Shown: piece after piece, positions 1 through 64,000 of the stretch | Layout: every line of letters begins with the position of its first letter | Numbering within the stretch: the first letter of the stretch is position 1 | Source: Porphyridium purpureum | Taxonomy: Eukaryota | Direction: 5' to 3' | Assembly (NCBI GenBank): GCA_008690995.1 | Contig: VRMN01000003.1 | Coordinates: 1 to 64,000, forward strand | Length of the DNA: 64,000 bases | Notes under the pieces: model-generated | What the model saw: the letters and a program-made list of their open reading frames with translations, nothing else | Told to the model about the DNA's origin: nothing | The model's database searches: none | Made by a program: the position numbers and the translations under genes

Positions 1-643
1 ACCAGGCGGCCAGTGAGGTGAGTAATGCAGTCAGTGCGGACGCCGCCAGCAGTAAAGGCGCCCAGCAGGCGCCGCTCAAGCGCGCCGCAGTGCTCAGGAA
101 CTTTCTGCTCTTCGCGTTCTACTTTGTCGCGCTCATGGGCGTCGTGGGTCGCGCTACCATGGAAAAGTCCTTACCCCGCACGAGCGCATCATCCTCGTCG
201 CGCTGGCGGTCATTTTGCCAGATCTCGCCCGCTTTTCGTTCGTGGGCATGTCTATTTCACCAAACGCGCTGCGCAAGGCGAGGAATCCGAACAATGTCGA
301 TGCAGAGCTTTTCCCGCGGCACTATGCGTTATGTACACTCACCACCTCGCTCAAACTGATCGGCTTTTATCTCGCAGCGTTCTTGAACGTCCCGCTGGGC
401 GCGTTTGTGGTCATTCTCGGACAGTGCGTGGTGAATGGATTTATTCAGCTCCGTCTTGTGAATGGAAAGCTGTTCCAGCTCAGACGCCAGGACCGTTCGG
501 GTGCCTTGCTCATGGAACTGGTCATGCTCGTCATGCTGGCGTGTGTGTCGTTCAACCAATTTCCAATCATGATGGCGTCGCTCTTCCTCAGCATGGCCAC
601 GGCATACTGGCTTGGCAAGTACGACTGCCAGCTCTTTGCTTGA
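1..643 (+). CDS. Partial multi-pass membrane protein of unknown function, with an apparent frameshift near 160-168
   Basis: Frame 3 is open from the window start and encodes a hydrophobic segment (FLLFAFYFVALMGVVG). After ATGGAAAAGTC the protein-like hydrophobic sequence continues in frame 2 (VLTPHERIILVALAVILPDL...) to TGA at 643. Confidence 0.5.
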
Positions 644-948
644 TCAATCTGCGACGCGAAACACTCGTGCCCAGGCTACAGTGGAAATCCCTGCACACGT
701 GCCGTAGGCCTTTGCAAAGTCGACATCGTAAATAAATGTGCTCCAGGAGTGGCGAACCGAGAACAGGCCAAAATGATGGAATCAGTCCACAGCGACTCGC
801 ACTCTGGCCGCCGCGAACACAGTTGTGCATATCATCGGATCTGCCGCAGTCCAACGCACGGGCAGGGGTCAGAAGGATTGTTTGATCGTACCTGATTGGT
901 ACCGTGAGCATCGTGCTGGCCTTCACTCGACCTGGGGGCCGTTGTGTG

Positions 949-1797
949 ATGGAAGTGACGCTGTGGTCCATCTTGGGATGGACTTCGAACCGAATCGCAC
1001 CGCAGGACTTGCAGGATGTGCTCGTGTGTAGCGATCTTCAGTGCTCGGGCGGCGGCGCCTTTGTGCTGCACCAGCTGGCGGCGGCCGCTCTGTTTTCTGG
1101 ATTTCGGGTGTGCGTGGTCAGTACAGAGCACAGCCCAAACCACTACATCCACGTGCTGCGGCGGCTCGGGCTGAAACTCAGCTCAGCTCGATACAAGAAC
1201 ACAATCAGTTTTATCGAGGTGCTCGGGAATAAAGCTTCGGCAGGCGCGGCGGCTTCTGCCTCTCCGTCCGTAGCCGTTGCTGACATGGAGCGAGCAAAGG
1301 GCGCAAAGCAGCATGCCGATGAAGCACAACCGTTCATCAGCAGCTGGACAAGTATTGAGCAGATCGATGATATGCGCGCTTTGTTTCAAGCTGTGCGCGA
1401 CGTGGTTACGAGGCCGGATGGTGACCGGAGTAAGCCCTGCGTGTTTATATTTGATAATTTGACGACCTTGTCGTGCATGTGGGCGGGTCCATCTGGGACG
1501 CGCGACTGTGCACCGATTCACTTCTTTTCGTACTGGGACGAGTACGTCAAGGCCGAGTTTCCAGATACGTACTTTGCCGTGGCCTCCATTGCGCAGGATG
1601 CTTGCGCAAGCGCAGATATCGAAGCGCTGGCTTCCCATTTCGAAACAATGTTACAGCTTCGCGGCTTGACAACGGGCAAATCGCTCGAGATTGATGGTCA
1701 AATGTCCTGTCTGAAGTTACGCGGTCGCTTGCCGGAGCAGTCGCCTACGATTCTGTACAGAATTGGGGACAGCGGCGTGAAATACGTGCAGGCTTGA
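949..1797 (+). CDS. ELP6: Elongator complex subunit 6
   Basis: Degenerate RecA-like fold motifs typical of Elp6: GAFVLHQL, NHYIHVLRRLG, FIFDNL, LTTGKSLEIDGQM, YRIGDSGV. First ATG at 949. Confidence 0.75.
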   Translation: MEVTLWSILGWTSNRIAPQDLQDVLVCSDLQCSGGGAFVLHQLAAAALFSGFRVCVVSTEHSPNHYIHVLRRLGLKLSSARYKNTISFIEVLGNKASAGAAASASPSVAVADMERAKGAKQHADEAQPFISSWTSIEQIDDMRALFQAVRDVVTRPDGDRSKPCVFIFDNLTTLSCMWAGPSGTRDCAPIHFFSYWDEYVKAEFPDTYFAVASIAQDACASADIEALASHFETMLQLRGLTTGKSLEIDGQMSCLKLRGRLPEQSPTILYRIGDSGVKYVQA

Positions 1798-1922
1798 ATG
1801 ACGTATGACGCAGCCCTAGAATTTCGGGAAGTCCAAGCAGTCCTTTGCTTGCATGTCCCTCGTTCCGTGTTTCCCCTGGGCAAAGCAACCACGCAGGGAA
1901 GACCAAAAAACGCATGCATCAA

Positions 1923-2279
1923 TCAGACAGTTAGAAACCTGCCATCCCCAACATCGCGCACCGCTCGTGTGATGCGGAGAATAGAAGATCTGTTGATTGG
2001 ACCGTATATGTGCGGCATGCGCGGAACATGAAGAACTGTGCCGTTCTGATCTGGCGCTGCCGGATTGATCGGGTGCGCAGGCGCTTCGTACTCTACCAAC
2101 GAATTCAGGCATTCTTCGTCGATCTCGAGCACCACAAAGCCCATATCCGCCGCGCTCTGGGCGTAAAAGCTATTGGCCACGTTTAGCAATGCTTTCCGGT
2201 CCGGGCAACAATGGATGAATTTAAGGGTGTCCAGGTCCGGCGTTCGGTAGACTTCGCTGCTCGTGACTTCCTGCAGGTT
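1923..2279 (-). CDS. DUF952 family domain, in frame with pyridoxal kinase after a TGA
   Basis: Motifs (LIYHL..W)...YRTPDLDTLKFIHCC...VANSFY...LEID...YEAP...PHIYGPIN. No own ATG; the N-terminal motif lies in the end of the upstream ORF. Confidence 0.7.
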   Translation of the reverse strand, partial: NLQEVTSSEVYRTPDLDTLKFIHCCPDRKALLNVANSFYAQSAADMGFVVLEIDEECLNSLVEYEAPAHPINPAAPDQNGTVLHVPRMPHIYGPINRSSILRITRAVRDVGDGRFLTV

Positions 2280-3320
2280 TCACCAGGCTTCATCTACCAG
2301 GTGGTATATCAACGACGAGCACGCGTCGAACGACGACTGTGCATGGTCTGAATTCTCGGTCAAGGGAAGTGCGAGCGACTGTTGGCGGGTAACGATGCTT
2401 GCTGGGGGGTTTAAGATATCGTGTGCGCTCTGCACTAGCCGCAGTTCAGGATTGCGGCACAAACCGCCAACACGTGGAGCATGAAAAGTGCGCTTAAGAA
2501 CGGCACCAACTGAGGCCATGGCAAGCTCAGTCGCTCGGCGCAGCGAGTTTGGGAATTCGCACGATCGAGCCAAGATGAGCGCAGCGGACAAGTCGCCCGA
2601 TCCAGTAAATGTGCATGGCAGACGATCAACTTCAAAGCTTGTTTGAGCCCAGCTGCCGCGCTTGCGGCGTTCGGACGTGAAGACCATGAGTTTCCCTTCT
2701 TCAATATCGTCAACGCTGGTCACCACGATGCGAGGCACTCCGTGTCTTTCGTGAAGGAGCCCGCACGCCGTGAATACGTCTACTGCGGTCCTGATAGGCG
2801 TCTGTGCAAGTAACTCGAGCTCGAACGCATTCGGGGTCAGAATCGATGCGCGACAGATCACGCGGGTTCGGTAGATCTCAATCAGGGCTTCGGGCACGTA
2901 CAGCTTGCCATTATCACCGAGTACCGGATCACACACATACGAAAGTCTGTTTCGCTCACCAGTCGAGCCGTTCTGGACGTCGCACTGCTTCTCAAGTGTG
3001 TCCAGCAGAGCGACGATGGCCTCAAGGAACGACTCGGAACCAATGTATCCTGTGAGCAAATGCGTGATCTGCCCCAGCAGACCATTTGCCCCCATGCCAA
3101 GCACGAGAGCGTCCAACTCTTGGCCGCTCATGCGGGTCCCGGTCCACTTTTTCTCGTACCCCGTGTGGTTGGAGAACTGCACCGAGTTGATCACATCGAC
3201 GTCAAAGCCGAGCAGCTGCAGCGGAAACACTGCGGCCTTGTTTCCGACATATCCCGACACGACGTGGCTCTGCACAGACAGAACGCGCTGTCCCAATCCG
3301 ATCGTATTGCCGGTCGCCAT
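2280..3320 (-). CDS. PDXK: Pyridoxal kinase
   Basis: RVLSVQSHVVSGYVGNKAAVFPLQLLG, SNHTGY, LLTGYIG, CDPVLGDNG, TPNAFE, FTGSGDL. Confidence 0.95.
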   Translation of the reverse strand: MATGNTIGLGQRVLSVQSHVVSGYVGNKAAVFPLQLLGFDVDVINSVQFSNHTGYEKKWTGTRMSGQELDALVLGMGANGLLGQITHLLTGYIGSESFLEAIVALLDTLEKQCDVQNGSTGERNRLSYVCDPVLGDNGKLYVPEALIEIYRTRVICRASILTPNAFELELLAQTPIRTAVDVFTACGLLHERHGVPRIVVTSVDDIEEGKLMVFTSERRKRGSWAQTSFEVDRLPCTFTGSGDLSAALILARSCEFPNSLRRATELAMASVGAVLKRTFHAPRVGGLCRNPELRLVQSAHDILNPPASIVTRQQSLALPLTENSDHAQSSFDACSSLIYHLVDEAW

Positions 3321-3568
3321 CGCGCACCAGGCCCGATCAGACAACAGATGCTCGGAGGCTTCCGACTGGCGTCTCTTACCTTCGGGCACACACATTCCTC
3401 GAAGCAGCCCAGCTCGGGCACGCAGGTGTCATTACTGAAACGCTTAGACTCGTAGGTTTTTCTATCAAAATGGCCAGGTTTACTGGATTCAAAGTACAGT
3501 TTGGGTGTACAGTACATTACGAGCACAAGCGAGCGTTTTTGTGTTGCGCCATGGGCGTGTGGCATGCG

Positions 3569-4630
3569 CTAGCGTGCGAGTGCCCAATATGACGCAGCAG
3601 TGAAGAGCGAGAGGCCCAGTAGGACTTGAATGGCCTCCGCTTCTGCCGCAGTCCACGGCTTGTCCTTGTCTGTCTGCGCCAGAACGGCGTCTGATGCACG
3701 TCTGGGCGTAGGCGCGCGTTCCAGACTGCTCGAGATCTCACCCTTCGAGGGACAGCTCGCAAAGGCCGCCACAAAGTAGTACTCTCCTTTGACGCACTGA
3801 AACAAACGCCACTCATCTTTGTACTTCCCGTACAACACACCAGTCTCTACGGCTACCAGCGTGGGCCGCTTGATCCGGAAGAGCGGCCGGAAGTAGTAAA
3901 CCGTGCGAAATGTTGCGAGGAATTCACGTCGAGCCTCGATCTCGCGGATCCCAATCGCTGGCGTATCGGCCTGGTCTTCAAGCTGCGGGTTCAAAAGCAG
4001 CCATGTCGCATCTGGGCGCCGCTGGATCATGTCTTGCAACGTACGGATTACCGAATCGCCCCGCAGATTTTTTGGCGCGACCACGCAGTGCAGAGTGGAC
4101 GAATCGCCAGCAACGCCTGCCATTTCCAGCTCCCGCATGGTCATTCCACACAGGGACGCATGCTCTGGCATCGCCTGTCCGGCAAAGTGGTATGCGGACG
4201 CCGCTGCCGCGGTCCCTGTCGAGCTATACATTACTAAAATCTCCTTGAAATGGGTGCTGGCACAGCATACTGCCGCTCGAGCAAAGTCAAAGAGTAGCTT
4301 TTCGTTGTATGCGACCGTATTTTCAATGGCATAGTTGAGCCCCGGAATCAACCAGCTCGCAGACATGCGCTTGGTCCCGTCTTCGATTGCCTGGCGCAAT
4401 GCGTCCTCCATTTCGCGCGTGAGCTGAGCCACATCCGTGGGCACTGCCGCTGCACGACCAGTGTGGGTCCCGTCTGCCTTGCCACCCTGCATCGATAGCA
4501 GGGTCCTTGATTTCCTAGGAGCCGCCGACACGCTCGATCGGAGCGCCCGGTCGGAGATGGCGGCGCTCAGTACAGACCTTGGACATTTCCTGAACGGCCC
4601 CGGAGACGGTAGAAAGGCAGTACGAGTCAT
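3569..4630 (-). CDS. DUF1995 family (LPA3-like) protein, probably plastid-targeted
   Basis: Ser/Arg-rich transit-like N-terminus; LLLNPQL, FLATFRTVYYFRP, GVLYGKY..W, C-terminal PS..EI; hydrophobic tail. Confidence 0.6.
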   Translation of the reverse strand: MTRTAFLPSPGPFRKCPRSVLSAAISDRALRSSVSAAPRKSRTLLSMQGGKADGTHTGRAAAVPTDVAQLTREMEDALRQAIEDGTKRMSASWLIPGLNYAIENTVAYNEKLLFDFARAAVCCASTHFKEILVMYSSTGTAAAASAYHFAGQAMPEHASLCGMTMRELEMAGVAGDSSTLHCVVAPKNLRGDSVIRTLQDMIQRRPDATWLLLNPQLEDQADTPAIGIREIEARREFLATFRTVYYFRPLFRIKRPTLVAVETGVLYGKYKDEWRLFQCVKGEYYFVAAFASCPSKGEISSSLERAPTPRRASDAVLAQTDKDKPWTAAEAEAIQVLLGLSLFTAASYWALAR

Positions 4631-4738
4631 CCCTCCAATGTGTCACCAAAGATTGAACGACACCAACCTCTTTCCGCTTTACAATCTTCAATCAGTGCCG
4701 GAGAGCGAGAGGCTGTGAAGCGAGAACAAGCGAAGGAG

Positions 4739-5266
4739 ATGGCGACGACTGTGCGAGAATGTCGGATATGCCACACAGGACGGTGCGACGGGGATGAACT
4801 GATTGCGCCATGCGTGTGCGCAGGGTCGCTGCGTTATGTACACCGCGGGTGTCTGCAGACGTGGTTGCGGCGCCGCATGGCTCGCGAGCGGTCTTTGCTG
4901 TCGGCCGTCGGCACTGTGCACGCCAAGGCGCTCACTTGTGAGATTTGCAGATTCTCGTACAAGTGCTCGCTGCGAACCTTGTCCTTCCTGCGCTTCTTGT
5001 TCACCAGGAGTCGCTGGTATGAACTCCTCCACTTGCTGTACATTGCCTTTATTGTACGAAGGATTCACGTGCAGTGCCAGACGCTCAAGGACGCGCTCGT
5101 GGACCAACACGTGCCGCGCTTCGTGTACATGCGAGTGCTGCTAAAAGTCTTCGCGGTTTTCCACTACGTGATGTTCCTGACGTTCGATATTAAGTACCTG
5201 GTCCACGCGTGGCTCAAGTGGAGAGCGTCCACGGCGCAAATTCTTGTCTTGGTTGAGCCCAGTTGA
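4739..5266 (+). CDS. RING-CH (MARCH-like) membrane E3 ubiquitin ligase
   Basis: CRIC...APCVCAGSLRYVHRGCLQTW...CEIC (C4HC3), followed by hydrophobic helices. Confidence 0.85.
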   Translation: MATTVRECRICHTGRCDGDELIAPCVCAGSLRYVHRGCLQTWLRRRMARERSLLSAVGTVHAKALTCEICRFSYKCSLRTLSFLRFLFTRSRWYELLHLLYIAFIVRRIHVQCQTLKDALVDQHVPRFVYMRVLLKVFAVFHYVMFLTFDIKYLVHAWLKWRASTAQILVLVEPS

Positions 5267-5322
5267 TCGACACTTTCTACTCTAGACCTTTAAAAATCAT
5301 CAAAGACTAGGTACGGCGCAGC

Positions 5323-8300
5323 TTAGCGCTTACGAAACTCAGAGCGCAACGCAGCAATATCAGACGTCAACAATTCCTTCTTTTTCTCCCCAACGCGCTC
5401 TGCAGGTTTCGTGGTGCCTGGATCGGATGACTGACTGACTGGTACATCCACTGATTCTTGGACCTTTTTCTTCTCCCCCGACTTGCTGTGCGGAATTATG
5501 ATTATTTTCTTCACCTTAGAGGAAAATGTGGACTCGTCGTGCGCTTGCTCTTTCCCACGTTTCTCGTCTGCGGCTTTGCTTCGTGTCAAATCAGAATGAC
5601 GTTTGCGAATTGCAGACATACGGGCAGCGTCCATGTCGGACAACGGGTCTACTTCGCTTTCAGAAATGGCCTCTTCACGCGAGTCCAAAGAAAAAGTTCG
5701 TGAAATACGTCCGCCCATGGAGTTTGTGGAATTGTCCAACGAACCATTTGCGCCCCGGGTTATTACGCCAGACGAAGAATGGTCAAGTTCTTCCGGAGAT
5801 CCGAATTTCTTGGAAGTGGTACCCGATGCCTTGCGCTTAAAGGCGGCTCGAAGATTGATCAAATCGGTCTCTGAGTCAATCGGCTGCTCCAGCGTGCGCG
5901 TCCTAGAGAGCGACGACTGCAAAATCGGCTCGTGGGACTCGGCAACATCGGTATCCACCGATAAGGTCTCGCTTTCCACAGACCCCGCGGGCTTGCGGAA
6001 TACTGCGCGGAGATCGGATACACTAGCATCGGCTATATCAGCCGGTTGCTTTGATTCCTGTAATTCGTCCTGTTCAGTGTCAACTCGCACTTCTTCGGCG
6101 TCCTTCGACTTCGTGGGCTTCCGAAACGCCGCCCGAAGATCCGAAACACTAGCTTCTGCGATTTCAAGAGGTCGTTTCAGAATATTGGAAGCGCGTGTAA
6201 CATTACTGCGCAGTCGAGGCTTGGCCTGGAAGTCTTTGAGTCCCGCTGGATCGGGCATCCCCGCTGGTGCTCTGTCATGAATGCATACCTGCGCGACAAA
6301 GTTCCACGCAAAGTGACGAATCACATCCATACCGTCCGTCGAAATGCGAGGAAAGCGCACTATAATGTGCGAGTGTGTGTTTGTCGCATTCAGCTCTACA
6401 TTCACGTGCACCCATGGCATGCTGCATAAGTTGCGCCTCATTTCTAGCACGTCGTGAAGCAGATTTCCTGCAACAAGCTTGGTTGCTGACCATTTCTGTT
6501 GGATATCGAAGACTCGCTCAGCACTTCCCAAATCAGACGCCATTCCTGCCGACGTACGAAGCAAGCAGTCGTAAACCAGTTCCACTTGCTTCGCGTCTTC
6601 TTTCATGGTCATCCCCTTCATGACCGGGACCGAGTTCATGTTTAGCGACGGCAGCGTCATAAGTTTGTCAAAGATCCCCGTGCCTGTATTCAATTGCTTT
6701 GCCTTCGCAGGGCCGGGCACTGCGTTTGCTGCAGCGGGAAGCGCCAAAGTTCCCTCGCGCATACTCAGATCAGTAGTCCTGCTATTGTGTCCGGCCATTG
6801 AATGGCTTCGAGCGGCGCCACTAATATCCTTGCTTCCGATAATGTCTGAGTGACGGTCTGCTCGTGGGCTCCCGAGAACAGCTCCCGCGTTCAGGGCAGA
6901 AGCAGGCTCTGCTCCTACCTTTTTTCCGTCACTCACCCGATACTTCGTTGTCCTTCTGGAGAACATGGACACCGATTTCAACACACTGCCGGTGACTTTG
7001 GAGACCATGGATGATGACGAGTGAGACGTAGAATCATGATCGGCGTTGTGATCATCTTCACTCTTTTTGACATCGCGGGTTGAAGAAACTGAACCAATTA
7101 ATGAATCCTTTGCATGAGCTCCTTCCATCTCCTCTGGTTGTTCCTGATTGTGCAGTTCAAGCTCATCGCGGTGATTTGTGTCCTCGGTGTTCTCATTTGT
7201 TGATACGAAGGTGCCTTTCTCAAAATTCTCAAGCCAAGGATCCGCAGTCACCACGCGAATCAACCTCATCACAGCCGATTGATCCGGCTCGTCACTGTTT
7301 GCTTCTTCGACGGCGGAACCTTTTGAGAAGTCCGTGACAAGCTCATTCCTTTTCTCTGTCTCCACGTCCTCGTGCTTCTCTGTGGACTGTATGTCAGACC
7401 AGAGCGATCCGGTGGACTTTACCCGTCGCGAGCGAAACCTGTTTGCGCTCACATTCCTGTATTTCACGGGCAAAGACGGACATGACGAGCTCTTTGCAAG
7501 CTTTCTCTCTGTGTCCGTCGCTTGGAGCGCAGCGCCCAACTCGTGAACAGCACTGGCGTGTCCATCAACTTTCGCGCTGATTGAGGTAAATGACCGTGAA
7601 GCCACTATCTTTTTGCTGGAAGTGATGCTCGAAATGGCATTCACCGTACCCTGAACAGCCCTCTCCGGCAAACTTTCAGCGGCTTCATTTTGACTTCTTG
7701 TGCGTTGCTCAACAGGCTGCGCCGGCAAGCAGCTTTCAATTTTCTGCGAAAAACGCATACACACCACGTGCGGGTATTCATTACTTTCTGCGGGGATTGT
7801 GAACTGATTGGACAATGCCTTGAGCTTTTCGTACGGTTCACTCAGAGCAAAGCTTGAAGTGTAGTACGGCACTGTGAGATCGTGACGCGCGTTGGCATAG
7901 CAAAAGCGCTGCTTGAACAAGGACAGCGAGAATAGAAACACCCCGCGTGACAAGTTATACACCATCTTCTCCTTATCTTTGAGCACCATCTGATGGCCCG
8001 TTTTCCGCATCAGCCGCGCGCCCTGCTCATCCCAAAGCGCATTGTTTCGATTGTCCCCGAGATGCGGCGACGCAAACGACGCATACACAAAAAGTTCCAC
8101 CTTCTTCATTTTCATGTGCAGCGGCTCCGCGCGAATCAAGCAGGCTTTCGCATCTTCTGCCAACGTCCGATTTGCTTTCAGAAGAGCCAATTCCTTCTGC
8201 TGCTCGAACGACAGACTCACAAAACCTCGGTACACGAGCTCAGCCGCAGCAAAACGAGTGAAGAGACCACCTAGACTATGTCCCGCAAGGGACAAATACT

Positions 8301-9147
8301 TGAGCTTTGGCATACAGGTGGCCACCTCGAGAATCAGGTCTACAAGCCGGTTTCCGCCCTTCCCTACTCCCTCAAAGGTCTCAAGCTGCTCGCAAGCATC
8401 ACTGCACAATACGTATACTCCGGTGTTTAACGCCACTTGATGCGTTTCCCAGATTGAATCATCGTCCACGCTCTCGTGAATTTCCGAATTTTTCGGTTGC
8501 CGGTCGAACGGATTCAGGGCCTCGACGCCCTTTCGAAGAAGGCTTATCTGCTCTGCCCCATCTGCGCCTTTCTCCCCCTCAGGTGCGTATTCATCGATAC
8601 CAGACTCAAATACATGCGTACCTCCTTTGGTTCTTGGCAACCTGTTCATGGCTGGCTGCTGTTCCTCGCTTCCATCCTTTCCATCATCATGGGAATCCTT
8701 CATCGGCACGCCTTTCACTCTGTGCATAACTGTCTCTGGTGGATGCGGAATCATATCTGCGCCAGACATTGCGGCAAAGGCGATGTGCTCTCGCACTTTA
8801 GCCCCTACTTCAACGGAGGTCACCACGGCGGCGGCAGCCCTGCCGTCGAGCATCTCGACGCCAGCTGCGAGTTTCTCAAACTCAGGCCGTGTCCTCCTGG
8901 CGGCCGCGGCCGCTGCGGCAAGCGGAGACTTCTGGAGGACCTGATCGAGCACCTCCTTCATCTTCTGCATATCTTTTGCCTTCCCGCCGACGCCATTCTG
9001 CAGCACAACCAGATGCTGGACGCCATGGCACACCTTGTACTGCTCCTCCTCATTCCGGAAGCCCAGGGCCGCGACCAGTGGCTTCAGGCCCATCTTCATT
9101 GCGCCGTGCATAGTGCCTGTGTGCGCTCCTCCCCTGTCGTCATCCAC
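5323..9147 (-). CDS. DUF676 lipase-like alpha/beta hydrolase with long low-complexity insert and tail
   Basis: HLVVLQNG, nucleophile motif GHSLGG, SFASPHLG, YANARHDLTVPY, HSHIIVR. Confidence 0.75.
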   Translation of the reverse strand: MDDDRGGAHTGTMHGAMKMGLKPLVAALGFRNEEEQYKVCHGVQHLVVLQNGVGGKAKDMQKMKEVLDQVLQKSPLAAAAAAARRTRPEFEKLAAGVEMLDGRAAAAVVTSVEVGAKVREHIAFAAMSGADMIPHPPETVMHRVKGVPMKDSHDDGKDGSEEQQPAMNRLPRTKGGTHVFESGIDEYAPEGEKGADGAEQISLLRKGVEALNPFDRQPKNSEIHESVDDDSIWETHQVALNTGVYVLCSDACEQLETFEGVGKGGNRLVDLILEVATCMPKLKYLSLAGHSLGGLFTRFAAAELVYRGFVSLSFEQQKELALLKANRTLAEDAKACLIRAEPLHMKMKKVELFVYASFASPHLGDNRNNALWDEQGARLMRKTGHQMVLKDKEKMVYNLSRGVFLFSLSLFKQRFCYANARHDLTVPYYTSSFALSEPYEKLKALSNQFTIPAESNEYPHVVCMRFSQKIESCLPAQPVEQRTRSQNEAAESLPERAVQGTVNAISSITSSKKIVASRSFTSISAKVDGHASAVHELGAALQATDTERKLAKSSSCPSLPVKYRNVSANRFRSRRVKSTGSLWSDIQSTEKHEDVETEKRNELVTDFSKGSAVEEANSDEPDQSAVMRLIRVVTADPWLENFEKGTFVSTNENTEDTNHRDELELHNQEQPEEMEGAHAKDSLIGSVSSTRDVKKSEDDHNADHDSTSHSSSSMVSKVTGSVLKSVSMFSRRTTKYRVSDGKKVGAEPASALNAGAVLGSPRADRHSDIIGSKDISGAARSHSMAGHNSRTTDLSMREGTLALPAAANAVPGPAKAKQLNTGTGIFDKLMTLPSLNMNSVPVMKGMTMKEDAKQVELVYDCLLRTSAGMASDLGSAERVFDIQQKWSATKLVAGNLLHDVLEMRRNLCSMPWVHVNVELNATNTHSHIIVRFPRISTDGMDVIRHFAWNFVAQVCIHDRAPAGMPDPAGLKDFQAKPRLRSNVTRASNILKRPLEIAEASVSDLRAAFRKPTKSKDAEEVRVDTEQDELQESKQPADIADASVSDLRAVFRKPAGSVESETLSVDTDVAESHEPILQSSLSRTRTLEQPIDSETDLINLRAAFKRKASGTTSKKFGSPEELDHSSSGVITRGANGSLDNSTNSMGGRISRTFSLDSREEAISESEVDPLSDMDAARMSAIRKRHSDLTRSKAADEKRGKEQAHDESTFSSKVKKIIIIPHSKSGEKKKVQESVDVPVSQSSDPGTTKPAERVGEKKKELLTSDIAALRSEFRKR

Positions 9148-9636
9148 TCATCCACGCGAGCGGATACCCGCGCCGTTGACCTCGCTCCTTCCCTCCCTCT
9201 CTCCTCCTCCCCCGCACTTCTTTCAACTGATAGCGACTATCAGCGCTAAAAATAAATCGCCCAGTCAGGTTTTGTGCATGGCAGCTGAACACCTCCCCGA
9301 CCATAGTAAATTTCGACATTCCAGTATAGAACCATTCACTGTACCCAGCCTCAGCGGCGGCAGGTCGGTGTGCGCACACATCTCGTTTCAACCGATGTGA
9401 ACGAACCGCCACCGACAGAAACTCCCAGGGTTGGCACACCGATATCAGCGCCGATGCGACTCTGGGGACTTTTTCCACTTGGCGCTTGCTCCGTACCGAC
9501 GACAACGACGGCCACATATGAGGCCGCGCTCTGCGTCGAGCTTCCTGTGCTGGGGTAGACAGATGCCGACGCACAGCGGCATGCTGCTTCGTGCAAGTTG
9601 GAACAGGCACTGGCAGCCAACCCGTTTCGGTTTGCG

Positions 9637-9684
9637 GTTGAACCGTCGAGCCGTTAAACTGTTAAACCGTTGAACCGTTGAACC
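9637..9684. repeat. Six tandem 8-bp units, consensus GTTRAACC, in a divergent promoter region
   Basis: gttgaacc gtcgagcc gttaaact gttaaacc gttgaacc gttgaacc. Confidence 0.8.
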
Positions 9685-10043
9685 GCTCTGCGCGCGTGCG
9701 AAATGCGCCGCGGTATAAGGTACAGTGATTCGAGTTGAACTGAAACAGTTGTGACGCCTGCGACCGGGTGAGTGCAAATGCACTAAGATACTCGCCCGGC
9801 GAGAGAAGAGAGAGAGAGAGGGGAAGAGGAAGAGCGGCTTGGCGCTGGCGCCGTGGCAGGGGGAGTGACTCCGTCGCGGCGAGATTTGCGCAACACGTGC
9901 GCGCGGATGGAAAAGAAAGGGTCCGGGCAGTGGACAAGACGCGCTGTGGTTTTGGCTCCTGCGTTCATGGGATTCCCCGCCGCCGCGGAACACGCGATTG
10001 GACGTGATATCGGGTGCGCCGGTTGGCGTGCGCGCAGTTGGGC

Positions 10044-13000
10044 ATGGACGGACTCCGCCAGATGGACGTCAGGGTTTGGAGGCAACATGAGCAGAATATT
10101 AGCGCGAGACACGCGCACGGGGTAGCTCAGAATGCCCGGCTGCACGATCGTACCCTCGTTCAGGATGCGCCGCTTTGGCTTCCGTGTCCGGTCTCGCAAA
10201 CTCCGTCAGGTGGAGCACCAGCATTAGCCGCCGCGCTGACGGCATCAAAATGTCGCACAGATAACACGCAGGCAGAGAGCACACCCTTCGCGGTGATTCC
10301 TCCTCATGTGTCCATGGGGTCCGCCGCGGTATCAATTTCCGTGCCGTGTTCGTCGCCCGGGTTCCAGGTATCCAACGGTTTGCTCACGCAACGTCCTCAT
10401 GAATCAGAATCTCGATCAGGTACGGATGTAAGCGTGCCGCACGCTCATCTCTTTACTTATGAGGCAGCGAACGGATACACGCACAATGATTCCTCGAAAC
10501 GACTCCATTTCGCGCCGGATTGGCACAGAGACGCATCTTCCGAGCGGTCTGCCGTGGTTGTGAAATTACAGCTGGCCTTAAAAAGTTGCGAGATGATCGC
10601 TCGGCGCGGCAAGTGGGTTGCCGCGATTCAGCAGTGTGCCGAAATATTCAAAGATATGTTTCGCTTGTGCAAGGAATGCAATTCCTCATCACCGCCCGCC
10701 GCGTCACGGGCGCGGCGCATCGCGTTGTCAGAGCCGTCTACGGCGTCAGCGACAGATTTTGTGGCACTGGCACCGTGCACGAAGCCCACGCTGGATTTCA
10801 TCTTCTCCGCGGCGCGGCTGGTAACGGAGGAAAAACGCCTATTTCACGAGGCGCTTCGGCTCATGGGCATTTGCCAGCTTCTTGCAAAGCAGTATGGGCA
10901 GGCGCTCTTTTACCTCGACTTTGATCTGAAGATCGAGGAACGTGATTTCCTCTCCTTGCACGCACTCGGCCGAGCAGTGCATGAATCGACACCGGCCAAG
11001 GCCGGCATCGTGGTGGGCATCTTGCGGCGCGCACTCACGGAGCGTCATGTCTTTGACGAGCACGTGCGCGAGGTAGTGGCAAGCAGCGGGGACTGCGGCC
11101 TTGAGGGTGCAACTATGAAACATACCGGATTCCTTTGTGATGGCCTGTGTATGGGTACGGAACAGAGCATCAGGGAGTTGCTTGCTACCGTCCTGACAGA
11201 CATCGGCGTGAAGCTGAAAGCGGCGGAGCTGCCACTGGATGCGTTGCATGTGTATGTTGAAGCCGTACATGTTTTACCGACGTATGCGCGAGCATTTTAC
11301 AACATTGGCGTGGCGCACGCCGAGTTGGGCGTGGTACACATGGCGTTGGAGGCATACGAGCGGGCAGTGGCGTTGAGTCCAGACTTTGCGGAAGCGTGGT
11401 GCAACATGGGGGTGATTCACAAAGCGGCTGGCAACATTCCCAAGGCGGTGGAAATGTATGAGCGCGCGCTGTCCATTAATAGTAATTTTGAACTGGCGAA
11501 GCGGAACTTGTCTGTGGCGCTAAGCGATCTTGCGACGCTGATGAAACCGAACTCGATGAAACAAGTGATCGCCTTGTACAAGCGGGCACTCTCGTACAAT
11601 CCCGGCTGCGCAGAGATTCACCACAATCTGGGCGTGGCGTACTCCGAGGTATGCAAAGTGGAACGCGCCATTGCGTCGTACCAGCTCGCCACCTGTCTCA
11701 ATCCGAATTATGCTGAGGCACACAACAATCTGGGCGTGGTATACAAGGAGTGCGGCAATTATGAGCAGGCCATTGAGTGCTACAAGGCGGCAATTGCGAC
11801 CAATGCAAATCACTTCCAGGCGCACAACAATCTTGCGGTTGTGTACACTCTGTTGGGTACCATAAGCCTGGCAAAGCTGCATTTTCTTGCCGCTCTCAAC
11901 CAACACCCGTCGTACGCTGAAGCACAAAACAATCTCGGTGTATTGTTTCGAGAAGAAGGAGACATCCTCCGCGCCATCAGTTGCTACGATCGTTGCCTCG
12001 AGCTTGAGCCCAGCAATGACATGGCGGCCCAGAACCGCCTGCATGCGCTCAACTACGTGGAGGGATTGAGTACGAATGACATCTTTAAGGAGCACGAGAG
12101 CTGGGGTCGCCGTTTTCAGGAGCGAGTGGAAAGTGAACTGCGCACACGTGCTAACGGAGGTGATGAGGAGGCGCGAGCCGTACAATTCATGCGTAATCGC
12201 GTTCTCAAGGCCATTCGGCAGCCGAGGAGGAACGACGAGCGAAGACTGCGCATCGGCATTGTTTCGGCGGATTTTTTTACGCACAGCGTGTCGTACTTTG
12301 CGGAAGTCGTGCTTGCCGAGTTGAATCCAGAGAAGTTTGAGTTGTACGTGTACTCGAATGTGGCACGAGAGGACACAAAGACAAAGCGTTTCCAGGAGTT
12401 TGCCAATGTGATGCCCCGCTGGAAACGCGTCACGGGCATGAAAACGATTCCGTGCGCGGCGCTAATCCTGAACGACAATATCGACATCATGATCGAGCTG
12501 TCCGGCCACACGGCCGGGAACCGGCTGGATGTGATGGCGCTTCGGGTGGCTCCAGTGCAGATAACGTGGATCGGCTACCCAAACACGACGGGATTATCAT
12601 CCATTGACTATCGTGTCACTGATGCCGTGGTTGATCCGATTGACACACCGCAACTTTTCTCAGAACGACTGTATCGCTTGCCTCGAAGCTTCCTCTGCTA
12701 CACACCGATGGCCGATGCCCCAGAAGTGGATCGTACCCCACCTTGTGTGCGAGCAGGAGGGCTGATCACGTTTGGGAGCTTCAATATTCTGGCGAAAATG
12801 CAGTCGCAAACCGTTGCGCTGTGGGCCCGCGTTCTGCGTGAGGTGCCTGAATCTCGGCTCATGCTCAAATCAAAGGCGCTGGGCTGCGAAACGACAAAGC
12901 ATCGGATCGAGTCCATGTTCGAAGCGCACGGCATCGCGCCATACCGTCTTGACCTTGTTCCGCTAGTGCCATCGACCAGCTCGCATCTGGACATGTATGG

Positions 13001-13358
13001 CATGGTCGACATTTGTCTGGATCCATTTCCCTACGCGGGGACGACCACAACATGCGAAGCCCTCTTGATGGGCGTTCCGGTGGTTTCTTTGCGTACGAGT
13101 ACCTCCGACGCGTCGTTGCTGTCGCATGTACAGAATGTCGGACTGAGTCTTCTCACCAGTGTTGGTCATCCCGAATGGGTGGCTAGTACACCGGACGAAT
13201 ACGTCAGCATTGCACGCAGGCTGGCTGCAGACTCGTCTACGCTTGTTGCCATACGTTCGAGTCTGCGGGGCGACATGTTACGCAGCGCTCTGTGTGACCG
13301 GCCTGCGTACATGGCCGAGGTCCAAGACATGTTGCTCGACATCTGGGCGCAAGGTTAA
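10044..13358 (+). CDS. SPY: SPINDLY-type protein O-fucosyltransferase (TPR array plus GT41 domain); start uncertain
   Basis: About 9-10 TPRs (AEAHNNLGV); IGIVSADFFTHSV, IELSGHT, APVQITWIGYPNTTG, ITFGSFN, LDPFPYAGTTTTCEALLMGVPVV. Confidence 0.9.
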   Translation: MDGLRQMDVRVWRQHEQNISARHAHGVAQNARLHDRTLVQDAPLWLPCPVSQTPSGGAPALAAALTASKCRTDNTQAESTPFAVIPPHVSMGSAAVSISVPCSSPGFQVSNGLLTQRPHESESRSGTDVSVPHAHLFTYEAANGYTHNDSSKRLHFAPDWHRDASSERSAVVVKLQLALKSCEMIARRGKWVAAIQQCAEIFKDMFRLCKECNSSSPPAASRARRIALSEPSTASATDFVALAPCTKPTLDFIFSAARLVTEEKRLFHEALRLMGICQLLAKQYGQALFYLDFDLKIEERDFLSLHALGRAVHESTPAKAGIVVGILRRALTERHVFDEHVREVVASSGDCGLEGATMKHTGFLCDGLCMGTEQSIRELLATVLTDIGVKLKAAELPLDALHVYVEAVHVLPTYARAFYNIGVAHAELGVVHMALEAYERAVALSPDFAEAWCNMGVIHKAAGNIPKAVEMYERALSINSNFELAKRNLSVALSDLATLMKPNSMKQVIALYKRALSYNPGCAEIHHNLGVAYSEVCKVERAIASYQLATCLNPNYAEAHNNLGVVYKECGNYEQAIECYKAAIATNANHFQAHNNLAVVYTLLGTISLAKLHFLAALNQHPSYAEAQNNLGVLFREEGDILRAISCYDRCLELEPSNDMAAQNRLHALNYVEGLSTNDIFKEHESWGRRFQERVESELRTRANGGDEEARAVQFMRNRVLKAIRQPRRNDERRLRIGIVSADFFTHSVSYFAEVVLAELNPEKFELYVYSNVAREDTKTKRFQEFANVMPRWKRVTGMKTIPCAALILNDNIDIMIELSGHTAGNRLDVMALRVAPVQITWIGYPNTTGLSSIDYRVTDAVVDPIDTPQLFSERLYRLPRSFLCYTPMADAPEVDRTPPCVRAGGLITFGSFNILAKMQSQTVALWARVLREVPESRLMLKSKALGCETTKHRIESMFEAHGIAPYRLDLVPLVPSTSSHLDMYGMVDICLDPFPYAGTTTTCEALLMGVPVVSLRTSTSDASLLSHVQNVGLSLLTSVGHPEWVASTPDEYVSIARRLAADSSTLVAIRSSLRGDMLRSALCDRPAYMAEVQDMLLDIWAQG

Positions 13359-13497
13359 GACTGTACTTACTGTACCTCATCAGAAAAAAAGTGACATACA
13401 CGTGCTTACACTCATGGTAGAGGTAGGGTTTCTCGTCTGGTTGCGACTGCGCCAAACCAGGGCGGCGTGCGGTTTGGTTGGGGCTCGTGGCGTCAAG

Positions 13498-14205
13498 ATG
13501 GATAGCATACCGCGCGTGCCGAGCGGGCTGCTGGTGAGCACTGCGCTCGCGGCGCTGATAATACGTGCAGCGAGCGCCGGTAGTAGTGCGCTGAGCCTCG
13601 AGCTCATCAGCGGGCAGCGTCGGTGCTTCTACGAGGACTTGCCGTCTCACTCGGACGTGGCGATCGCGTACACAGTCGCGTCCAGCAGCACGTTCTCGAC
13701 GCTCAGCATACGTATAACCTACGGAACAGATCCTCATGATGTCGTCTTTTCAGGAAATGAGATCTCGCGAGACGCCACGCGCTTTCGTACCAAGGAACAC
13801 CCGGACCGAGACTTGGCCGCGTACAAGCTTTGCTTCTTCGAGCACGTGAGACCAGACAGTCTTGTCGTAGCACAGGCTGTGTGGTATATCGACGTCAGCA
13901 TGAAATGGGGCGCGCACGCAAAGGATACTGGCGCGAGCGCAGCAACCATGGGCAAGGATGTCGGTTCCCAGCAGCACCAGCTACAGAAAATCCTGCAGGA
14001 CGCGCAGGATGAGCTGGACGACGTTCTGACCAACTTGGACGCCATGCATGCACGCGAAAAATTGCTAGCTGAAGCAAATGAGGAGCTGAATGCAAAAGTG
14101 ACCATTTTTAGTATCATCTCGTGCGCTGTGCTGATTATGGGCAGCTTTTACCAGCGATTTCACATCTACAAGTATTTCAAGTCGTGCCGGATTCACTATC
14201 GCTAA
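13498..14205 (+). CDS. p24/emp24/gp25L family cargo receptor
   Basis: Signal peptide, GOLD domain with two Cys (RRCFYE...YKLCF), coiled coil, transmembrane helix and short basic tail. Confidence 0.8.
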   Translation: MDSIPRVPSGLLVSTALAALIIRAASAGSSALSLELISGQRRCFYEDLPSHSDVAIAYTVASSSTFSTLSIRITYGTDPHDVVFSGNEISRDATRFRTKEHPDRDLAAYKLCFFEHVRPDSLVVAQAVWYIDVSMKWGAHAKDTGASAATMGKDVGSQQHQLQKILQDAQDELDDVLTNLDAMHAREKLLAEANEELNAKVTIFSIISCAVLIMGSFYQRFHIYKYFKSCRIHYR

Positions 14206-14253
14206 CTCTACGCCAGTTAATGTACGTGCCACTGTAAAGGGAAGGCATTCATG

Positions 14254-15687
14254 TCAAGCGTCAAGCACCCTTGTCCACTCTTCCGCGAGCCGCTGCGCGC
14301 GTGAAACAAGCGCGGCTTCCACATCTGACCCAGGCACTAACGTACCGAAGTGCTCGCGATACAGTTTCATCTTGCGCAGGACCGCGCGATCGTAGGTCTC
14401 TTTCCGCAGAAGGTCTTGCTCCTCGGACAGCGCATCAACTTTGCTCTGCCATTCCGAGTCTGAGAGCATGTAATTTTCGGCTATCGAGTCGGCGTGACAT
14501 GCCACGTCAGCGTGCTTGGCAATCGGAATCCAGATGAATTTCTTTTCTTTTCTGAACCACTTGGCCTGGGCACCAGCATAGTTTCGCGACGCCGTTTTGA
14601 AGTCTGTCAGGTATTCGCGAAAGGCTTTGAGACGCTCCTCCTCATTTCCATCGGTGCAGACAAGCTTCGCTAGCTTTTCCAGAAATTCAATTGTTTGCCG
14701 ATACCCGATCGCTCTTCCGACGCTCGAATCTTTCATAAGCAGGCTATTGATACACAAGTGGCCCACCTCCTCCAGCAAGCCATTCTCGAGCATCTGTTCA
14801 CACCGGCGATCGATCCGCTCATATAGCGGCGTTCGTGGGCCGCTGATAAAGTAGCATTGGGACTCAAATGGACCATAACCCACGCCAGGCGCCTCTTGAC
14901 TCGCAATATCGCGCGTGACGTCCGGTCTCGCCAGGCCAGGTTGCTCCTTGATGAGGCGCGGCACAGCGCCAGAGTGCGAAAATGTGTCAAAGCTCTGACC
15001 TGTTTCCAAAAATATCTCCAGGCTTCGAGAAAGCCGATACCAATCGTTCCTGGTCATCTGCGATGCACGCACTGGATCACGATCAGCCAGAATCTTCAAT
15101 GCCTTGTCCCAGTCTCCGCCAGCACTGCCAATCATCGCGTCTGCTTCCGCACGCACTTTCGGATCGCTCGGAGGCGCGGCCGGCTTGCCAAAGACCAGCC
15201 AGCGAATGTACATCATGGTGCCGCCGACCACGATGGGCACGGCACCGCGCTGCAGCACATCATGGATCACCGCGACGGCAGCATCAAAGTACTGACCCGC
15301 ACTAATTGGCTTATCGCGCCGCAGCGACCAAGCATCCACGAGGTGGTGACGCACGGCGCGCTGCTCGTCCAGTGAAGGCTTGTTCGAACCGATAGTTAAT
15401 TCCTCGTAAACCTGCACGCTATCTGCTACCACAATCTCGGGCTGCAGTCCCCGACGCCGCATCTCGACCGCCACGGCCATGGCCAAGTCGCTCTTGCCAG
15501 AAGCCGTGGGCCCGGAGACCACGAGAATGCGCCGCGGGCTGCCCGCGCTCGCGCGCCCCTCCATCACAAGCTGGAGCGCTGCTGGGCGGCGGATCGAAAC
15601 GCTGCTGTGCAGTGGCACGAGCGCGCAGCGGCTAAGGCTTTGCCCAAGCTTATGTACGGGAGAGTGCCATGCGCAGAAACTCGCCAT
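14254..15687 (-). CDS. miaA: tRNA dimethylallyltransferase (MiaA-type, probably organellar)
   Basis: GPTASGKS, ADSVQVY, IGSNKP, HHL, VGGTMMY, AIGYRQ, RNYA..Q.KWFR. Confidence 0.92.
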   Translation of the reverse strand: MASFCAWHSPVHKLGQSLSRCALVPLHSSVSIRRPAALQLVMEGRASAGSPRRILVVSGPTASGKSDLAMAVAVEMRRRGLQPEIVVADSVQVYEELTIGSNKPSLDEQRAVRHHLVDAWSLRRDKPISAGQYFDAAVAVIHDVLQRGAVPIVVGGTMMYIRWLVFGKPAAPPSDPKVRAEADAMIGSAGGDWDKALKILADRDPVRASQMTRNDWYRLSRSLEIFLETGQSFDTFSHSGAVPRLIKEQPGLARPDVTRDIASQEAPGVGYGPFESQCYFISGPRTPLYERIDRRCEQMLENGLLEEVGHLCINSLLMKDSSVGRAIGYRQTIEFLEKLAKLVCTDGNEEERLKAFREYLTDFKTASRNYAGAQAKWFRKEKKFIWIPIAKHADVACHADSIAENYMLSDSEWQSKVDALSEEQDLLRKETYDRAVLRKMKLYREHFGTLVPGSDVEAALVSRAQRLAEEWTRVLDA

Positions 15688-15784
15688 GCCAGGCAACCAC
15701 TCGCAGAGACCATTCACATTAACAATGATATGTACTTTTAGAAGTCACTCTATTGCGCGCTCGCTCGGCAAGTGATCGCCCGCC

Positions 15785-16273
15785 TCACGCAGGGGACGGG
15801 TGCGAGCGTGCGCGAGGCCTGGGTGCTGAAATTCGCCCGCTGTCAAATCTTAATCGAGAGCGCTGGCTGTTCAGGTTGCTCTCCACCGGAACGCGCTGGG
15901 GAATAAAGGTTGGGCTGAGCAGCCCACCTCCGCCGCACCTTGGGCACCTTTCCTTCTTTGACCCCGCGCACTTCTCGCATCCTTGCTGCCTAGTTTTTGC
16001 TCCGGCTCCTGACCAGCGCGTGCACATGCACGGGACAAACCCTGTGCCTTCGCAGGTAGGGCACGGCACACCTTCGTCCTCCATCGACGGCCGCCGCTGC
16101 TGGTCCAGAAGGTTGTATATCAATCCCGCCAGCGCCGCGACGCCGGTCACTGCCAGCGTCGGTGACACAACAAAGCACGCCGGCGACCTGGGCGCTCCGA
16201 CCGATGCGACGCCGTGCCCGCCATTGCCACAGCTCACCGCTGCGTGCCGCTGTCCGTTCCGAACGGGCTGCAT
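15785..16273 (-). CDS. DnaJ-like cysteine-rich zinc-finger membrane protein
   Basis: One transmembrane segment, then CPTCEGTG, CMC, CEKCAGS, CPRCGGGG; no J-domain. Confidence 0.7.
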   Translation of the reverse strand: MQPVRNGQRHAAVSCGNGGHGVASVGAPRSPACFVVSPTLAVTGVAALAGLIYNLLDQQRRPSMEDEGVPCPTCEGTGFVPCMCTRWSGAGAKTRQQGCEKCAGSKKERCPRCGGGGLLSPTFIPQRVPVESNLNSQRSRLRFDSGRISAPRPRARSHPSPA

Positions 16274-17742
16274 GATAAATACTCTACCCCGACCACACAC
16301 CTTCCGCCGTCAAGAAACGCAGCCCTCTGCCTCGCCACCCGCTGATTGCCCACCTCTCTAGTCTGCAACAACCAAGCACGCGAGCCTAACCCCAGCCAAA
16401 GACACACCTAGCCGCAACCTTGTGACTCGAACACGTTCCGCAGTCTTTCCGCTCGTGCGAGATGCCGCTCCACCGACAGGCACCGTTCCACGTTCCGGAC
16501 TCCGCGCCACCTACTTATACCTCCAAGCCGCTTTCCCCCGTGTCGCTTTCTCGATCCCTCTTACACATCCAGCGCACGCTCACTCCGCTTTCCCGCAGCC
16601 TTCTCCCACCCTTCTTCCCCTCTGTCCCTGTCTCCTATAACACACCCCGAGGCTCTGCATCAGCCTGGCAGCTCTCTCTCTCTAAAAGCGCGTACCGCAA
16701 AGCCGAGTTGACATCAATCCGCCCCGTTTACTTAGAACCTGTTCTTCCACCGCACAAAAGCACTCAAACACACTCGCACGCCGATATGGCCGGACCACGT
16801 TTTTCAAAAATCGCTGTACCGTGTGCCGTGGGTTCTAAGCAATCAACCTCGCGTATGACCAACACGCGCGCCCCCCTCCCTACACACTCTATGCGCTCAT
16901 AGGGTTTTTATGGGAACTGTCTGTGTTTGTCTCTGTGCGTGTGTGTTTTGAGAACAGGAGTGTACCTAGGGGTACAGCTATTGTGAGGGGCGCCTATTTT
17001 TTGGTGGCGGAGGTGTAGTGTACAGTTGTGAGTGACACGGTCCGTTTCGTTTGAGAGTGCGTGCGTGCGTGTTGGTTAGCAGGTGTTCTTTTTTGGGGGG
17101 ATGGTTTGGTATGAAATTTTTGTTTGTTCCTTTTTACATGGGCGCGTTCTTGTGGGTGTATAGGAATGCAGCGGGATTGCATAGGAACGTTCGAGTTCTG
17201 TCGTCTGTGTGGGGTTGTGTCTGCTGCTGTATTCATCACGCAGTCTCGGTCGGATTTTTGGTGTGAAATCGGCACGGGTTTGGTAGTCTGGTTGGTTTGT
17301 TGAGCAGGTGTGCGCTTTTGTCGGGAATTGCAAGCCGAGGGATGGGGTGAGGGTTTGGGGATAAGGTGGTGTGTGTTGGGAAGAGGGGATACAAAGAAGG
17401 CGATCAAGATTGCGTAGGGAGAAGCCGGCCAAAGTGGCAAGCGGCAGCGAGGCGGATCGGGCGCGGTGGGCGTGGCGGGGGGTGCGTGCGGGTCGAGGGA
17501 AGGATATGAGAATTGATGCACCGCAGGCAAGGCCGCAGGTGCAACAGCGAACGCGCGAGGGGGGAGCCCAAACAAGCCATCTGTGATCGGGTGTGCATGC
17601 GCAAAGGTAGTCTTTACAAGCATTAGAGCGCGGGGTGGGTAGGCTTCACACTAAGGCGGAACGGGGCACGGAGAGAGGCCGACCGAGGGGTGGGGGTCAC
17701 GGCGCACAGTGAGGGAGCGGGTTTCGACGAGATAGTCGCGAG

Positions 17743-18255
17743 ATGGCGCGGAGGAGAAATCGGGAGGGTCCCGGTGTCGGCAAGGTCGTGGACGGAGTCA
17801 AGGTCGAGTTTGTGTATGCCGATGGAGCAAAGGACGATGTCCAGCTCTCTGGCGATTGGAATGATTGGAAAGCAATTCAAATGTTTCACGAGGGTGGAGG
17901 CATGTGGTCAGTGGTGACGCCGGTGCCTCCGGGTCCGCACGAGTTTAAATTTATTGTTGATGGCGAGTGGAAGCACTCCAACCGCCATCCGACAATTGGT
18001 ATTGACGAAACCTCGCTGAACAATGTTCGGTACGTTCTTCCGGAGCCGGATCTGAGTCAGGAGGGTATGGCGACGGGCGCCGGCGACCCGCGACAACGCG
18101 AACGTGGATCTGCGGCTCGACCAGGTGCCGCCAGCTCGGCACCTACATCAGCACCCTCATCTGCCGCGGCGCCCCCGGCTGCGGCCGCCACTGGCGTCGG
18201 TGGAGGTGTGGGCGGAACTGCGGCCAAAAAGAAAGGCATGTTTGGCGCCAAGTAA
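17743..18255 (+). CDS. Stand-alone CBM48 (AMPK-beta-type glycogen/starch-binding) protein
   Basis: VQLSGDWNDW...WSV...PPGPHEFKFIVDGEW...NN, followed by an Ala/Gly-rich tail. Confidence 0.85.
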   Translation: MARRRNREGPGVGKVVDGVKVEFVYADGAKDDVQLSGDWNDWKAIQMFHEGGGMWSVVTPVPPGPHEFKFIVDGEWKHSNRHPTIGIDETSLNNVRYVLPEPDLSQEGMATGAGDPRQRERGSAARPGAASSAPTSAPSSAAAPPAAAATGVGGGVGGTAAKKKGMFGAK

Positions 18256-19410
18256 GCTTATCTTCCGGGATACCGCTAGACGTGCCTTGATATCGTTCTA
18301 TATCATTTCAGAGGGGTGGGTGCCAAGCGTGTACTTTTTGGGGCGTTGTCGCGTGTTTCGGATCAGGCGATCAAACGGGAGGACACGCGCGCGGAAGCAT
18401 AAGCCTGCAAGAAAAGAAAGAGCAGAAGAAAGTAAACAGAAAGGTGAGCGGTCGGCGAAGGAAATGAGTTAGTACTCTGCGCTTCTTCGCGGGCCTGTGG
18501 GACTGACACTTATGAAATACACTTCGAAACCTGGCTCGAGTAAACCGCGTCACAGCAAATGCCCGTAAGAAGCAGGCACATTCCCTAAGCACGAAGAGTG
18601 TCCAGACTTAATGCAGAAGAAACCGCTACACATGTTTACTTGGACACAGTGGGCATCAACGCCGATTGCATGCTCTGGATCGCAAGCCCCTACTTCCATC
18701 TTCTTTCAACCGACAAGCATAAGCGCAATCATCGTTAGAGTGTTCATGATTACGAGTGGAACTGGGAAGTGAACAGAGAACACGGCGGCAGATGTACGGG
18801 TAGCCGAAGGTTACCGGAATTAAAACATTCAAGTGCCGGATTACGCACAAAGCAAGGCCACGATAGTCAGCATCCACACGTGCTCATGAAGACACGCCGA
18901 CTTCGATGCGTCCAAAACGTAGGGCAAGGAGTGCTCCAAACTTACCTGGCATAACTAATCGGATCGCCTTGAGAAGCTGCGCGATCTGTCGCTTAATACC
19001 TTGGTCGTGTTGAGTCGCTTCTTCGCTCAGCCCAACTGAAATGCGAAATATGTTGACCGGCATACGCGGACGAACAAGAGAAAGAAAGTAACAACAGCGC
19101 GCACGGGGTTATGATTGCGCTGGTCAGACTCCGCTCAAAATTGCTCAAAGAAGGAGATACCATGAAACAGGAAGGAGACGCAGACAGATGCTCCTTGCCT
19201 CGCCATGGTTCCCGCGCAACGTACCTTTGTCTAGAAACCGTTGCTCGTGAAGGATTGTGACCGAGTTGGCGAACAGCAGGAACGCTTGGAAGACAAGAAA
19301 GAGCGTTAGAGCCATTTGAACGTCCGTGCTGCCTGTTCAGACTGCGACGCGCACATCACCGCAATAGCGCCACGGTCGACATCCACAAAGTTTGATGTGC
19401 CGGCAGTTAC

Positions 19411-19717
19411 TGTTCGGAAACCTCGCTCTTCTGATGGACAACCTCCAATCCAACGACCAAGTTTATCAAGTTCTAAACGTATAACTTTTCCAACTCGCAC
19501 TCCCTACCGAAGCCCACCGCGCTCGCGCTCAGCACCGAGCTTCGCGCGCGACTTATAAGCCAACGGACCCATTCTCCTACGCTCCTACCGCCGGCCAACA
19601 ACCGCAGCCGAGAGTTTCCCTTCTCAAGTCACGTCCCTTATCAGTGATCAGCTTAACGGCTTAACGACTAAAAGTTAACCACTAACCGTTAACCGCCATG
19701 CTCCACACATCTTAACA
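19411..19717 (-). repeat. Copia 3' LTR
   Basis: TG...CA termini; matches 43099-43405 except at 3 positions. Confidence 0.95.
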
Positions 19718-20408
19718 CACTCCCTCCTTGGCGCGTGTTGTCATAAGCAACGTGTTTCGTGCTCGCGGAGCCGAGCAAGTTCGCACGGTGCTTTTCAAAG
19801 ACCTTGCCCTGGAGAGGTTTCGTTAACAGATCTGCGGTCAGATCTTCGGTTGGGCAATACACGACGCGTATGTCGCCTCTATCCGCTGCGTCGTGCACGA
19901 CGAAATACCGGATTCCGATGTGCTTTGTCCTCATGGAGGTTGGCTTGCCGTGTTTCATCAGCGCTATGGCAGAGTTGTTATCTTGAAGCAACACACTCTC
20001 TTTGAGCTCGAAGCCTTGATCGCGAAGGAACCGCGCCGTCCAAAGCACCTGCCCGAGACTGTCGCTGGCAGCGACAAGTTCGGCTTCTGTCGAACTTTTT
20101 GTCACAAGCTTCTGCTTGCTGCTCCTGGCGTACACAGCCCCGGTACCCAACGTGACCGAAGTCCCCGTGACCGACCTATAGTCGTCGCATGCACCGTACG
20201 ACGCGTCCGCACCGCAGACCACTGTTTTCTCCGTGCTCGCTCCAAGTCGCAGACCCATTTCTTGGGTGGCTGCCAAATACTTCATGACACGCTCCAGCTT
20301 TTGCCAATCGCGAATGTTCGGCTCGTGCACCCTCGTCGTCAGATACCCGACGGCCGTAAGGATGTCTGGCCTCACGCGTTTGGCTACGTACAACAGCTTC
20401 GCTGTCCA
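19689..20408 (-). pseudogene. pol: Copia pol fragment: end of RT and RNase H
   Basis: RVRPDI, ADASY, SSTEAELVA, QDNNSAI, RTKHIGIRY, ADLLTKPL. The stop lies inside the 3' LTR. Confidence 0.93.
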
Positions 20409-20493
20409 TGTTATCCGTTCGACCCCAGTCACCTAGAACGGTTCGGTTAATCCGAAACCGGTAAGCCGTTAAACCGGTAGACCGTTTAACCGT

Positions 20494-20608
20494 TTCTAGA
20501 AGCTTCTAGAGGTTCCAGAACCTTCTAGACGCGCGCAGAAATGCCAATGGTTTGCATTGTCATTTCTCTTGGCGCCTTGCTGTCCCTGGCGGAAGTAAGG
20601 GTATAAAA
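20494..20608 (+). promoter_or_regulatory. Heat-shock-element array and TATA box in the Gypsy A LTR
   Basis: TTCtaGAAgcTTCtaGAGgTTCcaGAAccTTCtaGAC at 20494-20530; TATAAAA at 20602-20608. Present in all four family A LTRs. Confidence 0.75.
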
Positions 20609-21277
20609 AGGCGACGCGCCTGCCCGGACTAGCCGGTCAGGTCTTGCTCGGAGAGAGAAGAGGTAAGAAGAAGACGCAGAGAGTAAAAAAAGGCACAGCA
20701 TTGGTAACATTTGGTATCATCGCTGGTTACCTGGGGTTGCTCTAAGGTTCTCTTAGAGTTTCTCTGGGGTTGCCTGGGTGGGAGAGTCTGCGGGTAAGGG
20801 GGTTCGAGTAAGTCGATCCGGAGGGTGCGACGGGTGGAAGCGGGTCTCAGTCTTGGCTGTACGATAGGCCTAGGCCTTGACGGCGGACTCGCTCTCTGCC
20901 TTAGCACGTATTAGTAGGCAAGAGCCGTAACGGTCAGCCTTCACTAGGATTCATCTTAGTGTCGCACGACCACCTTTGCGAAGGTAGGCGCCGAACACCT
21001 CCATACAAGATCGCATCTATAATCCCCGCCCCAGTGCAAAGGCCCGGGCCGCTCCCCATCCAGCGCAACAGAGGAGGATTGCTGTGTGCTTTGTTGTGTG
21101 TGCGTGAGCGGATTGCTGTGCGTGTGTGTGAGTGAGAGGACTGCTTCGTGTGTCGGTTCGTGTTCGTGAGGGCAATCGAAGCCCGTTCGTGTTGCGCGCA
21201 GCTGTTCGAGAGTGTGAGCAGCGGAGACTCGCTGTTTGTGTCGTTGTCGTCGTTGAGTGTGCTTGTTTCCAGAAAGC

Positions 21278-22084
21278 ATGGAGATTGATTCGGAGACGCT
21301 GGGACCACGTGGCCCGAAGGAGGCCCGTCTGATGAGGTTCGACGGGAAGAGGGACCTTCTGGTTGTGAAGACGTGGTTGTTCCAGGCGAGAAAGAAGATC
21401 TTGGGCCGGCTGTTGGAGAGCATCCACCCGGACGATTTGGAGAAACGTCTGCTTGCGGAGAGGCGTGCTGTGGACTTGGCATCAGACTACTTCGAGGGAG
21501 AGGCGCTTCATTGGTGGGTTCTAAACTGCGAACGCTACCCGCAGGAGATCCCCACGACGTGGAATGATTTTGCTGCCCTCGTCAGTGCTCGGTTCACGCC
21601 GCAGGATTCGATCAGGCGTGCAAGGGACAAGTTGACGCGTCTTTCGCAGAAAGGCCCGGCCCATGCGTATGTGGCGGCTTTTCAGGACGCGGCACTTGTG
21701 ATTCCGGACTTGTCGGACGCAGAAATGATGGACCGCTTTGTGAGGGGTCTGAAGCCCGAGGTCCGCTTGGAAGTGTACAAGCGAGGAGTGAGTACGTTCG
21801 CGGAGGCTGCGCAGGTGGCGGTGGTCGTGGATGACGCCATTCATGCGACTCGCGGCGTGCGTGATTCAAGTGTGAGGACGCCATTTTTCGGTCGCGCAGC
21901 GCAGGAAGGACCCGTCCCGATGGAGCTGGGACATGTGCAGGGTCAGAGGCGTGCTCGTACCGAGGTCATGTGCTGGAATTGTGGAAAGCTGGGACACATC
22001 GCCAGGAAGTGTCCCGAGGCAAGGAAGACTATCCAGCAGCTGGAAGGAGACTCGCCGGAGTCAAAAAACGAGGAGCTCGAGTAG
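21278..22084 (+). CDS. gag: Gypsy A1 Gag
   Basis: Capsid-like motifs (GEALHWW, LSQKG..AY...F, FVRGLK), PMEL, zinc knuckle CWNCGKLGHIARKC. Confidence 0.93.
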   Translation: MEIDSETLGPRGPKEARLMRFDGKRDLLVVKTWLFQARKKILGRLLESIHPDDLEKRLLAERRAVDLASDYFEGEALHWWVLNCERYPQEIPTTWNDFAALVSARFTPQDSIRRARDKLTRLSQKGPAHAYVAAFQDAALVIPDLSDAEMMDRFVRGLKPEVRLEVYKRGVSTFAEAAQVAVVVDDAIHATRGVRDSSVRTPFFGRAAQEGPVPMELGHVQGQRRARTEVMCWNCGKLGHIARKCPEARKTIQQLEGDSPESKNEELE

Positions 22085-25000
22085 AGAGGTTCCTCGGACA
22101 GTCAGAGGGAAAGGAGGCTCGCAGACGTTACGAGACCTCTAGGGGCGGCAATGAAGACCGCTGTGGTGGCCTTGGTAAGCCAAGGTCTGGCTGTCCGACA
22201 CCTTGTGGGCGAAACTCGAGCGCAAATCAGCCCGTGATCAAGGAACTTGGAGGAATGGGAGCTGCCATGCTTCTTCGAGTTCGAGGAAAAGTGCACAAGT
22301 CCGACGGAGAGGCCACGTTTTTGATCGACAGTGGCGCGACGGACAACTTTATGAGCGTGGACTTTGTGCTGAAATCCGACGGCCTGAAGCAGAAGGCGTC
22401 GTGGAAGAGAGATCATGTGACCCTGGCAGACGGGTCTGTATTGGAGACAGCCGGAGAAGTTTCCAATGTCAAGTTTACACTGAGCGATGGGTACTCAGGA
22501 ACCGCTAACTTTGCCATTTGCCGGATCGCGGGACAAGACGCAATTCTGGGCATGGAGTGGCTGAAGCGGGAGAACCCAGTGATTGATTGGCAGTCTGGCA
22601 TGTTGGCCTACGGAGAGAAGAGGGCCTGGAGCATGACGCAGATGCTGGTGCCGCGGAAAGAGCTCCGTCGGCTGTTGAAGAGTCAGGAGGTAGAAGAGTG
22701 CTACCTCGGCGTGCTGAAAGGAAGGGAAGAGCCCTGTTCAGTGGAGCGCAAAGAAGCTGACTCTGTGAAGAAGATGCTCAATGATTTCGAAAATCTGTTC
22801 GAGGAGCCGCGAGGGCTGCCTGAGAGCCGAACAGTGGAGCATGTGATTAGGCTGAAAGATGAAAAGCCTGTGAGAGTGGGCAGGGTCTACCGACTGAGCC
22901 CTGCGGAGTTGAAAGTCCTCCGAGAGACTTTGGATGACTTGCTGGACAAAGGATTCGTCCAGCCGAGTCAGAGCCCGTTTGGAGCACCCGTGCTGCTCGT
23001 GAAGAAGAAAGACGGCAGCATGAGGATGTGCGTCGATTATCGGGCGTTGAACGACGCAACTGTGAAGGACCGGTATCCGTTGCCAAACATGGATGAGTTG
23101 CTGGATCGACTGGGCGCAGCTCATTGTTTTTCAAAGTTGGATTTGGCATCGGGATACCACCAGTTGCGTGTTCGGAGAGAGGACGTGCCGAAGACCGCGT
23201 TCCAGACCAGGTACGGACAGTTCGAGTTCCGTGTGATGCCGTTTGGTCTTTGCAACGCGCCGGCAACATTTCAGAGGGCCATGAACGAGCTGTTTGCAGA
23301 TCTGCTGGACAAGACCGTCATTGTCTACTTGGACGATATTTTGGTCTTTACCAAGGATAGGCAGTCGCATGCTGAGGTCCTGAAGGAAGTGTTGTCGCGC
23401 TTGCAAAAGGCGGGGTATCGTTTGAAGCGCAAGAAGTGCAGCTTCTTCGTTTCTGAAGTCGAATACCTGGGGAACATTGTGGGAAACGGTTGCGTGAAGA
23501 TGGATCCACGGAAGGTGGAAGCTTTGAGAGATTGGCCAGTGCCAAAGACGGTGACAGAGTTGAGATCCTTTTTGGGAATGACAAACTGGTTTCGCAGGTT
23601 TGTCAAAGGATACTCTACCGTCGTGGCGCCGCTGACTTCGCTGTTGCAGAACGCAAAGTCGAAGAAGCAGCTGATCGAACTGGGAGATGAAGGCAAGTCG
23701 GCCTTCGAGAAGATTGTGGGGATGTTGACGGAAGCGCCGGTGTTGGCCTTGCCAGACCCTGAAAAGCCATTTGAGGCGTACACGGACCGCTCTGAAGTCG
23801 CGGTGGGGGGATGGCTGGCACAGGAAGGCAGACCGGTCGCGTTTACGTCAAGGAAGCTGCTGGACCGAGAGACCAGGTACAGCAGTTATGAAGGTGAGCT
23901 CATGGCCGTCATTCACTGTCTGCGAGAGTTTCGACCTTATCTATACGGAGCAAAGTTTGTGCTGCATACAGATCATGAGGCGTTGAAACATTTGATGACG
24001 CAGAAGGAGCTGAATGGCCGGCAAGCACGGTGGCTGGACTTTTTAGCCGAGTTTGATATCATAATCGACTATGTGAAGGGAAAGTCGAACGTGGTAGCCG
24101 ATGCTTTGTCGAGGAAGCCAGAGCTGCACGCGCTAGAGTACCAGGTTCGATGTGAGGAATTTGGTACGAGTTTCCAAGCATTCGTGGGTTCGTACTCGAG
24201 TGACCCAGACTTTGGTACTTTGATGGGTAACTTACCGACCCACCAGGGTTTTCGAACGGAAGCTGGGCTCTTGTATTTGAGGAATCGCGTTTGCGTGCCG
24301 AGGAAATTCAGAGAGCGTGTCATGCAGCTCCACCACGATATCCCGACAGCAGGGCACCGTGGAGCGGACACGACGTATGCATCTTTGATCACTCGCTTCT
24401 ACTGGCCAAAGATGAAGCGAGACGTGAGCCGTTTTGTGAAGACTTGTCATGCATGCCAAGTGACAAAGTCAGAGAATCGGTCGTTTGGAAAGCTGAAGCC
24501 CTTGTCGATCCCAGAAGGACCTTGGGTCGACATCTCGATGGACTTCGTGACGGAGCTGCCTCGGAGCGAAGGCAGCTGTGATGCAATCATGACTGTGGTG
24601 GATCGCTATTCGAAGATGGCGCTGTTTATCCCGACGCGCAAGGACTTGACAGCAAAGCGTTGCGCTGACTTGTTCGTGAAGCACGTCGTGAGCCGCTTCG
24701 GATACCCCAAGTCGATTGTATCGGACCGAGATCCGCTGTTTACGTCAACATTTTGGCAGCAGCTGAGCAAGCGGGTGGGCATGAAGTTGGCAATGTCTAC
24801 CGCCAACCACCCGCAGACAGATGGCCAAACTGAGCGAGTGAACCGCGTGATTCGGGAAATGCTCAAGTTAATGGCGACGAATAGTGGCTGGGTGCGAGAC
24901 TTGCCGTTGTACGAGTTTGCGTACAACTCTGCACCAAGCAGTGCCACTGGATTCGCGCCGTTCAAAGTGGTATATGGAAGGGATCCTTGGTTTCCACCGA

Positions 25001-25461
25001 GCGAAGGGTGGAGGCCTGCGCGCGACGGACAGACAAAGGACATGGCGGAGCACTGGTTTCGCCTGTGCAAAGTCCATGAAGAAGTCCGCGACAATTTGAT
25101 CGAAGCCCAGGGGAGAATGCAGAAGTTCTTCGATCGACGCAAGGATGCCCGGGAGTTTCAAGTTGGTGATCAAGTGTTGGTCACGGCGCCGCAACTGCGG
25201 CCGAACAAGAGTGATTTGGAGGCACCAAAGTTTCTTGGTCCGGTGCCTGTCATTGAGAAGGTAAGCTCGCATGCTTACCGAGTGGTTTTGCCTGAGGGTG
25301 TGGCTTGTCATGATGTTTTTCCGATCCAACATCTGAAGCCATACTATGGACGCGAAGACTACATGGCAGGGGAAAATGATGAAGAAGTACCCGACGAAAT
25401 GCCGGCGTCCGATTCTGAGCCAGACTTGATGAAAATTATCGAAGAGTCTGACTCTGAATGA
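22069..25461 (+). CDS. pol: Gypsy A1 Pol (PR-RT-RH-IN), in the -1 frame relative to gag
   Basis: LIDSGAT, YLDD, TDH, HHCC, DDE core, GPV motif; slippery A AAA AAC at 22063-22069. Confidence 0.95.
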   Translation, partial: RGARVERFLGQSEGKEARRRYETSRGGNEDRCGGLGKPRSGCPTPCGRNSSANQPVIKELGGMGAAMLLRVRGKVHKSDGEATFLIDSGATDNFMSVDFVLKSDGLKQKASWKRDHVTLADGSVLETAGEVSNVKFTLSDGYSGTANFAICRIAGQDAILGMEWLKRENPVIDWQSGMLAYGEKRAWSMTQMLVPRKELRRLLKSQEVEECYLGVLKGREEPCSVERKEADSVKKMLNDFENLFEEPRGLPESRTVEHVIRLKDEKPVRVGRVYRLSPAELKVLRETLDDLLDKGFVQPSQSPFGAPVLLVKKKDGSMRMCVDYRALNDATVKDRYPLPNMDELLDRLGAAHCFSKLDLASGYHQLRVRREDVPKTAFQTRYGQFEFRVMPFGLCNAPATFQRAMNELFADLLDKTVIVYLDDILVFTKDRQSHAEVLKEVLSRLQKAGYRLKRKKCSFFVSEVEYLGNIVGNGCVKMDPRKVEALRDWPVPKTVTELRSFLGMTNWFRRFVKGYSTVVAPLTSLLQNAKSKKQLIELGDEGKSAFEKIVGMLTEAPVLALPDPEKPFEAYTDRSEVAVGGWLAQEGRPVAFTSRKLLDRETRYSSYEGELMAVIHCLREFRPYLYGAKFVLHTDHEALKHLMTQKELNGRQARWLDFLAEFDIIIDYVKGKSNVVADALSRKPELHALEYQVRCEEFGTSFQAFVGSYSSDPDFGTLMGNLPTHQGFRTEAGLLYLRNRVCVPRKFRERVMQLHHDIPTAGHRGADTTYASLITRFYWPKMKRDVSRFVKTCHACQVTKSENRSFGKLKPLSIPEGPWVDISMDFVTELPRSEGSCDAIMTVVDRYSKMALFIPTRKDLTAKRCADLFVKHVVSRFGYPKSIVSDRDPLFTSTFWQQLSKRVGMKLAMSTANHPQTDGQTERVNRVIREMLKLMATNSGWVRDLPLYEFAYNSAPSSATGFAPFKVVYGRDPWFPPSEGWRPARDGQTKDMAEHWFRLCKVHEEVRDNLIEAQGRMQKFFDRRKDAREFQVGDQVLVTAPQLRPNKSDLEAPKFLGPVPVIEKVSSHAYRVVLPEGVACHDVFPIQHLKPYYGREDYMAGENDEEVPDEMPASDSEPDLMKIIEESDSE

Positions 25462-25881
25462 CTTGGGTATTGTGAGAAGTTTGCTAGGCAGAGGTTTTCT
25501 CCCGGAGCGCGGGTTCCTCGAGCCAAGAATGCAACTTAGTTTGAAGTCTCGCCGAGACGTCGAGCCAAGAGGGGGGGAGATGTTATCCGTTCGACCCCAG
25601 TCACCTAGAACGGTTCGGTTAATCCGAAACCGGTAAGCCGTTAAACCGGTAGACCGTTTAACCGTTTCTAGAAGCTTCTAGAGGTTCCAGAACCTTCTAG
25701 ACGCGCGCAGAAATGCCAATGGTTTGCATTGTCATTTCTCTTGGCGCCTTGCTGTCCCTGGCGGAAGTAAGGGTATAAAAAGGCGACGCGCCTGCCCGGA
25801 CTAGCCGGTCAGGTCTTGCTCGGAGAGAGAAGAGGTAAGAAGAAGACGCAGAGAGTAAAAAAAGGCACAGCATTGGTAACA

Positions 25882-26641
25882 TTCCACGTGTGGAAATCGT
25901 CTTTCTTATCTCTTGTGAGCCTTTCGGTCGATCCCACTTCGTACAGGTCAGTACCTGCCGGCGTGCGCGCCCGTCCACTTGCACCAAACTCGCTCAGCAT
26001 GGTGCCGATGTATCCATTCATGCTAACCAGCACAGTGGCTGTACTTCTGTCAAATGCAAAGCGCATACCCAGGTACTCGACAGTATCCCCCTGCTCTCTC
26101 TGCAGTCCTGGGTACCTGCGCTCGATTTCATCCAACACAATTTTCACCTCGCGCGCGGACGGAGCGAACACGATTATGTCGTCAACGTGTATTGCGAGCG
26201 ATACATTGCCGCGTCTGAATACGCACTCGTCGAATCGATTCTGCGAAAAGCGCAGTTCTTGCAACATCTTTTTTACCGTCAGGAACCACTGGCGCGCGGC
26301 CATGATTGTTCCGTACAGCGCCTTTTTCAAAACGCACACCAAGCCGCCATCGGAGCGCACGTAACGAAGATACTTGTCGTCTAGGCCACATAACACCCTC
26401 GTCAGGTACCTGTCCAACCTCACGTGTACCTTTGGACCATCAGGAGGCATTAGTGCATTCAAGAACGCACCGGGAAAGTCAGCCTTACCCACAGCGTACT
26501 TTGCGTTGGCTGCTATTGCTGCGAGCAATAACAGACTATCTGTGGCAACAGTCGGTGACGACTTCTTCGGGTACACTGCTGGATCCTGGTGATTGCCTCC
26601 CGCTACAACTCTGGCTTTGATTTTCTGGATCGATCCATCTG
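25882..26641 (-). pseudogene. pol: Copia pol fragment: RT core
   Basis: KIKARVVAGG, DFPGAFLNA, LKKALYG, DECVF, HVDD, YLGM. Confidence 0.93.
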
Positions 26642-29600
26642 TGTTATCCGTTCGACCCCAGTCACCTAGAACGGTTCGGTTAATCCGAAACCGGTAAGCC
26701 GTTAAACCGGTAGACCGTTTAACCGTTTCTAGAAGCTTCTAGAGGTTCCAGAAACTTCTAGACGCGCGCAGAAATGCCAATGATTTGCATTGTCATTTCT
26801 CTTGGCGCCTTGCTGTCCCTGGCGGAAGTAAGGGTATAAAAAGGCGACGCGCCTGCCCGGACTAGCCGGTCAGGTCTTGCTCGGAGACAGAAGAGGTAAG
26901 AAGAAGCAGAGTAAAAGGCACAGCATTGGTAACATTTGGTATCATCGCTGGTTACCTGGGGTTGCTCTAAGGTTCTCTTAGAGTTTCTCCGGGGTTGCCT
27001 GGGTGGGAGAGTCTGCGGGTAAGGGGGTTCGAGTAAGTCGATCCGGAGGGTGCGACGGGTGGAAGCGGGTCTCAGTCTTGGCTGTACAATAGGCCTAGGC
27101 CTTGACGGCGGACTCGCTCTCTGCCTTAGCACGTATTAGTAGGCAAGAGCCGTAACGGTCAGCCTTCACTAGGATTCATCCTAGTGTCGCACGACCACCT
27201 TTGCGAAGGTAGGCGCCGAACACTTCCATACAAGATCGCATCTATAATCCCCGCCCCAGTGCAAAGGCCCGGGCCGCTCCCCATCCAGCGCAACAGAGGA
27301 GGATTGCTGTGTGCTTTCTTGTGTGTGCGTGAGCGGATTGCTGTACGTGTGTGTGAGTGAGAGGACTGCTTCGTGTGTCGGTTTGTGTTCGTGAGGGCAA
27401 TCGAAGCCCGTTCGTGTTGCGCGCAGCTGTTCGAGAGTGTGAGCAGCGGAGACTCGCGGTTTGTGTCGTTGTCGTCGTTGAGTGTGCTTGTTTCCAGAAA
27501 GCATGGAGATTGATTCGGAGACGCTGGGACCACGTGGCCCGAAGGAGGCCCGTCTGATGAGGTTCGACGGGAAGAGGGACCTTCTGGTTGTGAAGACGTG
27601 GTTGTTCCAGGCGAGAAAGAAGATCTTGGGCCGGCTGTTGGAGAGCATCCACCCGGACGATTTGGAGAAACGTCTGCTTGCGGAGAGGCGTGCTGTGGAC
27701 CTGGCATCAGACTATTTCGAGGGAGAGGCGCTTCATTGGTGGGTTCTAAACTGCGAACGCTACCCGCAGGAGATCCCCACGACGTGGAATGATTTTGCTG
27801 CCCTCGTGAGTGCTCGGTTCACGCCGCAGGATTCGATCAGGCGTGCAAGGGACAAGTTGACGCGTCTTTCGCAGAAAGGCCCGGCCCATGCGTATGTGGC
27901 GGCTTTTCAGGACGCGGCACTTGTGATTCCGGACTTGTCGGACGCAGAAATGATGGACCGCTTTGTGAGGGGTCTGAAGCCCGAGGTCCGCCTGGAAGTT
28001 TACAAGCGAGGAGTGAGTACGTTTGCGGAGGCTGCGCAGGTGGCGGTGGTCGTGGACGACGCCATTCATGCGACCCGCGGCGTGCGTGATTCAAGTGTGA
28101 GGACGCCATTTTTCGGTCGTGCAGCGCAGGAAGGACCTGTCCCGATGGAGCTGGGACATGTGCAGGGTCAGAGGCGTGTTCGTACCGAGCTCAAATGCTG
28201 GAATTGTGGAAGGCCGGGGCACATCGCCAGGAAGTGTCCCGAGGCAAGGAAGACTATGCAGCAGCTGGAGGGAGACTCGCTGGAGTCAAAAAAACGAGGA
28301 GCTCGAGTAGAGAGGTTCCTCGGACAGTCAGAGGGAAAGGAGGCTCGCAGACGTTACGAGACCTCTAGGGGCGGCAATGGAGACCGCTGTGGTGGCCTTG
28401 GTAAGCCAAGGTCTGGCTGTCCGACGCCTTGTGGGCGAAACTCGAGCGCAAATCAGCCCGTGATCAAGGAACTTGGAGGAATGGGAGCTGCCATGCTTCT
28501 TCGAGTTCGAGGAAAAGTGCACAAGTCCGACGGAGAGGCCACGTTTTTGATTGACAGTGGCGCGACGGACAACTTTATGAGCGTGGACTTTGTGCAGAAA
28601 TCCGACGGCCTGAAGCGGAAGGCGTCGTGGAAGAGAGATCATGTGACCCTGGCAGACGGGTCTGTATTGGAGACAGCCGGAGAAGTCTCCAATGTCAAGT
28701 TTGAACTGAGCGATGGGTACTCAGGGGCCGCTAACTTTGCCATTTGCCGGATTGCGGGACAAGACGCAATCTTGGGCATGGAGTGGCTGAAGCGGGAGAA
28801 CCCAGTGATTGATTGGCAGTCTGGCATGTTGGCCTACGGAGAGAAGAAGGCCTGGAGCATGACGCAGATGCTGGTGCCACGGAAAGAGCTCCGTCGGCTG
28901 TTGAAGAGTCAAGAGGTAGAAGAGTGCTACCTCGGCGTGCTGAAAGGAAGGGAGGAGCCCTGTTCAGTGGAGCGCAAAGAAGCTGACTCTGTGAGAAAGA
29001 TGCTCAAGGATTTCGAAAATCTGTTCGAGGAGCCACGTGGGCTGCCTGAGAGCCGAACAGTGGAGCATGTGATTAGACTGAAAGATGAAAAGCCTGTGAG
29101 AGTGGGCAGGGTCTACCGACTGAGCCCTGCGGAGTTGAAAGTCCTCCGAGAGACTTTGGATGATTTGCTGGACAAAGGATTCGTCCAGCCGAGTCAGAGC
29201 CCGTTTGGAGCACCCGTGCTGTTCGTGAAGAAGAAAGACGGCAGCATGAGGATGTGTGTCGATTATCGGGCGTTGAACGACGCAACTGTGAAGGACCGGT
29301 ATCCGTTGCCAAACATGGATGAGTTGCTGGATCGACTGGGAGCAGCTCACTGTTTCTCAAAATTGGACTTGGCATCGGGATACCACCAGTTGCGTGTTCG
29401 GGGAGAGGACGTGCCGAAGACCGCGTTCCAGACCAGGTACGGACAGTTCGAGTTCCGTGTGATGCCGTTTGGTCTTTGCAACGCGCCGGCAACTTTTCAG
29501 AGGGCCATGAACGAGCTGTTTGCAGATCTGCTGGACAAGACCGTCATTGTCTACTTGGACGATATTTTGGTCTTTACCAAGGATAGGCAGTCGCATGCTG

Positions 29601-32099
29601 AGGTCCTGAAGGAAGTGTTGTCGCGCTTGCAAAAGGCGGGGTATCGTTTGAAGCGCAAGAAGTGCAGCTTCTTCGTTTCTGAAGTCGAATACCTGGGGAA
29701 CATTGTCGGCAACGGTTGCGTGAAGATGGATCCACGGAAGGTGGAAGCTTTGAGAGATTGGCCAGTGCCAAAGACGGTGACGGAGTTGAGATCCTTTTTG
29801 GGAATGACAAACTGGTTTCGCAGGTTTGTCAAAGGATACTCTACCGTCGTGGCGCCGCTGACTTCGCTGTTGCAGAACGCAAAGTCGAAGAAGCAGCTGA
29901 TCGAGCTGGGAGATGAAGGCAAGACGGCCTTCGAGAATATTGTGGGGATGTTGACGGAAGCGCCGGTGTTGGCCTTGCCAGACCCTGAAAAGCCATTTGA
30001 GGTGTACACGGACCGCTCTGAAGTCGCGGTGGGGGGATGGCTGGCACAGGAAGGCAGACCGGTCGCGTTTACGTCGAGGAAGCTGCTGGACCGAGAGACC
30101 AGGTACAGCAGCTATGAAGGTGAGCTCATGGCTGTCATCCACTGTCTGCGAGAGTTTCGACCTTATCTGTACGGGGCAAAGTTTGTGCTGCATACAGATC
30201 ATGAGGCGTTGAAACATTTGATGACGCAGAAGGAGCTGAATGGCCGGCAAGCACGGTGGCTGGACTTTTTAGCCGAGTTTGATATCACAATCGACTATGT
30301 GAAGGGAAAGTCGAACGTGGTAGCCGATGCTTTGTCGAGAAAGCCAGAGTTGCATGCGCTAGAGTACCAAGTTCGGTGTGATGAATTTGGTGCGGGTTTC
30401 CAGGCATTCGTGGGTTCGTACTCGAGTGACCCAGACTTTGGTGCTTTGATGGGGAATTTACCGACCCACCAGGGTTTTCGAACCGAAGCTGGGCTCTTGT
30501 ACTTGAGGAATCGCGTTTGCGTGCCGAGGAAGTTCAGAGAGCGTGTCATGCAACTCCACCACGATATCCCGACAGCAGGGCACCGTGGAGCGGACACGAC
30601 GTATGCGTCTTTGATAACTCGCTTTTACTGGCCAAAGATGAAGCGAGACGTGAGCCGTTTTGTGAAGACTTGTCATGCATGCCAAGTGACAAAGTCTGAG
30701 AATCGGTCGTTTGGAAAGCTGAAGCCCTTGTCGATCCCAGAAGGACCTTGGGTCGACATTTCGATGGACTTTGTGACAGAGCTGCCTCGGAGCGAAGGCA
30801 GCTGTGATGCAATCATGACTGTGGTGGATCGCTATTCAAAGATGGCGCTGTTTATCCCGACGCGCAAGGACTTGACAGCAAAGCGTTGTGCTGACTTGTT
30901 CGTGAAGCACGTCGTGAGCCGTTTCGGATACCCCAAGTCAATTGTATCGGACCGAGATCCGCTGTTTACGTCAACGTTTTGGCAGCAGCTGAGCAAGCGG
31001 GTGGGCATGAAGTTGGCTATGTCTACCGCCAACCACCCGCAGACAGATGGCCAAACTGAGCGAGTGAACCGCGTGATTCGGGAAATGCTCAAGTTGATGG
31101 CGACGAATACTGGCTGGGTGCAAGACTTGCCGTTGTACGAGTTTGCGTACAACTCTGCACCAAGCAGTGCCACTGGATTCGCGCCGTTCAAAGTGGTGTA
31201 TGGAAGGGATCCTTGGTTTCCACCGAGCGAAGGGTGGAGGCCTGCGCGCGACGGACAGACGAAGGGCATGGCGGAGCACTGGTTTCGCCTGTGCAAAGTC
31301 CATGAAGAAGTCCGCGATAATTTGATCGAAGCCCAGGGGAGAATGCAGAAGTTCTTCGATCGACGCAAGGATGCCCGGGAGTTTCAAGTTGGTGATCAAG
31401 TGTTGATCACGGCGCCGCAATTGCGGCCGAACAAGAGTGATTTGGCGGCACAAAAGTTTCTTGGTCCGGTGCCTGTCATTGAGAAGGTAAGCTCGCATGC
31501 TTACCGAGTGATTTTGCCCGAGGGTGTGGCTTGTCATGATGTTTTTCCGATCCAGCATCTGAAGCCATACTATGGACGCGAAGACTACATGGCAGGGGAA
31601 AATGATGAAGAAGTACCCGACGACCTGCCAGCGTCCGATTCTGAGCCAGACTTGTTGAAAATTATCGAAGAGTCTGACTCTGAATGACTTGGGAATTGTG
31701 AGAAGTTTGCTAGGCAGAGGTTTTCTCCCGGAGCGCGGGTTCCTCGAGCCAAGAATGCAACTTAGTTTGAAGTCTCGCCGAGACGTCGAGCCAAGAGGGG
31801 GGGAGATGTTATCCGTTCGACCCCAGTCACCTAGAACGGTTCGGTTAATCCGAAACCGGTAAGCCGTTAAACCGGTAGACCGTTTAACCGTTTCTAGAAG
31901 CTTCTAGAGGTTCCAGAAACTTCTAGACGCGCGCAGAAATGCCAATGATTTGCATTGTCATTTCTCTTGGCGCCTTGCTGTCCCTGGCGGAAGTAAGGGT
32001 ATAAAAAGGCGACGCGCCTGCCCGGACTAGCCGGTCAGGTCTTGCTCGGAGACAGAAGAGGTAAGAAGAAGCAGAGTAAAAGGCACAGCATTGGTAACA
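26642..32099 (+). mobile_element. Ty3/Gypsy LTR retrotransposon, family A copy 2, full length
   Basis: 293-bp LTRs 26642-26934 and 31807-32099, identical by eye; perfect TSD ATCTG; PBS 26937-26948; PPT 31793-31806. Confidence 0.97.
27503..31687 (+). CDS. gag-pol: Gypsy A2 Gag-Pol as a single ORF
   Basis: Near-identical to A1, but A7C at 28288-28295 puts gag and pol in one frame. Confidence 0.93.
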   Translation: MEIDSETLGPRGPKEARLMRFDGKRDLLVVKTWLFQARKKILGRLLESIHPDDLEKRLLAERRAVDLASDYFEGEALHWWVLNCERYPQEIPTTWNDFAALVSARFTPQDSIRRARDKLTRLSQKGPAHAYVAAFQDAALVIPDLSDAEMMDRFVRGLKPEVRLEVYKRGVSTFAEAAQVAVVVDDAIHATRGVRDSSVRTPFFGRAAQEGPVPMELGHVQGQRRVRTELKCWNCGRPGHIARKCPEARKTMQQLEGDSLESKKRGARVERFLGQSEGKEARRRYETSRGGNGDRCGGLGKPRSGCPTPCGRNSSANQPVIKELGGMGAAMLLRVRGKVHKSDGEATFLIDSGATDNFMSVDFVQKSDGLKRKASWKRDHVTLADGSVLETAGEVSNVKFELSDGYSGAANFAICRIAGQDAILGMEWLKRENPVIDWQSGMLAYGEKKAWSMTQMLVPRKELRRLLKSQEVEECYLGVLKGREEPCSVERKEADSVRKMLKDFENLFEEPRGLPESRTVEHVIRLKDEKPVRVGRVYRLSPAELKVLRETLDDLLDKGFVQPSQSPFGAPVLFVKKKDGSMRMCVDYRALNDATVKDRYPLPNMDELLDRLGAAHCFSKLDLASGYHQLRVRGEDVPKTAFQTRYGQFEFRVMPFGLCNAPATFQRAMNELFADLLDKTVIVYLDDILVFTKDRQSHAEVLKEVLSRLQKAGYRLKRKKCSFFVSEVEYLGNIVGNGCVKMDPRKVEALRDWPVPKTVTELRSFLGMTNWFRRFVKGYSTVVAPLTSLLQNAKSKKQLIELGDEGKTAFENIVGMLTEAPVLALPDPEKPFEVYTDRSEVAVGGWLAQEGRPVAFTSRKLLDRETRYSSYEGELMAVIHCLREFRPYLYGAKFVLHTDHEALKHLMTQKELNGRQARWLDFLAEFDITIDYVKGKSNVVADALSRKPELHALEYQVRCDEFGAGFQAFVGSYSSDPDFGALMGNLPTHQGFRTEAGLLYLRNRVCVPRKFRERVMQLHHDIPTAGHRGADTTYASLITRFYWPKMKRDVSRFVKTCHACQVTKSENRSFGKLKPLSIPEGPWVDISMDFVTELPRSEGSCDAIMTVVDRYSKMALFIPTRKDLTAKRCADLFVKHVVSRFGYPKSIVSDRDPLFTSTFWQQLSKRVGMKLAMSTANHPQTDGQTERVNRVIREMLKLMATNTGWVQDLPLYEFAYNSAPSSATGFAPFKVVYGRDPWFPPSEGWRPARDGQTKGMAEHWFRLCKVHEEVRDNLIEAQGRMQKFFDRRKDAREFQVGDQVLITAPQLRPNKSDLAAQKFLGPVPVIEKVSSHAYRVILPEGVACHDVFPIQHLKPYYGREDYMAGENDEEVPDDLPASDSEPDLLKIIEESDSE

Positions 32100-34649
32100 A
32101 TCTGCGTCAAGCTTCTCTCTGAGAAATATGTGAGTGGGTAGGATCTGCTTCCTCTCAGCCTCTGACAGGCTCTGCACACTCACGGGAGTGATAACCCCAA
32201 AGCCATACTTACTATCCAGTTGCGCAACCTCCTTGACGACCGCACGGACCGCTTTCAAGCCATGCTTTCGGAAAGCCGACATCAGACTCATGTTTGCTGT
32301 AAGACCCTTCTTATTCGCAGACAGCACAAAGGCTCGTCCTTTTTTGGCGTCCGCTTTGTGAGACTCTTCGTCATCCGCCCAGTCCTCACTGCTCTGCTTC
32401 CGCTTTCCGGTTTTGCTCCGATCATTCTTCTCTGTCCTTTTCTGTATTTCCACTATTTCCTTTTCACGCTGATCAATTTCGTCAATCCTGCGTTGCAGCT
32501 TGGCCACTTTCTCGGCGATGTCTTCTGCTCTCACAGAGCCGTTGGCTCGCGCCCTCTTTCCCGCCAGCTTCACCATGTGCTCGTCGATGTATGTCGCTGT
32601 GCTTGTTCTTGTCAGCGGATCAACAATGACCTCTGGCTCGCAACCGTTCCGACCACCTGACGTGCTCATGTCTGAAAGCCGCTGGTCGTTCAAAGCGCTC
32701 GGTGCAAGCGTGCTGCCTTGGTATTCTTGCCGAATCGCTGGACTTGCTTCGGGTGCTGTGGCGCGAGGCACAATCTGTGAGGCAGATGGAATAAAATGTT
32801 GCTGTCCAGGTCCTTGCGTGCTCGTCGGCGAGCGCGTCTTTGCGGTACCCAGCGGCGCTTGCATTCTAACAGTGAGCTGCGATCGCAGAGCTCTAACGTC
32901 TTGTTGCGGACTACTATAACTCTCCGCGGGGCTTTGTTCGGTTGGAATGCGCGTCTCAGTTCCGAGTGCCTCCTGCGCTGCATTACTGGCTACCTCTGCT
33001 GTGCACAGCTCTTCCAGGACTGGATCGCCTTGTGCTTGGCGCGCGTTCTCTTCTGCCGTTTCCACCGAGGCGTCGCCGTCCTCATCCGCTTCCACCACAA
33101 CAAGGTCGACATCTTCCTGTGCCGCTGCGTTCAGCTCCGGCCGATCTTGCTCATCGATTAGCAAGCCCTCCACGTCCTCTTCTTCGTCGTCATGCGGCTG
33201 GTCCTCAATATCTATGACGACACCACTCGCACTCTGTTGCTCAGCAATTTCGTTCATCCTGGATATAACGAAGTCTGGATGCGGTAACTGGTTCCACTTC
33301 TGTCGCGTGATGATGTTCTTTGTATTGAGGTTGTAGAACAGCCATGATCCGGCCAGGTTTAAGGTCGGACGCAGCGCGATGCATCCTGTCGTTCGTTCGG
33401 CCATTGTGCTGTCGACGCTCTTGCTGTGCGACTGGCAATAGTCTCCAAATCCGAGTGCTAGCTCCTTCTTCGCGTCAACCAGGCGCCCTGTCAGATCCTC
33501 ATATGGCGATCGCCCATCGTACTCTGGCGCAACGGAGCTTTTCATCATGTTTATGCGCTGCACTACATACTCAGCCAGGAACCCGGTTAGGCTCTTCGGC
33601 ATTCGGAATGGTAAGCCGCTCAGGACGCACCGCATTCGCTCTTTCACCATTCTGATGGCCCTTTCTGCGGGCTGGACAGCCTCGCCTGCGGCCAGTATGT
33701 CTGGGATCACACCATTGCTTTTCATCCAGTCAACTGCGGCCACAATTCCGCTCTCTGGGTCGCTGCGGATCTCGACAACTTTTGCACCGAAGCTTTTCAA
33801 GCTAGCGAACTGCTTATGCAACGCCTCTTGCAGATGATGAGCGCTCTTGCTCGTGACACGATCCAGCAATATATATTGCATGGGCTTACACACGCTCACA
33901 ACGAACACATAGCCGTCTACAAACATTAAGTCTGTGCGCAGTGATATTTCGCGACTCATCCGTGCTTGACAGGACTCCTGCTCGATCGGGCTTTTGTGGC
34001 CGGTGGCTCGTCCTTTTAGAACCGGTACCGCGGGGCCCCAGATTGTCTCCGCGCGATCTACGTCACGCGCGCTCACCTCGCAATTCATTATGCCGCCATT
34101 TCTCAGTGCGTCTCTCAAGTTTTTGAGTGACGGATATGCCATCCTGCGCGCCAAATCGCGCGCCGCTTTTGCGCTTGCCACCTGTCTCGGCGAAAAATCA
34201 TTTTCTCGTTCCGCAGCTGTTCCTTCGAGCAGCAGTGTTTTGCCTATGGTGATTGGGAGTGTGGTAGTGTAGATGTGGTCTGCGCGCGGACGGAACGTAA
34301 AGATGCTTTTATCGTAATAGAGTCTAAATGTATTAGACCTATCATGAAAGAGCACTTTATGCCCGTCAGCACGCAACCGTCCCAGGCTGAGTACGTTTCC
34401 GCAGACCTTGCGCGAAAGGTAGACAGTGCCAAACTCACTGTCCCCAATACATGCGATGCGCACTGGCTTTGCCGAATTGATGCCGTTCAACAATAGCGTT
34501 TTCGCTGCGCGCCTCGTGTTTTTCACGAGGTCACGGTCGCGAAAGACGTGGTCGCTGGAGCAACTGTCAATCCCGATTTCTCCTACTGCAAACGTCTCAC
34601 CTGTGCAGACAGTCGCGCGGTGCTGCTTTGGCAGCAACGCGCCGCGCCG
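32100..34649 (-). pseudogene. pol: Copia pol fragment: protease, integrase, linker and start of RT
   Basis: IDSCSSDHV, RTDLMFV, IRSDPE, AERAIR, SPYE, FGDY, FLREK. Confidence 0.9.
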
Positions 34650-34898
34650 TCAAATGTCGCTCCCCGACTCACTTCCACCTGTCGCCTCATCGTCGTCTAC
34701 GGCCACCATCGTAGTGCTGCGCTCTTTCTTCTTTGCCCTCAGGGCTTTCTTCATCTCTTCAACTTCCTGGCGAAGAGTGACCACCACGTTTGGTTCAGTG
34801 CAGTCCGATTTGAAGTGGCCCATCCTCTGGCAATTGTAGCAGCGCACCCGGCTCACATCCACCTTGCGCTTCACGGGTTTGCTGCCGGAATGAGGTTC
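34650..34898 (-). pseudogene. gag: Copia gag 3' fragment with zinc knuckle and terminal TGA
   Basis: CYNCQRMGHFKSDC; joins in frame to 42152-43085 after removing the 4-bp TSD. Confidence 0.9.
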
Positions 34899-35089
34899 TG
34901 TCACGAACCGTGCTGGCCCAGGACACCGCGGCACACCCAACAGCAAGCCAAGCGGCACACGCACGCACACAAGCTGGACAATCCACGCAACCAAGAGGAA
35001 ACACAAGACACCCGCAGTCAACTGGACCTGCGGCAGGCAGGAAACCCGGAACCAACGACGCTCACGCACGCTGCTCACACGCGAACAGC

Positions 35090-35215
35090 CAAGAGCACCC
35101 ACACACGGGACCGACAGAACCAACCAAGAGCAGACACACGGGAAAGACACAGCCAACCAAGAGCACACGCACGGAGCAGGCACAGCCAACCAAAAGCACA
35201 CACACGGAAGACGCG
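35090..35215. repeat. About four degenerate 33-35-bp tandem units in the chromovirus LTR (also at +6193)
   Basis: Units start CAAGAGCA/CAAAAGCA at 35090, 35125, 35158 and 35191. Confidence 0.8.
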
Positions 35216-35486
35216 CGTAACGGGGGAACCAGGCGTCCGCTGCCCAACCGGGATCCCGTTCGGCCACACCTTACGGTGATCCGGGACCCGGGGAGGCGTT
35301 GTGGGCAGCCGGGGTTAGCCGGAGGAGGTTGCCTCACCTTTCGGCTTCAAACGGCCTATCACTCCTTTATCCGCCCCCGCCCACGTACCACCCCCGGATC
35401 CGCTTCCGCACAAGGACCGTCTAACGACGCCTTACCCCAGGGCATCCGCGAACCTTCCCCGTTAAACCCCCCGCTCGCTCGCTCGC

Positions 35487-35552
35487 GCTGTACTCCCGCC
35501 GTACCCCCGCCGTACCCCCGCTGTACTCCCGCTGTACCCCCCCTGTACCCCC
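35487..35552. repeat. Six 11-bp tandem units (GCYGTACYCCC) in the chromovirus LTR (also at +6193)
   Basis: Read directly from the sequence. Confidence 0.85.
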
Positions 35553-36197
35553 CCTCCCTCAACAGGTACCCAAGGCCCGAACACGCTTCCTTGAATACAC
35601 CTGTTTTTACTTAGATCCCCCTTAACCCTTCTGTCTCCCGACCCCCCTCTCCCCCCCCCTTGGTTGCCGACCCGCGCGTCCTTTTTATACCCATCGCGAC
35701 CACTGTACCCCCGAGGTACAGTGCCTTGCTGTCGCTGAGTCTAGAACCTTCCAGAAGGTTCCAGCCACCTCCTGGCTGTACACCCATTCCATACTGGGTG
35801 GTCATCGCGCGTCTGGTCCCTAAGGGAAGGGGCCTTCAGGCCTACCACGCGCCCCCTTGTACACCTACAGTACAGTGGGTCCGGCGCGACCAGGTATCCG
35901 GCCACGGACTATGGCTATTTTTAATCATTTCCTTAACACACGGGCTACTCCCGTGACATCCCACCCTCTCCGCTTCCCAATGTCAGGTATCACATGGTCC
36001 GAAGCTTCCGGAGAGTCACTTCATACTTACAGCACATGCCAATGCTTGACGCGTCCGGCATCCACGTCTCAAGCTCGATGTCGCCCGTGCACTGGCCATC
36101 GGCTTCGTGTGCCCGTCTTGGCATCGTAAGTACTCGAAGAGGACGTCCGTCCACGTGGCCCTCCACCCGGCCGGTGTGTCCGAGGTTCCGCCACTGG

Positions 36198-39100
36198 TCA
36201 CGCGTCACGGTAGGCAGCCACCATCATTGGTGGCAATGCGAGCTCAGGTTCCCACGTATCCCCACGTTTACCGAGTCCTCGCCATCTAACTCTGTACTCT
36301 CGGCATCCGCCCACAACCCGATCCCCGGCTATAGCCTCTATAGCCCAGCTGCCGTCTTCTCCTTGCAAGACTTGGGATCCACTTGCCTCAATGAGGTCCT
36401 TGTGGGCCCGAGCAAGCCGGTTCACGTGGACCAGCTTCCCGTCAGGATGGCCTTCACTGCACAGTACTGCGTGAACCCCGACCATTCTCAGGATGGATAG
36501 TGGTCCTACCCACGGCTTTTTCAGCTTGCGCCCTTCTCCTGAAGGCGGCGCCCAAACGTACACCACGTCGCCCGGCTTGAAGTCATGTTCCCTGACTCGG
36601 CGATCATAGTTCTTCGTGTACCGATCCTGTGCGATCTTCGCATTCTTATTGGCAATGGCGTGACATGCAGCAAGCTTCTTCGCGAGGTCATCTGCTTGTT
36701 CAACAGCTCTGGGTCCCGCCATACTTGCCCAGTCCCGCGCCGGCTCACCATACAACAGTTCAAACGGAGACATCTTCGTGGATGCATGCCGGGCTGTATT
36801 ATACGCATACACCATTACCGGCAACCAGCGATCCCAGTCTTTTCCGTTCGCACACACGTATGCCGACAACATTTGACACACTGTCTGGTTAAAGCGCTCC
36901 ACAACCCCGTTCGTCTGCGGATGGTATGCTGTCGTAAGCATACGTCCTACACCCAGATTTTCACACATTTTTGAAAGGATGTCGGCTACAAAGCCCGGTC
37001 CCCGGTCGGACAGCAGAGACTCTGGCGGTCCAAAATCGCACCCCCAACCGTCTAGGAAAACACGTGCCAGTGTAGCCGCAGTCTCATCCTTGACTGCATG
37101 GGCACGAACCCACTTTGTGAAGGCGTCCACCATGATTACCACTTTGCTGTGCCCGCGAGTTGTTGTCGGTGTGATACTCAGAACATCTATCGAGACAATC
37201 TCGAAACGTCTCACTGCGCGATAGACTTGCATGCGAGCCCTTCTCGGGGGCGCCTTTGTTTTCCTTGAAAAGCACTCATGGCAACAAAGAACAAACTGAC
37301 GAACATCTTCCGTCCAACCGGTCCACCAGTATCGTGCATCCGAGACCCGCTTTGCAGTCTTTTCTATTCCAAGGTGCCCTGAAAGTGGCGTGCTGTGATA
37401 CACATGCAGAACGCGCTGCACCAGAGCGTTTGGTATCACGACCCTGGACTCATCGCGAAGCATAGCCCAGATGACTCCATCCTCATCAACGGTGTACTCC
37501 GGGTACGTGTATTCGGGCTTGTCTGCTTTCAGATTCTTCAACTGTTCCTGAATGTCCGTGTCGTCTGCGTATGCAGCCACGATCTCTTCCATCGAAGGTG
37601 GTGTGTACGCATCGTTCGCTTCTGTATGCTCGCCAGTATGAAGCAGCAGCTCTCGCACTCCGGCCGATGTGACAGGGACCATACCCCCATCGGCCCCCGA
37701 AGCTGGACCCTGAATCTCTTCCTGCAGCATTTCAGCCAACCGAACTACCTGCTTCACTTCCTCATCCTCAACAGCATTCAGTCCAATGAGCTCGATTTCG
37801 CTCGTGTTGTTGAGAGTCTCAGACTTATTGCTCTCGCTCGCCACCCGAGCCTCTTCCCCATTCATACGTACAGCTGGACGCGAAAGCGCATCTGCCACTG
37901 TATTCGCCTTGCCCGGATGATGCTGAACCTGGAAGTCGAAGTCCTGTACCTTGAGAATCCATCGCGCAATCCGACCTTGAGGCTCCTTTTGCCTCATGAG
38001 CCAGCTCAATGCGCTGTGGTCAGTCATGAGCACGAATCGTTTGCCGTACAAGTAATGCCTGAAGTGCTCCATGGCTGCAATGGCGGCCAAGCACTCCTTC
38101 TCCGTCACGGTATAGTTCTGCTCGGCCGGTCTCAGAAGCCTCGAGTAAAATGCCACTGGACGATCGCCAGTACCCTCCCTCTGCGTCAACATTGCTCCCA
38201 AGCCAGTGCTAGAAGCGTCTGTCCACAGCGCATGCTCTGCTTCTGGGTCGTATGCAGCCAAAACCTTTCGATCTCCAGTTTCTGGATCACTGAGTGCTTC
38301 CCGAAGCGATAGAAACGCCTGACTCTGAGGCTCACCAAATCGTGCCTGCCAATCCGCCGAGTTCATAGGGTATTTCTTCCACTTGCTTCCTTTGGCGTTG
38401 ATTTGAAGCCCCTTCATAGCATCCCTAAGAGGTCTGCAGACTTCCTCAAATCCCTCGATAAAATTGCGGAACCACCCCACGAGCCCAATGAACTGCTGCA
38501 GTTCCTTTGCATTCCTCGGCTCCTGCCATGCTCGCACAGCCTCCGTCTTCCTCTGGCTCGGCCTTATACCGTCCAGGCCGATATCATGTCCAAGAAACTC
38601 GACCCTTAAAGCCCCAAATCTGCACTTCGACAATGAGAACACCAAGCCCGCAGCGCAGAATTGCTCCAGCACCCGCTGCAGCGCTTGCAAGTGCTCTTCA
38701 AACGTCTTTGTCCCGATTGCCAAATCATCAATGTAAACCAATGCATTCAGGTACCTGAGCGGGCCCAGGACCGTATTTGTCAATCGCTGGAAGGTACTTG
38801 GGCTATTACAGCAACCCTGAGGCAATCGGCAGTATTGAAACAGCCCGTCCGGAGTGATAATCGCTGTCAATGGTCGGCTCTCGGGGGCCAGAGGGACCTG
38901 GAAGAAGCCATCCTTCAGATCCAGGATACTCTTGAACTTCCACGATGCAAACCAGTCGATCATCTCTCCCACGTCCGGAATGGGATATCGATCTTTGACA
39001 GTCGCATCATTAAGCGTTCGGAAGTCTGTCGTCAGACGCCAGCCGCCATTCGGCTTCTTGACCATGACATTCTGGCTCGACACATCTGACAAACTCGGCT

Positions 39101-39977
39101 CCAGCACTCCTCGGGCGACCAGCCCTTGCACCATCTCGCGCTCAGCCTGCGTCACTGCAGGAGCCCTGCGACGTAACCTTGCCCTGGGGAGATCCTCCAA
39201 ACGCTCTGCCTTGATGCGGATCGTATGCTCGACGAGGTCTGTCTTACCCAGCTCCGGCCGGAAGAGAACCCAAAACTTCTTCAAGAGCCCTTTCATCTCC
39301 CTGCTTTGCGCTTCATCCAAATGCTCAAAGATCTTGGCTTCAATGGTAGTACAAACAGCCTCGTTGTGACCCGCATACTTTTCTTCGAGGGCCTGGATTC
39401 GCTTCTTCACTTCTGCTCCATCAGCAATATAGTGCACCGCCTCCAACTGCACCGTGGGTTTGGCTTCCTCATACATCGATCCCAGGATCCTGTGTCTTTC
39501 CAGGCATGTATGACACACGGCTTCCTGTGCACTGGAAATTTCTCGGTTGACAAAAGTAATCCATCCGCCCGAGCGTAGGCCCAGACCCTTTCCCGGGATC
39601 AAGTAACTGACATGCTTGGCAAGAAAACGCATTCCCAGTATGAGATCAGGTCCGAGGTTCCTCATAATCCGGACGCTTTCCTCCGACTGAATTCCCTCAC
39701 CAACCCAAATTATGGCAACGCTCTCCTCGGCCTCCCCCAACACCTCATTGGTTGGGCCCAATGCCTGTGTGTGGGTCTTTCTGCGAAGAAGCCCAAGACG
39801 GTCAGCCAAATCGTCGTTCATCCACGTGGATAAAGCCCCCGTATCAACCAGCGCAGTAGTCCGAACCTTCAGACCTCCCCATTCAGCCTGTACGTCTATC
39901 CACGGATACGAGCCCAGTGGGACTGCCTCCGACAATTCTTCAGATTCCGGGGGGCCTTCGCATCCCCCCGCTACTCG
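36198..39977 (-). CDS. pol: Chromovirus Pol (PR-RT-RH-IN-chromodomain), in the -1 frame relative to gag
   Basis: LVDTGA, YIDD, TDAS, HHCC, DDE core, WVGP; C-terminal WAIEAI...EYRVRWRG...DTWEPE chromodomain. Confidence 0.95.
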   Translation of the reverse strand, partial: RVAGGCEGPPESEELSEAVPLGSYPWIDVQAEWGGLKVRTTALVDTGALSTWMNDDLADRLGLLRRKTHTQALGPTNEVLGEAEESVAIIWVGEGIQSEESVRIMRNLGPDLILGMRFLAKHVSYLIPGKGLGLRSGGWITFVNREISSAQEAVCHTCLERHRILGSMYEEAKPTVQLEAVHYIADGAEVKKRIQALEEKYAGHNEAVCTTIEAKIFEHLDEAQSREMKGLLKKFWVLFRPELGKTDLVEHTIRIKAERLEDLPRARLRRRAPAVTQAEREMVQGLVARGVLEPSLSDVSSQNVMVKKPNGGWRLTTDFRTLNDATVKDRYPIPDVGEMIDWFASWKFKSILDLKDGFFQVPLAPESRPLTAIITPDGLFQYCRLPQGCCNSPSTFQRLTNTVLGPLRYLNALVYIDDLAIGTKTFEEHLQALQRVLEQFCAAGLVFSLSKCRFGALRVEFLGHDIGLDGIRPSQRKTEAVRAWQEPRNAKELQQFIGLVGWFRNFIEGFEEVCRPLRDAMKGLQINAKGSKWKKYPMNSADWQARFGEPQSQAFLSLREALSDPETGDRKVLAAYDPEAEHALWTDASSTGLGAMLTQREGTGDRPVAFYSRLLRPAEQNYTVTEKECLAAIAAMEHFRHYLYGKRFVLMTDHSALSWLMRQKEPQGRIARWILKVQDFDFQVQHHPGKANTVADALSRPAVRMNGEEARVASESNKSETLNNTSEIELIGLNAVEDEEVKQVVRLAEMLQEEIQGPASGADGGMVPVTSAGVRELLLHTGEHTEANDAYTPPSMEEIVAAYADDTDIQEQLKNLKADKPEYTYPEYTVDEDGVIWAMLRDESRVVIPNALVQRVLHVYHSTPLSGHLGIEKTAKRVSDARYWWTGWTEDVRQFVLCCHECFSRKTKAPPRRARMQVYRAVRRFEIVSIDVLSITPTTTRGHSKVVIMVDAFTKWVRAHAVKDETAATLARVFLDGWGCDFGPPESLLSDRGPGFVADILSKMCENLGVGRMLTTAYHPQTNGVVERFNQTVCQMLSAYVCANGKDWDRWLPVMVYAYNTARHASTKMSPFELLYGEPARDWASMAGPRAVEQADDLAKKLAACHAIANKNAKIAQDRYTKNYDRRVREHDFKPGDVVYVWAPPSGEGRKLKKPWVGPLSILRMVGVHAVLCSEGHPDGKLVHVNRLARAHKDLIEASGSQVLQGEDGSWAIEAIAGDRVVGGCREYRVRWRGLGKRGDTWEPELALPPMMVAAYRDA

Positions 39978-40912
39978 TTTTTTGTCTGGCGTTCTTCGGT
40001 CCTCTGCCTCTTATTTTTCTCCCACTTTGGGCACTCCATGCGAACGTGGCCCCGCTCCTGGCACTCCCAGCACTTGACCAGTCGCTTGCGAGGATTCAAC
40101 CCAGGGAGCCCAGCTTCATCAAAGTTACCCAAATGGTGCACGCGCTCGGGCTTCCTCACTGCCCTTACACCGTACTGCGAGCCAAGCGCACCAAAGGTTC
40201 CATACTGACCAGCCTCCTCCAACAGAGCAGTCTTCATCAAGGTCCAGTTTCCCTGTATGCCATACGTCCTGGCCTGACGACGCAGCTCGGAGTTTTTCGG
40301 AAGCGCCAACGTAAGTGCCTCAATCTTGCGAGTGTCAGATTCTCCCAGAGCCGTGCAGCGATCCTCCAGAACCTCCACGAATTTCTTCAGGTCCTGGCCA
40401 ATAACATACTCAACATCGTGATGCTCTGCACGAAGGGCGCGCTCGTGCTCCTTGTTGTAGAAGTAAGCAGCCACTGCCGCCCATGCCTCTTGTGCTGTTG
40501 CACCGTGCAACTCCGACAGGACCTCGTAGCATTTCCTCAGCCCCACCCCGCGGAAAACTGCATCAATCGAGGATACATGTTGGTCTGGATCCTCTCCCAT
40601 GTCACGCAGGCGATTGAACCAGACCATCTTGGCGGTCAGAAAAAGTGGATCACCGGCCTTCTCAATCTGCACGCCCGCGTCACAAATAGCCTGGCCCAGT
40701 TGAGAACGAATCTTGCCGCGCACAATGGCGGGGACACCCTCTTCCTTCTGCTGAACACTCACAACCCCATGACTTCCTATCTCGTCACCACGAGCCGTGG
40801 GCATTGTCGGCTCTGGTGCCAGCGCGCCAGCCTGTGCACGTTCCAGCTCGCTCGAGGACGCGTGCTCTCGCGCATCGTCTGAGCCCATCGTCGTCTTCCT
40901 GCCACGCACCAT
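39971..40912 (-). CDS. gag: Chromovirus Gag
   Basis: Lies between the 5' LTR and pol; zinc knuckle CWECQERGHVRMEC. Confidence 0.88.
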   Translation of the reverse strand: MVRGRKTTMGSDDAREHASSSELERAQAGALAPEPTMPTARGDEIGSHGVVSVQQKEEGVPAIVRGKIRSQLGQAICDAGVQIEKAGDPLFLTAKMVWFNRLRDMGEDPDQHVSSIDAVFRGVGLRKCYEVLSELHGATAQEAWAAVAAYFYNKEHERALRAEHHDVEYVIGQDLKKFVEVLEDRCTALGESDTRKIEALTLALPKNSELRRQARTYGIQGNWTLMKTALLEEAGQYGTFGALGSQYGVRAVRKPERVHHLGNFDEAGLPGLNPRKRLVKCWECQERGHVRMECPKWEKNKRQRTEERQTKNE

Positions 40913-41874
40913 TTCTGCGACTTCGTTCCTGCTCCGAATCCTCTCTCGCAATCCTTCACTCGGTGACCGTACGTATCAGAATGTGGACACAAGTTTGCCC
41001 AAGATCAAGACCGATCTCACGTCCACACCCCACCCTCTCTCGCACCAACGTCAGATGCCACGCAATCCTGGAAGATAATTTCCGGAAATTATGTCACGAA
41101 CCGTGCTGGCCCAGGACACCGCGGCACACCCAACAGCAAGCCAAGCGGCACACGCACGCACACAAGCTGGACAATCCACGCAACCAAGAGGAAACACAAG
41201 ACACCCGCAGTCAACTGGACCTGCGGCAGGCAGGAAACCCGGAACCAACGACGCTCACGCACGCTGCTCACACGCGAACAGCCAAGAGCACCCACACACG
41301 GGACCGACAGAACCAACCAAGAGCAGACACACGGGAAAGACACAGCCAACCAAGAGCACACGCACGGAGCAGGCACAGCCAACCAAAAGCACACACACGG
41401 AAGACGCGCGTAACGGGGGAACCAGGCGTCCGCTGCCCAACCGGGATCCCGTTCGGCCACACCTTACGGTGATCCGGGACCCGGGGAGGCGTTGTGGGCA
41501 GCCGGGGTTAGCCGGAGGAGGTTGCCTCACCTTTCGGCTTCAAACGGCCTATCACTCCTTTATCCGCCCCCGCCCACGTACCACCCCCGGATCCGCTTCC
41601 GCACAAGGACCGTCTAACGACGCCTTACCCCAGGGCATCCGCGAACCTTCCCCGTTAAACCCCCCGCTCGCTCGCTCGCGCTGTACTCCCGCCGTACCCC
41701 CGCCGTACCCCCGCTGTACTCCCGCTGTACCCCCCCTGTACCCCCCCTCCCTCAACAGGTACCCAAGGCCCGAACACGCTTCCTTGAATACACCTGTTTT
41801 TACTTAGATCCCCCTTAACCCTTCTGTCTCCCGACCCCCCTCTCCCCCCCCCTTGGTTGCCGACCCGCGCGTCC

Positions 41875-41954
41875 TTTTTATACCCATCGCGACCACTGTA
41901 CCCCCGAGGTACAGTGCCTTGCTGTCGCTGAGTCTAGAACCTTCCAGAAGGTTC
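41875..41954 (-). promoter_or_regulatory. Heat-shock element and TATA box in the chromovirus 5' LTR
   Basis: GAAccTTCcaGAAggTTC at 41937-41954 (four perfect alternating units); minus-strand TATAAAAA at 41875-41882. Confidence 0.75.
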
Positions 41955-42151
41955 CAGCCACCTCCTGGCTGTACACCCATTCCATACTGGGTGGTCATCG
42001 CGCGTCTGGTCCCTAAGGGAAGGGGCCTTCAGGCCTACCACGCGCCCCCTTGTACACCTACAGTACAGTGGGTCCGGCGCGACCAGGTATCCGGCCACGG
42101 ACTATGGCTATTTTTAATCATTTCCTTAACACACGGGCTACTCCCGTGACA

Positions 42152-43085
42152 GTTCATCCTCATCGTTGCTTTCGTCTTCTTCACGTCCTGCCACAAAAGT
42201 TGTACCGACCCGTGGGACCGCTCCAACTGGAACGACTTTATAGTTTGAAACTGCTCGCACAATCTCATTCACTGTGTCCAGTACCGCGCCCGTGTTTTGC
42301 AGGTGCACTATGGTGTTTCTGTGCGCTCCCGAAATCTCGAGCTTGCGCGCGAAGTCGGCAGCCAGCCTCTTCGCGTCTCCTGTGTGCTCGCCAACGGCAT
42401 CCATGGCTCGCACTGTCGCGTCGAACCTGGCTCGAAAATGCACGAGCGACTCACCCGGTTCCATTGCCAGCTTGTGGAACATTTCCGCCGCATACAGCTG
42501 ATTCTGAACAGCGCTGTCAGATCCGAGCGTCATGTGCACTGCAAGCACCTGCTTGGCGAGCTCCAGGGGATCGTTGGCAGAAGCTGCCAGCTCATCGAAT
42601 GAGCCCATGCGCTTCAGTGCGTCTACAGACGCTTCACTCAGCTGCCCCACGATCACGGCAAACACCTTCGGTTTGGCCTCTTCGAGCTCCCGGACTTTCT
42701 TATGGTAGCTCTGCATGACTATGCGCACGTTCTCGGCCTTGACGAGAGCTGCGACATCTTGAGGGAGGCCCGACAATTCTGCCGCTGCGAATGCCTCTGC
42801 AGATGGAGGATTTGCTGTTGGGTATTCCATTCCATGCTCGCTCAGATCGAAGATACGTCCAACTTCTCCAAAGTGGAGCCTGACGTAGTTCCCCAACTCT
42901 TTGAACCAAGCGACCACAGTGTAGGCGGGGGTGGATCCGCGCGCCGTGTACTTTAACAACGGCAGTTCCGCCATCGCCCCCTTCTCCCGAGCGGTGGTCA
43001 GGTGGTGCCCTTTTCCGCGGCCACGCGATCCTCCTCGCGCCGCCGCTCCCCTGGCTCCTCCCGCTGCACCGCCTCTCGTTGACAT
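42152..43085 (-). pseudogene. gag: Copia gag 5' fragment
   Basis: ATG 13 nt after the 5' LTR; RGG-rich N-terminus; capsid-like LAMEPGESLVHFRARF. Confidence 0.88.
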
Positions 43086-43098
43086 GATTATACGTTTA

Positions 43099-43405
43099 AG
43101 TTCGGAAACCTCGCTCCGCTGATGGACAACCTCCAATCCAACGACCAAGTTTATCAAGTTCTAAACGTATAACTTTTCCAACTCGCACTCCCTACCGAAG
43201 CCCACCGCGCTCGCGCTCAGCACCGAGCTTCGCGCGCGACTTATAAGCCAACGGACCCATTCTCCTACGCTCCTACCGCCGGCCAACAACCGCAGCCGAG
43301 AGTTTCCCTTCTCAAGTCACGTCCCTTATCAGTGATCAGCTTAACGGCTTAACGACTAAAAGTTAACCACTAACCGTTAACCGCCATGCTCCACACATCT
43401 TAACA
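43099..43405 (-). repeat. Copia 5' LTR
   Basis: Direct repeat of 19411-19717; ends in CT, not CA, on the element strand. Confidence 0.95.
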
Positions 43406-43738
43406 GTTACCCTGCGGTCAAACGGCAGAGCAGTACATTGCACAGTACCTCCAATCGACGAAACACTCAAATGAAAGATGGTGAGCGAGTAGATGACGAG
43501 TCGGTGACTCGTCTTTCGGTGCAACGCAGTATTGAAAAATTTGTACATTTTATTTCGTTCGACTCGCCAAGTTTCAAGCCTTCAGACGAGGACTCTCGAA
43601 TCTCGCCCGCATTTGGTGCTGGTCGCGCAGATGCGTCCTTGCTGAGTTTTGCGCTGCGACTCTGATGAACAGAAGCCCTACCACATTTCAACGACATCCC
43701 TCCGGCCCCTGTCACCCTTGCTAGCCTGCAGTGACAAC

Positions 43739-44206
43739 TTACTGGATGTCAATCACGCGAGTCGCAGACGACTCGACGTACTCACGCTTCGGCAGCTCAA
43801 TTGAGACAATGCCGTCCTTTGCAGAGGCTGCAATCTTGTCGACCATAATATCATTCCCAAGGTCCATGCTCTGCTCGAACGCGCGCGAAGAAAAGCTGTG
43901 CATGGGGCCATCCGCTCGGCCTTCCGAACTCTCTAATTTACCGCTCACCTTGAGAACATTGTCCTTGACCTCCAGCTTAATGTTTTCCTTTGGAATTCCA
44001 GGCGCTTCAATGTTCACGACGAACTTGTCGTCAAATTCCTGCATCTCGCTCGGCGGTCCGACGAGCGTGGGGTCGAACATGCGGTTCCACTCGTTGCGCG
44101 CGCTACCAAAGGGAGCATCCATAATCTTGTCAATCAAGTCCCACGTGTTTCCTCGGCTGCCACGCAGCGAGGCCAGCGGTCCAAGTCCACGAGCACGAAG
44201 TGCCAT
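43739..44206 (-). CDS. HSP20: Small heat-shock protein (Hsp20/alpha-crystallin) 1
   Basis: EAPGIPKENIKLEVKDNVLKVSG...IAASAKDGIVSIELPK...IDIQ. Confidence 0.93.
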   Translation of the reverse strand: MALRARGLGPLASLRGSRGNTWDLIDKIMDAPFGSARNEWNRMFDPTLVGPPSEMQEFDDKFVVNIEAPGIPKENIKLEVKDNVLKVSGKLESSEGRADGPMHSFSSRAFEQSMDLGNDIMVDKIAASAKDGIVSIELPKREYVESSATRVIDIQ

Positions 44207-44332
44207 CTTTCCAGACTTTTTGTCTGCTCCAACGCTTACTCTCGCTCAGCTCCGTACCTGTTCGCTGGCTCTTCCTCCACCTTTCCATTGTCACTCATAC
44301 AATCTCCGACCTTTGTTGGTGCAGAGCGACCA

Positions 44333-44470
44333 ATTTATACCCGTGTCGAATCGCCATCTCAGGCCGCAGCAGCAGAGGCGCAAGCAGTCGCCCGAGCCTT
44401 CCGGAAAATTCTCGAGGCAGATTCGCCATGCCGCAGCCACTTGCACGGAGCCATCCGGAAAATTCTCGAG
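44333..44470 (-). promoter_or_regulatory. Hsp20-1 promoter: TATA box plus a duplicated heat-shock element
   Basis: 23-bp direct repeat GAGCC(T/A)TCCGGAAAATTCTCGAG at 44394-44416 and 44448-44470; minus-strand TATAAAT near 44333-44339. Confidence 0.8.
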
Positions 44471-44981
44471 CCTCTCTGGCCAGAACTGTACTTCTGCGCT
44501 GTACTTGCTGCTAGAACGCGGTTCAGTGCGCTCACGATATGTACACTTGTAGCCATGTGAAACAGCGGTTTTCGTAGACGAATCCGCCGCATGCGAGAAC
44601 TTGGCCGGGCGAGCTGCAAAGTTGCGATCCCACTGGGTTTCAACATGAATCTGGACTGTGGGTCTCTTACACGCGCTTGACAACCAAGCCCTCCCAAGCG
44701 GAACCTTCTCCGCATCATCTGCACCACTGAAGAGCATTTTCCACATATACAAAAGGATAACAGGTACACAACTTTATGTTTTTTTCTTTCTCTACAAGCT
44801 AAGGACACAGATCAAGACGCTGGCATCGACCTCACTGATCACAAAGAGCCGCGTACCAGCCTAATCGGACTATGGCATCTCCAGCAGGACTCGCGCAACG
44901 CCAAAGGACTGTTGACAAACGTGGTCAGGATAATGTCCATACGATGCACTTCTGTCACCAATTCTTCCTGGCGCTCTCTGC

Positions 44982-45473
44982 CTACTTAATTTCAATCAGG
45001 CGAGTGGCAGGCTCTTCGCGGCCGTGCTTCGGGAGTTCTATCGTAACAATTCCGTCCTTGGCTGACGCCGAAATCTTGTCAATGTCAACGTCATTACCAA
45101 GCGTCAGAGAACGATGGAAGGAACGCGCCACGTAGCCATGCGTAACTTTCTCGCCCTTTCCGTCGCCATTCTCGCCATCTTCCGTGACGTTCTCTTCCAT
45201 TCCGCCGCTGACCTTCAACACATTGTCCTTCACTTCCAGCTGAATTTTCTCCTTCGGAATGCCCGGCGCCTCAATGGTCATCACATACTTGTCGTCAAAC
45301 TCACTGAGAAGGCTTGGGGGACTTGCGCGCACAGGCTCCAGAAGACTGTTCCAGTCGTCGCGTGTCGTTCCAAAAGGCGCGCCCAGCAAACGGTCAATCA
45401 GTTCAAAGGTGTTTGCGCGACCCGTCGGGTACGCCAAATGCGAAGAAACTGCTGGACGCGTCCTCAACGCCAT
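44982..45473 (-). CDS. HSP20: Small heat-shock protein 2
   Basis: Close paralogue of Hsp20-1; starts MALR. Confidence 0.93.
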   Translation of the reverse strand: MALRTRPAVSSHLAYPTGRANTFELIDRLLGAPFGTTRDDWNSLLEPVRASPPSLLSEFDDKYVMTIEAPGIPKEKIQLEVKDNVLKVSGGMEENVTEDGENGDGKGEKVTHGYVARSFHRSLTLGNDVDIDKISASAKDGIVTIELPKHGREEPATRLIEIK

Positions 45474-46059
45474 TGGTGAGCTTGCACGCTTCGCCACACT
45501 CTTCGCAGCTTTTTCCTTGTTCCTCTTTGTCGACTTCGTCGCTAATCTCTTCACTACACTTGGTCGAATGTGGTACACTCTCATCCTGACGAAGATGGCC
45601 ACCCTCCATCGCGCGCCGGCTTCGACATGCACGTGCCGGCGCCCCTTTTTATGCTGTATTTCATCAAGACATTTGTAAGACAGGTGCACGTGTCTCTAGA
45701 CCTTTCGCAAATCTTCTCGTCTCGCTCCGACACAACGTTCGTTGCCGGCGTACGCAAAAAGCAGGCTTCCTTCATGAAAGTGTGTACACTTCCACATGTT
45801 TCCACAAAAATCTGGAATGGGCACGGAAGGCTCCGGCTTCTCGCATCGAATGACGATGCCTTGCTTGCTCCGGCGTGGCATGTCGTGGCATGGCGTGCTC
45901 GCACGGTTATAAAAGCCGGCGCCTGTCCACGCAGTTACCCGCTCCGGCGCGGAGTATCTGCAAGGCGAAGGTGAGTGGTGTGGAGAACAAAGTGTCCAGG
46001 GAACAAGGAGTCAGAGCATTTGCTTGCATTGATTGAGACTACCAGTGAAGCACACAATC

Positions 46060-46749
46060 ATGGTGGAGAGTGACGGCATGGCGTTCACTTTTGGAGTGGC
46101 CCCAACGATTCGGGTGTATGGCGCGAAACCGTCGTACATGCAGACTTCGCCGCAGAATGCGCCTCGCAAGGAAGGAGACGGCAACGGCAACGGCAACGTC
46201 GCCATACGTACCCAGCCGCCAGCGCAATCCCGGGCTATGGCGCGTCCGAACAGGCAAATGTTCGCACCATTGTCGCCATTTGCACCGTTGAGTCCATTTG
46301 ATCTCATGGACGCTGCTGAGAGGCTCATGAACACGCCGTTCGAACAGTGGGACCGTGCCATGGGGCTTGCGCCTGCACAGCAGCGTGCTTGGAGCCCGAC
46401 GTATAAGTTTGAGGAGTTTGATGATAAGTACGTCCTCTACGTGGAAGCACCGGGTATTCCGAAGGAGAAGGTGGTGCTTGAAGTCAAGGACAGCATGTTG
46501 CTGATCTCTGGAAACTTGGAAGAGAAGACGACGAAGCCGTCTGACGGAGGTGAACCGGCCGGGCAGAAGGGTGCTGTCTTTGAATCCTACACGAAAAGGT
46601 CCTTCAAGAGGAGTCTGGTGCTGAGTGAGGATATCCTCGTTGATCAGATTTCGGCAGCTGCAAAAGATGGCGTGATTTCTGTCGTGTTACCGAAGCGCCC
46701 GAAGCCGGAGGAACCGAAGCCCAAGCGCATTGAAATTGCCTCGCATTGA
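46060..46749 (+). CDS. HSP20: Small heat-shock protein 3, possibly plastid-targeted; start uncertain (46060, 46078 or 46237)
   Basis: Alpha-crystallin domain; N-terminal extension containing MAFTFG; TATAAAA near 45907. Confidence 0.9.
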   Translation: MVESDGMAFTFGVAPTIRVYGAKPSYMQTSPQNAPRKEGDGNGNGNVAIRTQPPAQSRAMARPNRQMFAPLSPFAPLSPFDLMDAAERLMNTPFEQWDRAMGLAPAQQRAWSPTYKFEEFDDKYVLYVEAPGIPKEKVVLEVKDSMLLISGNLEEKTTKPSDGGEPAGQKGAVFESYTKRSFKRSLVLSEDILVDQISAAAKDGVISVVLPKRPKPEEPKPKRIEIASH

Positions 46750-46920
46750 TGCCTCTGTGTGATAGATGAATGACCTGGAAGTTGACCTCGTTGTGAGAGC
46801 CCAAAGCTCTGTATGTGTTCTATGCTGGTTTGGAATTCTCGTCCACGTGTAGGTTAGTTTTTAGTTTTCGTAGTCTAGTCATAGTTCAGCATGCTTGTAA
46901 ATGGTTGACGGGACTGCAAG

Positions 46921-49512
46921 TTATTGGGCACTTGTTGGGTGAAATCGCTGTTTTTGCGAGGCCTCCACATATCCCCGGAAAAGCCCTCTTCTCTGCGACA
47001 ACTCATCATACGTCCCTTGCTCGGCCACGGCTCCATCCGCGAGAAAGAGGATCCGGTCCGCCCGTCGCAGTGTGCTGAGACGGTGCGCGATCACGAGCAC
47101 AGACACGCCTTCCTCATGCGCTAGCGATTGAATGGCGTAGCTCACCATCGCTTCGTTTTCAGCGTCGAGCTGCGATGTTAATTCGTCCATGAGCAGCAGG
47201 CGCGGCTTGTGGTACAGTGAGCGTGCGAACGCAATCCGCTGGCGTTGCCCTCCAGATAAGGACGAGCCACGCTCACCAACCAGTGTGTCCAATCCCTGTG
47301 GAAACTTTTCGATGAAGTCAGAACACGTCGCAAGGTCGCAGATATGACGTAGATGCGCGTCTGCATTGGCATCGACGTGCTCCTGCTGCGTGCCTGGAGT
47401 ACCGCTGAGATGCGCTGCGTGGCGCCGAATGGTAATATTTTTGGCAATGGTGTCATCAAAGAGCAGCGGGTCTTGCGGTACCACGCCGATCTGAGAACGA
47501 AGCCAATCCGAGTTCAGCGTCTGAATGTCATGTCCGCCAAAGCGGATCATACCCTGCTGCGGATCATACAGACGGGCGGTCAAATACGTGATTGTACTCT
47601 TCCCGGAGCCAGATGCACCTGCAAGAGCGACGATCTCACCAGGCTCTACCGTAAAAGATACGTTTTGCAAAATCAAATTCTGCGGCGCCATCGGGTACGC
47701 GAAGCTCACCTTGTCGAATTCCAAGCGGGCCTTGTACGGTGGCACGAGACACACGCCGGCGCTGTTGCGCTCGGAATGAAGAATAGGGTCTTCATCCAGA
47801 ATCTCCACCACTCGCATGGCCGAGCCCTGCGCCTTGGTGAATTGTCCGTACGCATTTGCAAGATTCGATAGACTGAAGCCGAGGTTGATGGCGTACATGG
47901 TAAATGCACTCAGTGTTCCAACAGACAGTTCACCGTCCATGACTAAGCGGCTGCCGCAGTACAGAATACCAACAAGAGACATTTGCGAAACGAAATAAAG
48001 CGCGCCTGTGTAAATGCCCTCCGCAATACCTGTATTCTTCGCGAGCTGATACACGTCTTCTGTCTTCTTCGCATACCGCGTGATTTCTAGCTCTTCGGTT
48101 CCAAACAGTCGCACCGTGCGGATGCCGCTGATTTTTTCGGCGGCGTGCGCGGTGGACGCAGCGAGGGCGTCCATATATTGGCGACTCAGCTGTCTGACAA
48201 TTCGTCCTGCGAGCACGGCGAGACCGGCCGTCGGCGGCAACACCATTGCCGAAATCAGGAAGAGCTTGGGCGAGTACACCAGCAGCCATGCCACTGCCAT
48301 GGAAAAGGTCACAGATGAACGCACGGTGCGTGACAAGTTATCCGTTAGCACGCGCGAGATGACTGTTGTGTCCGCAGACAGCCGGTTCACGAGTTCGCCT
48401 GTGTGCCGCCGGTCAAAGAATTCCATGCGCTTCCCCAAAATTTTCGCAAAAACGTCAATACGGAGCCTGCGCGAAATGCGCTCACCCACGATGGTCATGA
48501 GTGTCACGCGTGCTGACGCGGCAACACACCCCACTGCAAAGAGCGCGACAAGTCCCCACGCCACCATCGCGAGCTGGTCCATTAGTTCTGGGTGGGGCGG
48601 TTCGATCATATCCATAATTTTGCCAGCAGCCGCGGGAAAGGTCATGGTGGTCATCGTTTGCACAAACTGGCAGAGGGAGGCCGCGATGAGCAGGTTGGTC
48701 TGCGGCTTGACAAATTCGAGGATGCGTCGAAAGCTCGTGTTCGAATTTAGAACAGTAAGCGCTCCCCACGGCCGTCTGAATCGGCGCCACACTTTTCTCC
48801 CGTGCACATGAAGTAGACGCCACGCCGAGTTCGAAGAGCGTCGCCTGCCCGCGGATTGGCTCTGACTCTGGCTCTGCGAAGAACCATTTCCATGTATGCG
48901 CGCCCGTGGCTGTTCTTGCGAGACCCCCGGAGGAAGAGGAGAAGATGAGTACCACCGAAGCCCTCGCGCCACGCGATCTCTCTGCGTTTGCGCGATTGTG
49001 CTAGCATTCCGGACGAGGGTCGAGCGGACGCAGTTGCGCAAGCAAGATAGAGCTCCGGCTGAGCGCAGATAGACACAAGAATCTATCCGCCGTAGGACGA
49101 CGCTCGCCGTCCCACTTGTTGGCATCGCAAGAGCTCGAGCCAGGGCCTGAGCCAGAGTCAGAGACGGAGCCGGACCTGAAGCCGGCGCAGGAGCCGGGAC
49201 CGCGCCGCGTGGATGCATCGCGCGCCAACGCGCTGCGTGAGACATCTGGCCGTCGGACGAGGCACGCGTGGCGAATCCTGCGCCATTCCGGCTTCTGGAT
49301 GCCCACCGGCCCGCCAGATTGGCCAGCTCCACCGGCGGCGCCGTCCGCATTGTCGCGCGCAGCCCGTTCTCTTCCACACGCACCACTTTTCGGACGCGCC
49401 AAGCGGTTCGTCGCGCTGCGCGCGCCACGAGCGAGCCGAAGTTTAAATTAAACACAATTATTAACATCGTGTGCGTGGGCGCTCGATACCTTTCGATGGG
49501 GATCGACCGCAT
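46921..49512 (-). CDS. ABCB half-transporter (ABCB10/MDL1-like, probably mitochondrial); start uncertain
   Basis: Transmembrane domain with GERIS..LR and TGELVNRL; GASGSGKS, LSGGQRQR, LLMDE; Arg-rich presequence-like N-terminus. Confidence 0.9.
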   Translation of the reverse strand: MRSIPIERYRAPTHTMLIIVFNLNFGSLVARAARRTAWRVRKVVRVEENGLRATMRTAPPVELANLAGRWASRSRNGAGFATRASSDGQMSHAARWRAMHPRGAVPAPAPASGPAPSLTLAQALARALAMPTSGTASVVLRRIDSCVYLRSAGALSCLRNCVRSTLVRNASTIAQTQRDRVARGLRWYSSSPLPPGVSQEQPRARIHGNGSSQSQSQSQSAGRRRSSNSAWRLLHVHGRKVWRRFRRPWGALTVLNSNTSFRRILEFVKPQTNLLIAASLCQFVQTMTTMTFPAAAGKIMDMIEPPHPELMDQLAMVAWGLVALFAVGCVAASARVTLMTIVGERISRRLRIDVFAKILGKRMEFFDRRHTGELVNRLSADTTVISRVLTDNLSRTVRSSVTFSMAVAWLLVYSPKLFLISAMVLPPTAGLAVLAGRIVRQLSRQYMDALAASTAHAAEKISGIRTVRLFGTEELEITRYAKKTEDVYQLAKNTGIAEGIYTGALYFVSQMSLVGILYCGSRLVMDGELSVGTLSAFTMYAINLGFSLSNLANAYGQFTKAQGSAMRVVEILDEDPILHSERNSAGVCLVPPYKARLEFDKVSFAYPMAPQNLILQNVSFTVEPGEIVALAGASGSGKSTITYLTARLYDPQQGMIRFGGHDIQTLNSDWLRSQIGVVPQDPLLFDDTIAKNITIRRHAAHLSGTPGTQQEHVDANADAHLRHICDLATCSDFIEKFPQGLDTLVGERGSSLSGGQRQRIAFARSLYHKPRLLLMDELTSQLDAENEAMVSYAIQSLAHEEGVSVLVIAHRLSTLRRADRILFLADGAVAEQGTYDELSQRRGLFRGYVEASQKQRFHPTSAQ

Positions 49513-50627
49513 CCCGCTGCGGGTGTACAGTCCGTGACCATTGCATCAGTTTATGCGCCGTGTCCGAACGTGGGCTACCTGCTTACTGCTCAACTTCAAA
49601 GCTTAGAAAAGCAGTGTACCTTCTTTTGTGTCGATGGCGAATGACCCGGGAGCGGATTCGTTCGAATGCCGGCGCCGTACGCGCACTGTCCGACTGCTGC
49701 TCGTACTGGTACTGCTGAGACGCCGCGCGTTTTTATGGTGGAAGGCGCGATTTTGTGGTGCTTGTGTGTTGCGGTGCGTGGGGGGTGGCTTTGTGCGTGC
49801 GGCGCTTCGTTATTCCCTTTTTTGGATGGGTGGTGGTGTGTTGGCGTGGTTGGTGTTCACGCAAACGTGCTGTTTCGGCGGCCGCTCAAGGAAAAACGCG
49901 CTTTGCACAATGCAGACGGTTTTTCGGTGCTGCTGCGCTTTGTGTGTGTGTGTGTGTATGTTAGTTTTGAAAGTGCATCTGTTGGCAGAACAAAGTAAAA
50001 TAGATTGAGGTGGCTCATTTGGGGAATAGGTGTGGAAGCTATGGAACGGTATACGCTTTCACTAGGGTAATAATGACGCTAGCGCTTTTGAGGGGGTGGC
50101 GGTGGTGGTGGTTGCGGCTAGTCTGTTTCGCGCCGCGCCCGCGCCCGCGCCGCTTTTGCGCACATCCACACAGAGCGTCATTGGGTTCAAAGGCGCTGTG
50201 TTGAGGTGTTCGTGACGCGGCGTGGCGGCCAGCGTGCCGAATTCTTCCCGCTCGATTGATTTTTGTCGTGCCGGCTCGTGCACATTCCGCCAGGTCGTGA
50301 GGACGCGTGCGCACACGCCAAGAAAGCAGCCTTGCGCGCGCACGCGTGACCCGGCCGGGGGGGAAAAAGCAACAAGCAAAGCAACATCGACTCAATTTTC
50401 ATTAGGCGTTCAAGTCCGGCCGATTGGCCTATCGCACGAGGGGGCGGTTGAAGGGAGGTGCAGGAGTGCCCATGCGAGCGTTCGGGTGCGGGCGCGTGGC
50501 GGACGGAGGAGGGGAACTGTGCTTCCGGGGACAGGCGGCGGAACGGGTGCAAACCTGGCGTTGTTCGCATCGACGTGCGCCGAGCTCGTCAGTGCAGCTC
50601 GCAGCGCTCACGCGGTGAACGGAGTCG

Positions 50628-53600
50628 ATGGAGTATAATCGCGAGTCCTCGAAAGAGCGCTTGTCGCGCAACGCGTCAGGGAACTCCGAGCATGGCGGCG
50701 ACAGTGGAGTGCGGTTCGAGCTGGCGGAGGAGGACAGATATCGATTGGCCAGCGGTGCCGTGGGCGCGGCGGGGCGGACGGCGTCGGCGGACGAAGAAAG
50801 ATTGCGATATCACCAACATGGCGGCGGCGCCTGGTCGCCATCAACCGTTACGGGGAACCGTAGAGTGTCCAGTCCGTCTCAGGTGTACACACGAGTTGCG
50901 AGGGAGCGCAGTGCAGGGGAGAACACCCCGCAGCTCCAGCACCAATATCAGCAACAGAACCAGTCCGACCATTTGAACGCAGGCGATTTCGAATACGGAC
51001 AGCAAAACGATCCGTACGTGCAACAGCACAGTCCGCAGCTACAGCATTCTTACGCGAGTTCGCGTGGTGACACGCCGCGTTCAGCTCCCATCACGCCGAG
51101 CGCAGCCAGGCTGGTAGGAAGTCAGGGCAATGTGATGGGTGTCCGATCCGGGACAGGGACCGGCACCGCGCCTTCCGCATCTCTTTCGCCAAGCGCCTCA
51201 GCGCGGTTACGGACATCGGATCTACGCAGCGCAGGATTGCGCAACTCCCCGTCGCAGACGTCATTGTTGCACGCCGTGCAAAGCAAGCGACAGATGGAGC
51301 GGATGGTGAAACTCAAAGATGAAGCCGACCGCATGCTCAATGAATTCTGCATTCGCTGTCACCGTGACTTTCTTAACTCTGATGAAACAACCAACGACGA
51401 AGCCGAAGTACTGGAGACCTTAGTGTCCATTTGTGAAAATGTGACATTGGTCTCAAACCGTGAAATGCTGAACCCGCAAACGCGTTTCGTGCTGCATGAG
51501 CAGATTTCAAAGCTGGAAGCGCTCAGTATTGCGAGCGCTGGCTTGAAGTGGGAAGGTGCTGCGCAGGGTCTCAAGGAGATGGGCTCCGAGTCCGTCGAGC
51601 CGGTTATGTTTGTACACTCGCGGGTAGACAAGCTTCGGCAGGCTGCGGAAGTACCGGCAGATCATCAAGGCACAAAGGGACATCCGCTATCGCCGGTGTT
51701 TCATCCAAGCAGCAGTGGAAAACCGCTCACGCCAGAAGAAGATGCGCCGGGTAGCCCGCGTTCATCGCAGAATCAAATTCAGCGGGACCGTCGGCGCCGA
51801 CGAGATATTTTGGCGAGTAGCAACTCGAAACGAATAGCAACCGCGGTAAGTAGTGGTGGCGAGTCGCCCAGTTTGGCGGGCTCTCCGCACGCCGCCCCGA
51901 CAAACGCGTCGCTCCATTCGACGGGATCGACCAAGGTAACTTCCGCGCTTGGCGCTTTGCATCTACGTGAACCTGCGGGACCGGGCGCAGTGATGAACGA
52001 CAAAGAAGGGACGCCCAAGGTCCAGCATGGAAACTCGCCGAGCGAGTCTGAGCCCTGGGAGTTTCAGGAAACTGCGCGCCATTTGGATAGCAGCTCGGAT
52101 TCAGACGGAGACAACCGGTCGGAGGACCCAGGCAACTTGACAAAAGTATCGAGTGAGTCTTCCATTTTCACGGGTGACAGCAGCAGGGTGAACTCTCCCC
52201 ACTTTTTGATTCCTTCCGAGCTGAGGAACTTGGTGCCGCGTGAAATGCGCGGCGATGGTCCTTTCAATCAATCAGACACGGGTACCCCGTATCTGAATTC
52301 TCCGAACTCCGCCGCATCCGTGCGGGCAGTCCAGTCGAGGCAAACGTCCTCGCCCAGCAGTGAGAACGGAGGCGACAGTCCAAAACTTGGCGGTCGGCTC
52401 GCCGCTGGTAGTTCAACCGCAGCAGGCCCCTCGAGTGTGTACGGGGATCGGGCCGGTTCGCAGCAGAGTCGCTCAGGGGGCCCAAATTCTGCAACGAACT
52501 CGCCGCGTCCGTACTTGGGGTTGCCAGGGCTACCTACACTCCAGGTCGACAGACGCAGGTCTGATCTGAACACCGGCGGCAGTGGTGGAACCAACGATGG
52601 GGCAAAAGCTATACCATGGCTTTCGCCGTCAGACTCGATAGCTTCGGCCGGCCTTACCTCGGGGGGTGTGACCTCCCCATCTGCCCTCGCAACGGTTCTA
52701 TCACCGAAAAGTAGGCATCAGCAGCATATCGAGCAGGCGAGTAGTACGAGGCACAACAATGCGACGGAGTCAAGTCCGCGCTCAAACGCCGAGTCGCGCA
52801 TGAATGAGGATCAGGACGAAATGATGTGCCGTGTGTGCGAGCAAATCTTTTTGCCCGACTCGTTCCCGTTCCATGTCGGGCGCTGCCACTTGATTGCAGA
52901 GGAGTTACAGATTGTAATGAATCGCTCGAAACTGTTGGCCAAGTTAGGCGTCACGATTCAGTCGTGCGCGAACGATGCTTCGTTGCCTGAGTGGGACCGC
53001 CTTGCGTGGACAACGTTGCTGGATATGTGCGAGCTTCCGGCACTCCACGATTGTACGGTACAGGAGCTCGGCACGAGCGTGAAGAAGATCTTACTTCCCG
53101 AGCAGGAGTACATTCGCATACCAGCTGCGCGCCTGAGCTTTGGTGACCTGAAAGATCACGTGAAGGAAGCCTCACGCCTGGTAGATCGGTGTCGCAGGAA
53201 GCTCGGAGAACATGCTCCATTGGCAGCGAGTTGCACACAGGCAACATTGTTGCTCAACCAGATATGCGTCGCGGCTTCGCGCCTGATGGGATACGCGTCA
53301 GAGATCGGGCAGAGCGCCTTTGCACGCTCGCTCCGCTCACAACCGCCCAGTTTGTTTGTTGCCTTGTCGATCTTGTCTGAATCTTTTGGACCAAGCATAC
53401 TCGCCGTGGACCCAGGCGACTCGCTGACAATCCCGAGGATTAACGATTTTAAGGTGCTCAAACCTGTGTCGTGCGGCGCGTTCGGGAGAGTGTACCTTGC
53501 AAGGAAAAAGACATCTGAAGACATGTATGCCATTAAGGTCATTCGCATGAAGGATATGAAGGTATCGTCCATGGGTATCAGACTTCAGCTCGAGCGCGAC

Positions 53601-54845
53601 ATTCTAGCAGATGTTTCGAGCCCATTCATTGTGCGGTTCTTCTGGTCTTTTAAGTCACCAACCAAGCTGTTCTTTGCTATGGAGTACTTGCCTGGTGGTG
53701 ATATGTACTCCTTGCTGTGTAACTTGGGTTTTCTCGACGAGGAGGTCGCCCGGCAATATCTTGCGGAAACGGTGGCCGCGCTCGAGTACCTCCATGGAAT
53801 GGGCATTGTGCATCGCGACCTCAAGCCGGACAACCTCCTCATCAATAAGGACGGTCATTTGAAACTGATTGATTTTGGATTATCGAAAATTTTGTTGCGC
53901 GCAGATAGGAGTCGCGCGATCGAAATTTTGAATGGGGACGTCACGGGTCGCAAAATTTTGGATAGTTACTTCGAAGGGGATCGCGTCGAGATTCGCAGTG
54001 CATCGTTTGATTCAGAGATTGTTGGCACACCGGACTATCTCGCGCCGGAGCTTTTGCGAGGCACTGGATCTGGCCCAAGCACAGACTGGTGGGCTCTAGG
54101 CTGCATCATGTACGAGTTCATCATGGGGATTCCGCCTTTCCATGATGTCACGCAGGAGAAGATTTTCACCAACACGCTGAACATGACGATTCAATGGCCG
54201 CTAGCCCCCGAGGAAATTAGCATCCATGGCTTGGACCTTCTCAAGCGTCTCCTGGATCCCAATGTAGCGACTAGGTTGGGGACTAATGGATGCGAGCACG
54301 TCAAGGCTCATCCGTTTTTCAAAGGAATCGATTGGAAGAATTTGTTGGAAGCTAAGGCCTCGTTCGTCCCCGACAACGTGGCAGAGGATGATACGCGATA
54401 CTTCCAAAGTCGAGAAGAAATGGCCGACCTCAGTGGCGATGACGAGGAGCCTGATGTTTCAGTACTCCGGCAGCGGAAGCGGATCAGCTCCATGCACCAA
54501 AAGCCAGCCAGTACCCGGAGCCTTCGGCGACGCCTTGGACAGCAGCCAGCGGCGCACGAGCCGGCCTCCAAATACGGTGACTTGGAAAAAACCGCGGCTT
54601 CAGGGAAAAAGAACCAAGCTCTTTTGCGTCCAGGCATGGCCGACCGGAAGGCATTTGAGAGTGTCATATTCACACATCCTCCAGCACAAAATGAGACCAG
54701 AGGTTCCCCAGAGCCAGTGGAGCCTGCAGACGAAGCCCTGGAAGTGCACACCGAGGACTTTGAAGACTTTGCGTTCCAAAGCTTCCGTAATTTGCAGGCT
54801 TTGAACATGGAAGTCATCGAAATGGCGATATCTTCAGCAAATTAG
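50628..54845 (+). CDS. AGC Ser/Thr kinase of the IRE/MAST/Greatwall/Rim15 group
   Basis: GAFGRV, YAIK, MEYLPGGD, HRDLKPDN, DFG, insert, VGTPDYLAPE, C-terminal FEDFAF; upstream CxxC..H...C finger. Confidence 0.9.
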   Translation: MEYNRESSKERLSRNASGNSEHGGDSGVRFELAEEDRYRLASGAVGAAGRTASADEERLRYHQHGGGAWSPSTVTGNRRVSSPSQVYTRVARERSAGENTPQLQHQYQQQNQSDHLNAGDFEYGQQNDPYVQQHSPQLQHSYASSRGDTPRSAPITPSAARLVGSQGNVMGVRSGTGTGTAPSASLSPSASARLRTSDLRSAGLRNSPSQTSLLHAVQSKRQMERMVKLKDEADRMLNEFCIRCHRDFLNSDETTNDEAEVLETLVSICENVTLVSNREMLNPQTRFVLHEQISKLEALSIASAGLKWEGAAQGLKEMGSESVEPVMFVHSRVDKLRQAAEVPADHQGTKGHPLSPVFHPSSSGKPLTPEEDAPGSPRSSQNQIQRDRRRRRDILASSNSKRIATAVSSGGESPSLAGSPHAAPTNASLHSTGSTKVTSALGALHLREPAGPGAVMNDKEGTPKVQHGNSPSESEPWEFQETARHLDSSSDSDGDNRSEDPGNLTKVSSESSIFTGDSSRVNSPHFLIPSELRNLVPREMRGDGPFNQSDTGTPYLNSPNSAASVRAVQSRQTSSPSSENGGDSPKLGGRLAAGSSTAAGPSSVYGDRAGSQQSRSGGPNSATNSPRPYLGLPGLPTLQVDRRRSDLNTGGSGGTNDGAKAIPWLSPSDSIASAGLTSGGVTSPSALATVLSPKSRHQQHIEQASSTRHNNATESSPRSNAESRMNEDQDEMMCRVCEQIFLPDSFPFHVGRCHLIAEELQIVMNRSKLLAKLGVTIQSCANDASLPEWDRLAWTTLLDMCELPALHDCTVQELGTSVKKILLPEQEYIRIPAARLSFGDLKDHVKEASRLVDRCRRKLGEHAPLAASCTQATLLLNQICVAASRLMGYASEIGQSAFARSLRSQPPSLFVALSILSESFGPSILAVDPGDSLTIPRINDFKVLKPVSCGAFGRVYLARKKTSEDMYAIKVIRMKDMKVSSMGIRLQLERDILADVSSPFIVRFFWSFKSPTKLFFAMEYLPGGDMYSLLCNLGFLDEEVARQYLAETVAALEYLHGMGIVHRDLKPDNLLINKDGHLKLIDFGLSKILLRADRSRAIEILNGDVTGRKILDSYFEGDRVEIRSASFDSEIVGTPDYLAPELLRGTGSGPSTDWWALGCIMYEFIMGIPPFHDVTQEKIFTNTLNMTIQWPLAPEEISIHGLDLLKRLLDPNVATRLGTNGCEHVKAHPFFKGIDWKNLLEAKASFVPDNVAEDDTRYFQSREEMADLSGDDEEPDVSVLRQRKRISSMHQKPASTRSLRRRLGQQPAAHEPASKYGDLEKTAASGKKNQALLRPGMADRKAFESVIFTHPPAQNETRGSPEPVEPADEALEVHTEDFEDFAFQSFRNLQALNMEVIEMAISSAN

Positions 54846-54937
54846 GGAACGCGATGGGGGTGAGAGCGTTTGCGGATGAATGTCGCATGAGCTATCAAAA
54901 ATAATTTAAGTACGAAATCGGAAACAAAGATACTTTC

Positions 54938-56461
54938 CTACTCTGACATGGTCGCGAGACGCTCACTGAGCAACAGTGCATAGCTTTGCTCGACTTCACG
55001 GCACATGTCCTTTCGAAGGCGCTGCTTTGCTGCATCCATCCAATCCACCAGTAAGCTGCCCGCTGGTCCGGAAATATGCTGCAGCTCGCGAGTTGCCCAA
55101 ACCAAGTCGCCCGCTTGCACAGCGCTTTCGGCCCGAGCGAGCTGCGCGTGCGCATCCCGATCGTCTTCGCTTGGTGACACCTTCATGCGGAGGGGATAGA
55201 GCAACTTAGCCCACAGATAGCTCATCAGACCGCCGCCAGGTGGCATCCACGCGACAATATCAGCTTCTCGTTTGATAGACTCAAAGCTCGTCAATAACGA
55301 CTGCGTATCGAGAGCGCCATGGCTCGATATCGCAACTCGTGCACACTCGTACAATAATGTCTGCTCCGGTGTGATCGAATTCAGTACGTCCAAACGAGGC
55401 CTCATGTTTCCCATGATTACCGCGCGCAGATCCTGAATCTCGCGGTTCACATCGTCAAACCATACCGTGTGGCGATCCATTACGTTACGCAACGCAGCAG
55501 CGCGTGATACCCATCTCTCCACCGTTTCCTTCCGCTTTCCAAACTCTTGCGCGTCCAAATGGTCATGTTGTAGCTCAGCGGCGTGGAGAGCGCTCTGGAG
55601 CTGAGCCTTGAGCTGTGCATTTGCAGCAGCAATCAAGTTGTCCCGCTCATTCTCCAGAGCTTCCATCATTTGCATCTCCGCGAGTTCCATGCGATCCACC
55701 AGCTGGCGAGCCAGCATAACCTGCAGCTTGACGCGTTTCAGCAACGGTAAGTCCCAAAATGCCGACCACGCAGATTTCGACACTTCGCTTGAGATGGCCG
55801 CAGCCGCTTTCGGCGCCCCGCCGTCGCGAGCGTTCGCGGCAGACGACGAGAGCTCCTTGCTCAAGTCCGCAACAGAGCCAGCCAGTGATTGGCTAGAGCG
55901 CTCTATTGTGTCTACAATGTGCTGCAGCTCTGACACTTTTTTTTCCGCACTCTTCACGTCTTCATCAGCTCGACGAACCCGTTCATTGATCCGCTCCAAC
56001 GCACGAACAGCTTGACTGCAGATCCGCGTGTCCGTATCCGGGTGTGTTTCTTTCATGGTATTTTCGGTGCTTGCAAGCACGCTGACGCTCGGATCCTCGC
56101 GGTCCTGTCGTGATTCTTGAACTGGTACTCCGGGAGAATTGAGTTTCAGCTCCACTCGATCTGTTTCAGACTCGTCGGACGCGTCTGCGTCGTGGCTCTT
56201 CTCGATTTCCCCGTCACGGGCCTGACCATATTTGCGGAACAGTGCCGAACCGGCTGCAACCAACGCAACCCCTAGCGTAACCGCGGGCAAGCCTACACCT
56301 GTATGATCGCGGCCCACAGCCACAGACTCGCCGCCGTGCGATTGGCCCGCATTCGTACTGAGGGACCGTCCTTGCGCGGGGCGATGTTTGAGGAGCCTTC
56401 CCACAAAGAAGCAAGCGATGCTTGGCGCCGCGCTGGAAGAAAGCAGCACGCGCCTCATCAT
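54938..56461 (-). CDS. MIC60: MICOS subunit Mic60/mitofilin
   Basis: Presequence, one transmembrane segment, coiled coil, and C-terminal mitofilin domain LARAE...GDL..A.REL...DW...AK.RL. Confidence 0.8.
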   Translation of the reverse strand: MMRRVLLSSSAAPSIACFFVGRLLKHRPAQGRSLSTNAGQSHGGESVAVGRDHTGVGLPAVTLGVALVAAGSALFRKYGQARDGEIEKSHDADASDESETDRVELKLNSPGVPVQESRQDREDPSVSVLASTENTMKETHPDTDTRICSQAVRALERINERVRRADEDVKSAEKKVSELQHIVDTIERSSQSLAGSVADLSKELSSSAANARDGGAPKAAAAISSEVSKSAWSAFWDLPLLKRVKLQVMLARQLVDRMELAEMQMMEALENERDNLIAAANAQLKAQLQSALHAAELQHDHLDAQEFGKRKETVERWVSRAAALRNVMDRHTVWFDDVNREIQDLRAVIMGNMRPRLDVLNSITPEQTLLYECARVAISSHGALDTQSLLTSFESIKREADIVAWMPPGGGLMSYLWAKLLYPLRMKVSPSEDDRDAHAQLARAESAVQAGDLVWATRELQHISGPAGSLLVDWMDAAKQRLRKDMCREVEQSYALLLSERLATMSE

Positions 56462-56620
56462 TTCTCCGGCTCTCCGTGTCTGCGCCTTCTTTCTTCCTTT
56501 CGTCAGGCGGACAGAGAGCGGAACTTAATTCGTAAGGGGCCACCGAAGCACGAGAGAGGAAAGTTGAGGAAGCGGGTGCAAGAACCGCAGAGAGGCGGGC
56601 TGCGCTTTGTCCGCCTCGAG

Positions 56621-57337
56621 ATGCGTGATAATGAAAATGTTGTGCTTGAACCCTGTAGCGCCGACGCGCCTCGAATGTTGCTCGTGCCGTACAAGCCCGA
56701 GCACGTGCAAGTTTATCACGATTGGATGGCGGACGAGCGGATACGCGAGTTGACGTGCTCTGAACGCTTGACACTTGAAGAGGAGTATGAGAACCAGGTA
56801 TCATGGCACAAAGATTCGAAGAAGTGCACCTTTATTGTGATGGATGCGGACGTGCAGTTCGAACAACCACGCATGGTAGGAGACGTAAATATTTTCACGT
56901 CACTTGAGGAGACAGACAACGGACAACAAGCTCTAGTTGCAGAAGTCGAGGTGATGATCGCCGAGCCGGCAAGTTTGCGAAAGGGACTTGCCACGTGGGC
57001 GCTGCGTGGAATGATGGCGTACTTTCTGTCGATTCGACCCGATACCGCGCGCTTCGTAGCAAAGGTGCTGGATGAAAACGGTGCCTCACTTTCACTTTTC
57101 GCGCGCTTGGGTTTCACCGAATTCCGCCGTCTCCCAGTGTTCGACGAAATCCATCTGTGTGTGGATCTGATTTCAGATGCGCAAGCTCATCAGCGCCTTT
57201 GCTCTGAATTAGCAAACTGGTCTCGGCGCAAATATGCATCTGAAGGCGCCGATATCTCGCATGATGGGCAGCCTGGCATGAAAATAGACCAACCGTGCGC
57301 CGAATGCTCTACCGAGTCTCCGCGTCATCATGGATGA
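56621..57337 (+). CDS. NAT9: NAT9-like GNAT acetyltransferase
   Basis: LVPY...HV..YHDWM, LTLEEEY..Q.SW, KCTFIV, MVGDVN, EVEVMIAE. Confidence 0.88.
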   Translation: MRDNENVVLEPCSADAPRMLLVPYKPEHVQVYHDWMADERIRELTCSERLTLEEEYENQVSWHKDSKKCTFIVMDADVQFEQPRMVGDVNIFTSLEETDNGQQALVAEVEVMIAEPASLRKGLATWALRGMMAYFLSIRPDTARFVAKVLDENGASLSLFARLGFTEFRRLPVFDEIHLCVDLISDAQAHQRLCSELANWSRRKYASEGADISHDGQPGMKIDQPCAECSTESPRHHG

Positions 57338-58375
57338 AGCGATCAGCAGCCGAGCCACGAGTTGCTCGGCTTTCCAGCGCTTGCAATACAGCTTGCGAAC
57401 AGAATCTTAAGAAACTGAGTCTCGCTTGTCCTGGAATGTCACCTTCACTCCATGACAACGCCCTAAAACGCGTTGATACCCCCCGCACTGTAGTAGAATC
57501 GCATCGTCTGCAGACTCCAGTGCTCTTGTTGTGCGTGCGCCTTTTGCGCACGAATCGTCCCTTACTCAAAACGTCACTGTTGCTCGCAATGTTCAGCAGG
57601 CGACCAATGTACGCCTTGCCCTTGACTACTTTGCGCAGTGGGCTTGCTCGTCTCGTGCTTGAGCGTATGAACAAATGTCCTGCCAGTCGCGCCCCGATCG
57701 GCGTGCAGAATGAACGAAACTATGCGATACTGAGCACATGAACGCGTGTACCGCATGGCATGAGTCATACCTTGAAACCGCCGCGACCTTTTCTTGCTCT
57801 TCTGCTCCGATGCCACCTGTGCGCCAGTCATGAGGATGAAATTTCCGACTTTTCCATGCCGGCTTTGCGGCAATCGATAACATAGAGTTCGAGGCGCCCC
57901 ATAGAAGCATTCTACCTACACACAGCGAGTCCAAGGTGGCCAGCAAATCTTGAGCCGCGCACGGCGATTCAACGTTGCAGCAAGCAGCAGCGTTTCGTTC
58001 CTACATTTGCCGCACCGCGCCGCGTCGCGCTGCGCCGCAGCTGGACTGGCTGCATCTAATGTGTATCCGCGACTGGCTTTGCTCCACGTGCACCGGTCAC
58101 CATGGCATCGCGGGCGAGTACATGCGTTCCGTGTGCGCACACATACGACTCCACGCGGCCCAGCTGCTGTCCTTCCTCAGCTGCCGCATTGCGACCGACT
58201 GGAAGTGGGCGCGTTTTGGAGATTGGAGGTACAGTTGGCATGAACACAAAGAAGGGGAAAAAAAAACCCGTGAGAAAGCCAAGACGCGGGTGGAGGGGGT
58301 GGGGGGATAGATGGAAGAAGAGTGAAGGGGGGATAATGCGGGCAGTGGAGAGAAGGATAAGGAGCAGAGGAGACG

Positions 58376-58831
58376 ATGAAAGGGATGATTACAATGAGCG
58401 CCGCGGATAAGCGGCGCGTGCACAGCTGCGCGTCCGCGCTGATCCCGGGAAACAGCACGGGCGAGATGGTGGTCGTGGGCGGCCTGGCCAACTTTTTCTC
58501 GCTGTACGGCAATCTGGTCACCGCGCGCATCCTGCTGTCGTGGTTCCCGGGCATCCAGGGAAACCCGATCGTACGCCCGGTCATACAGGTCTGCGATCCA
58601 TTCCTCAATGCGTTCCGCGGTATCATTCCGCCCATCGGGGGCATCGATCTGTCGCCCGTGCTGGCGCTGATCACCTTGCAGGTGCTAGGTAATGCGACCA
58701 CCACGCTTGGTGCGGAACTCCCGCCAGCACGAAGTGCTAGCCGCTCGCCCCGCGGCATCAGGTTTGACTTGAACCAGATGGCGATGAATGTGCGACAGCG
58801 AATGATGGTGCGAAACAGCCGAAAATGGTAA
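58376..58831 (+). CDS. YggT/YlmG family plastid membrane protein; 5' end uncertain
   Basis: RILLSWFP...CDPFLNAFRGIIPPIGGIDLSPVLA. Confidence 0.88.
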   Translation: MKGMITMSAADKRRVHSCASALIPGNSTGEMVVVGGLANFFSLYGNLVTARILLSWFPGIQGNPIVRPVIQVCDPFLNAFRGIIPPIGGIDLSPVLALITLQVLGNATTTLGAELPPARSASRSPRGIRFDLNQMAMNVRQRMMVRNSRKW

Positions 58832-59125
58832 CCGTCTCGTCGAGATCGACAGACGCAAGCGCAAAGGCTACGGTAGCTACCCATGGGAGAACGCTCAAGC
58901 TTGGTCAGGCTTAAATCACGTAAAGATAGATTGCAGCAGAGTTACAAAGTTTACACGTAAAATCTATGTGAGAAGCTTTGTACGAACAGGACGTCCACCA
59001 TCCTCGACAAACCGCCACCTCCAGCCCGGCCTCCCCAATCGCCTATCTCCTCGGAGGGTCCTCATACACACCGACGCGAATCCCACGAGGTGCTCCCGTA
59101 TACCGTATCTCCTAGCGCATATTCA

Positions 59126-60541
59126 CTACGACTGGTACTTCCGTCCTTTCTTTTTCTGGATATTCTCGTCATCACTATCATCCGCATCCGACCCATCCTC
59201 ATACTCGGAGCCGCTGAAATTCTCATCGGCATCGTCCGACCCGTCTTCAAAGTCTGACCTTCCCTGCTCGTCTCCAGATCCTTCTCCAAACGACCCTTCA
59301 TCCGCGTCAGAGAACGATGCTTCGCCGTCATCGTTACTCAGCTGAGGGCCACGCCGCTCTCCGGAATCATCATCCTCATCCACGTCCCATGCTGGAGGTG
59401 CCCCCGAATCAGAATCTTCCGCCGGGTCCAGAGTCTTGTTCTCGTACATGTAGGGGTGCGACAGCAGTTCAAGAATATGCGGCATCGCCCCGACCTTGCT
59501 CATCAAGAATTCTCGCAACTTGGAATCCTTTTCCGCTCGCTCCAGTACAAATGTGCGTATTGGTACAGTGTCGCCCGCCTTCTTCCCGGCCGCTGCGCCC
59601 GATTCGTCCACAACAAAGAGATTCACATGTTCAGGGTGAGGACGGTAACCTTGACCGCGGGCGCTCTTGCACAAGTCATCCAAGAGATCCTTGATTTCTT
59701 CGAGGTCCATCTGGAACTGAGCCTCACGCTCAGCATCGAGCCTCGCGCGCAAATCCTCTTCAGGTTCTTCATCCGAAAGGGGGTCGGGCTCAGAATCGTC
59801 AGGCTCACTAAAGTCATCGTCACTGAGTCCGTATTTGCTCTTCCCTCCCTTGCCAGCAGGACCCTTGCCCGGAGGTCCTTTCGCAGCCAGTCCCTTGCCC
59901 TTGCCCTTGCCCGGGCTCTTCTTGGGCACGTACTCATCATCAGACAGGTCAAAGTCTTCGCCTTCATCAAAGCTTTCCTCGTCACTATCAAAGTCATTGT
60001 CTCCCATGTACGCCTGTTTCTTGGGAGCAGATCTGTTCTGGTACTGTGATGGCGACCTGCCCTGGAACCCACCGCGGTTATTGGATGGCGGCGCGTAACC
60101 GCCGCCGCCTCCGCCTCCGCCTCCACCTCTGGGCCTGTCCATATACCCGCCTCCTGAAGGCCTGTCCATGTATCCTCCGCCTGAGGCAGGTGGAGACCTA
60201 TCCATGTACCCACCTCCCGAAGCGCCACCACCTCGTCCACCGCGGAATCCGCCTCCACCGCCGCCGCCGCGACCGCCTCGAAATCCGCCCCCGCCGCCGC
60301 CACCACCTCGTCCTCCTCCGCCGCCGCCGCCACGGCCACCCCGGCCGCCGCCGCGACCCCCGCGTCCTCCTCCATTGAAGAAGCGCACAGGCTGCTGGCC
60401 GACCGCCACGGCCGCGCCGTGCTGCGCGAAGAGCATCATGCCCATACCCGCGCCCGCACACATGCGATCAGCGGGCTTGAATGCCGACCCGCTGGCCGAT
60501 CCGGCCAGCAGACCTGCGCCGCGAATCGCATGAGACGCCAT
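59126..60541 (-). CDS. Uncharacterised Gly/Arg-rich and acidic protein, paralogue A
   Basis: Presequence-like start, RGG tract, three GGGYMDR repeats, acidic tracts, and a domain shared with the neighbouring gene. Confidence 0.75.
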   Translation of the reverse strand: MASHAIRGAGLLAGSASGSAFKPADRMCAGAGMGMMLFAQHGAAVAVGQQPVRFFNGGGRGGRGGGRGGRGGGGGGGRGGGGGGGGFRGGRGGGGGGGFRGGRGGGASGGGYMDRSPPASGGGYMDRPSGGGYMDRPRGGGGGGGGGGYAPPSNNRGGFQGRSPSQYQNRSAPKKQAYMGDNDFDSDEESFDEGEDFDLSDDEYVPKKSPGKGKGKGLAAKGPPGKGPAGKGGKSKYGLSDDDFSEPDDSEPDPLSDEEPEEDLRARLDAEREAQFQMDLEEIKDLLDDLCKSARGQGYRPHPEHVNLFVVDESGAAAGKKAGDTVPIRTFVLERAEKDSKLREFLMSKVGAMPHILELLSHPYMYENKTLDPAEDSDSGAPPAWDVDEDDDSGERRGPQLSNDDGEASFSDADEGSFGEGSGDEQGRSDFEDGSDDADENFSGSEYEDGSDADDSDDENIQKKKGRKYQS

Positions 60542-60793
60542 TCCCTGCCCGCCCTGATCCGCAGCCCTCCCCAGCCCCCAGCCGCCGTGCCGATCGCTCG
60601 CGCCAAGCACACCCCGCCTTTCCTCACCGCGCCACCCGTTATGAGAGACGCCGGCGAGCGCACTGTACTCTTCGAAGTGACGCAATCGGTTTTTATTCCA
60701 CTCCGGCATGTGATTTTTTGTGTAATGGCCGCGTGGATATTTGCGCGCGTGTACGGACATGCTGACGCACGCACGGGGTACGCGAGCCACATC

Positions 60794-61606
60794 CTATTTC
60801 TTCTTCTCGCTCGTTTCGGCTTTGGCCGTGTACATGTACGGGTGCGACAACACCTCTAGCACATGCTGCATGCCGCCGATTCTGCCCGCCAAAAACGCCT
60901 GCACGAACGAGTCGGACTTGGCCTGCTCCAGCACAAAGTGCCGCACCGCCACCGTCTCATTCTGACCTTGCACGGAGAACAGCGCCGGGTTCTCTCCGTG
61001 CGGGCGGTACCCGCGGTTCTTGGCCCCTTTGGCAAGAAGCTGCACCACTTCCTTTGCTTCCTCTCGCTCGTACGCACGGAACGAATCATCGTCGCCGTCA
61101 TCGCCCTTCATGTCTTCGTCAAACTCGTCCGAGCTGGACGAATCGCCCCCAATTTCTGGTTCTTCATCACTGTCGCTGTAGGGGAGCGCAGACCTACCGT
61201 CTTTCACGCGAGATCCGTCTTCCATTTCGTCCCACTCGTTGTTGGGCATCGATCGCACGCGATTCGCATTCGGCTTCCTCTGCGCGGGGGCCGGTCGACT
61301 GATCGCACGCTCGTCGGCGTCTGAATCATCGTCCCAGTCGTCCTCCGAATCCGACTCCTGTCGCCCTTTCGCGTAATTATCAAACGCCTTGATCTGCAAG
61401 CCAGCCGTGCCGCGAAGCGTCGGCTGGCGGCGTATTGCTGAACGCCACCCGCCGCGATCAAAACCACTGCGCAGTGCCGCCGTCGTACCGTACGATCGCG
61501 GGCGCACAGCATGAGACAACGAGATGTATGGTCTGGAAAGCTGCACCAGGCCCGCAGAACTGGCGCGGAGGAGTACACTGCGCAGCGCCACCAAAGCCGC
61601 CATCAT
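60794..61606 (-). CDS. Uncharacterised protein, paralogue B
   Basis: Arg/Leu/Ser-rich presequence-like N-terminus, acidic tracts, and the shared domain ending LSHPYMY. Confidence 0.75.
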   Translation of the reverse strand: MMAALVALRSVLLRASSAGLVQLSRPYISLSHAVRPRSYGTTAALRSGFDRGGWRSAIRRQPTLRGTAGLQIKAFDNYAKGRQESDSEDDWDDDSDADERAISRPAPAQRKPNANRVRSMPNNEWDEMEDGSRVKDGRSALPYSDSDEEPEIGGDSSSSDEFDEDMKGDDGDDDSFRAYEREEAKEVVQLLAKGAKNRGYRPHGENPALFSVQGQNETVAVRHFVLEQAKSDSFVQAFLAGRIGGMQHVLEVLSHPYMYTAKAETSEKKK

Positions 61607-62082
61607 AGATATTGCGCGCGCGCGCTCTCTCGCATTCGCTCCCGTCGCCCGCTGGTTCGTCAGCGCTTGGCAACAAACGACCGCGAAGCGACGGCAGACC
61701 GCTGTACCTTATTGGCAAGCCGGTTAGCACTTCCGCTGTACCTCGGACCAGTTTGGACCAGCTCGTGCCGAAAAATTGGCGGTGAGGGCAGAGGCAGGGG
61801 CACGTGCTCGCGTTGTTCCGCTCCTTCGGCATCAGACAAGTGGTCTCCAGCACATGCCACCATACCGTACGCGCGTCAGATCACGACGCCGAGAAGTAGA
61901 ACAAAGCTCGCGTCGTCGAGGATGGACGTACGCCGGTGGCCAGGAAGCGTCGTTGTATGTCGGGATAGAGAGCTGGGTAGAAAAAGGAACACGACAGATG
62001 TCACAACCAAAGGAAAAAAGAATGTACTGTGTTCTCTCTGCTAAGCCAAGGGCGCGCACATGGAGATTTTAAAGCAGACGAG

Positions 62083-63048
62083 CTAGCGCAGCTGCATTTT
62101 CTTCTCTTCTCGAGCCGATACAAGTGCAAAATTGCCGCCAGCATTGTGGCGCCGAATACAGACGAAACGACGCGTGTTGTTCGGGCTCCAGCCACATCCA
62201 AACGAGACGACCTCCTGCAAGGATAGAAGCGGCTTGGACACGACGGTAATGAGCAGCGGCAGACGAAGCAAAGACGGGTTCGACGAATTCGTCCCATCAT
62301 AATTTCGCTGAATGGTCTCCTGCGTCCAGGAGTTCGACTCCAGCACATAGCGCATGTTGTCAGCCATCCACCGCCCTTCAATATCTTTGGCATCCAGTGG
62401 GGCCGAGTTCAAAAACGGATGTACCTCGATTCCATCTCGAGCTTCATGAGCGACGACGACCGACTTGCGCACGAGATTTTCGTACACAATCGTGATCCGC
62501 GCGCGCTCACTCTGCTCGTACACGAATCCCGTGTGAATAAGCAACCGCGAGATTGACTCGGTCCCTCGCTGAGACAGATCAGACGCACCAGATGACCAGG
62601 TGCCATTTCCAAAGACCACTGATCCCTCATGCTTTTCGGCCGCGCTTGGCGTGCACCCGGGAGCCCAGTCTACATCGGTGCTCAGCACGATAGATTCCTC
62701 TGCCCCTGACACCAAGCGTGTCAGCGTTTCAATCCGCGACTCGCGTAGTGGTCGGCCCGAAACGCCGTCAAATTCGCATACAAAGCCACGCCATGGCGAT
62801 GCGTCTGCCCCTGTGGCGCGCACACTTTCTTGCCATGACGGTGCAAGTGCGACAACCGCTGTCCGCGTCCTTTCACAATCACGACACGTGCGCCTGGGCG
62901 GCAGAGGGCGAAAGCGCACGCTCGACGTCGTCGCGCTGCCGCTCACAAAAGCGACCGGGACATTCGAGTCGCCATGCCGCCAACTGAGAGAAGCGAGGAG
63001 CCTCATGTTGACAGTCGCGTGGGCGACGTTGGCGACAGAAGCGCACAT
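62083..63048 (-). CDS. DUF3598-like protein, probably plastid-targeted; start uncertain
   Basis: AFVSG transit-like segment; FGNGTWSSG, LEGRW-like IEGRW, LLRLP, GW...RR...R.HNAGG. Resemblance recalled from memory. Confidence 0.5.
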   Translation of the reverse strand: MCASVANVAHATVNMRLLASLSWRHGDSNVPVAFVSGSATTSSVRFRPLPPRRTCRDCERTRTAVVALAPSWQESVRATGADASPWRGFVCEFDGVSGRPLRESRIETLTRLVSGAEESIVLSTDVDWAPGCTPSAAEKHEGSVVFGNGTWSSGASDLSQRGTESISRLLIHTGFVYEQSERARITIVYENLVRKSVVVAHEARDGIEVHPFLNSAPLDAKDIEGRWMADNMRYVLESNSWTQETIQRNYDGTNSSNPSLLRLPLLITVVSKPLLSLQEVVSFGCGWSPNNTRRFVCIRRHNAGGNFALVSAREEKKMQLR

Positions 63049-63684
63049 GGCGGCCCCAATGAAGCAGAAGCCAGTGAATCGCCGGGTTTGCCTTCTACCA
63101 CGCGGGCAGCAATCGGAGTGGCGATTGTCTTCCTTGCAGCGATGGGGAATATGGTCGGGCTCTTCTACAAAAATCTCGGAAAGTCCCACGGGTTAGATCA
63201 TGAGTTCAACCGGGCATTTCAACATCATTCACGCGTGAAGTCTCGGTATCAAGGGCAAGGTTCGCAGTCTGCGCCCGGCAGTGGAAATGCATGGAACCAG
63301 CACCATGAGCAGCCAGGCCAGCAGGCCAAGCAGGAGGGTCGCCAGGCTGAACAGCATCAGGCCAAGCAGCGGCAGGGGCGGCGGCAGGAGCAAGACCAAA
63401 AGGCAAGCAATTCAACCTCCGAGGATGAGCACACGCGCTGGCAGGCGCACTTTGAGGGAGTAATACGGATGCCTGCAGATCCTTACGCCGTTCTGGGACT
63501 GGACAGAAACGCGACGAACGAACAAATCAAATGGCGCTACCGGCAGCTGGCAAAGATGACACATCCTGACACTGTGCAGTCGCCAGTCGAGAAAGCGGTC
63601 GCTGAAGGTAACTTTAAGCTCGTGTCGCGGGCGTACGAGCAATTGCGCGCGTCGCGTGGAATCGGCGACGCAAGCATGAAGTGA
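62974..63684 (+). CDS. Membrane-anchored J-domain protein
   Basis: Transmembrane segment, Gln-rich linker, DPYAVLGL...YRQLA...HPD...FKLVSRAYE. Confidence 0.85.
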   Translation: MPPTERSEEPHVDSRVGDVGDRSAHGGPNEAEASESPGLPSTTRAAIGVAIVFLAAMGNMVGLFYKNLGKSHGLDHEFNRAFQHHSRVKSRYQGQGSQSAPGSGNAWNQHHEQPGQQAKQEGRQAEQHQAKQRQGRRQEQDQKASNSTSEDEHTRWQAHFEGVIRMPADPYAVLGLDRNATNEQIKWRYRQLAKMTHPDTVQSPVEKAVAEGNFKLVSRAYEQLRASRGIGDASMK

Positions 63685-63717
63685 GCTACAATTTTTTTCC
63701 TAATCTATTTCGTCAAA

Positions 63718-64000
63718 CTATTTGCTTGAAGTGTCTTCCCGCTCCAGCAACTCGATCGTGTCGATTTGGACGAAAAAGCTCGAGTAGTGCTCAGGCCGCA
63801 AAAGCACAAGACCTTCGGCGGGTGAGAGTGGAGATGGGAATGCCAGGCGCGCGTGAATAAGCGTTTGTGAGCTGACCACAGCGATCAGTCCCAGGAAGTA
63901 ACAAGTTAGTGAGAAGCGGTCTGACGCACGGTACTCACCGCAAAATATGCCTCCGCAGATCGATACATACGCTATCCACGAGCCCTGCGAACGGCTTACC
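63718..64000 (-). CDS. Possible 3' end of a gene with a spliceosomal intron at about 63813-63938
   Basis: GTGAGT donor, CTAAC and an AG acceptor give the open peptide ...SICGGIFCGLVLLRPEHYSSFF...SSK*. Confidence 0.35.
   Translation of the reverse strand, partial: VSRSQGSWIAYVSICGGIFCGEYRASDRFSLTCYFLGLIAVVSSQTLIHARLAFPSPLSPAEGLVLLRPEHYSSFFVQIDTIELLEREDTSSK

What the first reader, a model, noticed from the sequence alone, without database searches (positions are those of the whole stretch)
20409..46749. Two unrelated Gypsy families carry heat-shock-element promoters and sit next to an Hsp20 cluster
Seen: all four family A LTRs have two blocks of alternating TTC/GAA units (e.g. 20494-20530) about 70 bp upstream of a TATA box. 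Both chromovirus LTRs have four perfect units (41937-41954, 35744-35761) about 55 bp upstream of theirs. The nest ends 333 bp from the stop of Hsp20-1, which has its own duplicated HSE and is transcribed toward, and co-directionally with, the Copia. Known: inverted nGAAn repeats bind HSF, and HSE-bearing LTRs drive the heat-activated Arabidopsis Copia element ONSEN. Inference: heat-induced Gypsy elements land in chromatin opened by the same stress, making a stress-coupled hotspot. Six HSE-bearing LTRs may also affect Hsp20 expression.
Basis: partly seen in the sequence, partly recalled or inferred. Interest (0 to 1): 0.85.

Follow-up and report, generated by a model that had tools for sequence, protein, structure and literature searches.

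The report
Heat-switch jumping genes in red alga
Two distantly related, recently active jumping-gene families of a single-celled red alga carry textbook heat-shock switches in their promoters and are likely turned on by heat, as already shown in plants and a flatworm, but their place beside small heat-shock genes likely comes from piling into an older transposon, not from homing to heat-opened DNA.

Summary
Observation confirmed. The window is Porphyridium purpureum-type DNA. Of 13 perfect three-unit heat-shock elements (HSEs) in 64 kb (0.6-0.9 expected), 12 lie in the six LTRs of Gypsy families A and B and one in the Hsp20-1 promoter. A and B share 29% Pol identity, so independent gain is likely. 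All three Gypsy copies sit inside an older Copia that has no HSE; only the Copia touches the Hsp20 flank. Elsewhere in the species, 0 of 28 listed A/B copies lie within 25 genes of an Hsp20/Hsp70 locus, so targeting to heat-shock genes is unsupported. Two results favour something more: a second version of the locus carries a separate LTR insertion about 90 bp upstream of the Hsp20-1 HSEs, and 4 of 13 B copies lie next to an A copy (other Gypsy loci 1 of 33). Heat induction is untested. HSE-driven LTR elements are proven in Arabidopsis (ONSEN) and Macrostomum (Gypsy); my searches found no red-algal case. The scan noted HSE-bearing transposon promoters on other DNA (a yeast copia, a flatworm Polinton). 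New member of a known kind.

The parts
19411..43405 (-). Copia element C, about 5.8 kb of its own DNA, split by three Gypsy insertions; 5' LTR 43099-43405, 3' LTR 19411-19717; 5-bp target-site duplication; no HSE in its LTR
   Evidence: empty site seen in runs X2, X8, X17
20409..25881 (+). Gypsy family A copy 1; identical 301-bp LTRs; tRNA-Met-type primer site; gag (to 22084) and pol (to 25461) overlap at an A AAA AAC heptamer (22063-22069); target-site duplication has one mismatch
   Evidence: the primer and slippery-site motifs are recognised from recall
20494..20530 (+). Two HSE blocks of the family A LTR; repeated at 25666-25702, 26727-26763, 31892-31928; TATA at 20602, 25774, 26835, 32000
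26642..32099 (+). Gypsy family A copy 2; identical 293-bp LTRs; perfect 5-bp target-site duplication; one extra A fuses gag and pol in frame (27482-31687)
34899..42151 (-). Gypsy family B; identical 1060-bp LTRs (41092-42151, 34899-35958); 4-bp target-site duplication; gag and pol overlap at an A AAA AAC heptamer (39977-39983); chromodomain at about 36228-36347
41932..41954 (-). HSE of the family B 5' LTR (four perfect units and one near unit); repeated at 35739-35761; TATA at 41882 and 35689
43739..44206 (-). Hsp20-1, 155 aa
   Evidence: Pfam PF00011
44394..44470 (-). Duplicated HSE of Hsp20-1 (44394-44416 with a perfect core, 44453-44470 weaker); TATA at 44339
   Evidence: marked as a perfect-type HSE in the supplement of PMC8966773
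44557..44561 (.). Site, empty in the window, where a second version of the locus carries another LTR element (5-bp duplication, tRNA-Met-type primer site, pointing away from Hsp20-1)
   Evidence: run X2; published upstream sequence of the second Hsp20-17.1 gene
44982..45584 (-). Hsp20-2, 200 aa, head to head with Hsp20-3
46060..46749 (+). Hsp20-3, 229 aa

Best explanation
Two distantly related Gypsy families of Porphyridium carry canonical heat-shock elements 54-71 nt upstream of their LTR TATA boxes, likely gained independently and predicted to let the host's heat-shock factor switch them on, and the three copies here inserted into an older, HSE-less Copia, likely because it was harmless DNA in a gene-dense genome rather than because Hsp20 chromatin drew them in. 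Steps. Shown: the motifs, their place in U3, the nest, the younger LTRs of the Gypsy copies, the empty sites. Inferred: HSF trimers bind the blocks under heat or other proteotoxic stress and drive full-length RNA from the 5' LTR; Gag-Pol is made by a -1 frameshift; new copies survive mainly inside or beside other elements. The Copia landed first, in a gap of about 1.5 kb between two convergent stop codons.
For: Motif excess and confinement. Same layout as the host's Hsp20-1 promoter, HSE 54-59 nt before a GGGTATAAA box. The 12 differing columns between the A1 and A2 LTRs spare every core unit of the blocks; one falls in a spacer. Pol identity 29% and separate tree positions; LTR likeness confined to the TATA context. 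P. purpureum has one HSF (Table 3 of PMC4827209). Precedent with mutation test in Gypsy LTRs (PMC12801592). Both families are young and multicopy: identical LTR pairs; 64 and 16 proteins in their 90% clusters; many different flanks at the A LTR ends. Most Copia copies lack these insertions (joint 34894-42152 in X1 and X2). No pull to heat-shock genes: 0 of 28 listed copies within 25 accession steps of 10 Hsp20/Hsp70 loci, 1.4 expected, nearest 69. Gypsy loci cluster generally: control families 6 of 33 within 10 steps of an A copy, 1.0 expected.
Against: No expression, binding or mobilisation data under heat. The heat-inducible sHSP promoter of the red alga C. merolae has no typical HSE (PMC4206486), and Hsp20-2/-3 here have only a near-match, so red-algal heat induction need not run through such sites. 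A second independent LTR insertion beside Hsp20-1 is more than a purely passive model predicts. B lies next to A more often than other Gypsy loci do (4 of 13 against 1 of 33 within two steps, Fisher p 0.018; within five steps 4 of 13 against 3 of 33, p 0.087). The neighbour test saw only 15 of 64 A proteins, uses accession order as a stand-in for position, and covers only Hsp20 and Hsp70 among HSF targets.
Confidence: 0.6

Rival explanations
1. Stress-coupled hotspot: heat induces A and B and opens the Hsp20 cluster at the same time, so new copies land there.
For: Two independent LTR insertions, on two versions of the locus, lie 333 nt below and about 350 nt above the one Hsp20 gene with a perfect HSE; run X2 shows no other insertion along a 15.7-kb contig (44557-60260). 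Heat-shock promoters are P-element hotspots in Drosophila (abstract of PMC1592238).
Against: Neither primary insertion carries a perfect HSE; A and B hit Copia DNA 1.6-23 kb from Hsp20-1. 0 of 28 other copies near Hsp20/Hsp70. Cluster gaps make up 596 of 1861 untranscribed bases in the stretch X2 covers, so one insertion falls there with probability 0.32 if it falls in that stretch at all. [quoted passage not shown]
Confidence: 0.15
2. HSE-bearing elements are each other's landing pads: heat would open HSF-bound LTRs and de-repress neighbouring transposon DNA just when A and B cDNA is made, so the two families co-nest across the genome.
For: 4 of 13 B copies lie within two accession steps of one of only 15 listed A copies, 0.08 expected; the chromodomain-bearing sister family of B (57% identity) does so in 0 of 12.
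Against: Small numbers and a test chosen after seeing the lists; B against its sister family gives p 0.096. Co-timed young bursts into the same tolerated regions, or chromodomain targeting of silenced copies, give the same pattern. In this window B inserted into Copia DNA, not into an A LTR.
Confidence: 0.13
3. The motifs are real but do not drive heat induction: the elements are silenced, or the sites serve basal or non-heat (oxidative, proteotoxic) activation.
For: No data show induction. HSE-like motifs in Drosophila DNA transposons failed qRT-PCR validation (as discussed in PMC12801592); C. merolae sHSP induction lacks typical HSEs.
Against: Perfect three- and four-unit arrays at promoter-proximal spacing in two families, mirroring the host Hsp20-1 promoter; in Brassicaceae such arrays correlate with heat response (abstract of PMC5059998).
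Confidence: 0.12

Closest known systems
HSE-containing Ty3/Gypsy families of Macrostomum lignano (Mag, CsRN1, Gmr1/Osvaldo clades; PMC12801592)
   Same: Several unrelated Gypsy families of one genome each carry canonical HSEs upstream of the LTR TATA box.
   Different: There, induction above 250-fold and HSE dependence were shown and only two solo LTRs lay near mildly induced host genes; here nothing is measured, the host is a red alga, and the copies are nested beside an Hsp20 cluster.
ONSEN/ATCOPIA78, COPIA37, TERESTRA, ROMANIAT5 of Brassicaceae (PMC5059998, PMC8501995)
   Same: HSE arrays in the LTR, recurrent gain in separate families, duplication of the HSE block (family A has two).
   Different: Those are Copia; here the Copia has no HSE and the Gypsy families do. 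ONSEN prefers H2A.Z/H3K27me3-rich exons; these copies sit in another transposon.
TCN3 and TCN12 of Cryptococcus (PMC12810828)
   Same: LTR retrotransposons of a microbial eukaryote with putative HSEs in the LTR.
   Different: Mobilisation at 37 C was measured there; HSE function is untested in both.
[quoted passage not shown]
   Same: Independent insertions beside a heat-shock gene, one just upstream of its HSEs.
   Different: Two events against more than 200; LTR elements, not P elements; no control gene set beyond 15.7 kb of one run.

Membership tests
HSF-driven heat-activated LTR retrotransposon (ONSEN/Macrostomum type) | Canonical HSE (three or more inverted nGAAn units) in U3 upstream of the TATA box | tested here: met
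HSF-driven heat-activated LTR retrotransposon (ONSEN/Macrostomum type) | Host encodes a heat-shock factor | not tested
   One HSF listed for P. purpureum in Table 3 of PMC4827209; not checked by a sequence search
HSF-driven heat-activated LTR retrotransposon (ONSEN/Macrostomum type) | Transcripts rise under heat and depend on the HSE | not testable with these tools
   All runs offered were contigs with no treatment on record
Ty3/Gypsy superfamily (A and B) | Domain order protease, RT, RNase H, integrase between TG...CA LTRs with target-site duplication | tested here: met
Chromovirus (family B) | Chromodomain at the integrase C-terminus | tested here: met
   PF00385, E 2e-6, residues 1221-1260
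Chromovirus (family B) | RT-RNase H groups with the chromovirus clade | tested here: inconclusive
   Best trees place B with arthropod-type Gypsy (SH-aLRT 95-96), apart from plant/fungal/vertebrate chromovirus-type hits; AU test of B plus that clade p 0.144, not rejected; no named reference elements in the set
Chromovirus (family A) | RT-RNase H groups with the chromovirus clade | tested here: met
   In a group with plant, green-algal, fungal and frog hits, five of them chromodomain-bearing; SH-aLRT 94 and 100; clade named from the hits' labels and domains
Chromovirus (family A) | Chromodomain | tested here: not met
   No PF00385 hit to E 0.1; 6% of chromoviruses lack one (PMC6317226)
Insertion hotspot at heat-shock genes | More insertions at heat-shock genes than at control genes | tested here: inconclusive
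   Two events at Hsp20-1; 0 of 28 A/B copies near Hsp20/Hsp70 loci; low power

The most novel reading that the evidence does not exclude
Heat-shock factor both fires the two Gypsy families and marks their landing sites: HSF-bound LTRs and heat-shock genes become open targets at the moment the cDNA is made, so A and B build self-reinforcing, heat-inducible transposon islands across the red-algal genome, of which this Hsp20-side nest is one.
Probability: 0.13. Interest if true: 0.78.

Novelty: new member of a known kind. Interest (0 to 1): 0.42.

Why it matters
If induction holds, convergent capture of the heat-shock response by LTR retrotransposons extends from land plants, a flatworm and (putatively) fungi to red algae, in the two families that appear to be among the most expanded young Gypsy groups of a cultured biotechnology alga; heat in culture would then be a predictable source of genome change, and the 300-bp A LTR a candidate compact inducible promoter. 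The organism also offers a ready test of an open question, whether stress-activated elements insert where the same stress opens chromatin: HSE-bearing and HSE-less families coexist, and filled and empty versions of the Hsp20 locus exist for comparison.

Tried and rejected
No whole genome was held, so copies could not be mapped directly; a scan of metagenome contigs for the A HSE block found nothing. Expression from contigs: run X9 (recorded as DNA, but its contigs stop at gene ends) has a 5982-nt contig over the inside of B and no cover over most of the Copia; run X17 (RNA by guess) has deep Hsp20-2/-3 contigs and only short pieces of A and B. Treatments are unknown and contig depth cannot rank expression, so neither is used for or against induction. 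Hsp20-1 contigs of X9 and X11 both stop at 43601, short of the Copia LTR, while X8 and X17 run through the empty site: no verdict on read-through. I first read the X2 insertion as a different strain's allele; one search showed the same junction and substitutions in the species' published second Hsp20-17.1 gene, so it is a second version of the locus (allele or duplicate, unresolved). Promoter-module swap between A and B: only the TATA context is alike (19 of 21 columns), and it recurs in Hsp20-1 and, by eye, in the fourth element's LTR; rejected as evidence. A1's frameshift as damage: rejected, none of the listed annotated family A proteins shows A2's in-frame junction. Hairpins after the frameshift and stop sites fold no better than shuffles. 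Assembly artefact: unlikely, every junction has a target-site duplication and the insertion-free joins exist in other runs. LTR ends of A, B or C upstream of other red-algal Hsp20 genes: 0 hits for six 12-mers in the published 1.5-kb promoters, though line breaks can hide matches. The bacterial promoter scan does not apply. Earlier notes on this genome or on the A LTR: none.
Full report
Host. The window is gene-dense, intron-poor DNA of 55% GC. The Pol proteins of both Gypsy families are 98-99% identical to proteins annotated in the red alga Porphyridium purpureum, and the three Hsp20 genes match that species' published Hsp20 set. No genome was held for direct search.

Anatomy. A Copia (19411-43405, minus strand, LTRs differing at 3 of 307 positions, perfect 5-bp target-site duplication) is split by three Gypsy insertions: A1 (20409-25881), A2 (26642-32099) and B (34899-42151). 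Each Gypsy has identical LTR pairs (301, 293, 1060 bp) and its own duplication (A1 with one mismatch, B 4 bp). A1 and A2 differ at 123 of 4871 internal positions, so they are separate insertions from different source copies. The Copia is therefore the first and likely the oldest event. Other Copia copies lack B and A2, and the Copia site is empty in runs X2, X8 and X17. The empty site lies between the stop of a carbohydrate-binding-module ORF (18255) and the stop of Hsp20-1, 1488 bp apart; gaps between transcribed stretches to the right are 66-985 bp (not quite like for like).

The motifs. Thirteen perfect three-unit HSEs occur in the window, against 0.56-0.91 expected; eight are in A LTRs, four in B LTRs, one at Hsp20-1. 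Shuffles of the A and B LTRs never matched the observed counts (0 of 1000 in each of four tests), and the Copia LTR has none. Spacing to the TATA box is 71 nt in A, 54 in B and 54-59 in Hsp20-1. The Hsp20-1 element is already marked in the supplement of PMC8966773.

Are A and B unrelated? Their polyproteins are 29% identical over 1175 columns. In RT-RNase H trees of 58 and 27 rows (quick searches; rows picked from the hits: 56 and 25 of about 240), A falls with plant, green-algal, fungal and frog chromovirus-type sequences though it lacks a chromodomain; B has a chromodomain but falls in a Porphyridium-rich group next to arthropod elements; an AU test does not reject B joining the chromoviruses (p 0.144). 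The LTRs share only the TATA context. Independent gain of the HSE is the simplest reading; it is inferred, since relatives' LTRs could not be fetched.

Copy number and activity. The 90% protein clusters hold 64 (A) and 16 (B) members. In run X1, depth at single positions is roughly 70-90 times the flank for A, 13-18 for B and 4-6 for the Copia (contig depth is only a rough guide). Both families keep an A AAA AAC heptamer at the gag-pol overlap (motif recalled), and the listed family A proteins follow A1's two-frame layout, not A2's fusion.

Test of the hotspot. Protein accessions of the species' annotation run in gene order where I could check (Hsp20 triplet, Hsp70 coordinates), so I used them as a stand-in for position. 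Of 15 listed A proteins (of 64) and 13 B proteins (14 with accessions listed, one dropped as this locus), none lies within 25 steps of the 10 Hsp20/Hsp70 loci; 1.4 would be expected by chance; the nearest is 69 steps away. Other HSF targets were not available. The same data show clustering of elements with elements: 4 of 13 B within two steps of an A (0.08 expected), and for five other Gypsy families 1, 3 and 6 of 33 loci within 2, 5 and 10 steps (0.2, 0.5, 1.0 expected). B's excess over the controls is marginal (p 0.018 at two steps, 0.087 at five) and the test was chosen after seeing the lists.

Result against my reading. A second version of the locus lacks the nest but has another LTR element at 44557-44561, about 90 bp upstream of the distal Hsp20-1 HSE. 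The published upstream sequence of the species' second Hsp20-17.1 gene shows the same junction and substitutions, a tRNA-Met-type primer site, and no HSE marked by the authors within the LTR part (read by eye). Runs X8 and X17 have contigs empty at both sites. So Hsp20-1 was hit twice, independently, within 1.15 kb, while X2 shows no further insertion over the next 15.7 kb. Given one insertion in that stretch, the chance of the cluster's gaps is 0.32; the unconditional chance is lower but I could not measure it.

Mechanism. Most likely (0.6): HSF binds the LTR blocks under heat and drives A and B (inferred from motif, layout and precedent), and copies accumulate in tolerated DNA, here an older Copia (inferred from anatomy and neighbour counts). 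Rivals: heat-opened Hsp20 hotspot (0.15), HSE-bearing elements as mutual landing pads (0.13), motifs not heat-functional (0.12). An effect of the nest on Hsp20 is untested; the gene has its own HSEs, and the nearest LTR HSE is 2.4 kb away beyond its 3' end.

What is known. PMC12801592 (abstract; second half of Results and discussion) shows independent HSE gain by several Gypsy families in Macrostomum, with mutation tests, and calls itself the second validated case after ONSEN. PMC5059998 (abstract) shows recurrent gain in Brassicaceae Copia. PMC12810828 (passages) reports putative HSEs in Cryptococcus TCN3/TCN12. PMC8501995 (passages) gives ONSEN's insertion preference. PMC1592238 and PMC2793543 (abstracts) give the Drosophila hotspot and its limits. 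PMC4206486 (one passage) notes no typical HSE in the C. merolae sHSP promoter; PMC8966773 (passages, section 16, supplementary tables and promoter sheet parts 3-4) finds HSE-like motifs in red-algal Hsp20 promoters; PMC4827209 (passages with Table 3) lists one HSF; PMC8464122 (one supplement table) gave Hsp70 accessions; PMC6317226 and PMC5445492 (passages) gave classification and priming features. Five searches (listings only) showed no paper on HSE-bearing or heat-activated LTR elements in Porphyridium or other red algae; subscription papers and bioRxiv supplements were not searchable. The scan's own notes record HSE-rich promoters in a yeast copia and a flatworm Polinton, unchecked here.

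Verdict. A real and clean sequence feature, a new lineage for a known strategy, with an unproven and partly contradicted hotspot claim. Interest 0.42.

Noticed in passing
window 43087-43098 and 43162-43173 (minus strand): The Copia has no recognisable tRNA primer site; the 11 bases after its 5' LTR are complementary to LTR positions 234-244 (1 of 2000 shuffles reach 11; fold z -2.55). This suggests Tf1-like self-priming, proposed before for TAR/Houba Copia (PMC6317226), but the partner lies about 70 nt past the TATA-like box, not clearly at the RNA's 5' end.
   Followed up: partly
window 34650-34652 (minus strand): Copia gag and pol are in frame, split by a TGA followed by CGG, a read-through context by recall. 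Contigs of X1 and X2 cover the codon with no difference listed there, so it looks like a family trait. The pol N-terminal half has no Pfam integrase hit and resembles diatom proteins in the Atlas.
   Followed up: partly
window 41076-41091 (minus strand): Family B has a perfect 16-nt palindrome where the primer site should be, with no tRNA-like or LTR-complementary match; reminiscent of the palindromic hairpin site of fungal GalEa elements (PMC5445492).
   Followed up: partly
window 44557-60260: In run X2 this 15.7-kb contig (Hsp20-2, Hsp20-3, ABC transporter, tRNA-Thr, kinase) has depth 217 against 54-69 for its neighbours and begins at the second LTR insertion: possibly a segmental amplification; contig depth is not a copy number.
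   Followed up: no
window 44557-44561: The element inserted here on the second version of the locus ends two bases outside the usual TG...CA, as if integrated without end trimming.
   Followed up: no
window 20409-20493 and 43340-43405: The U3 ends of family A and of the Copia share repeated CCGTT/GTTAA-type words (13 of 14 bases alike, p 0.05), MYB-like sites by recall.
   Followed up: partly
window 28288: The extra A that fuses gag and pol in A2 lies in a homopolymer run and may be a mutation or an assembly error.
   Followed up: partly

What the first reader, a model, noticed from the sequence alone, without database searches (positions are those of the whole stretch)
43088..43172. Copia lacks a tRNA PBS and has an 11-nt site complementary to its own LTR (candidate self-priming)
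Seen: directly after the 5' LTR the element strand reads TAAACGTATAA-TC-ATG, with no TGG. Its exact complement TTATACGTTTA lies inside the LTR (43162-43172), 63 nt from the U5 end and about 70 nt downstream of a TATAA (about 43241-43245). Known: S. pombe Tf1 (Gypsy) primes with the first 11 nt of its own mRNA. Self-priming in Copia elements has, to my knowledge, only been proposed. Inference: transcription starts near 43172 and the RNA folds back to prime reverse transcription.
Basis: partly seen in the sequence, partly recalled or inferred. Interest (0 to 1): 0.8.

Follow-up and report, generated by a model that had tools for sequence, protein, structure and literature searches.

The report
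Self-priming Copia element in red alga
A Copia-type jumping gene of the red alga Porphyridium has, where such elements normally bind a host tRNA, an 11-base site that matches its own terminal repeat, as do most of its distant relatives with different letters, so it likely starts copying itself with the front end of its own RNA, which here begins a few bases ahead of the matching stretch.

Summary
The 11 nt after the 5' LTR (43098-43088) are exactly complementary to 43172-43162 inside the LTR; there is no TGG; chance is about 6e-4. The element is a young Copia of Porphyridium purpureum (307-bp LTRs, GTAAC duplication), broken by three Gypsy insertions. Self-priming is well supported for the lineage. 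In 43 of 57 related loci with a leader, at least 11 nt after a CA pair perfectly with the locus's own LTR (shuffles 16 of 2280). The sites differ (39 distinct 11-mers among 43) and rarely match other elements' LTRs. In 32 of 41 relatives the arm begins at a TCA initiator-like motif. The predicted start at 43172 is not supported. RNA 5' ends, mostly from the identical 3' LTR promoter and from one study, fall at about 43175-43186, 3-14 nt upstream, and this element has no TCA at the arm. The primer would carry a 5' tail. Compensatory change inside Porphyridium could not be phased, host tRNAs were unavailable, and cleavage and priming are untested. Self-priming is shown for Tf1 and predicted for plant TAR Copia. 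This scan found the same signature before in diatom genomes; none of its notes on a red alga came up.

The parts
43099..43405 (-). 5' LTR of the Copia element, 307 bp, TG...C(T); family allele ends CA
43088..43098 (-). Primer-binding position, 11 nt, no TGG, complementary to its own LTR
43162..43172 (-). Complementary arm (candidate self-primer core) in the LTR
   Evidence: predicted pair probabilities 0.9-1.0 with a start at 43186
43178..43182 (-). 5' part of a predicted 5-bp in-register extension helix; only formed if the RNA starts upstream of the arm
   Evidence: p 0.91-0.99; prediction only, 5 bp could be chance
43078..43082 (-). 3' part of the predicted extension helix, just after the gag ATG
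43175..43186 (-). Main zone of RNA 5' ends (pile-up at 43186, a T|G step); reads come mostly from the identical 3' LTR (about 19487-19498)
43203..43203 (-). Minor pile-up of RNA 5' ends (T|G step)
43241..43245 (-). TATAA, the only one in the LTR; candidate TATA box
   Evidence: function inferred
43406..43410 (-). Target-site duplication GTAAC, 5' side
42152..43085 (-). gag, 5' part, cut by the Gypsy A insertion
32103..34895 (-). End of gag (CCHC knuckle), protease, integrase; holds the 72-nt intron-like stretch
34601..34672 (-). 72-nt GT...AG intron-like stretch with an in-frame TGA between gag and protease
   Evidence: splicing not tested on RNA
25884..26641 (-). Reverse transcriptase core (RVT_2) between two Gypsy B insertions
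19718..20407 (-). RNase H region, ending in the polypurine tract AAGGAGGGAG (19729-19720)
19411..19717 (-). 3' LTR, TG...CA, source of most LTR-derived RNA reads (read-out into the flank)
19406..19410 (-). Target-site duplication GTAAC, 3' side

Best explanation
This is a Copia retrotransposon whose 11 bases after the left LTR are complementary to its own LTR, and it likely primes reverse transcription with the front end of its own RNA, probably a roughly 25-base piece that carries a short tail ahead of the paired part. Shown: the complementarity, its position right at the LTR end, its recurrence with different letters across the lineage, and RNA 5' ends 3-14 nt upstream of the arm. Inferred: the RNA starts near 43186 and folds back so that 43172-43162 pairs with 43098-43088, possibly extended by 43182-43178 pairing with 43078-43082; a cut just after 43162, by analogy with Tf1 made by the element's RNase H, frees a 3'-OH on the primer site; RT then copies U5 starting from the terminal CA. 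This copy cannot move on its own (three Gypsy insertions), but copies with full-length 1671-aa gene models exist elsewhere in the genome.
For: Chance about 6e-4 for this element. 43 of 57 related loci with a leader have a perfect 11-27-nt match of the post-CA bases to their own LTR, against 16 of 2280 shuffles. Un-anchored test: in 40 of 50 non-redundant loci the longest inverted repeat is 11 nt or more, and 38 of those 40 begin at a CA (background 16%). Site-versus-other-LTR control: 12 of 1806 reach 11 nt, 8 of them between four near-identical pairs; 39 distinct 11-mers among 43; none starts with TGG. 15 of 16 chosen pairs, mostly tree neighbours, differ at 2-10 positions while both stay perfectly paired. 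The arm starts at TCA in 32 of 41 (background 9%). Porphyridium families form a clade (SH-aLRT 99) nested in this lineage (99). RNA 5' ends in X24: depth falls from 169 (43168-73) to 42 (43186-91); pile-ups at 43186 (11 of 50, 17 of 62). The arm:site helix is predicted at p 0.9-1.0 for starts at 43186 and 43203.
Against: The RNA 5' ends are mostly from 3' LTR read-out transcripts (227 of 232 sense reads in X24 carry 3' LTR alleles; 221 run into the 3' flank), from one study, ordinary RNA-seq and not packaged RNA; X23 showed no listed pile-up. Unlike most relatives, this element has no TCA at the arm. Within Porphyridium, a variant site (3 X23 reads, changed at 43098, 43094, 43090, 43087) and variant arms (X3 contigs, changed at 43167, 43168, 43170, 43172) could not be phased, and the arm changes expected for that variant site were not among the listed rows (24 rows hidden). 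10 of 50 non-redundant relatives lack an 11-nt match. The 5-bp extension could be chance. No cleavage or cDNA was observed.
Confidence: 0.6

Rival explanations
1. Self-priming with strict Tf1 geometry: the RNA that is actually packaged and copied starts at 43172 (a minor start or a trimmed species), so the primer is just the first 11 nt.
For: In relatives the pairing begins exactly at the A of TCA in 19 of 41 and within 2 nt in 32 of 41. Some X24 read ends do fall at or below 43172 (depth 224 at 43144-49 against 169 at 43168-73). The helix also forms from a start at 43172.
Against: About 80% of the X24 depth at the arm start continues upstream (136 of 169), and about three quarters of it is lost between 43173 and 43191. 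No pile-up is listed at 43172, and there is no TCA there.
Confidence: 0.2
2. The helix is real but serves something else (closing the leader, holding back the gag AUG, packaging or dimerisation), and priming uses another molecule.
For: The predicted structure encloses the AUG at 43085 when the RNA starts at 43186. Fungal GalEa Copia elements have a conserved hairpin at the primer position with unknown mechanism (PMC5445492, passages). The RNA does not begin at the arm.
Against: A generic structural helix has no reason to end at the LTR's terminal CA (38 of 40) or to begin at an initiator-like TCA (32 of 41). The varied sites leave no common external primer.
Confidence: 0.12
3. A host tRNA fragment (half-tRNA or internal match) primes this element, and the LTR match is secondary.
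For: Half-tRNA priming occurs in Copia lineages (Osser, Bryco, Bianca: PMC6317226), and an internal tRNA-Lys match is reported for FunCo1 (PMC5445492). The P. purpureum tRNA set could not be examined.
Against: No 17-mer in the complement of 43070-43112 forms an anticodon arm: those with Y32/U33/R37 have at most 2 of 5 stem pairs (0 of 27 pass). The one tRNA called in the window shares no 5-mer with the complement. 39 different sites among 43 relatives each match their own LTR.
Confidence: 0.05
4. The match in this element is chance.
For: An AT-rich 11-mer; about 6 in 10,000 control positions do as well.
Against: The element sits in a lineage where most testable members show the same feature at the same place.
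Confidence: 0.03

Closest known systems
Tf1/Tf2 of Schizosaccharomyces pombe and the Tf1/sushi group (Ty3/gypsy chromoviruses)
   Same: Primer site directly after the 5' LTR's CA, complementary over 11 nt to the element's own LTR transcript; no tRNA (PMC7175516 and PMC10085805, passages).
   Different: Other superfamily (Copia, IN before RT, no chromodomain). In Tf1 the primer is the first 11 nt of the RNA; here RNA ends lie 3-14 nt upstream of the arm. Tf1's three-duplex pretzel was not shown here; the predicted fold has an inner U5 stem and an outer 5-bp extension. Mechanism shown for Tf1, untested here.
TAR lineage of plant Ty1/copia (Houba, Osr-1)
   Same: Copia elements predicted to self-prime (89% of 203), by the same criterion of 10 nt or more of LTR complementarity starting 0-5 nt after the LTR; 5-bp TSD (PMC6317226, passages and supplement row).
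   Different: TAR is described from plants. This element groups with aquatic-metagenome elements at about 40-45% RT-RH identity and is about 25-27% identical to the best-covered plant RE1/RE2-labelled proteins on hand. No TAR sequence was in the tree, so independence from TAR is not shown.
Diatom CoDi elements and the self-priming 'diatom-type' Copia noted earlier by this scan
   Same: Copia elements of algae; the scan's notes describe the same post-LTR self-complementarity in diatom genomes (unchecked AI notes).
   Different: The host here is a red alga. The passages of PMC2806351 I saw describe CoDi lineages but no primer site ('tRNA' 0 occurrences). No CoDi reference was in my tree, and the hosts of my metagenome relatives are unidentified.
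GalEa-like Copia (including CoPorcru1/2 of Porphyridium cruentum; fungal GalEa with a conserved hairpin site)
   Same: Copia elements reported from Porphyridium (PMC3587641); the fungal members also lack a tRNA primer site (PMC5445492).
   Different: Metazoan GalEa have a TGG-type tRNA-Met site and a TRPDI motif; this element has no TGG and reads VRPDI. The fungal hairpin site is local and palindromic, with no LTR complement found; here the partner is 63 nt away inside the LTR.

Membership tests
Ty1/copia LTR retrotransposon | TG...CA LTRs with a target-site duplication | tested here: met
   307-bp LTRs, GTAAC duplication; family 5' LTR ends CA
Ty1/copia LTR retrotransposon | RVT_2-type RT, with integrase upstream of RT | tested here: met
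   PF07727 E 2.4e-20; order read from the translation and tblastn of P0073; integrase identified by motif, no Pfam hit
Self-primed LTR elements (Tf1-type mechanism) | Site directly after the 5' LTR complementary (10 nt or more) to the element's own LTR, not to a tRNA 3' end | tested here: met
   11 nt, no TGG; lineage-wide
Self-primed LTR elements (Tf1-type mechanism) | Primer is the very first bases of the transcript | tested here: not met
   RNA 5' ends mostly 43175-43186, pile-ups at 43186 and 43203, none listed at 43172; one study, mostly 3' LTR transcripts
Self-primed LTR elements (Tf1-type mechanism) | Complementarity kept through compensatory change | tested here: met
   Met among metagenome relatives (15 of 16 pairs); not phased within Porphyridium
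Self-primed LTR elements (Tf1-type mechanism) | RNase H cleavage releases the primer, which is extended by RT | not testable with these tools
   Needs particles or purified RT
Self-primed LTR elements (Tf1-type mechanism) | Three-duplex pretzel structure | tested here: inconclusive
   The predicted fold has an inner U5 stem and an outer extension, not the Tf1 arrangement as described
Tf1/sushi group | Ty3/gypsy chromovirus (RT-RH-IN order, chromodomain) | tested here: not met
   Copia RT and domain order; no chromodomain hit in P0073
TAR lineage (Ty1/copia) | Phylogenetic grouping with TAR RT-RH-INT sequences | not tested
   No TAR sequence could be brought into the tree
CoDi lineages | Phylogenetic grouping with named CoDi elements | not tested
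   No named CoDi sequence was on hand
GalEa clade (metazoan type) | tRNA-Met primer site starting TGG; TRPDI motif | tested here: not met
   No TGG; VRPDI in the translation; definitions from PMC3587641 and PMC5445492
Half-tRNA-primed Copia (Osser, Bryco, Bianca) | Site complementary to a tRNA anticodon arm | tested here: inconclusive
   The complement cannot form an anticodon arm; host tRNA set not available

The most novel reading that the evidence does not exclude
A large tRNA-independent Copia lineage reaches from unrelated aquatic eukaryotes into red algae and acquired self-priming separately from Tf1 and plant TAR. Its Porphyridium branch uses a roughly 25-nt primer with a 5' tail, cut out internally, which would show that a self-primer need not be the first bases of the RNA and that a Copia RNase H can cut an RNA-RNA duplex.
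Probability: 0.35. Interest if true: 0.75.

Novelty: new variant of a known kind. Interest (0 to 1): 0.55.

Why it matters
Self-primed reverse transcription is demonstrated for the Gypsy element Tf1 and, in the papers I could search, only predicted for one plant Copia lineage. A second, widespread Copia lineage with strong covariation, present as young multi-copy families with an active LTR promoter in a culturable red alga with a small genome, makes Copia self-priming directly testable. It bears on whether tRNA priming is ancestral or late in LTR elements (raised in PMC3601003, passage). RNA ends from this element also suggest that the primer need not sit at the cap end. Annotation tools that require a tRNA primer site will mis-score these elements.

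Tried and rejected
No whole genome is held, so host tRNAs and other Porphyridium copies could not be read. Viral contigs gave 83 pattern matches and no relative. An integrase-only alignment of 33 sequences was too diverse to search with. The idea that the 5' LTR ending CT and the 3' LTR ending CA reveals a special mechanism (for example a non-templated A) was dropped, because all junction-spanning records have CA. Reading the in-frame TGA as a read-through stop was set aside, because full-length gene models skip it within a GT...AG stretch. Rfam gave one weak match (mir-1471, 23.6 bits against a gathering score of 82) over a GC-rich LTR hairpin, taken as chance. Phasing arm and site variants from laid reads was not possible. 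Gypsy A and Gypsy B in the window have no self-complement (6 and 4 nt). Look-ups of earlier findings for this genome, by RT sequence, and for Porphyridium or red algae found none. The careful tree did not finish; the quick tree was used. The Tf1 review PMC6388632 is not held.

Full report
Setting. Cluster-mates of 3 window genes are named Porphyridium purpureum; 4 of the 10 proteins looked up were in the collection. No whole genome is held. Self-comparison and Pfam show a nest of elements. The outer element is a minus-strand Copia with LTRs at 43405-43099 and 19717-19411 (307 bp, 3 differences) and a GTAAC duplication. It is interrupted by one chromodomain Gypsy (about 34899-42151) and two copies of another Gypsy (about 20409-25881 and 26642-32099). 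The four Copia pieces match full-length 1671-aa P. purpureum gene models P0066 and P0073 at 93-100%, so the family is young and multi-copy, while this copy is dead.

The observation. The 11 nt at 43098-43088 are the exact complement of 43172-43162. There is no TGG in 43060-43110. 3 of 5000 dinucleotide shuffles of the LTR and 11 of 18,188 control positions reach 11 nt. Gypsy B in the same window has an ordinary site beginning TGGTATCA (its assignment to tRNA-Met is recalled) and no self-match. The window's 5' LTR ends CT, but all junction-spanning reads and contigs have CA, so the site follows CA directly. The 101-nt region folds with z -2.67 (1 of 200 shuffles as good).

Relatives. A search with the protease-integrase region found 298 representatives at E up to 1e-30; 8 of the 10 best that I looked up are other P. 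purpureum families. A 13-sequence alignment retrieved 79 metagenome loci (the best 80 of 523 confirmed) and 16 loci from prokaryote genome bins, presumably eukaryotic contaminants. 38 of the 95 loci were dropped for lack of a recoverable leader. Most contigs are collapsed with a single LTR, so their LTR end is inferred. It was seen independently in L047 and L081 (repeat ends at the CA), ambiguously in L054, and not in L048. Of 57 loci, 43 have 11-27 nt after a CA that pair perfectly with their own upstream LTR, against 16 of 2280 shuffles. That scan is anchored on CA, so I repeated it un-anchored on 50 loci (4 near-duplicates, 2 with the leader inside coding sequence and 1 distant locus removed). 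40 have a longest inverted repeat of 11 nt or more, and 38 of these begin at a CA (12 right after it, 25 including its A, 1 including both), against 16% background. Of the 10 that fall short, L023 and L024 have 9 nt, L045 and L047 have 8 nt then a mismatch, L019 and L069 are cut short at the 5' end, and L008, L013, L025 and L058 are unexplained. The sites are varied (39 distinct 11-mers of 43; none starts with TGG). They match other elements' LTRs at 11 nt or more in 12 of 1806 comparisons, 8 of them between near-identical pairs. The window's site reaches at most 9 nt in others' LTRs, and theirs at most 5 nt in the window's. 15 of 16 chosen pairs, mostly tree neighbours, differ at 2-10 positions while both stay fully paired. 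In 32 of 41 non-redundant loci with a match of 9 nt or more, the arm starts within 2 nt of the A of TCA (19 exactly), against 102 of 1126 background windows; that TCA is an initiator is recalled, not tested. In a quick RT-RNase H tree of 77 rows (SH-aLRT only), five P. purpureum families plus P0098 form a clade (99) inside a 66-row group (99) that holds all 55 loci placed, apart from plant RE1/RE2-labelled proteins. No TAR, CoDi or GalEa reference was included.

Where the RNA starts. Raw reads of three RNA runs from one study, and contigs of three other runs, were laid on the LTR. Reads are sense to the element by the usual library convention. They come almost wholly from the 3' LTR reading out into its flank: in X24, 227 of 232 sense reads carry the 3' LTR alleles and 221 of 267 laid reads continue into the flank. 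Depth in X24 falls from 196 (43162-67) to 169, 136, 75, 42 (43186-91) and 27 (43198-203). Ends pile up at 43186 (11 of 50 in X22, 17 of 62 in X24) and 43203 (6 of 25, 6 of 23), both T|G steps. None is listed at 43172, and X23 shows no listed pile-up. RNA-seq tends to lose the tip of a transcript (own knowledge), so the true start is at or above these ends. The element has no TCA at its arm. Folding from 43186 keeps the arm:site helix (p 0.9-1.0) and adds an in-register 5-bp helix, 43182-43178 with 43078-43082 (p 0.91-0.99), around the gag AUG; five pairs could be chance. Two relatives have perfect helices of 21 and 27 nt, so a long primer is within the lineage's range.

Within Porphyridium the laid reads show one variant site (3 X23 reads) and several variant arms (X3 contigs), but they cannot be phased. 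The arm changes expected for that variant site were not among the rows shown (24 hidden). This test is open and gave no support.

tRNA alternatives. There is no TGG. None of 27 17-mers in the complement forms an anticodon arm, and there is no 5-mer match to the single tRNA called in the window. The host tRNA set was unavailable. The lineage-wide pattern is the stronger argument: each element's site follows its own LTR.

Mechanism. Most likely the RNA starts near 43186, folds back, is cut just 3' of 43162, and the freed 3'-OH is extended across the terminal CA. Complementarity, position, covariation in relatives and RNA ends are shown; pairing, cleavage by RNase H and extension are inferred from Tf1. 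I put self-priming overall at about 0.8 (0.6 tailed primer, 0.2 strict geometry).

What is known. Tf1: the first 11 bases pair with the primer site and RNase H cuts between bases 11 and 12 (PMC7175516, passages); three-duplex pretzel (PMC10085805, passages). Levin's original papers were seen only as references there. Copia: self-priming predicted for TAR, 89% of 203 elements (PMC6317226, passages and one supplement row; only 5 small supplement files were held, so per-element data may bear on the comparison). Fungal GalEa have a hairpin site with no LTR complement (PMC5445492, passages). CoDi lineages are described without primer sites in the passages seen (PMC2806351); GalEa-like elements occur in Porphyridium cruentum (PMC3587641, passages). 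Searches (listings, plus the passages named) showed no report of self-priming Copia in red algae or diatoms; the library lacks most subscription journals. This scan's own notes list 32 findings with these words in at least 6 genomes; of the 8 shown, 7 name diatoms. I did not check those loci, and my RT query matched none of them, so identity of lineage is unverified.

Verdict. A real feature and a probable new variant of a known mechanism: self-priming in a Copia lineage not described for it in the papers found, here in a red alga, with RNA evidence that the primer would carry a 5' tail. Interest 0.55.

Noticed in passing
window 34601-34672 (-): A 72-nt GTGAGT...CAG stretch with an in-frame TGA lies between the gag knuckle and the protease. 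Gene models P0066, P0073, P0065 and P0070 skip it, while P0068 and P0074 stop in it. If spliced, unspliced RNA would make Gag and spliced RNA Gag-Pol, the reverse of the usual Copia arrangement (recalled). GTGAG at both ends means some copies could instead lack it as DNA. Two paper searches found nothing.
   Followed up: partly
window 41092-41075 (-): The chromodomain Gypsy A has no TGG after its 5' LTR either. It has an 18-nt perfect palindrome that includes the LTR's last A, with no complement in its own LTR (best 6 nt). This resembles the palindromic hairpin site described for fungal GalEa.
   Followed up: partly
window 19411-19717 and the flank below 19411: The 3' LTR drives abundant read-out transcription into the flanking host DNA, far above the level of internal element reads.
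   Followed up: partly
window 19411-43405: Three Gypsy insertions, two of the same family 0.76 kb apart, sit in one young Copia in an otherwise gene-dense region; possibly targeting of silent chromatin.
   Followed up: no
window 43739-44206 and 44982-45584 (-): Two Hsp20 genes lie directly upstream of the 5' LTR on the same strand, the nearer about 330 bp away.
   Followed up: no
relatives, e.g. L002, L004, L036, L080: In 25 of 37 relatives the pairing includes the terminal A of the LTR's CA, which looks more frequent than base composition would give (not tested); the window's family does not pair there.
   Followed up: no
window 42890-43120, X15 contig 2; 43404-43405, X15 and X23 loose ends: A related family's contig carries a poly(A)-like tail on the plus strand after 43120 (possible antisense transcript). 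Some reads join the upstream flank of the 5' LTR directly to the downstream flank of the 3' LTR, which suggests an empty-site allele in those strains.
   Followed up: no
L080, L081, L084, L087, L089, L090, L093: Copia elements with this leader signature sit on short contigs binned into bacterial genomes in GTDB, presumably contamination.
   Followed up: no
window 49818-49894: The only tRNA call in the window (Thr-GGT) is a G/T-rich sequence that looks spurious.
   Followed up: no
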